Positions 1 to 64,000 of a DNA stretch of 64,000 bases are shown in pieces; position 1 is the stretch's first letter, and the number at the start of each line of letters is the position of its first letter. The stretch is from Haliotis rufescens. Taxonomy: Eukaryota. Under the pieces are notes generated by a model. It searched no databases, was not told the origin of the DNA, and saw only the letters and a list, made by a program, of their open reading frames with translations. The translations under genes were made by a program, and so were the position numbers. Location of the stretch: the NCBI RefSeq assembly GCF_023055435.1, contig NW_025964346.1, forward strand, positions 2,418,001 to 2,482,000, given 5' to 3'.

Positions 1-203
1 CTGCTTGTCGTAAGAGGCGACTAACGGGATCGGGTGGTCAGGCTCGCTGACTTGGTTGATGCATGTCATCGATCCCAATTGAGTGGATCGATGCTCATGA
101 TATTAATCACTGGATTGTCTGGTTCAGACTCGATAATTTACAGATCACCGTCATATAGCTGGAATATTGCAGAGGGCGGCGTTAAACAACAAACAAACAA
201 ACA
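1..203 (+). mobile_element. SINE family A (Nin-domain type), cut by window start
   Basis: CTTGTCGTAAGAGGCGACTAA Nin-like core, GCTGGAATATTGC..GGCGTTAAAC 3' part and (CAAA)n tail; many copies in the window. Confidence 0.85.
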
Positions 204-469
204 ATAGTATCTTAAGCGCCTTTTTGATAATGTGCTGCTCATAAACGTCACCGATGTGTTGAAATTGGGTACCTGAGATTTTGCTTGCTGTATTTAGAAT
301 TTTATATATTTGACATTTATTTTGAAAAGCTCCCGTGCCCAGCAGTTAACAATAAAAATTCAAATGCTTTGAATAAATATTCTTTAAAACTGAGTATTGT
401 AATATCTAGTTAAAAATACCTAAGATGCCTATAGAAATACAATCACTTTTGGCCCTTTTTATATGTACG

Positions 470-700
470 CTTTGTGTTGGCATTCAAAGTGAGTTTTGAA
501 TCAAAAATGGTGCCAAGATACTTATATTGTTCAACCAAATCAATATTGTCGTTCTCAATACCAACCGCCAGAATTTCGGTCTGCCTTTGTCGTTTTAACA
601 TTTAGAGGAAGAAAAATAATTGGATCTACTCCACTTGGGTATGACGAGTGTGGAGTTAACCTCGAAATAAACATGGAAACAAACAGACAATTGCATACAA
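470..700 (-). mobile_element. Decayed non-LTR retrotransposon (LINE) fragment
   Basis: Minus strand encodes EQYKYLGTIFDSKLTL, a typical LINE reverse transcriptase C-terminal motif; interrupted by stops. Confidence 0.5.
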
Positions 701-1600
701 TCAGCCAGGTGACATATTGAGATGTCCTGATTCCCCGACAACTGGGGAATATACCTCGGTATCCCTGAAGAATTCCTTCAATTGAAAATATGGTTCAAAC
801 TTTCTGTCATGCCGTTATGCCATGATGAGAGAGAAGTTGGACATTGCTTGGCCCAAATCGATACCATAGAGATGGGTCTCAAAATCCATATGACAGCCTT
901 ATTCCTGAAAAAATAATACTCTGGTACAACATTTGAGAGATAAGTAGGATATACGTTTTTTTGGTATATTTAGAATTCATACTTCATTGCAGGCTTATGA
1001 TTTGCTTAGGTTGAGAGTATTGGCAACTGTCTGTCTTCCAATGGATGACAATTTGTGTTTAATTCTCTAGAAGTGTGTCTTTGCTTCAACTTTATAAAGT
1101 GTTTACTGGTATATCAGATAATAATATATATATTGATATGAATGTGTCTGGTGAACGAATAACAGTCGCATCTTATTGTAATAAAGAAGTTGTTCATCAT
1201 ATATCTTATCCTTATGTAATACTCCAACTTCTAAATGCCTCTAAAAGATTTATTTACTGGTATATCAGATTTGGAGGTAAATGTGACTTGTGAACTGTAG
1301 GTAGTCTGTTTTGTAACTGGACGAACAGCACACTTCCTCGTTTATTATATACCAATCAAAGGTCATGAAGTGCTACCCAATACTTTATATATGTTCGACT
1401 ATGTGTTGACAGTATTTAACTTCATGGTGATAGATTTTATAATCTTAATGAATGTGACTAACAGTTTGAATTACATCACAAAGCCACACATCAAGCTCTG
1501 GTGGTAAGAATAGCTGAACATTGATTGGCACAGATCGATTCCTTATGGAAGGGTCTAAAAAAACAAATAAAAGTTGTCTTTTCCTAAAGCAAACTGTGTT

Positions 1601-1848
1601 TCACGCTGTACTCAGCAATATTCCAGCTATATGACGGCGGTTTGTAAATAATCGAGTATGGACCAGACAATCCAATGATTGACACCATGAGCATCGATCT
1701 ACACAAATGGGATACGATGACATGCATCAACCAAGTCAGCGAGCCTGACCACCTGATCCCGTTAGTCGCCTCTTACGACAAGCATAGTCGCCTCTTATGG
1801 CAAGAATGGGTTGCTGAAGATCTACTTTCTACTTGGATCTTCACGGGT
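1601..1848 (-). mobile_element. SINE family A
   Basis: Reverse complement of the family A sequence, 5' end ACCCGTGAAGATC at 1848. Confidence 0.85.
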
Positions 1849-1987
1849 CGGCATGATCTTCACGGGTCGGCATGATCTTAACGGGTCGGCATGATCTTAA
1901 CGGGTCTGCATGATCTTCATGGGTCGGCATGATCTTCACGGGTCGGCATGATCTTCATGGGTCGGCATGATCTTCACGGGTCTGCAT
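1836..1987. repeat. 19-bp minisatellite (GATCTTCACGGGTCGGCAT) x8
   Basis: Direct tandem copies; the unit spans the SINE 5' end plus flanking sequence. Confidence 0.9.
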
Positions 1988-1989
1988 AC

Positions 1990-3230
1990 TATTGACTGCA
2001 CTAAATGCTGCTGCGTTTCTCCTTCAAATTCATTTCCAATGAGCAAGTCTACACCTTTGACAGGGAGAGTTTCTACAACCATAACCTTTACCAAGAACCA
2101 CATAAACCCTCTTACAAAACCTCAGACTTCACCGATGCCTCTTCAGAAAGTGCCAAAATACCATCCAAAATCAGAGTATGAAGAGCACCATTTTCCCTCA
2201 AAATGGGAACTATCACCTCTAGTTGACACAAAATCTTTACTAACAAAAGGTAAGTACTCCTCTCTCACAACAACAGACTTTGATGACTGGTCTACAACAG
2301 CTAACTCCTCATTAACCGTACCACAAAAAGGCTATGACCTGACATTCACAAACAAAAGCATTAGGGGAAGAATGACTGAGCTCAGAAATGATGTGCCCTG
2401 GCTTGCGACAACATCTACAAGTTTGCTCCAACGAAATATCTTCAGAACCAACTCGAGTAGAACCAGACATTTTGTCCACAAACTCAGAACGAGACTTGTT
2501 TGTACTAGATCTATGATGGGATGAACTATCTTTTCCTGATTTGTAACCCTGCGAAGTCCTCGCCAGTAAACCCTGACTGCTTAAAACTAACTTAGTGAGC
2601 GAATAATCATCAGCCAAAGTAGCAGCATTGTGTAATGTCTGTTGACACACACTGCTTAACAACCTCCAGGACAACCAATTGCCTCCAACTATCAAAGTCA
2701 CCATTCACCTCCTTTGATGTACACCACCTGCCAAACAAAGTTTCCTTCTCCCTTGCAAACTCAATAAAAGTAGAACCCACCTGTTTCTTCGCAGACCAAA
2801 GGTTTTGTCTATAAGCTTCGGGAACCAAGTCATTAGCCTCCAAAACTTCAGACTTAACATCCAGAACTTCTAGGGAAGGCAGAATAAACTTCCTGAGCTT
2901 TTCCCCTAAACATGGTCCACTGATTCTCAGGCCAATTCTTTAAATCAAGTTGTTTCGGACAAATTTCTTTATCATCTTCCAATCTAAATTTTTCATTCTC
3001 AGCTCTATTTTCTTTGAGCGGAAATTTTCTCTCTTTTGCTGCTTTTTCTTCTTCAATTTCTTTAAGCTGGAATTCTCTCTTTTCTGTTTCCATTTTTCAA
3101 AGCCGAATTTCTTTTTCCACAGCCATTTTTTCTCTTTCAAATTCCTTTCAACCAGGTAACTTATCAAAACATTTTCTTGAGATCAGCCTTAAGCATTACC
3201 AATTTTATGTCAAATTTGTAATGCTTGGCC
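1990..3230 (-). mobile_element. Gypsy LTR retrotransposon relic, gag-protease region with SCAN-like capsid (Gmr1-like)
   Basis: Frameshifted pieces: charged coiled coil, WPENQW, LVPEAYRQ..FAREKETLFGRWC..FDSWRQLVVLE, and degenerate zinc knuckle CRCCRKPGHIISE. Confidence 0.75.
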
Positions 3231-3910
3231 AATGATGCATGAAAAATACAAGTTATTACACTCTCAAGCGTAGGTTTATTCAGGTTGAGGTTAGAAACAT
3301 GAAAAAAGTATGAAACACATTATTTTAATCAAACAATTTCAAAATGGAATAAATTAAATTCTATCTATCACTGTTGCATACACATGTTGAAAAGTTTCAA
3401 ACAGCAAGTGGGGGACTGTACTGACATTTGTTGCAGGCTTGGAATCTATGTAGCAATAATTGGAAATAATGTACTGCTTTGTTTTTATATAATGATATAC
3501 AATTTTGATGTATTGCTGAGGTTGCTGGACAACTGGAATTAATTAGATATTTAATAAAACCTTGTATGGTGAAACGTTTTCCTTAGATCAACAAAAGGCA
3601 TTCTGACAGATTGTCATGCAAGATGTCTTAAAGATGTTTTAATATTTGGTAATGACATAGAAGAATGTCCAGTCAAAAATAAAACAAAAAGTCATTTGTC
3701 CTCAGCAAAAAGCACGGTTTAAGTAGATATGAAACTCATGTTCAACATTATCATAGCCAAAACTAGAACAATATGTAAATAACCAACACCCTTGATAAAC
3801 ACTGACTCCAGTTCAATCACCCACCGCCTAACAATTTGGCTAATGATTTTCTATAAAGAATGACAGCAATTCTGTGTTAAATATTGTTCAATATTGATCA
3901 TAGTTATATA

Positions 3911-5674
3911 CACAAAGAAAAAAGCTCACCCTAATACATTTCTTTATTGTTTGGTCCCAATATGTGTAAGAGTCATGAAAGATATAATTGCGGGAAGAAT
4001 TATGTTTTCTCGAGATGATGTAATCAGTCATGCCTGACGAAAGCTCACGTGCCATGCAAGGTATGCCCGTGCAGCATGCTACCCCCGAGTATCTCTGAAA
4101 GCAGTATATCCAAACGTTAAAACTGCTTTCTTAAGCTCGATTCTAAACAGTTATTCCATGACATTGTGTGACCATGGCACGAAGGCGATTATCAAACGCC
4201 ACAAGATGGCAAATAATCGGCATGCATAATGCAGGAATGTCTTGCAATGCAATTGGTCGGAATTTGGGGTATAATCACACTCTCGTAAGCGGTTTAGTCG
4301 AGAAACATGCTCAGACTAGTGATGCACAGGACCGTCCCAGATCCGGAAGACCTCAAGTGACGACACATCGCGAAGACACCTTCTTCGTCTCATACGCCGG
4401 GAAGCCTTTTTAACAAGTACTCATCTAAAACAGCTGTGGTTGCCCAAACGTCGTTTCAGCACCAGAATCGCCAGGAACCGGCTGAAAGCAGCAGGGCTGA
4501 GGGCTAGACGAGTCATAACGCGTCCCTTGTTGAGAGATCACCGCAAAGCTAGCATGGCTTATTGCGCAACAGAACTCGAATCTGAGAACTTGGAAACGGA
4601 TCCATTGGTCAGACGAAAGTCGCTTTCTGCTTCACGTCACTGATGGAAGAACCAGAGTTTGGAGGCACTGGAACACTGTCTACACCCCTAGAAACATTAA
4701 ACCGACTTTTGCATACGACGGGGGCTCTGTAATGGTTTGGGGTGTATCTCTCATGGTTGCAGGTTTGATTTAACAGGGGATCAGTACATCCGGGACGTCG
4801 TCGTTCCTTATTTTGACAACCACCCTCTTGCCACTCGACCTCAGTACATGGATGACAATGCCAGGCCTCATCGTTCGCATGCTGGCCAATGCAATAACGA
4901 CTCTACCCTGGCCACCAATGAGCCCAGGTTTGAACCCCCTTGAACATGTTGGGGATATTCTGGGGCGGCGCATACAGTGAGTGAGATCCTCCTGTACAAG
5001 ATTTACGCCAATTGGAAACAGCATTGTTGTTGTTGTTTGTTGTTTAACGCCGCACTCAGCATTATTCCAGCTATATGACGGCGGTCTGTAAATAATCGAG
5101 TCTGGACCAGACAATCCAGTGATTGACATCATTCCAGGCGATTGGAATTGATGACATGTATTAACCAAGTCAGCGAGCCTGACCACCCGATCCCGTTAGT
5201 CACCTCTTACTACACGCATAGTCGCCTTTTACGGCAAGTATGGGTTGCTGAAGACCTATTCTACCCCGGAATCTTTACGAGTGGAAACAGCACTGCATCA
5301 GGAGTGGTTGTTGTTGACGGAATGCGTCACCCTGGCACGTGGCGGGCACTGATCTGTTTCACGTGTCATGACAAGTAGAGACTTTAAGGAACATTTTCAC
5401 ATGAAACATCAAACGTAACTCGTTTACATAATCCTGTAGCGCCATACTTTTTTTAGGTATTGTCTAAGGTAAAAACAGTACCTGTGTTACCATGATGTTT
5501 TCGTCAGTGAATTTCACTCATTACTCACCAATATCTTCTTTTCTTGTTGTCAAATGTTTGTTCTATCCGATGACATAGGTATCGCCCAGCTCCTGTGGTC
5601 AGTCATCCAATGCCATGATTTTTGCTATTTGTCATGGTTCAGAAATAGGGGTGCGCTTAACTTTTTTCATTGTG
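3911..5674 (+). mobile_element. Tc1/mariner DNA transposon, defective, with nested SINE
   Basis: Imperfect TIRs CACAAAGAAAAAAG / CTTTTTTCATTGTG flanked by TA. Frameshifted transposase from 4174: HTH..RSGRP, WSDESRF, MDDNARPH, SPGLNPLEH. Confidence 0.9.
5024..5281 (-). mobile_element. SINE family A inserted in the Tc1 transposase
   Basis: Full-length family A copy with target-site duplication TGGAAACAGCA (5013-5023, 5282-5292). Confidence 0.9.
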
Positions 5675-6443
5675 TATATATGAAATTAAACTTAAAGTAT
5701 ATATTGTATTCTGTTCAAGAGGTCCGCCTATTTGCCATGTTTTTCCTGAATCTTGTCAATCACATCAGTGTCAAAAGAGACAGAAAATTCAATGATATAT
5801 ATGTTTTTATGAAAAAGGACAAGATCAGGCTTATTGGCTTGAATAGGTCTGAGGTTTTATACGGACCAACTCTAAAGAACTTTATATTTTTCATTATTCA
5901 TGGTAATACAAGGGTCGAGCCACTCCATCATGTCGCTTAAGATACTATCTTTAGGCTGGCGATCCACTGGCGATGTGTTGGACAGTCTCATTAAATTCAT
6001 TTCATAATCTACATTTCATATTTACATTTTGATGCAAAATCACACATTGATGGTTTAGATTGGAAAGTGACTGGTCTTGAGCAGCAAACAGAAAGCCTTC
6101 TGTTTCACGTTTAGGCCAGCCGACTTCATCCAAGCAAAGAAAACTGCAGGGCTGCTGATCCTCTCGACACACAGCACTCAAACTCGGTGCAGTGGTCGTT
6201 CAGATAGCCTCTCCCCGAAAAACTGAGTGTGTGCCGATTTGATATTGCACTTCGCTTGGTTGACACTCATTTTTGTACAGTCCAGCAGTACAGAACCATC
6301 AACAAATTTATTAGCCAAAATTTGTCAAAAACATGAAAAAGCCACTTTAATTTAATTTTCAAATCATTACAAAACTGGGCTATTGACAATCGTCTCGTTC
6401 TTCACGAATGTTGTAGGAGCGTGATCCGCCGAATATCCCAACT

Positions 6444-6556
6444 GTGTGGATCGATGCGCATGCCAATCACTGGATTGTCTGGTCCAGACTCGATTATCTA
6501 CAGGCCGCCGTCATAGAGCTGAAATATTGTCGAGTGCCGCATTGAACAAACAAACA
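6444..6556 (+). mobile_element. SINE family A, 3' fragment
   Basis: CACTGGATTGTCTGGTCCAGACTCG...AAACAAAC. Confidence 0.7.
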
Positions 6557-6909
6557 TGCATCATTCATAGCTTCGTACGTGATTATCGAACGTTGTGGTT
6601 GACCGGTGGTCGTTCTTCTATTCATATTGATACAAGGTACTATGTTAAACATAGTCACAGAATCAAACTTTTTTACACCTCGACTCACAAGTGACCACTG
6701 AGGTTACTACGGGAATGTGCACCACAGTGACATAGCATACAAATATAGCCAAGGCACTGTAGCTTGACTGGCTGGCTATGCAGTCAATAGCTGTTTGCTT
6801 TAGGAGCGTGATCCGCTGAATGTAATATGAACCTGCTATAACACTGTAACACAGTTTGAAGCAACAGAGAAATGCATGTGTGATCGCAGAGTGTGTGGAT
6901 GTCAGTGAA

Positions 6910-9900
6910 ATGCCAAGAAGGACTTTGGAATGTATTCTGTGTACCTTGATTATATCTTTAAACATTGTGTTGCTGGTGGTATGTCTGTGCGTCACGATAC
7001 ACCGTATGGGATCGCACAGTTCAGGAAGACATGGCACTCGGGCTCAATACCAGGACTCCGTGAACCAGGTGAGACTCGTGTGTGGATGGTTGTTACTGGA
7101 TGAAGTGTGGCTGGAATGAGTAGGGAAGTTTTACATCTTACGTACGTCATTCGCGCTTCGTGCTTCTAAAACAAATTTTCCTTATGCACCACGGAATGAG
7201 TGAGTGAGACTTCAGACATTGTACCCATGTCGGGAATCGAACCCGGGTCTTCGGCGCGACGAGCGAACGCTTTAACCACTAGGCTACCCGACCACGGGAT
7301 GAAGCTGCCACTTCACATGCTTGTTCCCATCAACCACGACACCCGTATTTGTTCACGACACCCGTATTTGTTCACGACACCCGTATTTCACGACACCCGT
7401 ATTTGTTCAAGAGGTTCGAATCTGATTTTCGATTTTGACGCCCTGTCAGCTTGTATATTGAAAAACCTATGTACCGCCATAATTTTACTTGGTCCTATTT
7501 GTTCAGAATGCAATGGGTGTTGGTATTTGTTTAGTTTTAACACATACTTTCCGTTTTTCGCAATATATTCTAATTTGGTCTCTGATTTGACCATGCTCTT
7601 AAATTATCTCAAATGGCATATTTGGCTTAGGGAGCTGAACTTTGGCATGCGTGTTTCACCTTTTGATGACCCGTGAAGATCGGGGTAGAATAGGTCTTCA
7701 GCAACCCTTGCTTGCCGTAAAAGGTGACTATTTCTGTCGTAAGAGGGCGGTCGAGTAGCCTAGTGGTAGCCCAAGACCCGGGTTCGATTCCCGACATGGG
7801 TACAATGTGTGAAGCCCATTTCTGGTGGCCCCGCCGTGAAATTGCGGGAATATTGCTAAAAGCGGCGTAAAACCATACTCACTCACTCACTGTCGTAAGA
7901 GGCCACTAACGGGATCGGGTGGTCAGGCTCGCTGACTTGGTTGAAGCATGTCATCGTATCCCAATTGCATGGATCGATGCTCATGATGTCAGTCACTGGA
8001 TTGTCTGGTCCGGATATGATTATTTACAGACCGCCGTCATCTAGCTGGGATATTGCTAAGTGCGGTATTAACCAACAAACAAACAAACTTCATGATGACA
8101 TATTTTGTTCAAATCATCAGACTTTAGTTTTGGTTATAATCCCCAATATTCATGCAAAAGTTGTGAATAACCCTGTCAGCTCCAGACAATCGATCCTCGC
8201 AGTTTCATGCTTAAACAGTCACCGAGCCTGACCACCTGATCAAGTTTGTCGCCACTGATGACAAGCATGGGTTGATGGAGATCAACTGTTACTCAGATGT
8301 TCACGGTCAGTGAATGATGTGTTTGTTATCAACTTGTCGCAGGGTCAGGCTTCTAGTCGGCCCAGACAAGTATACGAAGGCAGAGTGTCAATAAAGGTAT
8401 TTATTTGCCTGTAACATGAAACGTCAACATGAGAAAGGTGTTGATTGCTGTCGGCCAATCTTCCAGGCTGACAGCTGACAATTGACTGTCCATATTATAT
8501 GACGATATATATAATAATGATAGGAGTAAAATAGGCAATATATATATATAAGCGCTGATTGGCTATGCATGCTAGTGCCTTTATAAGGAGATAATATACT
8601 GACGTCACATTTATGGCGCGAAGTCAGTGATCCATAAAATTGTTTTGGATGTAATATGGTATTAAAATATGAAACATATATACATATAGTAGTATTCCTT
8701 TTCACACACTGTCTTACGTGTTATGCTAGTAACGTCATTAAGTTAGTAATAGCGATTAGCGCAATGTTTACAATATACGCGATCGATTCTTTACTAGTGT
8801 GTGAGTTAAAGTTTAACGTCACATCGGCAATATTTCAGCCATACAGTGACGAAACAAAATTTGACATCAACAATATATTTTAAACTGTATAAAATTCCGC
8901 CGACAAAGGGTAGTATAATAACTAGAACATCACAGATTTACATAAAACTAGTTAGAGAACATGTACAAATATATTATCATTTTGCAACACAATATAAAAA
9001 CAGGCTATAGATCGCCAACAACTGAAGGTAGATCACCACGCTCGAGTCCATGAGGATTCCTTACTAACTTCCTTGAAGTTACATTACTTCATTGGTTAGT
9101 AAGTACTATATTCGACGTACTTGATACACTAGCAATAAGATATAGATGTAGAAGGCATATATAAGGGAGGTGCTTACCTTTAACATGGAACGTCAACATG
9201 AGAAAAGTGTTGATTGCTGTCGGCCATCCTACCAGGCTGAGAGGTGACAATTGACTGTGCATACAAATTGTCATGACGTCACAGGTAGAAGCCAGGTACG
9301 GGTAGCACGTACAACTCATTACATGCAGACAGTGGAGGAGTGGCATTAAAATGGATGAAAATAGAAATAAGGCTGCCGGCGACAAACTTAAGGTGTATTA
9401 CTCCAGGGAACTTGAATACAGTATAACTGTTTATTGGTGAACTAATTTAGTTGATATCTGACGGCGACTCTTTGCTTGTGTTGCAGAGCCTGGCCCGTTT
9501 GATGACAGAACACCAGGAGCAGGGTGCGTATTCTTCTTATCACCTAATTCAAGATGATACCGACACATCCTCCCCCTTCACTTAAATTTACGTCGGTGAA
9601 GGGCTGTTTTATACCTCGTGCTTAAGTTGCAAAGAAAAATAGGATCTCATTCATATCCGATCTTAGTGCTCGCTACCGACACACAAAGATGAGGACATTC
9701 AATTACAGGGCCCACTTGCACAAAGCGATCTTAGCGCTACGATGATATTAGCTCCGATACTCTGGGCCCAGAGGCTGCGGGTCAGTAACAGCGACATTTA
9801 GTATATGCATAATGCGTTAAACTTATGGACGGCCCTTTGCTACGGTACAGGGGACGTTCTAACTCAAACTAACAATTTCAACGATTAGACATCGGGTCAT

Positions 9901-12254
9901 AGTTCTCAAACCTACACATAATCATCTAAAAAATACAATTAGTCAGTCCATGCAGGTCATGAACGTATATTGAGCAATATTATTGGGTCGTCTTCTCCGA
10001 CGTCCGCTCAGTCACCACCTATTTCAGGTATACAGACTCTGCCAACAGCAACTGGTATTATACGATGAATATTTGAAATTGTGGACGGGAAATGCATTTT
10101 TATATTGTATATAAGAAAAAAAGGCATAATTGTTTCTATTATTTATTTAAACTCGGTTATTTGGCTTTTTGTCATCATTGGTTTATCAATGGAAGCCAGC
10201 TTCTCTTGAAAAGCATCCACTTTGAGATCAGCTGATGACTAACTTAATGAGATTAATGCAGGTGTTGAAAGTCTCGTACGGAAGATCCCTCAGACATGTT
10301 CGTCATGGACATGAGAGCGAAGCTCCGTTCTAGATGCAGAACCTGGCCCTCAATGTTCGCTACGCATCTAAGAACAGGGACACCACAAGCCAGCTCAGAA
10401 CAGGGACACCACAAGCCAGCTCTGTGTGTCAAAGGGTGCTCTCACAGGACATGATTCACATATATGTTCTTATCATCAAATAAATATGTGATATAAGGTC
10501 TTGTTTGAAATATATATATATACAATAGAACATCCAGAACATCTACTGCTTGAGTAGGGCCATAAACAGCTGAAGAACAAAACAATGACTCCTGCACTTA
10601 CTGTCTGCATGTTTTTTTCTTGTAAAAAAGCATTACGACAAAACCACTTTCCCTATTGGCAGACTCACGACCCTAAGAAGATCGAACTCCCCAAAGAAGA
10701 GAACAAGTAACTCAGCAATATTACAGCTATATGACGGCGGTCTGTAAATGATCGAGTCTGGAACAGGCAATCCAGCGATTGACATCATGAGCATCAATCC
10801 ACGCAACTGGGATACGATGATATGCATAACCAAGTCACAGAGCCTGACCACCTGAACCCGTTACGACTAGGACAGTCGCCTTTTACCTACATTAAAGACT
10901 TTTGGAAACAACTGCAGGTCTCGTTCATTGTTCACACCGACCATCGGCCGAAACACATTCCATTTGGCATAAGAGGCGACTAGTGGTGAATATTTATTGA
11001 ATGGTAAATCGGTAATGGTGGCAATATTGATCTTCAAACATTGGCCTGCGACATTGGCAAACAAACAAACAAACAAACAACAAACAAACAGACCCCACTA
11101 TAAACCCAACAAAAGATCAAAATGAAACATCAAGTATACCTGCCCGTCAATATACGCGCTTATGTTTTCAGATGTTGTCAAGCTGCAGCAGGAATTTGTT
11201 GCCGCAGAAGCCACGACTGCCAAACCTGCCGCCCATTGTGGCATACGTCTAACGAATCTTACAGGTACGAGTTACACTATCGTTAAAGTAATAATTGATT
11301 GTTTTAAGAATTAGAAACAAAGTTAGCTTATTTCTGATTCTTAAGGCTAAGTAAATACACTATCTATATACTACATTCTCTGTAAATATGTGAACGACTG
11401 GTTTCGGCATACAGGAGATGTTCCTGTGCTATCCTGGGATGCAAGGTCTTCCGTGTCGTTCTTTCAGGAAGGGATGACGTATACAGAAGGAGCAGTGATA
11501 GTTCCCAGTGCGGGGTACTACTTCGTATACTCACAGNNNNNNNNNNNNNNNNNNNNNNNNNNNNNNNNNNNNNNNNNNNNNNNNNNNNNNNNNNNNNNNN
11601 NNNNNNNNNNNNNNNNNNNNNNNNNNNNNNNNNNNNNNNNNNNNNNNNNNNNNNNNNNNNNNNNNNNNNNNNNNNNNNNNNNNNNNNNNNNNNNNNNNNN
11701 NNNNNNNNNNNNNNNNNNNNNNNNNNNNNNNNNNNNNNNNNNNNNNNNNGTGAGAGAATGCTTGTGTGAGCGAGAATGTGTCTGCGTCTGAGTATGTGTG
11801 TGCGTGTGTGAGAGAGACTGTGTGAGAGTATGTTAGTGAGAGTGTGAGTATGTGTATCTGTGTGTGTGTGTGTGTGAAAGGTGCACATTTTATGATAGAC
11901 AGTCATTATGGTATATGTTCATGGAGATTCGTATACTTATTTTACATCACAATTCCTCGTTACTCTCTGCAGTTGCTATACAGTGGCAGCGGAACCCAGG
12001 AGTTAGACTATGGGCGGATCATTCACGCAGTGGTGAAACAGAAGGCGTCAGAGCTGGAGGAAGCACCAACACCCCTGATGAGGAACCTACAGTCCACCCC
12101 CAGCATCAGACGGGGACGTCCCGCCTACACCACCAGCAGCCTCGGGGCCACCTTCTACCTGGAGGCCCACACCAGGGTCAAGGTCATGTCCAGTGTTCCC
12201 GGGAACATCATCTACTCCCCTTGTTCGAGTTATTTCGGACTTTATCTGGTTTAG
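6910..12254 (+). CDS. TNF superfamily ligand (TNF-1), type II membrane protein, ~230 aa, 5 coding exons
   Basis: join(6910..7068,9487..9523,11172..11264,11415..11536,11973..12254), AG/GT boundaries and phases 0,1,1,0 all consistent. The exon-4 donor abuts an N gap. Protein: short cytoplasmic MPRRTLE, TM CILCTLIISLNIVLLVVCLCVTI, stalk, then TNF homology domain motifs [40 protein letters not shown]. The start codon is the least certain part. Confidence 0.9.
7197..7293 (-). mobile_element. tRNA-derived SINE family B, internally deleted
   Basis: Reverse complement contains A box TAGCCTAGTGG and B box GGTTCGATTCC. Confidence 0.75.
7669..8087 (+). mobile_element. SINE family A interrupted by SINE family B (7745-7890)
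   Basis: Family A head at 7669; family B copy with B box and (CACT)n tail, flanked by duplicated CTGTCGTAAGAGG (7734-7746, 7890-7902). Confidence 0.9.
10710..10884 (-). mobile_element. SINE family A, partial
   Basis: CTCAGCAATATT..CAGCTATATGACGGCGGTCTGTAAAT...GAGCCTGACCACC. Confidence 0.8.
11537..11749. other. Assembly gap (213 N)
   Basis: Run of N immediately after the TNF-1 exon ending ...TCACAG. Confidence 0.99.
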
Positions 12255-13219
12255 CGGGTCTCTGGCATGGAACCTCCACGTGGTGGACCTGGATAGGTGG
12301 GGAAACTCTCACCGAACTAGTACCTGCCATCACCTGATTGTCACCGTATGTTCTTTAGTATGGTAGAATTTAGACAAAGTATATTCTTCACGATTGAACT
12401 GCTATCAAGTCTCCAGTGTTCTTTCTGTTCCATGAGACACCAGGGCATAGCAGTCAGTGAGCTCTTCATTAGCCAGGTGCACCACCGGGGCTCTTCACTC
12501 ATAGATAACATCTTACACATTGACTGCATTTGAATGTTTGTAATCCGTCGTTTCATCGATTGAGTACAAAGCTAATTCAGAGGTCTTAGCGAATTCTGAA
12601 AAACGGAAATGACGGACCGCCAGCTGTGGTCTTTCCTCGAGAATTGTGAACAACTAACGTCATGCATGTATCTTGGATATCAACCCTACGCTGTTTGCAA
12701 TGATCCGTGCTTTGTACATCCAAAAATAGTTCTTAGTCATTTGAATGATGTGGCAATCCGTCAAATGTATGGTTTTGTTCGTGTTGAGTCCCGTACAGTT
12801 CTGTCAACATCGGAAGGCAGTGTACGTAGCCCAGGAAACAAATCACAACGGTTGTTGCTACTGGCTGCCTTGCATGACGGAATTTAGTGACAACAAGGGA
12901 TAAGTACACATTGTTACACGCAGAAATGGTTTGACGTCGTCTGTGAATATACTTCTAGTGAGTGAGTGAGTTGGGTTTAACGCCTCTTTTAACAGTATTC
13001 CAGTTATATCGCGGCGTGTCAGCTTAATGTGGGAGGAAAGCCCGAAGTGATGCAGGTCTCAGACGTTTACCACTTCGGTGAAACCCACGAGCACGGGTTT
13101 TAATATAGTTCCAAATGAAATACAAACAGTGGGATAGTGTAGCAAAGCCTTGATAGGCGAACCATTCACGCTTGAGGCTCGTGTGCCTGACTTTCGTTTC
13201 ATTGTGTAAACAATACTGC

Positions 13220-13285
13220 CAGGCACAGGCACAGGCACATGCACAGGCACAGCCACAGGCACAGGCACAGCCACAGGCACAGGCA
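13220..13285. repeat. (GGCACA)n microsatellite
   Basis: About 11 hexamer copies. Confidence 0.85.
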
Positions 13286-15879
13286 TGTATTTCCCACTGC
13301 CTGTCGGTTGTGCCTAAGAATATATGACTACCGTGTACCCCTTAATGAAGAAATTATATTCCGTTCGAATCTTCTGATCTAAAAGTCTAAGGGTCCTGAA
13401 CATTTCCTAGAATGTTTAGAATAGCGGAAGAAACACACCATGAAGTGTCCATAGCAACTGAAAGTTGAATTTCATTCTTAATCATACCAGTAATTTCGAG
13501 CACATGTATGTTTCAGCATAAACAGGGGTCAGACATCAAACACACTGTAGGCCACAGGGAAATATTTATTTCAAATTCCTTACCTATCGCGCTGGTTTAG
13601 ACAGGATTATGTATATCTGGAGCTGATGGACTGGTTTACAAAACAGCGCCATACCCATGACATATCCAATCACAGCGCCATACCCATGATATATCCAATC
13701 ACAGCGCGCATACTCAGGACAATCTAGAATTTTGGAAGAATCCCGCCAACTTCCCTAATGAGTGATACAGTTTATATACAGAACCAGGAAGGGCTGCCCA
13801 ATAAGCAGTTGTTACTTCCGTACCTGACTGTAGTGCGTTATCGCGTGTGATAAGCTATCAGCAAATGCCTATAAAAAGTATATCACCATAGTGAGACAGA
13901 CGTTTGTGAGAGTCCGCGAGACGCACAGCTCCCACGTGATCCGCGCGCCGTCTGGCGCAGCGATCCGTCGTTTACTTACTGCGCAGTTTATAATACACTA
14001 TAGAACTTCGTCAGAGCTATAACGGGGATGATTGTTTAAAAGTGTAATCTGTCACGAGAAAACAGAGTTATTGTGCAAATCGACAGCAAACAATCGTTTG
14101 GAAGTACTCGCAATGGGGATACATCACTACCTAAATTCTCGTGTTAACTTCACATTAATTCCTTTATTTATTAGTTTCGTGTACCCTCTTAATATTTCGC
14201 ATCTACTGTTTCACACTTAAAGCACCACTCCATGCCCAAATGTAGTGGCATTTGACGAAAAGTATTACAAGGAAGATTTTATTTTACATCTCTTATTCAA
14301 ATCATAACCTGCGTTGTACATACATACAGCCTGTATTTCCACACTGTGTATATGGGTCTGTCGTTTGCTGGCCAACATCATGTTTTTTTGTATTAAACAT
14401 CGCCACCTCTGTTGTCTTATTTTGTTCTTTCCATTCAATGTTGTCGTCATTGAAATTATGCAAAAATAACAACCACAGTCTTGCAAATATAATATGACAG
14501 TTGTGTGAAATATATCAACAATTATATACATTTTCAGGGTGTTCAGAAATAAACATACAACCTAACAATGAAAGGGAAAGGTACTCACATGTGTCTCTAC
14601 ATAGTTCAAATATAGCAGGCAGTAAGGTGAGAACCTGGCAGCATGGAGGTCCAATACACACTGGTGAGCATGTGCTTCAAAATGCATGAGCTTTGAAGTG
14701 GTCGTGACGTGATTATATTTTCATTTGACCACCATGGATAATAAGTTAAAATCAATTGTAATAATTTCATTTCATGTCATTTCATTTCTAACAGTTCATA
14801 CTTTACGATAGGAAATCTTGTGTAATGCCAAAGTGCTTGCTTATGTACTGCGGGAACAAGTTTCACTAACCAATATTGAAAACTACCAACATCCCTGTTC
14901 TTTACCAATGACGTTGCGTGTAGAGATGATAGATCCCTAAGAGGAGATTATGCACTCCCGATGACCCCAGCAACCCTGTTTCATGGCATTGTTTTGCCGG
15001 TGGATCTTCCAACACAATTCAACAAATTTCGCCTTGGGGCATTGTGACGTCATTGTCAATTCTGTGATGCAGGGCTCCGTTCCACAAGGCGATCGTTGTA
15101 GACTATCTGGGCTGCTGCTCTATTGTGTAGTGTTTAAGTATGGGATTTATGATAACTTCAGCGCTGCGATAGCTTTGTTGAATGGAATCCTTAATTCTAG
15201 GTGGGCCGTTCTATGGTATTAAATAAATATGTGTTAATTTCTGAAGTGTTAGAAGTATGATTCTGTTAAACTCAATTGGATTAGGTTGTGGATCGTGTTG
15301 ATGTCTGCCTATTCACACACGACAGTGATATTAAAAAATATATAAACGGCAAGTAATAAATAAAATACTAAACTCACTCCCGTGTAATACCAATTTTATA
15401 TATTTGATATCATGTCACCATATGACGGCGGTCTGTAAATAATCAAATCTGGACCAGAAAATCCAGTGATTGACATCATGAGCATCTACTCATTTGAGAT
15501 ACGATGACATGCATCTCTCAAGTCAACGGGCGTGTTATTCCGTCTCCACCCAGGGCAAAACGTGGTGCTGGACAGATGGGCGAGAACCCGGGACCAACAC
15601 TACTAACAGGACTTAGCTGAATCAGGTGCAGATTGGGAAATACGGAGCACTTTGAAATTGTGCAATTAATAATTGGGATTGGAATATCAGAGCTGAGCTG
15701 CAGAGACGAGGTAATGATCACAGCTCAGGTCCAGGAAGCATCGATCATCAGTACGCCCCAGCTACAAGGTGCACAGATACACCGGCTGACGTGCATCACA
15801 TTATTAGAAATGGCCATGCATGTACTGTGGAAGGCACCACCCAGCTAATCGCTGTCCATCCAGTGGCAGTAAACGTGAA

Positions 15880-16170
15880 TATTCGCATGGTCAGTCTCAT
15901 AACATGACAATCTAGAGGAAAACATAAGACCTGAATATTCATAGTAAGTGACAACATTCAAAGCAGACGAACCAAAGAAAACACTTTTTGACTTTTGTGC
16001 AACAATACCATCATTTCTATAAAGTACAGCATTCCGTTTATTAAGATCAACTTCAAGTCTCCATTTAGACCAATAACTATGTGACACAATTAACTGTTCT
16101 TGCAAGTCATTTACACAAGAGGAACATATAACAACATTTTCAGAGAAGAGAAGGGTAAAATATCCCATGT
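15880..16170 (-). mobile_element. Decayed LINE reverse transcriptase fragment
   Basis: DLQEQL..WSKWRLEVDLNK..VTYYEYSGL resembles the C-terminal motifs of LINE RT. Confidence 0.55.
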
Positions 16171-16468
16171 TGGCAACTATTTAGCACCTCCATAGCAAGT
16201 TCTTTTATGAAAAAATATAAACAACAACGGTTTTAAAACACAACCTTGTTGTTCACCACTGGATTTTATAAAGCTGTCCGTACGTTCATTAGTTACCTTA
16301 CTACTTGTACATGCATACATGTTTCTTAAAGGTACAGACAATTTACCATTTCATTTCGTTGTAGTGATTAAATACATCATTTTTTGTCCTATTAGCAAGA
16401 GCTTCTAAGGTCAATAAATACATAAATGATAACGTTCCTGGTTCAGCACAAATATTTGGAGCAAAGAC

Positions 16469-16636
16469 TGAGTGAGTGAGTATGGTTTTACGCCGCTTTT
16501 AGCAATATTACAGCAATATCACGGCGGGGGACACCAGGAATGGGCCTCACACATTGTACTCATGTCGGGAATCGAACCCGGTCTGGTCTTCGTGTGACGA
16601 GCGAATGCTTTATCCACTTGATTACTAAACCGCCCC
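16469..16636 (-). mobile_element. tRNA-derived SINE family B
   Basis: (GTGA)n tail, family B body, GGGAATCGAACC (B box reverse complement). Confidence 0.85.
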
Positions 16637-16677
16637 TCTTTCAAAGGAAGTTGGATGGTGCTTTTGAGGGTTTGGAA

Positions 16678-17643
16678 CATGGCTAGCACTACAGATGAAC
16701 ACGATGAACACGAGACAAACGCTCCAGGGAGCAGGGAGAAGAGTATCAGGAGAAGACATGCCCGATATGAGAGCTAACACATCATGGCTAGCACTACAGA
16801 TGAACACGAGACAAACACTCCAGGGAGCAGGGAGAAGAGTATCAGGAGAAGACATGCCCGATATGAGAGCTAACACATCATGGCTAGCACTACAGATGAA
16901 CACGAGACAAACACTCCAGGGAGCAGGGAGAAGAGTATCAGGAGAAGACATGCCCGATATGAGAGCTAACACATCATGGCTAGCACTACAGATGAACACG
17001 AGACAAACACTCCAGGGAGCAGGGAGAAGAGTATCAAGAGAAGACATGCCCGATATGAGAGCTAACACATCATGGCTAGCACTACAGATGAACACGAGAC
17101 AAACACTCCAGGGAGCAGGGAGAAGAGTATCAGGAGAAGACATGCCCACTATGAGAGCTAACACATCATGGCTAGCACTACAGATGAACACGAGACAAAC
17201 ACTCCAGGGGGCAGGGAGAAGAGTATCAGGAGAAGACATGCCCGATATGAGAGCTAACACATCATGGCTAGCACTACAGATGAACACGAGACAAACACTC
17301 CAGGGAGCAGGGAGAAGAGTATCAGGAGAAGACATGCCCGATATGAGAGCTAACACATCATGGCTAGCACTACAGATGAACACGAGACAAACACTCCAGG
17401 GGGCCAGGGAGAAGAGTATCAGGAGAAGACATGCCCGATATGAGAGCTAACACATCATGGCTAGCACTACAGATGAACACGAGACAAACACTCCAGGGAG
17501 CAGGGAGAAGAGTATCAGGAGAAGACATGCCCGATATGAGAGCTAACACATCATGGCTAGCACTACAGATGAACACGAGACAAACACTCCAGGGAGCAGG
17601 GAGAAGAGTATCAGGAGAAGACATGCCCGATATGAGAGCTAAC
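16678..17643. repeat. 96-bp tandem repeat x10
   Basis: Period 96 (e.g. ATG at 16800 and 16896), near-identical units; one 1-nt insertion near 17405 shifts the frame. Confidence 0.95.
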
Positions 17644-19430
17644 AAAGCACGATAACTTGTTCTGTTGGATGCCAGAGCATGAGGAAACTTTTCAAGAGAT
17701 CAAGAATATGATCATAAATTCATATATTACGGTATTTTGACTCTAGAGACTGATGCATCGCAAAATGGCCTTGGAACGGTCATATCCCCTGTATAAAGGA
17801 CAAGCAGATTTGGCATCAACAGCGATGACAGATTTGCCCAAATAGAGCAGGAGACGCTAGCCATTTTTTAGTTGTGAAAAGTTTCATTACTATCTGTTCG
17901 GAAGAAACGTCAACGTCAGGTCTGATCATCACCTGATAAAAGTTGTATTGAAGAAACCATTGCATGCTATCCCTCTGAGACTTCAGATCTATGATGCAGA
18001 TGTAGAATTCACACCTGGGAAGAATGTTCCTCCAGCAGACATGTTTTCTCGATACTTCGTAGTATCAAACAAAGATGATCATCTCTGGATGACGGTATTC
18101 ATTCATATGTACATGTGGTGACAAGCAAACTACCAATACCTGACAGACAAGAAGCTAGAACAGATTAGAAAAGAAACAAGTGAATATGATCAACATGTGA
18201 TCCTTGCAAAGATGTGGCTTTATGTGATTGTTCAAGTAGCATCAAGGAATTTTGGAATTGACTGTTGTTGACAAAAGTATCATTCCTGTTTCCATGAGAA
18301 AAAAGTTGTTAGAAAGAAAGAATGCAGGCCATATGGGAATTTTGAAGTACAAGGATCGAGCCTGTGGTGTCATATTCTGGCCGCGCATGACAGTTGTCAT
18401 CTCAAGAACTGTTGAGAATTGTGGCACTTGTGAAACAGTGCTTATTGTAGTTGATTACTACAGTCGATACAGTGAGATTACTAGCGAGCACAAAATTGAT
18501 GGCAAAATCATTACTCACATGACGGTTATATTTGCTTGGCATGGTGTACCCCAAAAAATTGTGTCTGATAATGGGTTGCAGTGGAATTTAGACACTTTCT
18601 TCAAAAGTGAAACATTGAACATTAACCTTCTCATCCTCATATCCACAGGCAAATGGTCTTGCTGAGAAGTGGAGACGATGGAGCAACTGCTGATTAAGGT
18701 TAAGCAGAGTGGTGCTAATCCCTATTGGTCTCGACTTGCTTACCACAACACTCCACTACATGGTGAACCTTCTCTGCCCAGCTGCTCATGCGTAGACGTC
18801 TCAGGTCTGACTTATGCAGCAAACCAAATTTACTCAAACCAGAAAGTCGTGAACGTGTGCATAACGTGATGTGAGGTGGGGTGAAATGGGGTTTAACGTC
18901 GCGTCCAGGATTATTGCACTTATACAGCGACGTGCATGTATGTGTGTGTGTTTGTGTGGCTGCTTGTACTAGTCCGGACTGATGCCGATTTATAGTGCTA
19001 GTCCACTGAGATACCATGCCGCAGTTTAAAATGAATACCCTACTCAGACACAGTATACTGACCCCGAGCCGACCAGTCCTTGTTTTAGCCCCTTAATGCC
19101 GAGCGACAGACAGGGTAACAACAAGTACCATCTTTTAACGTATGACGCGTATGACGCAGCCGAGGATCGAACCCCGGACCTTCCGCTCTCCGGGCGGACG
19201 CTCTACCACTAGACCGGTCGTGTGCATAACACAATGGTGGATTCTAAATGAGTCGAATGCATTACTATGACAGATCATCACATCCAAGGAATGCTGCAGA
19301 TGTACATGATATTATTACGGTGAGACAAGGAAAAAATGGATACCAGGTGTCGTTACAGGTTAAATATACTAACACGCCTCACACATATTATGTGGAAAGG
19401 ATAGGTCAGAGTATTGTTGCAACAAGAGAG
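17635..19430 (+). mobile_element. Gypsy LTR retrotransposon pol relic (RT connection, RNase H, integrase)
   Basis: Broken frames give LTKHDNLFCWMPEHEETF, TDASQNGLG, AQIEQETLA, CEKFHYYLFGR, GHMGILKYKDRACGVIFWP, LIVVDYYSRY, GVPQKIVSDNG. Confidence 0.85.
18866..19218 (-). mobile_element. tRNA-derived SINE family C (Meta/MESC-like core) nested in Gypsy pol
   Basis: tRNA-like head (reverse complement of GGATCGAACC...CTCTACCACTAG), core GGACTGGTCGGCTCGGGGTCAGTATACTGTG, TSD CGTGTGCATAAC (18854-18865, 19219-19230). Confidence 0.8.
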
Positions 19431-19465
19431 ACTTGCAGTCCACTAAGGACACTATCTTCAATGTA

Positions 19466-19663
19466 CCTGGAGACAATCTGGAGACAATCTGGAGGCAATC
19501 TGGAGACAATCTGGAGACAATCTAGCGACAATCTGGAGACAATCTGGAGACAATCTAGCGACAATCTGGAGACAATCTAGCGACAATCTGGAGACAATCT
19601 GGAGACAATCTAGCGACAATCTGGAGACAATCTGGAGACAATCTGGAGACAATCTAGCGGCAA
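19466..19663. repeat. 11-bp minisatellite (CTGGAGACAAT / CTAGCGACAAT) x~18
   Basis: Direct tandem copies of two variants. Confidence 0.9.
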
Positions 19664-20239
19664 TAGTCATGTTGAGCAAACCCTCCTCGATGCTGCTCCA
19701 CATCCGGTCATCAGACCAATGATGAACCCACCAAACCTTTGAAACCTATTGCCTACTCATCCAGTGGTCGGGCAATATTTAAATCATCAAGACTGTGACA
19801 GTTTATTTGAAATAAATTTATTATCGTCAGCCTGACATTTAATTTGAAGTTTGGGCAATGTCTAATGACCAGAAGATTTGGGCCACATGAGAATGGACAT
19901 GGCTGTTCTACTCTTTCAATTAGTGTTTTGAACTTGTGAAAAGGAGTGCATGAAATATCTTCATTCCGAGTAACTATCATGGCTTTGTGTGTGACAGTTT
20001 GCTCTAGTGTGCTGATGTATCTTTTGTGTTTAACGCATTCGCGATGGGTCATGTCATACCATGTTTGATGCCACCAGAAATACCCTTGATGATACCGAGT
20101 CATCCTGATATTTTCTTGTATGGTCAGTACAAAACAAATATGACAAGCGCTTATAATAGAAAGCCCAGGACCAGACTGGAATGTTTTAACCTGAAACTGA
20201 CCTCACATCCCAATAATTTTAGATGATTTATCAGTAAAC

Positions 20240-20680
20240 GGTTCTGACTAGCTATCGGTGAATTATTCGTCTTCATAAAATTGTCATGGTCCCACAAGCA
20301 GGATAAGCAGGCCAAGAGATTATTACACCAAGCAGTGCCTAAAAGTGACTCCAGCAAGTCTGATAAGTGAACGTCTCAATGTACAGTTCTCCCCAGCCAA
20401 CAATGTAAGGAAACAAGAAACATTCTACACTCAACAAAATGCTTCAAATGGCAGACAACAGAGTCAACAGTTCAAGGTTAAACCAAAATTCTACTGTCTT
20501 TCATGTGTATCAGCTGAGCATTTTCTGAATACATGCCCAAAGTTTAAGAAGTTTTCTGTTGTAGAAGTTAAATCTTGGTTGAGAGATCGATGTTTTAGAA
20601 AACATAAACCAGAGGGCTGTAACTTAAAGACACCGTGTCAACAATGAACCGAGTGACTGCCCTGCATGATGCATGCAGAC
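20240..20680 (+). mobile_element. BEL/Pao LTR retrotransposon gag relic
   Basis: YCLSCVSAEHFLNTCPKF...RCFRKHKPEGCNLKTPCQQ matches the multi-knuckle Cys/His pattern of BEL gag. Confidence 0.6.
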
Positions 20681-22207
20681 ATACGACTGCACATTAGGTG
20701 ATGTTTTCGACGACATCTTCACCATCTGCGCAAGTTATTATGCGAAGCTTATGGGATCCACTGTGCTGACAACCACTCAGCTTGAGCTATATCTGTGCAG
20801 TGGACAGTCTATGAATCTTAGGGCATCTGCAAAAGATATGCTGGAAACAACACACAATTTGATGAATGCCTGATCAAGCAACGTGTCTTTATCTGATTAT
20901 ACATATGCAACAGAGAACTGTAGACACAGTGGGCACATACGAGATACTCAAAATGAATAAAATGACAGTGAAAAGAATGAAGAACTTAGCAAAAATGTTG
21001 AAAACAAATATGTTTGAAATAATGATGTGCACATGAGAATATTAATAACAAATGGAAAATACTCAGTGGAATATTTTTATTTGTTTTTTATTACTTCGGT
21101 TTTGATGGTACACAAGCAAATATGGACTAGTTTCATAAGTATTGGGTGTACATGAAAAGAATATATAAAGTGAGACAATATCATTATGAGGGCTGGTCAA
21201 AAGGTCTAAGTCTGACTAAGTTTCAACTCTGGGCCATAACAAAGATCTTGTGTGGATAAAGGAATTTTGACAAGCACGAATATCTGGACTCTGTTTTATA
21301 TATATACATATATACACATAGTTTAACCCCTGGGTGTCAAAACGGTCATGGAACAGAAGCGTCACTAAAACATGTTGGTGCTAATGGGAGATATTAAAAC
21401 ATGTTTTGTGATATATCTATAATCTGTTTGGTGTTTTGACGGAGAAGAGTCACTACCAGTTATCTCTGTGTGGCAAATGAGCACACAATACCATTTAGAA
21501 AATGGTCAAATGTAACAAATGTTATATTTAGGATAACACTTTCTAAGTAAAGTACAGATTCTCGTACCTTTTTTTATTGGGTCCCGGATGGGACTCAACC
21601 AAAAAATTACGAGAATCTGCATACAATCCTTGATACAATCAAGGATCGACTTTCTTTATCCCCTTCTTGCGGATCTGTTTCTTTATGCATAAGAATCGGA
21701 ATTTCTGCTCGGATTGGCAAAGTCAAAACTAGGTAATGTTGCCAAGAAGCCTCGGGTATGTCGATGAGCTGATTTCGTGTGTGTCACAGTTCACAGTGTA
21801 GGTCAACTCCTGCCCTGTGTGTCGCAGTGTAGGTCCCACTGAGCATGAATCTTCCCACCAAGATTTCAAAGAACGTCACACGACTCTTACTCAGAAGCTG
21901 TTTGATCGTGTTACAACATTCAAGGCCTCGACTATCAGTAAAGTTTGATGATGGACATGTGAACAAAAACTATGTCCGATGCAATTACCTATTTTAACTT
22001 TTACAATATGGTCCAATAGTTTTTTCAGGTAAATAATTGCCTTACCTTTGCATGTGTTTGTGACGCAACCGGTGGGGTAAATTACGATTTGCCCATGAAA
22101 AACTGCTTTTTAAAGCGCCAAGTACTGAGCGACCAAACCTTGCCTCGTCTAGTTTTAGTTATGTGATAATTATAGTATAGTACTTTGATCGGGTTAGTAA
22201 AATTTCG

Positions 22208-22441
22208 ACCCGTGAAGATCCGGGGTAGAATAGGATCCATGCTTGTCGTAAGAGGCTACAAAGGGATCGGGTGGTCAGGCTCGCTGACTTGGTTGATGCA
22301 TGTCAACATATTCAAAATGCGTGGACCGATGCTCATGATGTTAATCACTGGAGTGTCTACTTCAGACAAATTTTTTTAGACCGCCTTCATATAGCTGGAA
22401 TATTGCTGAGTGCGGCGTTAAACAACAAACAAACAAACAAC
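22208..22441 (+). mobile_element. SINE family A
   Basis: ACCCGTGAAGATCCGGGGTAGAATAGG head through (CAAA)n tail. Confidence 0.85.
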
Positions 22442-22906
22442 ATAATTCAGAAGCATATGTTGAGATTTAAACAGTTAGTAATTATTGTTTCATGTGGTTC
22501 ACGATTAGTAGTCATGTGTGCATTTTAGGAGTTAGTAAACAGCGTGTGCCTGCATGCGTGTGGGAGTGTGAGTGCGTGTGCGTGTGCGTGTGCGCGTGTA
22601 TCCCTCGTGACACCCAGGGGCTAATGTTATCTATGAACTGACTTATAATATAAATGTGATACATGCCAATTAGATACAAATCGCTTATTTTCTAAAGGGA
22701 GCGAGCAATTCCGAATAAAACGTCTAGGAAACAGCGAGAGAGAACAAATTCGCGATCTAATCGGAAACAGAAACAAGCATGAGACATATGGGGAAGAAAG
22801 AAACGATTGGGGTCTTCGTCGTGAGACGTAGAACAAACTGAAGGAATAACATGACAATGATCGCCCACGCCCAATGGAATCTGAACACATCCGTCTCCTA
22901 TGTTCA

Positions 22907-25900
22907 TTATACAAGAAAAAGTCCGAAGTACGTGTCGTAGGGGGAGGTGTCGATGTTGTCGGGCACACTGCTGGTGACCTTGACCCTGGTGTTGGCCTCC
23001 AGGTAGAAGGTGGCCCCGAGGCTGCTGGTGGTGTAGGCGAGACGTCCCCGTCTGATGCTGGGGGTGGACTGAAGGTTTCTCATCAGGGGTGTTGGTGCTT
23101 CCTCCAGCTCTGACGCCTTCTGCTTCACCACTGCGTGAATGATCCGCCCATAGTCCAACTCCTGGGTTCCGTTTCCGTGATACAGAATCTGCATGAAAAC
23201 GCCAAAAACACTGACACACAGAGAAACATTTCACAGTCAGAGAAACGATAAGGTTACCTCTTCTCTACATGCGGCAGTATTGACGTTGTTATGTTCTGGT
23301 TACTCATTTCATATACGCCTGTGAAGATGTCTACACTGCGAATACCTCGTATCATTACTATTCACAGTGATTCATAGACACTTTCCAGACGAGCGTTGAT
23401 GAATCATGTCAATAGAAGATCAAGTTGATTAAAATTTAAACAGCGCATTATGAAACAGGAAGATGCACTTTTGTAATTCGACTGAGTGAAGCTTGTCATT
23501 TTAATTACTTTTCCACATTTACATGTATGCAATATGTATAAATACCATTAGTCGAACAAACTGTGTTCCTCTTGTAAATATAACAACTGATGATGAGTAG
23601 TACGTATTGAGACATACCACCAGCTATGCAATGACGTCAAACCAATGGCACTTTTCGACTAACTCAGATGATCCAAAATAGAAGATGTTTCGAAGGTTGT
23701 ATAGTGACAGTGTTGATATTTAGTTGATTTTAAGTAAAACGTAGACTAAAGTTAAATGTCTCGGGACATTATTAAACATGTCTAATGTTTGTGTCAATTC
23801 ACCAATAATCAGGAAAGCAATCCTGCAACGAATAAAAATATAGAGACAATATGTTTCAAACTGTTATAATAAAGTGTATTTTCAAGCTTATTGAGTATTT
23901 CCCGTAAATGATTTGAATAACTGTGCGATAAATCTATAACAAACAATAATTTATAATGTCTACCATGATGTATTTATATCGAGACATCTGCCCGGTGGCA
24001 TAATTCTGTTTATCTTCGTGTCAGCCTACCGTGCTGTAGATGAAGAAGTAGCCCTTCTCTCGGACTATGACGACGCCGTCCCTGTACTCAATACTTCTGC
24101 CCACGTGGGACAGACCGGAGTTCGGGTTCCACCTCAGCGTTACCTCCTCGTCTAAACACAATTACGTCAGACCCTGCATTAACCTGACAGTGTGTGTCTT
24201 TGGCAGTAGTGAGTGAGTGAGTGAGTGAGTGAATGAGTATGGTTTTACGCCGCTTTTAGCAATATTCCAGCAATATCACGGCGGGGGACACCAGAAATGG
24301 GCTTCACACATTGTACCCATGTTGGGAATAGAGCCCGGGTCTTCGGCGTGACGAGCGAACGCTTTAACCACTAGGCTACCCGACCGCCCCTGGCAGTAGT
24401 GAATTTGTTATGGCAACAAACACACTCTTACTATTGTATGTAAATTGTTTGGGTGGCGGGTGCTGCCAGTAGGGTAGGACATGCTTGTCCTATTTGATAA
24501 TACCTGGTGTCATCACTGATTTTGACAGACGGACAGAGTAAAAACATAAACACGTCCTCATCAAATCCATGAGATTTGAAAGCATCATTTACGGCCTTGG
24601 ACCAGCATTTTATTTATTAATAAGTTGACAATTTTTGACATAGTATCATTTAGGTTATATTTCTGTAAATATTGTAGCATATTATATATCGGAGATTTTC
24701 TAATCTATTCCTTGCAAGTAAACTATCTGTACTCATATATTGACCCAGGCGAACTAAAAACATTACTTTAAAAACGCAGTTATACTTTGCATTACATAGC
24801 TTTCCTGAGAAGTAGAGTGCTCTTGTATCTATGTAATACTGTAGTAGCATGATGCCGATAGCATCCAATACAACAATACTGGGACTGCGCCTGTGTAGTC
24901 CCTGAACCTATTTACACAATGGACGCTGTACAACCTCAGGCATGCCATACTCTTTAAGAGGGACTTTGCCCCATACACTGCATCCATAGAGGCCACATGA
25001 TAAGATCATTCTATCCCAGATACGTGCTGCAGATATAGGATTCAGACCACATGTATCTCTTCACATTCAGATTTTGTAAGTTCAATTGATAATTTGTGTG
25101 AAATAATATATACATCTGTATAGTGAATGTTTTATCTGGAGTTGGCGTTATGTAGTTATGAAGAACACTACAATGACAGATGAATGGGCGTTGAAATATA
25201 CAACCAGAGGGTCGGCAGTGAAGTGTGGAACTACAGGGCGAGCTTCAGTGACGTATTTATAGATACTCACTGCTTGGGGAGATCACCGTTGAGATGACCA
25301 AGTGAGCGGCAGGCTTTTGAAGATTTGTCCCATTTCCTTCATAGGCGCTGTGTAAGCTGGCCTGTCTTTCGTAGATGTCTAGTTGAACATTGATGAAAAC
25401 CATGACAAAACCATGACAATAACAGGACAATAACTGCCTTATCGTAGACAGTGGCTCTTATATACAGGAAACATCAATTGGTGCTCAGAGAATTGGTTTC
25501 CGTATTATTCAAATATTTATATTTATTGATGTTTTCATTGTTTCTTCTAATGTAACTTTCGTGACAAGACAAGTGATTGCAGGGAGCGATGAGAGTGTAA
25601 CTGTCCGTGATGAAGATCAGAAGACTCGTCACCAAAAGGAAGGTTTCACTCGTCACATCGTTCTCCGTCACATCACGTTTCGTCACATAACAGGCGGTTT
25701 AGCGTGGTTCAAACCTCGTGGTTTGAGCCGAAATACAGGGATCTGCCTCCATTTTATCATCTAGCTTGAACATCTCTTGATGCGACACATGCCGATAATC
25801 TCATAAACAAAGCGACAAGATTCAAGAACGACCGTATGAGGAAGTACCGTGGTATAATCATCGTATGTTAACTTTGCTTCTCAGACGCATCGTATCAGGA

Positions 25901-28900
25901 AAACTGAGCGCGTGACAATCGCGTCTGACCATGGCACGGGGTTGATGTACTTATACTCCATTTTGGCTGTGTTACATGTTACAAGCTCCAATAAGGTCGG
26001 AAGGAAATTGCCAATTGCATTTGTCACTAGATAAAGTCTTAACACTGACGGAGTCTAATATCCAGAGAGGCACCATTTGAACAGGTCCAAACCTCTGGGA
26101 AATATTAACAAAAGGAATGTGATAAATGTGGGCTGCTATCTCAGCGTGTAACCTGTTTCATACATGGCTACAAGCGATGGAAGTGAAGGGTTAGCAAAAA
26201 CTTACCTGATTCTTGAGAGTTGCTGACGGCCTCAAGTGTCTGTAATATTGTAATAAACCCTTTCAGGAAATTAACAACACCGCAATTATTTGTTATGTTC
26301 TTGCTTTATTTTCGGTTTAGTTGAGGGAGGGGAGTCGAGGGGAGGGGAGGGGAGGGGAGGGGAGGGGAGTCAAGGGGAGGGGAGGGGAGTTGAGGGAGGG
26401 GAGGGGAGGGGAGGGGAGTTGAGGGGAGGTGAGTCGAGGGGAGGGGAGTCAAGGGGAGGGGAGGGGAGTTGAGGGAGGGGAGGGGAGTGGAGGGGAGTCA
26501 AGGGGAGGGGAGGGGAGTTGAGGGGAGGGGAGTCGAGGGGAGGGGAGTCAAGCGGAGGTGAGTCAAGGGTAGGGGAGGTGAGTCGAGGGGAGGGGAGGGG
26601 AGTCGAGGGGATGGGAGGGGAGGTGAGTCAAGGGGAGGTGAGTCAAGGGGAGTCGAGGGGAGGGGAGTCAAGGGGAGGGGAGGTGAGTCGAGGGGGGAGG
26701 GGAGGTGAGTCGAGGGGTTGGGTGGGGAGTCAAGGGGAGGGGAGTTGAGGGAGGGGAAGTGAGGGGAGTTGAGGGGAGGGGAGGGGTGGGGAGTCGAGGG
26801 GAGGGGTGGGGAGTCGAGGGGAGGGGAAGTGAGGGGAGTTGAGGGGAGGGGAGGGGAGGGGAGGGGAGGGGTGGGGAGTCAAGGGGAGGGGAGGGGAGTT
26901 GAGGGGAGGGGAGACGAGGGGAGGGGAGGGGAGTTGAGGGAGGGGTGGGGAGGGGAGTCAAGGGGAGGGGAGGGGAGTTGAGGGAGGGGAGGGGAGGGGA
27001 GGGGAGTTGAGGGAGGGGAGGGGAGTCAAGGGGAGGGGAGGGGAGTTGAGGGAGGGGAGGGGAGGGGAGTCAAGGGGAGGGGAGGGGAGTTGAGGGAGGG
27101 GAGGGGAGGGGAGTCAAGGGGAGGGGAGGGGAGTTGAGGGAGGGGAGGGGAGTCAAGGGGAGGGGAGGGGAGGGGAGGGGAGTTGAGGGAGGGGAGGGGA
27201 GGGGAGTCAAGGGGAGGGGAGGGGAGTTGAGGGAGGGGAGGGGAGTCAAGGGGAGGGGAGGGGAGTTGAGGGAGGGGAGGGGAGTCAAGGGGAGGGGAGG
27301 GGAGTCGAGGGGAGTCAAGGTGAGGGGAGGGGAGGGGAGGGGAGGGGAGTCGAGGGGAGGGAGTCAAGGGGAGGGGAGTTGAGGGAGGGGAGGGGAGTTG
27401 AGGGGAGGGGAGTCAAGGGGAGGGGAGGGGAGTTGAGGGAGGGGAGTCAAGGGGAGGGGAGGGGAGTCGAGGGGAGGGGAGTCAAGGGGAGGGAGGGGAG
27501 GGGACGGCAGGGGACGGCAGAGGACATGAGGGCAGTTGTTTCGTAAAGTTAATTCTCATGGCTACATTCGGCGTAGTAGGCCATGGTTCAGAAAGTAGGA
27601 AGGAGGGTGTGGGGACGGGATGTGGTGTGTGTGTTTGTGTGTGTGTGTCTGTGGGCGTGTGGGCGTGCGTTAGTGTGTGTGCGTGCGTGCTTTCGTGTGT
27701 TGGATCTAGACTAGATATCACTGTTTGAAAAGGTAGATCATTCAACGTGTCTTGATGAGAGCTTAAGTTCTGTTGATAGATTCTTGCAAAGTGTTGATTT
27801 ACAGTATTGGAAAGATGTATGGCCCAAAGTCTTCAGCTGATGTTCACTTTCAGAACGGGGAAATCTATGTATATGGGTATGTTTTGGCACCAGTTGCAGT
27901 GGGGCTGATTCATTGAAGCACTTGTAGGCTGGTGCTCATAGTTTCAGTTCAACTATGTTTTGAGAGCAACCAACGAGCGACATCGGAGCAGGATGAAACT
28001 TTGACGTTCTCGTTTCGATATGTGCAGCTGTGTTGTATGCGCTGAAGCCTTTTGAGTTGTTGATTGGTGATGTCTACCATCAAGCTATTACAACAGTCAC
28101 GCACTGACAGGACTGAAGATCTGACCAGGTGCAGCTCATTGTGAGCAGGTGTCAAGTGCTTCCTATGATGATATGAAACAAGTCTTGCAAATGTGGATTA
28201 CATGCTATTTTATTTTTAGGCAGAAGTCCAGATGAGCCCCACCAGTATTAGAGAAAGCAGTGTTGGAGACCCCAACTAGAATGTCGTTAACTCTAATCTG
28301 TCCTGTTTCAGCTTTGACTTGCTTCCCACCAGCATCTTGTCGTTTTATCTCAGCTTGTTTTCAATCATCCACGACATGATTGTTCTCGGGTGATCTTTGG
28401 ACGCCCTCGGGCGTAGCAGTAGTAGCTCGTGAGACATCTAGTTTTGATTTGACTCGTACTTTAAACTAGTATATAGCGTGAAAACAATTGGTCCGAGAAC
28501 TGATCCTTGGGGAACACCACGCTGGAGAAGGTTGTTTGCATCCATCTGTGCCTTTTCAATCACTGGAGATATGAACGGTAAATTTGTTTTAGATTTTAGG
28601 TCTAACACAACCTTTCTTGAAACTTCGTGGAACTTCCCAAGATGGAAGACTTTGATTAATAATATTTGTTATGACAGGAAGTAGATTATCAGGATGATCG
28701 ATCACTATCTGTGTTGGGGTAGGATTATGTCGGCAGTGATGTTGGTTTCCACTCCATAATCATTTTCCGTACATCTAACTCTGAGAATGGTTTATATTCC
28801 TCCATAATGATGCTATTGCAACTGTCATGCCAGTCAGGTCAGATCAAACGGAGACTCGCCACAAAAACCATCTGTGACGTCATTATTCATTGATTAGACA

Positions 28901-31900
28901 ATTAATTAAATTAATATCAATACAGTCATTAATATTCTGGCCCATGCCAATCAAGAAGGCAATCTGAAGTGGCTACAAAGTGACAATTCCACACCCGGCT
29001 AAAGCATGGTGCCACGTGTTGTATTTATTTGATAAAACGTATATCATGTCAAACTGTAAATGCGTAAATTCCGAATGTTAGTCGATATAAGGACCTTTAT
29101 CAAATGTCGTTAATGAGGGTCACGTATAAGCTGTCATGTCTCAATTCCCGCCTGAATTCATGTTCAGAATCTAAATTGCGTACACATTAACCACCATTCC
29201 AAGTTTAGTCGGGTACATGGGTCAAAATTCAATGTATTGGCCAGATGACAAGAGTTGTGTTGATTAAAGGACACTTAATTTTCTATATTATATGTGTATG
29301 TAAACCAACAAGAAAGTATACAAACACAATTTGAGAAAAATACACAATTTACGTGCAGAAGGTTGGATAGGGACTAAGTTTGATCACGTGTAAAATTACT
29401 TTGAAGCTAAAGGTTACTGCATGTGAAGCATGGTACCTTACATATAATATAACATAATCAATCTCTGCTGAAAGCAGACTCTGTTGTTTTATTATCACTT
29501 TACATAACGCAATGATACCAGTTGTTCACGCAGGTAAGGCAAGCAGAGCAATGGGATTGGTTCAGTTGGGGGCATGTCACGTCGACGTCGCAATAATCAT
29601 GAACTGTATGAAAACGACGATCACCATGCTGATGTTGATGTGGCGTTACAGACCACGAAGTCGAGGACCCCGTCACAAACACATGCAAAGGTAAGTCAAT
29701 TGATAATCTGACAAAAACACTGGAACCTATGGTACAAGTCAAAATGGGAAATTGCATCGTCCATCACTTTTTGTCACAGATGCCAAGGATTTGAAAATGT
29801 CTACCATAAATCTTTGTTCAAGCTGAACTGAGGCCTTGAATGTTGAAACTCTTGTGCAAGAGTGTGACGCACTGTATGCATAGATGTAAATATGAAACAG
29901 ACGCGGCGGTCTCACTGGTCTCCTCTATTTCTAGTTCAGGTGGGTAAATCAGGGGAAGGAAATTGGCTATTTGATGATTATTGAACAATGTCTGATCATC
30001 GATATACCTGCAGTTTAATTTTGGGGGGCCAAATTACCTTGTTTTGACTTTGCCAATCCAAGCAGACGTCCGGGTTCATATGCATAAAGAGACAGATCAG
30101 CAAGCAAGGGATGCCTACTTCTTGCCTAAGTGTGTTCCCCCCGAAGATGTTGTCAATGTGGAAGTGCAGCATTTCACATATTGTTTTCACAGTAAACTTC
30201 AGACGGCATTTGCTTTCATGTTTGATAAATTGCCCTGAACCCTGGAAGATAGGCATGTAACTGTATCTGTGGTCACCACGTTCTGTAACAAGGAATGAAG
30301 TTTTCATTAAACTTTCCATGTGGAATAGTGGTGTATATAGTTGCAAAATGAAATGTTTTGACAGAAAAACCTGTTTTTTTATGAGACTGCAAAGAGTCAA
30401 GAATATCCTTTGGAGGTTTTCAGTATGCACATTGTATTGATTCCACTTGTCTCAAATACCTTCTGTGATTATAAACAGTCCTTCCTTGACCAATTAAGAG
30501 TTATGGATAATCTTTGAGACTGGGGTCTAAACGTCAAACGTTCCATGTATGAAGGTCACACCCCTGGGTTTTTTGTTGTTGTTTTGTTTTGTTTTGTTTT
30601 TTTGTTTGTTTGTTTGTTTGTTTTTTTTTTGGGGGGGGGGGGAGAGAGACTTTAGTCTTGTTCTTACTTTGTGAAATCCCATTGGTTCGTTAAAAAGGGG
30701 CAAGAAATCTCCCAAAATAATGGTATCCTTTGGCCTTCGTCCTTTCTGGTCACCATGGCTGCGACGATGTCTTTGATGCCGGACCGAGCCTCAATGCCTT
30801 GACGTGTGCAGTTCGCTGTATAGATAGACTACCAAGTCTTTTGTTTTGTCACAACATCCATATGGCATTGCTGTCGAATCCAATAACATGTTATAAGGTC
30901 TACTGTGTTTAAGGCTATTAGATGGATGATATATTTTCTCTGATATTTAAAATTTCTCGCATTTCTTTCTGAACCTTCTGCTCCTATAGGAAATTATCAA
31001 CTTTAAGGAGAAAAGCAAAAATAAAAAGTGTCCTTTAAGATTGCAAACATTTTTACGTGCTTAAGGTCTGAAGAGCAAATTTTGACCCATCACTTCGTTT
31101 GTTTTCAGATCATTTTTATATTCAGCTATTGTGTCAATTTTAGAAATTTGTGTTACATGTTACGACAATGTCGGAATTGCAAGTATATCGTCGACGAGTA
31201 TGTTTCAGAATCAAACTTGCGTTTGACTTCAGATTTTGATTTATTCAAAACTTGTCCAAAAGTAACACGTCTGTGCATATCAATCATTGTCTTTTTAAGA
31301 CCTCATTCGTTTTGTTCAACTTACGTGTCAAAGACTTTCTCATGTCAAACTCCAACTTGTGTGCGTATCAACGACTTTTTCATGTCAAACTCCAACTTGT
31401 GTGCGTATCAACGACTTTCTCATGTCAAACTCCAACTTGTGTGCGTATCAACGACTTTCTCATGTCAAACTCCAACTTGTGTGCGTATCAAAGAGTTTCT
31501 CATGTCAAACTCCAACTTGTGTGCGTATCAACGACTTTCTCATGTCAAACTCCAACTTGTGTGCGTATCAAAGACTTTCTCATGTCAAACTCCAACTTGT
31601 GTGCGTATCAAAGAGTTTCTCATGTCAAACTCCAACTTGTGTGCGTATCAACGACTTTCTCATGTCAAACTCCAACTTGTGTGCGTATCAAAGAGTTTCT
31701 CTTGTCAAACTCCAACTTGTGTGCGTATCAAAGAGTTTCTCTTGTTAAACTCCAACTTGCGTGCGTATCAAAGAGTTTCTCTTGTCAAACTCCAAATTGT
31801 GTGCGTATCAAAGAGTTTCCCTTGTCAAACTCCATCTTGCGTTAGTGTCAAAGACTTTGTCATGTAAAACTCCACCTTATCTCATATTTACCGTGGATAT

Positions 31901-34900
31901 CAACGGTAAAGTCATGCAAGGAATACAACATTGCGTGTATTTCAATAATTGCATCATATTTAGACTTCAACTTGCGTTTATTTCAACGACTGAATAAATA
32001 AATCATGTACAGAATGTCATATCTGTATGCATGCACATCATTACATTTTATTGTTTCAACATTAAGAAAATACCACTTATCGATATGAGGTACCATGTGA
32101 AACTAACATGCCTGATTCCCTTACTAGCCTAACCCTAACCCTAACCCTAACCCTTACAGTAGGAGCTTGTAACATGTGAGGAAGGTCGTAAGAGCCAATT
32201 AATATAAATTATGTTGAACATATTGTTCAAATTCCCAGGCATATTAAATGATTGTTGAGAGAGAAGACGATGTAACTTCAGCGACCTAGAGATAAGTACA
32301 TCACCAGGATTACTTATACCGTCACCCATCTGTTGGTATCGCGGTATTGTTGGCACCGATACCAATCGTCATGCACGTCACGGATTATTACATGGCGAAA
32401 TCGGGAACGCCGACTTCGGTTGGTTGAATAGAACGCATGTACGCGGACGATAACTACATCGCACTCGCTGAGAACACTCAACATAAAACAATCTGCATAA
32501 CACACCTGAAACAGATCAACCTCGCATCAATATTGATAAAACCAACTACTGATTCGCATGCATGCATGCAAGCACACACTCAGACAGTCGCGCAAAGAAA
32601 CACACTAACACACACACACAAACAAAGACATACTGACACACACACACACACAAGCAGACACATACACTCACACACACGCACACACACAGACATACACGCA
32701 CACTCACACACAGAGACACGTGCACACATTGACACACACTAACTTACACTAAGAAATATGACACGAAGGTTACGCGTTCGACCCTCGGAAATATGATGGA
32801 AACATTTGTCATTTGATATTACAATTCCCAGAAGGCTGTGGACAATAGCTACTGTCTGTGTACCCAAGACTGCTACGTTGATGATAAGCATAGGACGCTA
32901 CGTTGATGATAAGCATAGGACTCACATATGGCTGAAAGATACTTACCAGAAACAAGCTTTCCTAGAACTGACCTTAAAAATCTCCAGTCACGTCATGCTA
33001 TTTGTGGGGCGGTCGGGTAGCCTAGTGGTTAAAGCATTGGATCGTCACGCCGAAGACCCGGGCTCGATTCCCAACATGGGTACAATGTGTGAAGCCCATT
33101 TCTGGTGTCCCCCGCCGTGATATTGCTGGAATATTGCTAAAAGCGGCGTAAAACCATACTCACTCACTCACTCATCCTTTTTGTGTCCAGTTGGGTTAAA
33201 ACTCATAAAAAGTGATGTTATGACATCCCGGATATTTTGTTAAAACAATTGTAAATTAATTGTAACATATGAACGTATCTTCCTAGAAAATTATCCTGTT
33301 GAACACAATCTAATGAAATGTAATATCAAATGACAAATGTTTTCATCATATTTCCGAGGATGGAACGCGTAACCTTGTTGTCTGTAGCCCAGTGTGTGTA
33401 CCACTAGGCTCCAAGGGCGCTAAGAACGATGATGCTTTCAAGTACCGTGCGTCAGCAACAGATATTGTACGCCCGTTTCCAAAGGTTCATGGAAAGTATG
33501 TTTGGCACATGTAAATGTTTATGAATGTTGTTTAATATTTCTTTTTTCGCTTTATAAGTTGAATAAAACACTTCCCCTCTGTTTTTATGATATTTATGAC
33601 GCTTGTCGGTTTTATCCCGCGGATGCAGGTTTTAAGCATTGTAACAACCCTCGGACGTGCTGTATCCGACACATATCGCCACACGGAGTAAGTTGATATG
33701 TAGGTGATATCTAACAGCTTTGATTGCCATATATTTTGTTGTAGACTGTATGCAAACATCACCATCCAATAACCATTTCTTGTTTGTTTCATTTTAGTCA
33801 CCGCCAATAATGGGAGCATACTTCCTTTTGGCCGGCAGTGTGTGGTATGCTTTACAGTCCACGTGCTAGTTAAATCTTAACTCAGAAATATAAAAAATGT
33901 CGTACATTGGTTCACAAACAGATGTGTTCACAACTCATGGAACTACATGCAAGTGACTCACTTCAGCTATCTGGTCACACCTAATCAAGTTAAAACTATT
34001 CATGTGTTCAGTGGACTTTCCAATCATATCATTATAGAACAAGAAAACAGCATTATCACTCTCCCCCGACATGGGGCACGTGAGAGTTTTACTTGTCCAT
34101 ATAGTAGGGAATGTAGACTATAAAAAAGTCCTATTTAGCCTTTAAAAGAACCACTTAGGCCGCTTTATGTCATCGGAACCATTGATTAAATTTGAAATTA
34201 ATACACACGAAAGGCCACTTCTCTGGATCAAATAACTATGTCTTGATAACTATCTCTGGGATAAGCTGACTCAGTAGTTGCTGAGAAAACTTGCCCCCAT
34301 TGCACACAGTATGCACCAAGTAAACAAACATGGATCAAGGGCCGTAACTCTCGAAACAAAAGAATTACGGGACCAATTGTCGAACTCAGTCTTGACAAGC
34401 ATCTGTTAGATAAGCATGTAAACTTTTATTCATGTAATTTCAGTAGTTGATGAGAAAACTTGTCCACAATTTTACAAGTACCCAAATTGAAAAGCACGGA
34501 GCAAGGGCCATAACTCTGTAAAATATTAATGTACGACACCAATTTTCGAACTCATTTGAGATCGTGACAAGTGACATCAGTGTGAAGAATTTCATTTCTC
34601 AGACTTAAATAGTTTTTGAGAATTTGTCCCAATTGTGAAGTGGACGGCCGGGTGGACGGACGGACGAATCCAGTTCCCATATTTCCCGCCCCACTTCGTG
34701 GCGAGGGATTATAACGCCAGACCGCCATTACGGTTATTTGAACAGACAAGCAAACTTAAGTTACATACCCATCATATACCCGTGTCTCCTCGCTTACCGT
34801 GTTAGAATTGATCCCTAGCAACCACTGCTTGCTGTGAGAGGCGAAGTGCGAAGCTACAAACAGGCAAACAAACAAACAAACAAATACTTGTACTTACCGC

Positions 34901-37900
34901 AACTGTCTTCTCTGATCTTCACATAAATCACTTCCAAACCTGTCTCTCACATGCCAAGTCTTCTGCAGATAAGACCGAACTGTGACAAAACAGTAAGAGC
35001 CAAATGGAAAAGCACAGCACTATCAAACTGTGTCAAAACAGTAAAACCAAACAGTGTCAAAACAGTAAAACCAAACAGTGTCAAAACAGTAAAACCAAAC
35101 AGTGACAAAACAGTAAAACAAAACAGTGTCAAAACAGTAAAACCAAACAGTGTCAAAACAGTAAAACCAAACAGTGTCAAAACAGTAAAACCAAACAGTG
35201 TCAAAACAGTAAAACCAAACAGTGTCAAAACAGTAAAACCAAACAGTGTCAAAACAGTAAAACCAAACAGTGACAAAACAGTAAAACAAAACAGTGTCAA
35301 AACAGTAAAACCAAACAGTGTCAAAACAGTAAAACCAAACAGTGTCAAAACAGTAAAACCAAACAGTGTCAAAACAGTAAAACCAAACAGTGTCAAAACA
35401 GTAAAACCAAACTGTGTCAAAACAGTAAAACCAAACAGTGTCAAAACAGTAAAACCAAACAGTGTCAAAACAGTAAAACCAAACAGTGACAAAACAGTAA
35501 AACCAAACAGTGACAAAACAGTAAAACCAAACAGTGACAAAACAGTGAAACCAAACAGTGTCAAAACAGTAAAACCAAACAGTGTCAAAACAGTAAAACC
35601 AAACAGTGTCAAAACAGTAAAACCAAACAGTGACAAAACAGTAAAACCAAACAGTGACAAAACAGTGAAACCAAACAGTGTCAAAACAGTAAAACCCAAC
35701 AGTGTCAAAACAGTAAAACCAAACAGTGACAAAACAGTAAAACAAAACAAGAACTATCAGTTACAATCAGAGTCCATTGTACGACCCGACTACTAGTATA
35801 TCATAAGCATGTTTTCATGTAACACTATCAGATAGTAATGATACCAGGTGTTCGCAACACCCGTCACAAACACATGCAAACACAAGTCAATTGTTCACCT
35901 GAAAAATATGAGAACATATGATACGGGTCAAAACAGGGAATCATGCGTCACATTTAGACATGTAGTCAAGCAAGGGTGGCTGAAAATCAATTCTATCCCG
36001 GAACTCCATCGTCATGAAACTTTGAAGATGTAACTATACCTATGGTCTCCATGTTTAGTGACAGATGCCCCATGGACAAAGGAGTGTCGTGTTGGATAGT
36101 GGTGTACAAAGTGTAAACATAAAATGTTTCGACATTATTGAACATGGTTCCTTTTTGAGTTGGCAAACATTCCAACGAATAGACATGGAATTAATTCCAC
36201 TTGCCTCAAATACTTTCTGTGAATATATAGAAAACCTAGCTTTGATTGCATAAAGGATTATGGAAAGTCTTAGAGACGGGGAAGTGGCGGAACACTTGAT
36301 GAACCCAGCAATATACCTTTCCTTGTACGTATGTTTGAGCTTTGGAAGCAAGTACAAAAGAGGAAGGAGCGTATACATATTCAGGCTGTAGAGTCAAGTC
36401 AAAAGTTAATAGTGCTGATACGTTATTTTGGCAGATTTCTTCCCCAATTAACACACACGCCTGATCGATAGGTTCTTGTTTTAATGTTTGTCCTGTCGTG
36501 TTGGCAATTGTGTTTTATTTTGTTTTATAAAACAGGATACCAGGATAACAGTAGCCATAATGTTTAGTATTCGCGTTATTTGATGGGACATCGTTGGGAT
36601 ATGTTGATGCTTACATAAGACGCAGAGAGAACTATTTGTTTAAGCAGTAGGTAGGGCATTATTATCGAGAAATAATACATACATCAGTTCATTTCACCTT
36701 TGGTTCGTTCAACCTTCACCAAAATGCAAATGTTTTGTTCATCATGCACTGTACCTCACCTGGCATTCGTATGCACTGTAGTTAGTTCTGTATTTTATGA
36801 GTTATCCCCTGCAAAGGATGCTTTAATCCAATTATGCACTGTAGCTCACCTGACATTGGTATGCACTGTAGTTAGTTCTGTATTTTATGAGTTATCCCCT
36901 GCAAAGGATGCTTTAATCCAATTATGCACTGTAGCTCACCTGGCATTCGTATGCACTGTAGTTAGTTCTGTAGCAGTAGGTAGGGCATTATTATCGAGAA
37001 ATAATACATACATCTGTTCATTTCACCTTTGGTTCGTTCAACCTTCACCAAAATGCAAATTATTTGTTCATCATGCACTGTACCTCACCTGGCATTCGTA
37101 TGCACTGCAGTTAGTTCTGTATTTTAATAGTTATCCCCTGCAAAGGATGCTGTAATCTAAATATATACTGTAGCTCACCTGGCTTTCGTTGTCATAAACA
37201 CAGGTATTTAGGTTTACATTGGTGTTGCATATTTAGTTTACAAGACAAGTCTAGTGAATATATTAGGGCTAAACAAAAGATAAAAGATTTTAGGCTCAAT
37301 CGTCACCAAGACGACAATATCCGTCAATGGTGTGATAACGGATTCGTGGTATTTGTCGCGCTGCACGATTGTAATGATCGGGCCGACACGCTTCTGCCTC
37401 GGATTTTGCAATGGCATTACGGGGTATTTCTGGCTGCTCACCCATTTGATTACCGTGTCCACAACTTAAGCCAAGAAGTGATTACAATATAGCAGGTGCC
37501 TTCAGTTTTCTACTAAGTGGTCGATACCGGACAGAGTATTTGTGAAATAATCCCTAATCTCCGAGGGCAGGAGTTGGAAAAGCTAATTATATTGTCAGTT
37601 TAATTCTTCACAATGTCAGGATCAACAGTCATTTCACACACTCAACAATACATACAATGTTGTTGTCTGGTCTGTGATTGGCCCACTTTTCAGCTTCCTC
37701 TGCGCACATTGCATTGTGGGCACAGCGGAAACAGACAACGTATTCTTGCTAAAGAATTCTCTTCTTAGCCAGCAGTCTTCTGAGAAATGTTCTGGAGATA
37801 ATCGCGAAGGGTTCCCGGGCTGCAAGTAGGGTCGTCACGCCCCCAAGTAGGCCCAGGCACGTCTTGGAAGCGTGGGATTTCAGCACTTTCACTTGGATAT

Positions 37901-40900
37901 TTAAGTAATTTCTCTAAAAAATTACTTGTAGAACATGTCTGTGTCAAACATGCTTGTGTCGAACATGTCTGTGTCGAACATGGCCGTGTCGAACATTTAG
38001 CGTAGTTTGTTTCTTAAATATCGAGGATTTACGTTCCATGCTGGGAAATAGGTACACCTATACGTCTATATTTCACTGCTCGTTGAGGTAGAGGATACTT
38101 TATGTCTAAACTACATGTCAATCTGGATTTCATTTACATGCAACGTACTATAAATACTTCCTCGGGGTGCAGTTATGTCCCCCCTGCATTGTAGCTCACC
38201 TGGGACTGATTCAATAATAATCTTTGTGACTGGATGTTTGTTGCTGGAATAACCTTTGATTTATGATGCAGTAGGAATTATGCGACAGTGTCGTTTCACA
38301 TTCATAGTACAATGTATTCGAATGTTTCTTGTGCAGGTATGGGATTGTTTTCTGACGTTTATATTACTAAAACAATTCTTTACGGAACCATTCGTAACTG
38401 CAAGTTCGTTTATCTAACAATTCAATATTGAACCATCCGTTAATGAACCATTCGTTATTAACGATCGTTATTGAACCATTCGTTATTGAACCATTCTTTA
38501 TTGAACCATTCTTTATTAACCATTCGTTATTGAACCTTTCGTTATTGAACCATTCGTTATTGAACCATTCGTTGTTGAACCTTTCGTTATTAACAATCGT
38601 TATTGAACCATTCGTTTTTAACGATAGTTATTGAACCATCCGTTATTAACAATTCGTTATTGAACCATTCGATTCCTGTTGTTATCACTTCACGCTTTGT
38701 TCTCTATTCAAATATCAGTCGATGCACATATAGGCGCCTTCAGCAGTGTAGCTCACCTGATACAGTTTTCATGATACGAGACTTTACTGAGATGATGAAA
38801 ACAATCACAAATGTTGCATCACTTGTGTTGGCACGCCTCTCTTAAGACGCCTTTCTGTTGTCTCTTTTACCCTAGAGTTCTGCCCTTCCAATTACATGGT
38901 ATCTGTGATTAGACGGGGTTCGATTCACAGACGTGTCATAAGGACACATTAATACCATTGTTCTTTTCCCTTGTTGTTATTGCTCGCCTTGTTTGAATCT
39001 AGAGACGTATCGGCCTCCAAACTGAACAGTTAGCCGTGAGGATAGACATTACTAAATAATTTTACACGATGTACAGCTTTTCTATTGGACGAGAGGTCGG
39101 TCACATGACCGCGAAATTGTCATAAGTGTATGAACGACACAATTTGACGATCATACGTTTTTCACGAGACCGAGTTCTTGAAATGACGTAAACACTGACG
39201 GACTACTTCCACATTCATAGGGACCCCTGGGAAGTTCCTAGCACGAAAACATACAGATGCGTTCTTTCTGATCATTTAGAACCTTTAATCTTAAACTCAA
39301 CGTTTCAGTATACATTGAGAAACGTCAGAGGGTTTGACTGCATGGTTGTTAAGGAATATCCTTGCTATGACCCCTCCTAATGAACAAAACGTAGACATGC
39401 ACTTCTTAACTATCGTAGGGTCGACTCATCCATGTCCAGGCTGACAGTGACAGTCTCCAGCAATCTATGAATTTACCTTAGTGTCTGTTTGACACATCTT
39501 TCTTCACCGTTCAATGATAGGCCAGGTGATCAGTGATGACTAACACATGTAACCGCCACAGGTTCAAAAACAACTTCCTAAGTCACTCCCGTCATGTTTA
39601 TCGTGTCGGCCATTTTGACGTCTTGTACTTGATGTAAATGTATTATGACGCGCTGTCATTGTGACTGACTTACTGGGGTAGTTCTTTACAGACCTTTCTT
39701 ATGTAATGAGGATATTATTTGTGTACATTTGTTTACAGAAACTACAAAGGTTGTCCCTGTCGAGCATGTTGAGCATACAGAAGCTCATGTCGCCTCTCGT
39801 TTTGAAGAACAACTTTATACTACGATACAGCTGGTTGTTGTACGGCTGTCAGTGTAAACATGAAGTCACACGTACTAAATATAAGTGTGTAGATCAAGGT
39901 GTACGTCCTTCCAGGTAAACTAGTGATATAAAGATCCGACGTGCACAGTTTGGCCCTCACTATACAAAGGTTCATACTCACAATGAACTCCGAGAAAGTG
40001 AAAGTCAATTCTTAATGACGGCCAGAGCCCATGTCTCTCAATCTCCACTGATACTCAATACGTTTATTTAAATAAATAATATATGCGACAGTCAGTGTTT
40101 GTTTGCACTTTGATCATACATGATGTCACTCAGGGGTCCGCCATATTGAAATAGTTTACCGCAGTGTAGCTCATTCGGGGCAGAGTCAACTTGAAACATG
40201 TGGTGAAGCTTTTTAGTATATTTTAATATTGGTAGCTGACGATTATTGTTGTTTTGTTGGACTTGATATCCAACAGCGACAGGTAAACATTCATATTTCG
40301 CCACCGATCTACCGAGTTTTACAAACACAAGCTCACTTGGCGTTCATCCTTCCAGAGGACAATATAACAATGGCAACAAACGAATCGAAGCCAGGAGTTC
40401 TGATTACAAATGCTCAAGACTATTGTAAAAATACACTCTTGGGAAGGGAGGTTATCTAGATAGGATACGCCATACAAATAGTGATAATGGTGTGCTAAAT
40501 CTGAAATGACGATGCACAATCCGTTCTTTAAAGGCACACAACTATTATTTTAACGCTTTAGGCGTACTGGGCACTGTGGCTCACCTTCAGTTAATGGATG
40601 GACGCAATGTCTGTGCATGGACAGCCTTTCTGTACCATGTTATTCAAAAACTACAATACTATAACAAATAACATGCTTCTACTACTAATGAAGGTTTATA
40701 ACCCGAACAACATGTAGACATAGCTCACCTTTCTGTACCATGTTATTGTACTGTAGACTACAATACTATAACAAATAACATGCTTCTACTACTAATGCAG
40801 GTTTATAACCCGAACAACATGAAGACATAGCTCACCTTTCTGTACCATGTTATTGTACTGTAGACTACAATACTATAACAAATAACATGCTTCTACTACT

Positions 40901-43900
40901 AATGCAGGTTTATAACCCGAACAACATGTAGACATAGCTCACCTTTCTGTACCATGTTATTGTACTGTAGACTACAATACTATAACAAATAACATGCTTC
41001 TACTACTAATGCAGGTTTATAACCCGAACAACATGTAGACATAGCTCACCTTTCTGTACCATGTTATTGTACTGTAGACTACAATACTATAACAAATAAC
41101 ATGCTTCTACTACTAATGCAGGTTTATAACCCGAACAACATGTAGACATAGCTCACCTTTCTGTACCATGTTATTGTACTGTAGACTACAATACTATAAC
41201 AAATAACATGCTTCTACTACTAATGCAGGTTTATAACCCGAACAACATGTAGACATAGCTCACCTTTCTGTACCATGTTATTGTACTGTAGACTACAATA
41301 CTATAACACATAACATGCTTCTACTACCAATGCAGGTTTATAACCCGAACAACATGTAGCTATAGCTCACCTTTCTGTACCATGTTATGGTACTGTAGAC
41401 TACAATACTATAACACATAACATGCTTCTACTACTACTGCTACCGCTACCAAGACTAACACTACGTCTGTTACTACGACTACTCACACAGCGTTTCACAT
41501 CGCAATGTATAAAACACAACATAAGAGAACACCGAACGGCACCTCACCACACCATACCACATATCGCACCACCGCACCACATCACACCGCACAACACCAC
41601 ACCGCACATACCACAGCACATACCACCACACCACACCGCACCACATCACACCGCACAACACCACACCGCACATACCACAGCACATACCACCGCACCACAC
41701 CGCACCACATCACATCGCACAACACCACACCGCACATACCACAGCACATACCACCACACCACACCGCACCATATCACACCGCACAACACCAAACCGCACA
41801 TACCACAGCACATACCACCACACAACACCGCACCACAGCACAATATTACCGCACCATACCACCGCACCGCACATACCACAACACCACCGCACAATCATAC
41901 CGCACGATACTACCTCACAGCACCACACCACAATACCACCGCCCATACTACCGCACCATACCACTGCCGCCATCGCGAATGCATGCTTCGCGACAGAGAT
42001 ATTGGTATCTCTTTGATCGCGATGTTTCCTGGGTAATCTTGACGATAACTGATAGATATCTGTCACGTTAATATCGCAAATGAACTAGTATGTATCTCCA
42101 ACAAAGAGATATCAATTACGAATGTATCGTTCTGACGTCGAGATAGCAAATATGCAAGGGTATTTCCAATAATATTATCATATTATCGCAGTAAAGGATT
42201 CGCTGGCTGAGGTCGAGATTGCAATATTGGTTGAAATAGCATACGAACGTCGAGATCGCAAAAACGGCGGAAAGAGCTCGCTGACATCGCGATCCCAATA
42301 ACGGCGGAAATAGCTCGCTAACGTTGAGATTCCAATAACGGTGGAAATAGCTCGCTCACGTTGAGATCCCAATAACGGTGGAAAGAGCTCGCTAACGTTG
42401 AGATTCCAATAACGGTGGAAAGAGCTCGCTAACGTTGAGATTCCAATAACGGTGGAAATAGCTCGCTCACGTTGAGATCCCAATAACGGCGGAAATAGCT
42501 CGCTAACGTTGAGATCCCAATAACGGCGGAAATAGCTCGCTAACGTTGAGATCCCAATAACGGTGGAAATAGCTCGCTAACGTTGAGATCCCAATAACGG
42601 CGGAAATAGCTCGCTAACGTTGAGATTCCAATAACGGTGGAAATAGCTCGCTCACGTTGAGATCCCAATAACGGCGGAAATAGCTCGCTAACGTTGAGAT
42701 CCCAATAACGGTGGAAAGAGCTCGCTCACGTTGAGATCCCAATAACGGTGGAAATAGCTCGCTCACGTTGAGATCCCAATAACGGCGGAAATAGCTCGCT
42801 AACGTTGAGATCCCAATAACGGTGGAAAGAGCTCGCTCACGTTGAGATGCCAATAACGGTGCAAATAGCTCTCTCACGTTGAGATCCCAATAACGGCGGA
42901 AATAGCTCGCTCACGTTGAGATCCCAATAACGGCGGAAATAGCTCGCTAACGTTGAGATCCCAATAACGGTGGAAAGAGCTCGCTCACGTTGAGATCCCA
43001 ATAACGGTGGAAATAGCTCGCTCACGTTGAGATCCCAATAACGGCGGAAATAGCTCGCTAACGTTGAGATCCCAATAACGGCGGAAAGAGCTCGCTAACG
43101 TTGAGATCCCAATAACGGCGGAAAGGGCTCACTAACGTTGAGATTCCAATAACGGCGGAAAGAGCTCGCTAACGTTGAGATCCCAATAACGGTGGTAAGA
43201 GCTCGCTAACGTCGAGATTCCAATAACGGCGGAAATAGCTCGCTAACGTTGAGATCCCAATAACGGTGGAAATAGCTCGCTAACGTTGAGATCCCAATAA
43301 CGGCGGAAAGAGCTCGCTAACGTTGAGATTCCAATAACGGCGGAAAAAGGTCGCTAACGTTGAGATTCCAATAAAGGCGGGAAAAGGTCGCTAACGTTGA
43401 GATTCCAATAAAGGCGGAAAAAGGTCGCTAACGTCGAGATTCCAATAAAGGCGGGAAAAGGTCGCTAACGTTGAGATTCCAATAACGGCGGAAAGAGCTC
43501 GCTAACGTCGAGATTCCAATAACGGCGGAATTAGGTCGCGAACGTTGAGATCCCAATAACGGCGGAAAGAGCTCGCTAACGTTGAGATCCCAATAACGGC
43601 GGAAATAGCTCGCTAACGTTGAGATCCCAATAACGGCGGAAGAAGTTTGCTAACGTTAAGATTCCAATAACGGCGGAAATAGCGCGTTGTTGTCGAGATT
43701 GAATAACGGCGGATATAGTTTGCAAACGTTGAGATCCCATTAACGGCGGAAATAGCTCGTTAAGTAATTATCTCAAGTATTAAACAGGCATATTATTTTC
43801 ACATGACCTTGGGAAACAATGTTTGATGGTGAAGTATAAGAACAAGTGTGATACCGCATAAACTCCCACCCCTTCATCACACCCATGATGGTGTTACACT

Positions 43901-45218
43901 GTCAGTCCAAACACAGTCACCAGTACTCTAGGGTCCGATTACCAATTTAGCCAGGAAGCTGGGGTAAGTAATATTACTCCCTTTTTAAGACGAACAAAAT
44001 AATTAATTTCGCGTCGTGTAAAGAAATCCTCAATTGAAAAAAAGAAGTTTCTCTTGTGAGTTAAATCACAAGCGTTTCTTGACAGAAAGGTAAACATCAT
44101 TAGTCAGACTGAAACAGCTGCCTAAAGCTATTGCCTACATATATAACCCGGATACCTGGAGGATCCTACGAATTTCTGTACTTGTGTTTCTTATTCATTA
44201 TTGAACCATACATTTTTGAACTTTTCGTCATTGAACAATTCGTCATTGAACAATTCGTCATTGAACAATTTGTTATTGAACAATTCGTTATTGAACCATT
44301 CGTTATTGAACAAATTATTCGGCCGAATGGATGTATATAGTTAATAGTCACAAAGACTTTGTAACTGCCTTAGTGTCGCCAAGAAACAACAGATGATTTC
44401 CTACCAACGTGCTCCAGACATCAGTTGTTCTTATACTTCCTTACTGACCTGTTTAACGTGGCTCTCGATGTCTTGTTCCGCCACTGGCTGTTCCCCCGAG
44501 GTGTTACCGTGGTTCTTGGTTACTTTTATGATGATGATGATGGTGATGGTGCCTAGGAGAACACCGTTCACGGCAATGGCAATAACTGCAGCGTATTTGG
44601 GTTTTCTCTGAAATGCAATAAACCACCAAATGAGAATCATGCTGTGTGTTGTCATGACACTCCTAGTGGCACAGGGAATATTGGAAACTTCAGACCAGCT
44701 TCAATGTAATGTTGTCACTATTTCAAAGAGTCCAGACAATGAAAATGGACATCCCTGACTGTAACAGTGAGAAGGCGACTAGAATATCTGGTTGCCTCAG
44801 CACAAGACACACTTGTCATTATATGACCACATTACATTCAGTTTGCAATCAATAATTGTTTCATTTTTAAAACAAACAAATCTACGAAACAGAAAAAGCG
44901 AAGAATATATGAATAGGATTCATTCTATAATAATAGACAATCAGACACCTTCGTATTTTTCAAAGATACACTATGAAACATACTAACATCCGGACGAATA
45001 TATCGGAGTGCTACATAATATCACGGAGTGCTACAGAATATCACAGAGAGTCACAGAATACCACAGAGCGTCACAGAATATCACAGAGCGTCACACACTA
45101 CCAACTAGGTGCAGAGGCAAAGCAAACTTATTTATGACACAAAGCGTTGAACCGTGATAGCGATCATAGTTACCCATTTCTTGATGAATGCTTGGAGGCA
45201 GTTCTCTGGTCGATCCAT
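22907..45218 (-). CDS. TNF superfamily ligand (TNF-2), type II membrane protein, ~249 aa, 6 coding exons
   Basis: complement(join(22907..23188,24030..24151,25271..25378,26206..26239,44449..44607,45174..45218)), canonical AG/GT and compatible phases. Protein: [44 protein letters not shown], ...[17 protein letters not shown]..., [33 protein letters not shown]. Joining the TM exon across an 18.2-kb intron is inferred from phase match and similarity to the TNF-3 TM exon. Confidence 0.85.
24213..24390 (-). mobile_element. tRNA-derived SINE family B, full length
   Basis: TSD TGGCAGTAGTGA at 24201 and 24391; tRNA-like head and (GTGA)n tail; lies in a TNF-2 intron. Confidence 0.92.
26318..27510. repeat. 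1.2-kb G-rich purine tract based on (GGGGA)n
   Basis: GGGGA pentamers punctuated by GTTGA, GTCAA and GTCGA. Confidence 0.95.
27700..28870 (-). mobile_element. Decayed L2/CR1-type LINE
   Basis: Minus strand near 28480-28520 encodes [13 protein letters not shown]; downstream QLKRLQRIQ; many stops. Confidence 0.7.
29660..30900 (-). mobile_element. Penelope-like retroelement relic
   Basis: [20 protein letters not shown] and RYI-type RT motifs; shares the flank CCCGTCACAAACACATGCAAA with the copy at 35860. Confidence 0.6.
31325..31870. repeat. 40-bp minisatellite x~13
   Basis: Unit GTGCGTATCAACGACTTTCTCATGTCAAACTCCAACTTGT. Confidence 0.95.
32760..33382. mobile_element. MITE-like element with ~64-bp terminal inverted repeats, containing a SINE B copy (33006-33174, +)
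   Basis: 32760-32823 is the near-exact reverse complement of 33319-33382; no coding capacity; no clear TSD. Confidence 0.75.
34200..34710. mobile_element. Non-autonomous interspersed repeat with internal ~180-bp duplication
   Basis: Repeated AAGGGCC(A/G)TAACTCT and GAGAAAACTTG motifs plus (GGAC)n, an arrangement common in molluscan non-autonomous DNA elements; class not determinable here. Confidence 0.45.
35024..35748. repeat. 24-bp minisatellite (CAAACAGTGTCAAAACAGTAAAAC) x~30
   Basis: Direct tandem copies; explains the KTVKPNSV ORFs. Confidence 0.95.
35860..36470 (-). mobile_element. Penelope-like retroelement relic
   Basis: [37 protein letters not shown] resembles the N-terminal part of Penelope-type RT. 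Confidence 0.6.
36643..37185. repeat. Local nested duplication (~330-bp period with ~90-bp subunits)
   Basis: AGCAGTAGGTAGGGCATTATTATCGAG at 36643 and 36972; TGCACTGTAGTTAGTTCTGTA repeated. Confidence 0.8.
37634..37900 (-). mobile_element. THAP-domain relic, probably from a DNA transposon
   Basis: [13 protein letters not shown]...LSVSAVPTM matches the THAP C-terminal C..HF...AVPT signature, with the Cys lost and a frameshift upstream. Confidence 0.5.
38425..38672. repeat. 15-bp minisatellite (TTATTGAACCATTCG)n; related array at 44195-44312
   Basis: Degenerate tandem copies at two sites within the same intron. Confidence 0.85.
40626..41430. repeat. 107-bp tandem repeat x~7.5
   Basis: CTTTCTGTACC recurs at 40729, 40836, 40943 and onward. 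Confidence 0.95.
41540..41965. repeat. (CCACA/CCGCA)n compound microsatellite
   Basis: Pentamer-based low-complexity tract. Confidence 0.9.
42245..43762. repeat. 37-bp satellite x~40
   Basis: Unit AACGTTGAGATCCCAATAACGGCGGAAATAGCTCGCT, homogeneous in the centre and decayed at the edges. Confidence 0.95.
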
Positions 45219-46332
45219 CCTGCGCCGTGTTGGGTCTGAAAGACAAGGACGTTACGCAGAAAGAACTGACTCAGTAGGATAAGCAGAAGCATTCCATCCA
45301 CTTTGAGCGAATTCATAAAACGATTCCTTCATTATTAAGAAACATGCACAAGTTGATAGTTTTTCGAATATTTTGTCTTGAAAATATACGCAAAATATAA
45401 AAATTGAGAAATGAAAAGCTTGATCATACATGTATGACCTTGACGACATGGAATAACACAAACGTGAAATAATCGTTTTCGACAACAAAACACTTGTGTA
45501 AACATAACTGAATCATTCTGTTCAGGAGAGACCACGAGCTCTAATACCCTAGCGCCTGGTGGACATACCATAATGTAACAAATGGACCCGTGACCAATGA
45601 AAGGAGAGTCGTTCTATTTCCTCTTTCAATTGACATGTACAATGAGATACCATGAATGAGTTACTTCCCTTTGTTAGGAAAACCCGCAAGCAAATATTGT
45701 ACACACCCGCATCCTGACTTACTTGGATCACGCTGACACAGCTAGTGTTCACTTTGTCCAAAAATAGGTCAAATAAACTAACAAACTACAGCCTCCAAAG
45801 TTGGCCTCATACTACCGGGCCGCCATGACCTCCACCATCTTGTTTACTGAATTAGGACATCAGAAAACACGACACGGGGTGTGTCATGTCAGTCATGTCA
45901 TGTCCTGATACTTCGAAGACAGAAGTAAACTGCTACTCAGGACACGAGCTCACCTTCACACACATCAAGTCACACACATTACATCACGCACATCACTTCA
46001 CACACCAGGGGGGTTCTGTCATGTCCCGGGCACGATTAGGTAAACAAAATACATGACTGAACTATAATTAATATACTTATTGTTTAGTTCTGAGCCTGGG
46101 TTGGCATCAAACCTTATATACAAAGACAACACACAGAGGGCGACGGGAGATCAAGTGTTCCGTGCTTCAGATATTCCGTAACCTGTAGTCCCAACACAAC
46201 ACACAGACTACATGTAGCTGGTGAAATAGATCGGGTTATGTCAGTCTGTCAGACAACTATTCTGTTAACACATTCACATCAGTTTCTTTGATAGGATAAT
46301 ATTTAAAATTTAAATGACACCATGATACTCAC

Positions 46333-46445
46333 GTTCTAAGGCGAAATACTGCTCTTATTAGCCCGTTACACGAGGTTGAACTGTTTCACTGTCAGTGGCG
46401 CTGAATGTACTTGTGTGACGTGATAACGCGTTACTATAAATAGAA
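46333..46445 (-). promoter_or_regulatory. Candidate core promoter and non-coding first exon of TNF-2
   Basis: Minus strand reads TATTTATA (TATA-like), TCACGTCA (CRE-like), CATTC about 30 nt after the TATA-like box, and a strong donor AC|GTGAGT at 46332. The ATG-bearing exon has its own acceptor at 45236, so an upstream exon is expected. Confidence 0.4.
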
Positions 46446-47371
46446 CAAGCTCTGCGGTTTTAGAGGGAAACGGCAGAATCCTAGTGATATAACTGCCAAC
46501 ACAATTAGTAGTGTGAAGCGCTTTCTCTCTTCGTGTGCACACTAGAAAAATGTCGCAGAAGACTTAATGAAGTCTCAGGAAAATCAAGTTTGTACAATTG
46601 TGTGTCATTTACGAATGTTGCAGTGTATGGCCCAGTGTGTATGTTGGTATCAAGGCCAGAGGCATCGATATTTTTTTTTTATAGGTAATATTTTATTGTC
46701 ATACGAACACATGTACTCGAGAGTGGCGCTGTTATATTCCTCATACTTTTTCCTGGTATGACAGATATTATTAAAAAAAATGTCAGCACCTGGATTGAAC
46801 AAGACAACATTGCAGCTACATCGATCAGACATTGCATGGAGGTGGAGTCGGCCCTATTGGGCGCATGTCATTGGCCCGACTCGTTTCAATAACATTGCAC
46901 GTCATATGCCGCGGTAAGCTGGAGCTCGGTAACATGAATACCAGACACTAATAGGTGTGCAGTGAGATGACCTACTTCTGCAGCCAGTTTGTGTGTGTCT
47001 ACTGGTGGATATCGGCAACGACGACGGACTCACAGCACTCAGACGGGCTCTCCCCGACCTGATTGTGCTCACCGTGATTATGTGTCCGTGTGCAGTAACT
47101 GCCGTCGGACCTGATCATGCAGACTGTGGGCGGAGCGCGATAAACACCTTGCTCGATCTGGGAACAGGATTAGACACGCCGCGTGTTTAAGCATGAATGT
47201 TATTTATACTTGTTTACCTGGAGACTGCATTTGACTGAACTGAACTGTATTTACATTCGGGTCGCTAGCAGACGTTAGTGTACAATTCAAGTATTGATTA
47301 TACAAATGTGTATGGAATAACAATAGTATAATATATTATACAGAATTCCAAGTCTTAGAGAAAACGATGAC

Positions 47372-47514
47372 AAGGGCGGATCCAGCATTTGTAAAATGGA
47401 GGGGTTCAAAATATCAAAATCCGCTCTCAGATTATTTACTACATACAACATATTACAACTGGTTTTCAAAAAGGGGGAGGGGACGGACCTCCTAGAACCC
47501 CCCAGGATCCGCCT
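47372..47514. mobile_element. Short MITE
   Basis: Inverted ends GGCGGATCC ... GGATCCGCC. Confidence 0.5.
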
Positions 47515-49039
47515 ATCAATGAGACTTTGCCACGAAACCGATACTGTTCTACTTGGCTTGTATTCATGTGTAACATGTATATGTGCGTTGAGGTTTCATT
47601 GTCATAGGGGTTATAGAGAAAACGTCCGCTGGTCAATTAGAGCGAACGGCCGCCGCGTTAGAGAAAACGTCCTTTGTACTTAGCGAAAACGTCCGATATG
47701 TTTAGAGAAAACGTCCACTGGTCATAAAATGACAAAAATACTTTGCACTTGTCTTAATAACATTTTGCCCTTATGTCTTAATTGAAGTTTGCACTTTGTC
47801 TTAATAAAAGTTTGCACTTTGTCTTGATAACATTTAGCACATGTCACATCTAGGTTTTACATCATTTGTCATTTACACGTCAATCACTGGTCCGTGCATC
47901 ATGCTGCACCTTGACAGTAGTTCACCAGCTGGGATATCATTGTTCTTGTAGAGTAGAGTCGCCACGCAGCAAAGACCAAACATTGATAACAACAATCCCA
48001 AGAACCCGAAAACAGCATGAAAATAATGTAACGTTTTTATTAACTCAGGTAACGTTTCAAACGATTTTCTGTTCCAAGTGTTTTCATTCAAAATAATCAA
48101 ACAAAACATGATCTTCAGCATTATTAAAACGTAAACTGCTGAACAAGATAGAAACATGAGTGTTCCACAAGAGAAACCTGTTCAAACTTACAATTTGAAG
48201 TGTCTTCTTAATTAATCAAAGGACAGCCACTTTGATCCTTAAATAACAAATACACTGTCAGTAATCTGCATTGCTGGAAATGGCAACATATACTAGAAAA
48301 TGATTCACCAATACAAACATGCAACAATATAACCATATACCATTTTCCAGAATAAACTCCAACATCATATTCTACGGTAGGCTTGTTTATCATTGTAGTA
48401 AGGTTTGGTTTTAATATATGTTGTTGCGGAAAATCATATGGATGAGGCACAAGTGACACTTACGAGGCCTTCTCCTATATACATTGCTTTGCAATGTAAT
48501 ATGTGAAAAATGGTTGTGCAGAATAAATGTACAGGGAATAGGAATTATATACAAGTAATGAGAAAATATAATAACACACACATATTCATATATATACAGT
48601 ATCACACACAAACACATATACCTACATACACTCACATATACATATACACGCGCATACACATATACATATGATAAATCTATGTTTATATATATAATTTTGG
48701 TATACAATGGTACATTTGGGAAGGAGATTTAATATATTTATATCATAACACAGTAGTTAATGGACTTATAGACATTTTTAATTTATATGAAGGGCGGGAA
48801 ATATAGAATATATCTAAGCTGTGATGATTACAGTGAATGCTACTGTTTTACATAAAAAACAGAGTTATAAAGAATACCAAAACTAATAAAAAAAAATATA
48901 AAAAAATATTAAAATATAACTATGACTTTTTGTATTGAAACAACCATGTATTAAATATGCAGGTCACATGTAAAATCAAGATAGTTTGGAAGTAGCTCAT
49001 GAAATATAATTCTTGTTACATCAGATACAATTAAAAATG

Positions 49040-49680
49040 TGTTTTAAAACCTGTTTGTTCCTACAATGAATTGATGGACATATTTAAATATTAGGTTATT
49101 TTGTTCTTCGGATAGATTTTTGTTACCACTAAGAATTGTTTCTAAATTTGGTTGAGTCCCTATATTCCTAATGTTGAGAAACAACGATTGTCTTATTAAA
49201 CAATATTTTTTACATTCAAGAAAATAGTGAAAAGCATTTTCGCATGGGGAACCGCAAGGGCAAGAAGTAGTGTCTGACAAATTAACCCCAAATACATCAT
49301 CATTTAGATTGCTACATCTATGTCGAAGTTTTGTGCGGATAATATTAATTTGACGCTTTTCATAACTGAAATAATATGGAGATTTCATAACATTTGGATA
49401 ATTTTGTGTTTTTAATTCAGCTACAGTGATACTTTTTTAACATTTTTGTTTTGTGAATCCCATTGTAATAAATTGTCTATTATAAATGATTTCTGAAATG
49501 TACTTGTTCTGGCAAAAGGTACAGTCATGTTCTGTTTGTTACGTAGGTTATAATATGAAGCAGCTGATCTATTGTTGGGTAACAAATCATTTAGACATTC
49601 ATTTATAGCAGAAAGGTAACATCTATCTGGTGTAATGTGGCAGTGTAATGTATTGTTAAAGAATGAGTGTAGCTGCATTA
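49040..49680 (-). mobile_element. CR1-type LINE 3' end
   Basis: YNLRN..VPFARTSTFQKSFI and CPCGSPCENAFHYFLECKKY, typical C-terminal motifs of LINE ORF2. Confidence 0.75.
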
Positions 49681-49919
49681 CACTGTTTCTGTTCAGATTC
49701 AGTAGAAGCTCATTGCATTGTATTTGGACTATGATTAGTTGTCAGGAATGTAGAACTACTTAATGTCAGCAGTTGTGAGTAAGTCTTTGAAAGACATTTA
49801 GAAGTAATAAACATAACGAAAAGAATCTATGGATGTAAACTTCTTTATTATGAGGAACACAACGTTTCGGAGTATATACTTATTCTTTCATCGGTAGAAT
49901 AAATTATATGAAGCAGTAA

Positions 49920-49923
<4 letters not shown>

Positions 49924-49995
<72 letters not shown>
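49924..49995. repeat. (TA)n microsatellite
   Basis: About 36 perfect TA units. Confidence 0.98.
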
Positions 49996-49998
<3 letters not shown>

Positions 49999-51194
49999 GT
50001 AAGAAAAACAAAAGTAGTATGATAGTAAGATAACAAAGGTGGAAACTTAACAAGGGCAGCCAACAGATAATTGGCGCTGAAAGGTGATTAGCAATGGACA
50101 AAGGGAAGCCAACACTTAACGAAGTGGTGAGAAAGTTACAATATTTAGATGCTACCGGAAACGCCTGGACTGAAGAGAATATTCTGGAAGGTGTCTGGGC
50201 TATATAAGAGGACGAAGACGTGCCTATATCATCTCACATTTCATCTGACATTACATCAAGACCAGCGGTTGTGTGAAGAGCACTTCTCACCCCGGGTTCC
50301 CAGCCTAAGCCTATCTCGGATGCTTGACCATTATTGTGGATATTGTTATCACTGAACGTTTAACTGTCACCACTGCCATCCTATGTTGTATTTGATACTG
50401 CCATTGCATACTGCGATTGTAATTGATGTGTAGTCATGTGTATTGAATTGTAAACCTAGTTAATTGTGTAATTAAATTGTTGATGGTATACCACGTGTCG
50501 GTTGTTTGTTGGTTTCACACTAAATTCTTTTAGGTACAGATTTATGTTCCCATTTGGGAATCTACATCTAACACTAGCCAGGCCTTCGAAGCTGCTTTCA
50601 AGACAAACTGAAATAAGACATATATTCTGCTTTGTCTTTCCAACAAAACCCGACCCAATACACGTAATTCTAATTATTTTCAAATCTGTCATATTCAGCT
50701 ATAAATCCACTAAGCGTAAACCAAGTTTCTGGTTCTTGCAGCAAGAACTCAACTCTGTCCTCACATGTTCAACCATCTTAGGTTCCTGATTTCACTACTT
50801 TTATCAATGCCGGTTATTGTGTCATAACATATTTACTGGCAATTGGCATGTCAACACTTAGCTCAAGTATCATTATTGCAATTGTCATGTAAAATATAAT
50901 AAAATAAATAAAAACTGCTAAAAAAATAGAAGTGAAAAATGTAATGCTTGTAGAAACTGTAAATGCTCAGAATGTAAGACATCTCAATGTAACACCTCCA
51001 GCTGGCTCTGTATGCAAATGAAATGATTGACTTTTGTTTTCAGTTCACTTCAAATACCCAACTCTTCCTCTAATCACATCTTATCAACACATGAAAACTC
51101 CACGTTGGCCCTGATTGATTTACAAGCAACTGAAGACTTATTTATGAACTTCGTAAACGTTTGTGATGAGCAACTGAAGTTCTGGTGAGTAATT

Positions 51195-51341
51195 GAGTGA
51201 GTTTGGTTTTACGCCGCTTTTGGCAATATGCCAGCAATATTCTAGGCACACCAGAAATGAGCTTGTACCCATGTTGGGATTCGAACCCGGGTCTTCAGCT
51301 TGACGAGGGAAAGCTTAACCACTGGGCTACCCCATCGCCCC
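51195..51341 (-). mobile_element. tRNA-derived SINE family B, diverged
   Basis: GAGTGAGT tail, family B body, GGGATTCGAACCC B box reverse complement. Confidence 0.8.
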
Positions 51342-51402
51342 GACAACGTGGTAAGTACACCATCAGTCTGTACTACTTGATGAAACAACAACAGATGTAT
51401 GT

Positions 51403-51556
51403 GGGCAGCCAAGTGGTGAAAGGGTCCTCTCGTCACGGCGGAGACCCGGGTTCGATCCCCATCTGAAGAAAATGTGTGGAGTCCATTTATGATGACCCCT
51501 CACCGTGATATTTCTGGAATATTGCTTAACGCGGCGTAAAACCACACTCACTCACT
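51403..51556 (+). mobile_element. tRNA-derived SINE family B, diverged
   Basis: B box GGTTCGATCCC, GGAATATTGC..GCGGCGTAAAACC and (CACT)n tail. Confidence 0.8.
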
Positions 51557-51583
51557 CCCTGACAACGGCAGTGGGGTTGTATG

Positions 51584-54500
51584 CTAGGTGCGAAACATGC
51601 CGAGGTATGTTCTGTGTGGAGATGTGTCCAGGTTGGCCCCGATGTTGGACACCAGCATGATCCTAGTGACGTCACGGATGTTGACGTGAGACTGGAGGAA
51701 GGTGGCCCGGCAGGGGTAGGTACCCGGCGCCGACTGACTGGCCTGGGTGTCCTGCGCCGCAGTGATGGCTTGACCAGATGCGTCCAGCAACACCACACTG
51801 GTGGTCACTACCCGGTCAGTCGACTCGTCCTTGCACGCAATCTAGAGTGAAGGGAAAACGGAACAGTAAAACACGTCAACCTGGATGTAAACTGAATCTC
51901 GCAGGACTTCATGGATCTGCTACTCATCACATTACCCAAATACAAGGACGTCCAGATCCTGAAGCTACTGCCAGTCTCTGGTGTTCGGGCAACTATGACG
52001 TCAACACTGTGACATGCAAACGTTTAGATCTCAGTAACCGCTCATTTTTGGACGTGACAGGAATCTGGAACATGTAATCTTTTTTAATCATACGCGAGGA
52101 ATTATGCGCTTTTAGAAGGAATGACCACACTACATTACTATACAAACAACCCGCATCGATAATGAATGACGTATATAGGCATTTGAAATAAACACTTGTC
52201 TTTCTGAACAGACCTTGTGATATGACGGGGGTGATACACGGGCATTCATCAATACTACCCTTGCGTAGATGAGATAAAATCCTGGGTGTCTGATCACCAC
52301 CGAGCCGTCGGGGGCAAGGTCCACGGAGTTCAAGAAGTTGATTTCTGTGTTGTAGCGCCAGTGCAGTCCAGGATTGTTGCCTGTAAGCCAATTGAAAAAA
52401 ATTACATAACAAACAAATAGTTGTTTCCTGACATGAATAGGACAAAAATATTATATATTGTGCACACGAGATACTGAATATTGCTGGGTGCGGCGTTGAA
52501 CAATAAAGAAAGAAACAAACAAACTGATGCCACGACTTCAAACGTGTTCTGCTGATATGTTACACACAACGGTAGGCCACATGTCGTCCTATTGGCTGGC
52601 GAAGTCTCGTGATAACTTGGGCGTTTAATAATTGTAAACTATGAGCGCACTGGTACGCAGCGGGTATGTGGTGTATATATACCAACGACAAAAAGTAACA
52701 AAAAGTAACAGGTGGTCAAAAAACACCTTGGTTTAACCGTATAATAACGCTCACGCAATGCCACGACTTGCTGAAAACCCATGTGTACACGCCGTTGTAT
52801 ATGCTGCAACAGGGAATAGGACGACCACAACACACCAGAGGTTTTAGTGTTCATCGAAACACTTTCATTCATTGGAGTCGTTATCTACAGCAGGGCAACA
52901 CTCATGACTTGCTACGGAACGGTCATCCGCGTGTGAGTTTACGTCAGCAAGACAACTATCTACGGAATCGATCATCTGTTACATGAACAACAACTCCTGG
53001 TTTGAGGTGTGGTGCTGTGGCAGAACCGTACGCCAACAGTTGAGGGAGCACAACATCCAGCCTCCACATCCAGCGACACGCCAAATGTTGCTTCCACGTC
53101 ACCGACAAGCAAGTCTAGTTACGTGTAGACAGCATCTGAGGTTCAGAAGACAACACCGGGACAACATACTGATCACTGATGACGTCGTCAGTTTGGGTGT
53201 CGAGATATAATGTAAAAAATGTCATCATAATTCAAGGGAGAGCACAACTCAATATTGTTAATGTCTTTGAATGGCCTACGCATCTCGGACGACATCGTTA
53301 GAGATCATGTTCTACCCTTTAGCGCTTCCATAGTTTCCAGCTTTGAACACTAATATGTACGTTTGCAGAACATAACGGAAAATAAGCACAACGTCTGTTA
53401 TGAGTTGGGTTTCACTCCTCCGCCAGCGTTGCTCCAACAACGTCACGGCTGGGACCTAATACACAGTATCCATGCGGGAGTCGAACCCGAGTGTTCCGCC
53501 TGACGAGTGAACCACTAGACCACCCCGTGACTACTTTTAAACACATTTCTTACCATTTGGACGCCCTGACAATATAAGTTGATCTTTCCCTAATTTACAA
53601 GCATTGCATGTTCATAGCACAAGCAGGCTGTCACACCATCCCAACGTCCACCCTCATCACGTGACTTCACACCTCAACATGCACACAGCACAAGCACACC
53701 GTCACACCAAGCACACCGTCACACCATCCACCCCTGTGTCGAGCAGCGAGTGATACAGTACCGTCTGGAGTATGGTGAAGGGCAGGTGCGAGATGACAAG
53801 CTGGTTTGAGAGAAGATTCACTCCGGCTCGCAAGTCGATGTAGCATTTCAATCTCTAGAAAAAGAAACATAACAAACCGGATGTGAATCATAGTCCACAG
53901 CTAATGCAATCAAGGTGAAGCCAGCGCTGACAGGTGATTTCCATATACAGATACTGGCAAGGTGCATGCGGAAGTATGGCGACAGGCCCTGTGTAGAGCA
54001 GCCTTTGTAATTCAGCAGACGGAATTCAAATTAAGGTATAGTTTTTCAGCAAAATCAGTAAATACACTATGGTGTTCCTAGATTTTCTAGTCAAACGATC
54101 ACTTGATTGCATGGTTTGTTTACGTCGCATGACAGGAGTTCTGCTGCGATGCGTCAGGCAATAAATACTGACTTTTAATGCAAATCTTGTGAACAGCGGT
54201 TGCCACCGGTAGGGCAGGATGTGCTTAGTCTTTTCGCGAACACCTGGTGTCATCACTCATTTTCTGTGGTCCTTTCATATAGTTTTCAGTTATTCTTGCC
54301 CTTGGCGCCAAATAGAATCTGTTTCCCCGGAAAATTAAGGAATACACCAAATACACCAGGGGCTGTGAATGATGCAAACGTAACTGCAGAAACTGTTGTT
54401 AAATACCATGGTGAAGACATGGCATGGATTACCATGTCGGTCATTGGTATTGTGTTTTCTGCAGTACATACCTGAAGGGTGTACGGCCCCTGACTATTTG

Positions 54501-55545
54501 TCATAATCATTTGTATCTTGTTAACAGTAAGTTCGTTTTGTAGGTTTGAACATTGGCAGCAAAACACTGAGCTTTTCCGACGCCCTGGTTCGTTTTGGAA
54601 ACGTTAGAACCAAATGTTCACAGAAAAAACGTTTCCGGAATCATACAAATTCACGTGAATGAAACGTTTTCAAAAGCATTTCTGGGATATTTAACAAAAA
54701 CATTTTAGAAATGTTATAATCAAATGTTCACAGTTAATGTTAATGGTTATAGAACCATACACAATAAAATGGTTATGGAACCATACACAATATAACATTT
54801 TTTAAAAGCATTTCTGGAATATTTTAGAAAAAAATATTTGAAACGTTATGACCAAATGTTTCCGGAAAGTGTTTCTTAAACGTTTCTGGAACCATTCAAA
54901 ATCACGTGAATAAAACATTTTTTAAAACATCTTCGGAACATTTCGTGAAATGTTTCGGGATGTTTTATAACATTTCCGTGGCTATTCTCGTGCTTTGACG
55001 TTCTATATTACCTCGCTCGCTTGTCACCAGGTCGGCATCAGCATGTTGGATGGCCTGTAATATAGGGTCAAGGTTCAAATATACAAAACAATTGTCAAGG
55101 AAATAACACAACATTACAATTTGGTTTCGCATGCCACGCATTATGTCTTGTGATCAAACAAACCACATGGAAATAGATCTATGTAAGGCTGCAGCCGTCT
55201 TGTCGTGTGTCCAAGTTCATATGTTATCAATTAATAGTTATATACATGCAGAGTAATGTTCATCTACAAACACAGTCACTCAGAAATAGGTTCATGGATG
55301 TTTGGTGTGAAACGGAATAAACGTCTCAACTGTATGTTTGTTGTTATTTTATCCAAAAGAATCCCTGATGCCCTCAAGTGAAATATGTGATGAGATATAC
55401 AAACTTGTTTGACATCGTGTTCGACGTCCGGATTATTCTGCCCGCCTCCGGCACCAACGTTCATCACCACACCCACCAGTGCGCCTAGCAGGATGATGTT
55501 CCAAGACACCGCCATGACAGCGACAACCTTCATGCTTGGAGTCAT
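51584..55545 (-). CDS. TNF superfamily ligand (TNF-3), type II membrane protein, ~218 aa, 5 coding exons
   Basis: complement(join(51584..51841,52259..52380,53762..53854,55012..55054,55405..55545)), canonical AG/GT and phases 0,1,1,0. TM VVAVMAVSWNIILLGALVGVVM; THD motifs KPACHL, LHW, GSVVIRHPGFYLIYAR, TYLGMFRT*. Start uncertain: ATG at 55545 or 55575, or an upstream exon spliced to the acceptor at 55567. Confidence 0.85.
52750..53340 (+). mobile_element. Tc1/mariner transposase relic
   Basis: RNGHPRVSLRQQD, CGRTVRQQLREHNI and ILITDD resemble the Tc1 HTH linker and first catalytic Asp region; heavily decayed. Confidence 0.6.
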
Positions 55546-56649
55546 GAATACAGACGGGTTCTGGCTCTGCAACATGCAGCAAGGTTTACCTCACATTTTC
55601 GTAGGAAAATAGATATGAATAGAAACATATACCCACAATAGCTCTCAGTAAATATAGTCATAATGGTTTTCAGTAAATAGTATCTGAAGAGGCGAACCAG
55701 GATTCGAGCCCACAATCATTGGTTTCTGCGTGCCCAAGGGACGCAACTCTGCACAGCGAATTGCGGTGAAGTAAACGACTAGGTCACCCGTGCCCCCGTA
55801 TTCTCAAGAAATGTGAAACGGAGATCATATCTTAATTCAACACTGAATGAAAACCTAACACCGCCCTGACTCCCCTTCACACGAAATGACTACAAACAAC
55901 CATACATTGTGAAGTGGCCACAACCATACATAGCGCAGCGGTTAGATAGACCCGTCAGCAACTGTATGTCCACGACATGCCCCAGGTAAACCACGTCCGA
56001 TATATTATTACAATAGCCGACCACAGAGTGATATGACAACAGGCAGTATTTCACCACACACTTCCCTGGTGGGGCAAAAAGCTGCCCACTGCATATTTGT
56101 CACCTTGTAGTAGATCAATGAAAGACTTCATGCAAACCTTTGTTCTGTAGTCAATAATTCTCCGCACATTTCATCATCAGTAGATCGTCCCAGAAACCTG
56201 CACGATAACGTATCTGGATACTGAAGGTATAATTGTTCTAAAATTAGACACACGTAACATTCTCAAAGAGAGCTAAAAATAGAACCACGTCACTGACTCC
56301 TTGTGACTCCCACAGCCTCGACATGTGTTTAAACATGACCAAGACTCCACGTCACAGCTATGAAAGACACGTGACATTGTATGATCCAACTATACGCATT
56401 CGCCAAGCAGGACAGGAGCCTTGTTGATCTGTTGTATGTGTACAGATGTGTGACGTCATCAGTTGTGAGTTCAGGGCGTTAGGGTTGTGTTCCTCACTAC
56501 TCTGATGACGAGGAAACTGAAACATGTCGGCTTTAGAGTCATCAGGTAGCGCAACAGAGATCTGATCTACATCTGATCTGAAATTACAACATGATTGACA
56601 TGATCTCCCGCCCTACTCTGTTGATAGAAAGCTCATTTTTAAGCGATTC

Positions 56650-58728
56650 AGTCTGGGCATCTGGTGTCTCATTGTCTGGGCACCTGGTGTCTCATTGTCT
56701 GGGCACCTGGTGTCTCATTGTCTAGGCACCTGATGTCTCATTGTCTGGGCACCTGGTGTCTCATTGCCTAATGTAGCTGGTGTCTCATTGTCTGGGCACC
56801 TGGTGTCTCATTTTCTAGACACCTGATGTCTCATTGTCTAGGCACCTGATGTCTCATTGTCTAGGCACCTGATGTCTCATTGTCTGGGCACCTGGTGTCT
56901 CATTGTCTGGGCACCTGGTGTCTCATTGTCTAGACACCTGATGTCTCATTGTCTAGGCACCTGGTGTCTCATTGTCTAGGCACCTGATGTCTCATTGTCT
57001 GGGCACCTGGTGTCTCATTGTCTGGGCACCTGGTGTCTCATTGTCTAGACACCTGATGTCTCATTGTCTGGGCACCTGGTGTCTCATTGCCTAATGTACC
57101 TGGTGTGTCATTGTCTGGGCACCTGGTGTCTCATTGTCTAGACACCTGATGTCTCATTGTCTAGGCACCTGATATCTCATTGTCTGGGCACCTGATGTCT
57201 CATTGTCTGGGCACCTGGTGTCTCATTGTCTGGGCACCTGATGTCTCATTGTCTAGACACCTGGTGTCTCATTGTCTAGGCACCTGATGTCTCATTGTCT
57301 AGGCACCTGGTGTCTCATTGTCTGGGCACCTGGTGTCTCATTGTCTGGGCTCCTGGTGTCTCATTGTCTGGGCACCTGGTGTCTCATTGTCTAGGCACTT
57401 GGTGTCTCATTGTCTAGGCACTTGGTGTCTCATTGTCTAGGCACCTGGTGTCTCATTGTCTGGGCACCTGGTGTCTCATTGCTTAAGGCACCTGGTGTCT
57501 CATTGTCTGGGCACCTGGTGTCTCATTGTCTAGGGCACCTGGTGTCTCATTGTCTGGGCACCTGGCGTCTCATTGTCTAGGCACCTGGTGTCTCATTGCC
57601 TAAGGCACTTGGTGTCTCATTGTCTGGGCACCTGGTGTCTCATTGCCTGGGCGCCTGGTGTCTCATTGCCTGGGCACCTGGTGTCTCATTGTCTGGGCAA
57701 CTGTTGTCTCATTGTCTAGGCACCTGATGTCTCATTGTCTAGGCACCTGGTGTCTCATTGTCTGGGCACCTGGTGTCTCATTGTCTGGGCTCCTGGTGTC
57801 TCATTGTCTGGGCACCTGGTGTCTCATTGTCTAGGCACTTGGTGTCTCATTGTCTAGGCACTTGGTGTCTCATTGTCTAGGCACCTGGTGTCTCATTGTC
57901 TGGGCACCTGGTGTCTCATTGCTTAAGGCACCTGGTGTCTCATTGTCTGGGCACCTGGTGTCTCATTGTCTGGGCACCTTGTGTCTCATTGTCTGGGCAC
58001 CTGGTGTCTCATTGTCTGGGCACCTGGTGTCTCATTGTCTAGGGCACCTGGTGTCTCATTGTCTGGGCACCTGGCGTCTCATTGTCTAGGCACCTGGTGT
58101 CTCATTGCCTAAGGCACTTGGTGTCTCATTGTCTGGGCACCTGGTGTCTCATTGCCTGGGCACCTGGTGTCTCATTGCCTGGGCACCTGGTGTCTCATTG
58201 CCTGGGCAACTGTTGTCTCATTGTCTAGGCACCTGGTGTATCATTGCCTAAGGCACTTGGTGTCTCATTGTCTGGGCACCTGGTGTCTCATTGTCTGGGC
58301 ACTTGGTGTCTCATTGTCTGGGCACCTGGTGTCTCATTGTCACGGCACCTGGTGTCTCATTGCCTAAGGCACCTGGTGTCTCATTGTCTGGGCACCTGGT
58401 GTCTCATTGCCAAAGGCACTTGGTGTCTCATTGTCTGGGCACCTGGTGTCTCATTGTCTGGGCACCTGGTGTCTCATTGTCTGCGCACCTGGTGTCTAAT
58501 TGCCTGCGCACCTGGTGTCTAATTGCTTAAGGCACCTGGTGTCTAATTGCCTGCGCACCTGGTGTTTCATTGCCTAGGCCTCTGGGGCCTCTTTAACTGC
58601 GCACCTGGTGTCTCATTGCCTAGGCACCTGGTGTTTCATTGCCTAGGCGCCTGTTGTCTCATTGTCTGCGCACCTGTTTTCTAATTGCCTAGGCACCTGG
58701 TGTCTCATTGTCTGCGCACCTTGTGTCT
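56650..58728. repeat. 23-bp satellite (GGGCACCTGGTGTCTCATTGTCT) x~90
   Basis: Period 23, about 2.1 kb, between the TNF-4 3' end and the TNF-3 5' end. Confidence 0.97.
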
Positions 58729-59099
58729 CGAATGTACAGTTCTGACACTGTCGTCATGGTTCTAAATTATACGTCATGGTTCTAAATTATACAGACATTA
58801 CATTGTGTTTGTCATTACAATGCAATCTCGTTTCCGTGTCCTCCATAGCCTGACCGGCAACAAAAAGTATTCACTTGAAAATTTGATTTGACCGAACAAT
58901 AAAAGAAAGATTGAGGTATGAATCGAAAACCGATGTGGCAACTTTAATACACAAAGTTAATTGACAGACGATTTGTTTCGCTGAAAGAAAACATTCATAC
59001 ACAACTTACGACGGATGATTGATATCTTATTTTTATTTTTCGTTTAACAAAAATAATGAAGAAATTCAACAACAATATTGTAAAACATGTTCCCACGCG

Positions 59100-62000
59100 C
59101 TACACCAGGTAGGCCTCCAGGTAGTTGTACCTGGGTTGCAGCACAAGACCACACGGCTTGGTGACCCTCACAAACACCTGGTCACCCCCCTCCATCTGGA
59201 ACACCCCCTGGGCGCTGCTGGGGACGTTGCAGACTTTGTCAGCATCCCCGCACTGGGACGACTTGTTCTCCAGCAGCAGCATCTCCTGACCGCCTCGCCG
59301 TCGGTACACCTGCAGCAACAGCACAGACTCCTTCGTCGCCGCACTCGCCTTCGTGTCGGCGAACACCACTTTAGAGTTGACGTAGTACAAGCCTGCACGT
59401 GCAAACTGTATGTGTGTCCCCGGGGAGGTCAAGGTCAGGTGCCCGTTAATCAGAGCATCCTCTCCACTCCACTTCAGGAGCTGGTTCTCACCCTCTGCGG
59501 GGGAAAGACTTGTGTTACGTTAATATAGCACAGCTAAAGGAACATATAACTCACTGTTATTTAGAAATGTTTCCGTCGAATGTTTGCGAGTGAATACTTT
59601 ACATGATACCCTCTTCACAAAATAGCATACATCTTCACCGTGATCTGTTGATCACCTGACTACCACTGACGTTACAGTGTGAATACTGTTCACAATATTC
59701 CAGGTATATGATGACAAAGTGTAGATAATCCAGACTGGCCCGGTCAAACCAGTGAGCAACATATACGATAACCCGATCAACAAACAGAGCCTGAACTCTT
59801 ACAACAAGCCATGGCGTGCAGGGAGTTTACCCTACTCCATCAGGGACTGCATAGCGTGGTGCTGCATAGTGTGGTGCTACATAGCGTGGTGCTACACAGT
59901 GTGGTGCTACATAGTGTGGTGCTACATAGCGTGGTGCTACACAGTGTGGTGCTACATAGCGTGGTGCTACATAGCGTGGTGCTACATAGTGTGGTGCTAC
60001 ATAGTGTGGTGCTACATATTGTGGTGCTACACAGTGTGGTGCTACATAGTGTGGTGCTACATAGTGTGGTGCTACATAGTGTGGTGCTACACAGTGTGGT
60101 GCTACATAGCGTGGTGCTACATAGTGTGGTGCTACATAGCGTGGTGCTACATAGTGTGGTGCTACACAGTGTGGTGCTACATAGTGTGGTGCTACACAGT
60201 GTGGTGCTACATAGTGTGGTGCTACATAGTGTGGTGCTACATAGCGTGGTGCTACATAGTGTGGTGCTACATAGTGTGGTGCTACATAGTGTGGTGCTAC
60301 ATAGTGTGGTGCTACATATTGTGGTGCTACATAGTGTGGTGCTACATAGTGTGGTGCTACATAGTGTGGTGCTACATAGTGTGGTGTGGTGCTACATAGT
60401 GTGGTGCTACATAGTGTGGTGCTACATAGTGTGGTGCTACAAAGTGTGGTGCTACATAGTGTGGTGCTACATAGTGTGGTGCTACATAGTGTGGTGCTAC
60501 AAAGTGTGGTGCTACATAGTGTGGTGCTACATAGTGTGGTGCTACATAGTGTGGTGCTACATAGTGTGGTGCTACACAGTGTGGTGCTACACAGTGTGGT
60601 GCTACATAGTGTGGTGCTACATAGTGTGGTGCTACACAGTGTGGTGCTACATAGTGTGGTGCTACATAGTGTGGTGCTACATAGTGTGGTGCTACACAGT
60701 GTTGTGCTACATAGTGTGGTGCTACATAGTGTGGTGTGGTGCTACATAGTGTGGTGCTACATAGCGTGGTGCTACATAGCGTGGTACTACATAGCGTGGT
60801 GCTACATAGTGTGGTGCTACATAGCGTGGTACTACATAGCGTGGTGCTACATAGTGTGGTGCTACATAGCGTGGTGCTACATAGTGTGGTGCTACATAGT
60901 GTGGTGCTACATAGTGTGGTGCTACATAGTGTGGTACTACATAGCGTGGTGCTACATAGTGTGGTGCTACATAGTGTGGTGCTACATATTGTGGTGCTAC
61001 ATAGTGTGGTACTACATAGCGTGGTGCTACATAGTGTGGTGCTACATAGTGTGGTGCTACATAGTGTGGTGCTACATAGTGTGGTGTGGTGCTACATAGT
61101 GTGGTGCTACATAGTTTGGTGCTACATAGTGTGGTGCTACATAGCGTGGTGCTACATAGTGTGGTGCTACATAGTGTGGTACTACATAGTGTGGTGCTAC
61201 ATAGTGTGGTGCTACATAGTGTGGCGCTACATAGTGTGGTGCTACATAGTGTGGTGCTACATAGTGTGGTGCTACATAGTGTGGTGCTACATAGTGTGGT
61301 GCTACATAGTGTGGTGTGGTGCTACATAGTGTGGTGCTACATAGCGTGGTGCTACATAGCGTGGTGCTACACAGTGTGGTGCTACATAGTGTGGTGCTAC
61401 ATAGTGTGGTGCTACATAGTGTGGTGCTACATATTGTGGTGCTACATATTGTGGTGCTACATAGTGTGGTGCTACATAGTGTGGTGCTACATAGTGTGGT
61501 GCTACATATTGTGGTGCTACATATTGTGGTGCTACACAGTGTGGTGCTACATAGTGTGGTGCTACATAGCGTGGTGCTACATAGCGTGGTGCTACACAGT
61601 GTGGTGCTACATAGTGTGGTGCTACATAGTGTGGTGCTACATAGTGTGGTGCTACATATTGTGGTGCTACACAGTGCACTGAATGTTTGCAGCTGGTGAC
61701 TTACTTGCTTTAGAGTTGTTGTCTTGAAGGTCAAGGTCGACATGGACAGCGGTTCTCTTCGGCATGTTCTTGTATCTCTCTGCTGATGCTGTGGAAACAA
61801 TATAAACAGAAGTAAAATAAAAACGTCACAAATAATTAACACAATAACTATCAGTCTGATCAAACACAGAACACATTACTTCCTGTGTATAATGACTGCA
61901 GCATTATAACTTTCTGTTCTATTTCTGGTCTCGTACGAGTCACTAAAGTTATTTCCTTATCGCGACCTCAGTACAAACAGATCCCTTATCACCCTGCATC

Positions 62001-63958
62001 GTAACCTCTGTAAGTATCTTATAATAAATCATTCACACGCAGCCGCGGTTACCGTATCCCTGTGCTGCTCCCATTAACGCTGTTCATATCGACTTGTCAC
62101 TGTGTGTCGCGACATAACATAGTAGAGTTTACATTAAGGAAAAGATAGCAGGTCCTACCACACCCCCTATCATTTTCCCCCTGAGGTCTATCCGTGAGTG
62201 AGTATGGTTTTACGCCGCTTTCAGCAATATCACAGCGGAGGACACTAGAAATGGGCTTCACACATTGTACCCATGTCGGGAATCGAACCCTGGTCTTCGG
62301 CGTGATGAGCGAACGCTTTAACAACTAGGCTACCCGACCGCCCCTCTACCCGTGAAGATCCGGGTAGAGTAGGTCTTCAACAACCCATGCTTGCCGTAAA
62401 GGGCGACAATGCTTATCGTAAGATGTCATCGTATCTCAATATGCGTGGATCCATGCTCATGATATCAAAGTAGAGCCCACAACAGTTCTGAGTCACGTGA
62501 TTGGATTTGAACAACGGACCGTCTGATCACAGGTCGGACGCCTTGTCCACGTGACCAAAGAGTTTAACCCCGTCAGCAAGATGACAAGATCATCTGTGGG
62601 ATGACTCCACGTCCTGCTACAATATTAATTACAGGATTGTCTGGTCCAGACTCGATTATTTACAGACAGCCGTCATATAGATGAAATATTGGTGAGTGCG
62701 GCGTTAAACAACAAACACACAAACAAACACACAGACATAGAAGGAAGTGATGGAGAAACTTGGGCCTACCCTTTGCATGGTCATGCTTGTAACGCTTCAG
62801 GACGTACTGAAACACAGAGAACACGTTCATTAGCCACAACATGACGTCAAGATGTGTCACACAAAGCGTACTAGAGACACCTTCAATCTAATTGTTTACT
62901 TGTGTATTTTCCTGAATAAGGGGGGATTTTGTTTGTTTTTTGTTTACCGCCCCTCTCAGCAATATTCCAGCTATATGACGGCGGTCGGGAAATAATCGAG
63001 TTGGGGCCAAAAAATCCAGTGACTGACATCATGAGCATCGATCCATGCATATGGGATACGATGACATGCATCAATGAAGTCAGCGAGCCTCGCCACCAGA
63101 ACGAGTTCGTCCCCTCTTACGACAAGCATAATCGCCATTTACAGCAAGCATGGTTTGCTTAAGACCTGTTATACCCCGGATATTCTCGGGTAGAGTGACG
63201 GGGTGAGGCGGGTTACAAAGTCAGGCTGGATAATTACATGACAACGAGGACACAATCGCAGGGTATCTTAAATAGGTTTTCTGGGTCCACACCAATTCCA
63301 GAGGGGGAATTATGTCAGAGCGAATATACATTGTACCCCCGGGCGGGTCACTACACAGAACTACAATCACCTTCTGTATGAGAAGCGTGTGGTTCTTGGA
63401 GCAGCACAAGTCTCCCTCCTTGATGTCGAACTTGTAAATGTTATCACGTCTGTCATCATCAGTAAGATACACATCCATACACTTCAGACAGTTGTCGTCA
63501 CTAGGAGCTGACAGTGGCTTGTCATGCTTGACTGCACACCCCACAACAAGTATCGTGATCAAAAGTAACACATCCAATATTGAAAATATGGCAACAACTT
63601 TCTTCCAAAACGGATCTTGTAAAGATGTAGTTTTGTAGCTTTTCTCCCCCTGACTCTCTGGAATGGAAACATCATTTGACGTGTCGTCTTCTGTTTGTCT
63701 GAGTGGTACAATAACAGTGTACACATTATTTGCATCGTTACCCACGACCTGATTGTAGCTGGGAAGGTCGTCTTGTACGTCTCGTGTCTGTGGCAACTTA
63801 GATTTATCAATCAGAGGTTCTTCATCAGGTGGAGCTGTCTTACATGTAATCACTGCCTCGAGAGGAATTGTCTTGTCACGAACACCCGGTGCCGGATTCA
63901 GCGCTACTGGTGGCTGTGCGTCAGCGTTCACCCTGTGGATGTGACCGTTGTCCTTCAT
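59100..63958 (-). CDS. TNF superfamily ligand (TNF-4) with long cytoplasmic domain and Cys-rich stalk, ~367 aa, 4 coding exons
   Basis: complement(join(59100..59494,61705..61788,62770..62806,63371..63958)), canonical AG/GT and phases 0,1,1. About 120-aa cytoplasmic N-terminus, TM VVAIFSILDVLLLITILVVGCAV, stalk CLKC...LCC, THD motifs RTAVHV, LKW, ARAGLYYVNSKVVF, AQGVFQMEGGDQVFV, NYLEAYLV*. The start is only 42 nt from the window edge, so an upstream extension cannot be excluded. Confidence 0.88.
59850..61677. repeat. 15-bp satellite (CATAGTGTGGTGCTA) x~120
   Basis: Fills most of the last intron of TNF-4; explains the VVLHS, WCYIV and APHYV ORFs. Confidence 0.97.
62198..62344 (-). mobile_element. 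tRNA-derived SINE family B
   Basis: Family B body with imperfect TSD TCTATCCGTGA (62187) / TCTACCCGTGA (62345). Confidence 0.85.
62348..62722 (+). mobile_element. SINE family A with internal deletion and unrelated insert (~62468-62632)
   Basis: Head ACCCGTGAAGATCCGGGTAG; the 3' part resumes at GGATTGTCTGGTCCAGACTCG. Confidence 0.8.
62929..63191 (-). mobile_element. SINE family A
   Basis: Full-length reverse-complement copy in TNF-4 intron 1. Confidence 0.85.
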
Positions 63959-64000
63959 GAAGGGCGTGGCACAGTCACCAGACCCGCCTTTACTATCTGG

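Follow-up and report, generated by a model that had tools for sequence, protein, structure and literature searches.

The window analysed here, 64,000 nucleotides of Haliotis rufescens DNA, carries four spliced, open TNF-superfamily genes, g1 on the plus strand and g2, g3 and g4 on the minus strand. g1 and g2 face each other; the four genes are therefore not arranged head-to-tail. Each encodes a single N-terminal transmembrane helix, called with a hydropathy window and not a topology predictor (best 19-residue hydropathy 2.25-3.03), followed by a mini-exon (37, 34, 43 and 37 nt in g1 to g4, phase 0 to 1), an exon for the A strand (93, 108, 93 and 84 nt, phase 1 to 1, with the motifs KPAAH, KPAAH, KPACH and KRTAVH) and the THD exon or exons. 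Frames that are open once spliced, AG/GT ends at all visible junctions and database models confirmed this architecture, which a preliminary description of the window had proposed, and all four genes proved real, with some corrections to their models.

In g1, exon 1 (6910..7068) holds the start codon and the transmembrane helix (residues 9-27), and RNA-like contigs cover it from 6820 and 6878. The mini-exon (9487..9523), the best of 97 candidates and consistent with RNA-like contig sizes, precedes the A-strand exon (11172..11264), THD exon 4 (11418..11536) and the last exon (11973..12254), which codes THD strands C-H and the stop. Exon 4 has a choice of acceptor, 11415 or 11418, and one RNA-like contig uses the latter, which lies 3 nt further on and amends the earlier model; the exon-4 donor is an N in the assembly copy. 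g2 starts with a coding exon (45174..45218) that had been missed and that comes from database model P0001, with which g2 agrees once this exon is included. The transmembrane exon (44449..44607), the mini-exon (26206..26239, best of 476 candidates and present in P0001), the A-strand exon (25271..25378), THD exon 4 (24030..24151, 122 nt, of which 57 are shared with g1 exon 4) and the last exon (22907..23188, 100% to P0001) follow.

g3 comprises exon 1 with the transmembrane helix (55405..55545), the mini-exon (55012..55054), the A-strand exon (53762..53854), THD exon 4 (52214..52380, 167 nt) and a last exon with a degenerate THD (51584..51841); it is identical to database protein P0026 at every letter. 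In g4, exon 1 encodes a long cytoplasmic tail, the transmembrane helix and a stalk with cysteines (63371..64000, on to about 64189), followed by the mini-exon (62770..62806), the A-strand exon (61705..61788) and a single THD exon (59100..59494). The g4 start had been placed at 63958, which is wrong: the window part matches the C-terminal 367 residues of P0027 (444 aa), which puts the start near 64189, past the window end. Every mini-exon ranks first by score in its own intron, where 0.03-0.4 candidates of such score are expected by chance. The RNA nature of the reads is a guess, and we counted RNA-like contigs for visible spliced joints only; on this basis, the g1 exon 4-exon 5 joint is present in two of four runs (X4 and X14). 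For g2, g3 and g4, the evidence for the junctions is splice signals together with exact matches to database models rather than reads.

Profile searches verified the family assignment. The complete g2 (68 bits), g4 (47.3 bits) and g3 proteins pass the PF00229 cut-off, g3 barely (24.8 versus 23 bits), and the two g1 THD exons pass separately (exon 4, 35.9 bits; last exon, 25.4 bits). The g2 last exon and the g4 THD exon score 38.3 and 51.2 bits. Moreover, spliced g1 matches a TNF profile built without its own subfamily (E 2e-20). A low-confidence AlphaFold2 model of g2 (pLDDT 49) matches the jelly-roll of LIGHT, FasL and TNF, and the Atlas model of g2 reaches TM 0.86 to a TNF cluster. C1q (PF00386) had no match on the proteins or anywhere on contig C568, and none of the 87 PF00229 matches in the H. 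rufescens genome overlaps any of the 94 C1q matches.

The four genes form one end of a group of nine THD loci at C568:2.23-2.48 Mb (about 250 kb); no further THD exons were found in the 120 kb downstream or the 54 kb upstream of it. Exon-4 synonymous sites are saturated between paralogs. These comparisons support the earlier proposal that the TNF cluster is old, arose by local duplication and extends outside the window. The initial third of the tract described below is gone from locus D, and locus E is broken. Sequence comparison shows g3 and g4 to be old paralogs without conversion, with 18-25% identity to the other genes and, for g4, no significant BLASTP match. One g4 relative occurs in H. 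rubra, on a contig equal in length to that of the cluster genes there, and another in Gigantopelta; both also speak for an old cluster. P0002 of H. cracherodii was considered as the g2 ortholog and dropped, since its exon-4 residues are identical at 17 of 35 positions, whereas true pairs reach 33-34; a sister paralog is the likelier identity. The cluster neighbours are ApoL genes and mobile elements.

The low pairwise similarity noted earlier holds for g3 and g4 but not for g1 and g2, which have 50% protein identity and agree at 189 of 195 bases in a block of the last exon. This homogenized tract, which had gone unmentioned, spans last-exon codons 7-71 in g1 (11991..12185, plus strand, with 189-194 of 195 bases shared with each of four paralogs) and 22976..23170 (minus strand) in g2; g3 lacks it. 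Among g1, g2 and the upstream paralogs A, B and C, it differs at 1-6 of 195 bases (97-99% identical). Over all 10 pairs of these five genes, mean synonymous difference is 0.045 in the tract versus 0.733 in 35 exon-4 codons, and 188 of 195 positions are invariant versus 27 of 105 in exon 4; for g1 and g2, the contrast between tract and exon 4 gives a Fisher p of 7e-8. The last exon is the sole low-copy DNA common to the complete g1 and g2 spans. Genome-wide, the tract matches seven places, every one inside the cluster.

The block has sharp edges within the exon that vary between pairs, and in g1, g2 and C it ends at the GH loop. Identical third positions cluster in all four cluster pairs tested (permutation, p<1e-4), whereas the same test on the unlinked family member X (contig C235), our one unlinked control gene, gives p 0.05-0.37 in three pairs. 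X is not homogenized (synonymous difference 0.53-0.57). In RNA-like contigs of four of four runs, the tract core collapses to one contig with paralog-specific ends, which is evidence of near-identity and not identity, as collapsed contigs lose rare variants. The THD exons of four other clusters (19 usable out of 20, L060 being excluded for a wrong reading frame) show either uniform likeness or uniform divergence and no comparable step; this comparison covers THD exons alone, and whole exons may have been converted there.

Comparison of four Haliotis species, for which the other three are represented by proteins from automatic gene models (P0007 and P0017 being mis-joined), revealed a conflict between the two parts of the protein. 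In the N-terminal half, orthologs fall together (A with A, D with D), whereas the tract groups by species lineage. For the tract, AU tests rejected grouping by orthology (p 0.014 and 0.032), and for the N-half they rejected grouping by species (p 9e-5, 1e-127 and 2e-62); the groups were defined with the trees already in view, and the tract offers only 65 columns. P0014, whose last exon belongs to g1, was kept out of the AU test on the tract and out of the tract figures of species divergence. The H. rubra paralogs and the H. asinina paralogs each have their own residues in the tract, missing in orthologs. Over its 65 residues, orthologs differ at 6-7 in A versus 12-18 in X, while exon-4 divergence is equal; the tract thus changes between species about half as fast as the same part of X.

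The low synonymous difference limited to the tract, the tree conflict and the sparing of unlinked X therefore point to repeated interlocus gene conversion within one exon. We propose, with a probability of roughly 0.8, that repeated conversion keeps the tract alike in five genes, whose products are predicted to have a common trimer core and common DE and EF loops beside variable AA' and GH loops. Conversion would take place between linked copies and be templated by genomic DNA, because both gene orientations participate and one pair also has the last 19 intron bases in common. It would have been ongoing since before the split of the sampled Haliotis species, and selection may help to maintain the tract and to halt it at the GH loop. 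g3 and g4 would have diverged beyond conversion and likely act separately.

The strongest competing explanation accepts conversion but denies it a function: the last exon would be the sole block long and similar enough to keep converting once the remainder had diverged, and the proteins would be separate homotrimers. The tract does lie in the longest coding exon (282-285 versus 122 nt), and its counterpart is the better conserved region in unlinked X too (47-54 of 65 residues between species). Loss of part of the tract in D and the breakage of E also suit a neutral process, as does the non-significant enrichment of interface residues in the tract of the A + g2 trimer model described below (p 0.10). 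The mid-exon end at the GH loop and the halved rate relative to X fit selection but do not prove it, and we consider a functionless tract a real possibility, if not the probable one.

Much less credible is an account without conversion, in which strong purifying selection on the protein, an RNA element or an overlapping reading frame fixes the tract. GC-biased substitution is a frequent, non-obligatory sign of gene conversion, and it is absent here: fixed changes number 21 to GC versus 19 to AT, and GC3 of the tract (0.77-0.78) shows no rise over X (0.75). Long other-frame ORFs overlap the last exon (165 codons in g1, 190 in g2), and RNA-like contigs from differently labelled organisms have 0-2 other letters in the core. 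However, a synonymous identity of 95% is beyond the reach of protein selection, X retains the motif of the tract without its DNA sequence, and in both H. rubra and H. asinina the paralogs of the one species have changes in common that orthologs lack. We judge this account improbable.

About as improbable is long-range alternative splicing, whereby several 5' cassettes would be joined to common last exons. Database models P0007 and P0014-P0016 do place D/E 5' exons ahead of a last exon of g1 type that lies 125 kb off, and P0017, from H. asinina, combines P0010's N-half with the P0008 last exon. Yet each gene has its own last exon, g1 exon 4 is joined to g1 exon 5 in the RNA-like contigs described above, the start of D's own exon 5 is visible in three of four runs, and the switch point of P0007 is intra-exonic, between codons 2 and 6; short-read mis-mapping via the tract accounts for the chimeric models, and splicing of this kind is very improbable. 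Near-identical blocks are easily mis-assembled, and local database models are mis-joined, but an assembly or polishing artefact or a single very recent exon copy, the least probable reading, is largely refuted by copies that keep their own diagnostic bases at seven variable positions, independent runs with a common core and paralog-specific flanks, edges that vary by pair and three other species with the same pattern in different residues.

The predicted consequences for the proteins follow from where the tract lies. It codes the CD loop through strand G, taking in the DE and EF loops together with roughly half of the interface predicted for the trimer; the converted paralogs differ in their AA' and GH loops. 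With contact loops taken from the LIGHT:HVEM complex, as given in the available part of PMC8558838, three of five receptor-contact loops are nearly unchanged between g1 and g2. A mixed trimer predicted for A with g2 reached a score of 0.89 against a best control of 0.00, with a score mark that 51 of 78 solved pairs and 2 of 108 mismatched pairs reach, although this score may reflect likeness to solved TNF trimers and is uninformative on which member binds. At least 92% of contacts recur between runs, and partner pLDDT is at least 79. Among the 44 interface residues listed for this model, 24 lie in the tract and 32 are invariant across the five genes.

The earlier suggestion that low similarity implies distinct receptors thus lacks support for g1 and g2 and is still plausible for g3 and g4. 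With tract loops and interface nearly unchanged, overlapping receptors or mixed trimers, rather than distinct receptors, are therefore likely for the converted paralogs according to these models. The products are predicted to be type II membrane trimers with overlapping receptor use, able to form mixed trimers, and the paralogs to differ in stalk and expression as well as in the half of the receptor groove that varies. Lymphotoxin alpha/beta is a known mixed TNF trimer. As a conjecture that we think unlikely to hold, five or six co-expressed paralogs in which conversion keeps the trimer core and one groove face constant might mix subunits freely into many different trimers, as a combinatorial TNF system; the variable AA' and GH loops would then adjust the choice of receptor or the strength of the signal, much like a protocadherin code in a cytokine.

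Fast divergence across the whole domain is usual for TNF ligands. The abalone THD is alignable with TL1A, LIGHT, TNF and lymphotoxin-alpha over all strands (TL1A E 6e-13) and shares the predicted trimer, but the residue aligned to the DE-loop tyrosine important in LIGHT, TL1A, FasL and TNF is non-aromatic. Database names after vertebrate ligands are labels only and do not imply orthology.

Clustered, lineage-specific type II TNF ligands are known from molluscs: the excerpted sources give 76 genes in Mercenaria mercenaria, 65-67 of them on one chromosome (PMC8905726), and up to 27 TNF paralogs within one mollusc (bioRxiv 10.1101/2024.07.27.603686). The abalone cluster differs from the expansions as described there in that old paralogs have one sub-exon block in common at 97-99%. 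The word "conversion" does not occur in the available text of the former, nor "gene conversion" in that of the latter, and we found no report of partial-exon conversion in TNF ligands in the literature searched. Clustered protocadherins of fugu, zebrafish and mammals offer a parallel from an unrelated family; per the portion of PMC1852091 at hand, their conversion is regional, repeated and lineage-specific, and a variable N-terminal part escapes it while the C-terminal part is near-identical. There, however, whole ectodomains convert and GC3 rises, whereas the abalone tract is 195 bases inside one domain, involves both gene orientations and shows no GC rise. In red/green opsins and TPRX1/TPRX2, converted parts are closer to the paralog than to the ortholog and divergence is retained where function is thought to differ, as far as the accessible sections of PMC3924837 and PMC8208926 describe; inverted neighbours convert in TPRX (PMC8208926, same sections). 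In the opsins it is the introns that convert, with a small exon region exempt (PMC3924837, likewise). The abalone case is the reverse: conversion spares introns and most exons and acts on one island in five to six genes.

The combination of a constant and a variable half separates the domain's two contributions to the receptor groove, which makes the cluster a natural domain-swap experiment on receptor choice and mixed trimers of invertebrate TNFs. In practice, reads, qPCR primers and RNAi placed in the tract do not discriminate among five or six genes, and THD-based trees misplace the converted ones; public models of the cluster are already mis-joined.

A self-comparison of the window reveals an inverted match between the final exons of g1 and g2, two of the four TNF-superfamily ligand gene models found there. 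Over codons 7-71 of this exon (hereafter the tract; 11991..12185 on the plus strand in g1 and 22976..23170 on the minus strand in g2), g1 and g2 differ at 6 of 195 bases, whereas there is no match in codons 1-6 or the tail, nor in exon 4 (57/122), the introns or the 3' UTRs. The tract recurs at 98-99% to g1 in the related upstream loci A, B and C, partially in D and in degraded form in E, and outside these cluster loci no match was found in the rest of the genome. Compared pairwise (10 pairs), the five genes A, B, C, g1 and g2 show a synonymous difference of 0.045 in the tract and 0.733 in exon 4, and a non-synonymous difference of 0.007 and 0.406, respectively. In gene X, a family member on another contig, synonymous sites of the tract differ at 0.53-0.57.

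Purifying selection alone is an unlikely cause, because it cannot hold synonymous sites; the same argument was made for fugu protocadherins (PMC1852091). On these sequence comparisons, the tract has very likely undergone repeated interlocus gene conversion. Its edges differ from pair to pair, and A, B and D are alike up to the stop codon. Moreover, A and C have their last 19 intron bases in common, with more than five such bases in only 1 of 21 pairs, which points to a genomic template rather than cDNA. GC bias is absent from the tract.

A set of 17 proteins, drawn from four Haliotis species, was cut at the exon border. In the tree of the N-terminal halves (15 rows), A clusters with A and D with D across species, whereas in the tract tree the rufescens and cracherodii cluster genes group all together (95/97) and those of rubra and asinina sit beside their own paralogs. 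In AU tests each half rejects the grouping of the other, the groups having been defined with the trees already in view. The core (12044-12186) assembles as one contig with paralog-specific branches at its ends in each of four sequencing runs, which bear four organism labels; contigs drop rare variants, so all that this collapsed core shows is that near-identity is not confined to this assembly. Public isoforms from two species (P0007, P0014-P0016; P0017) pair the 5' exons of one paralog with the last exon of another, and were likely mis-joined via the common tract.

The gene models were built by reading all six frames, searching for motifs and scoring splice sites. g1 (6910-12254) lies on the plus strand and the other three on the minus strand, and each has an open frame from its start codon through its stop. 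The exon sizes and phases given in the preliminary description hold in all four, and the TNF domain (PF00229) is present in each. In each model the mini-exon is the best candidate of its intron (chance expectation 0.03 to 0.4 per intron). Among database proteins, P0026 equals g3, P0027 has the g4 model as its end and begins 189 bases outside the window, and P0001 is g2 plus one extra first exon; these are automatic models, listed under Haliotis rufescens, so they agree with ours rather than prove them. Protein searches found no database protein with the 5' exons of g1. A 476-letter contig from an RNA-like run (X1) holds g1 exons 1 and 4, with the spacing and total length predicted for a product that includes both small exons and begins exon 4 at 11418, and the exon 4-exon 5 joint is seen in loose ends of two further runs (X4 and X14). 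These RNA-like contigs support the g1 model. RNA-like contigs also extend about 2 kb past the stop codons (12254-14373, plus; 22907-21097, minus), which suggests that g1 and g2 may have long 3' UTRs that converge without meeting. A short 3' UTR element directly after the stop codon (12263-12296) is common to g1 and C.

The tract, placed by alignment to TL1A, spans the CD loop through strand G, with strands named as in the TNF fold. With loop limits set by us, the five genes are invariant at 10/10 residues of the DE loop, 9/10 of EF and 9/12 of CD, compared with 2/17 in A-A', 0/11 in A'-B' and 6/13 in GH. Between species, the tract changes at about half the rate of the same part of X, and exon 4 as fast as that of X. 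A modelled trimer of two A subunits and one g2 subunit scored 0.89 (best control, 0.00) against a mark reached by 51/78 solved pairs and 2/108 mismatched pairs, with at least 92% of contacts agreeing between runs and partner pLDDT of at least 79; since TNF trimers have been solved many times over, this score reflects likeness rather than binding, and cannot distinguish which relative binds. Among the listed interface residues, 24/44 lie in the tract (enrichment p 0.10) and 32/44 are invariant. In LIGHT:HVEM, the receptor lies between a pair of protomers, where it contacts the DE, AA', GH, CD and EF loops (PMC8558838). The tract stops at one of these contact loops; in opsins, a pattern of this kind has been read as selection against conversion (PMC3924837). 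The chief alternative account of the tract's existence is a neutral island of homology. We predict overlapping receptor use among the tract genes, and possibly mixed trimers.

The preliminary description had proposed low similarity and distinct receptors for all four ligands; for g3 and g4 the low similarity holds and distinct receptors are plausible, but for g1 and g2 the proposal is not supported. g3 has a TNF homology domain (THD) split as in the tract family, has no tract, and joins that family weakly (SH-aLRT 88, long branch). g4 carries its THD in a single exon and has a cysteine-bearing stalk and 197 cytoplasmic residues; relatives of it occur in H. rubra (75%) and in Gigantopelta (34%).

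Over 422 kb surrounding the window (C568:2418001-2482000), a profile search yielded nine THD loci: g1 to g4 and, upstream of g1, A, B and C on the minus strand and D and E on the plus strand, E being broken by deletions. Genome-wide, PF00229 gave 87 matches, of which 75 by hand count span at least 90 of 127 profile positions, and none overlaps the 94 C1q matches. Large TNF arrays are already known from molluscs (PMC8905726; bioRxiv 10.1101/2024.07.27.603686) and tunicates (PMC12843592), and clustered TNF genes are by themselves ordinary. Full-text searches covering few subscription journals turned up no report of this cluster or of gene conversion between TNF ligands, so an earlier description is possible. 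The conversion island is apparently undescribed so far, and it alters the functional reading of the genes of an otherwise known cluster type.

Further large TNF arrays lie in the same genome at C605:9.97-10.24 Mb and 13.8-13.98 Mb, C556:36.25-36.58 Mb and C168:3.5-4.96 Mb, in some of which THD exons are 90-98% identical throughout. Locus E (C568:2313259-2314570, plus) is a partial duplicate of D, 90% identical, with deletions in its last exon; P0013 of H. cracherodii is an E-like open model that shares its four-residue gap. At C568:2254271-2254435 (minus) there is an orphan remnant derived from a D-like first exon. Between E and g1, the cluster holds four apolipoprotein-L family ORFs (PF05461, E 1e-13 to 1e-21; L012:4738-5625, L016:846-1241, L016:9106-9999 and L020:5300-6187, in stretches of C568). 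In an LTR retroelement inside the cluster (L011:5816 to L012:1426), the gag-like, reverse transcriptase, RNase H and integrase frames are long and open, and fragments of decayed Tc1/mariner transposase and retroelement integrase occur at window 4162-4977 and 17800-18700. Long tandem arrays occupy window 16703-17644 (period 96), 26325-27514 (5), 35024-35749 (24), 40625-41440 (107), 42246-43763 (37), 56651-58729 (23) and 59850-61676 (15). The 107-base repeat unit, in the long intron of g2, contains an AG...GT stretch with a mini-exon-like score.
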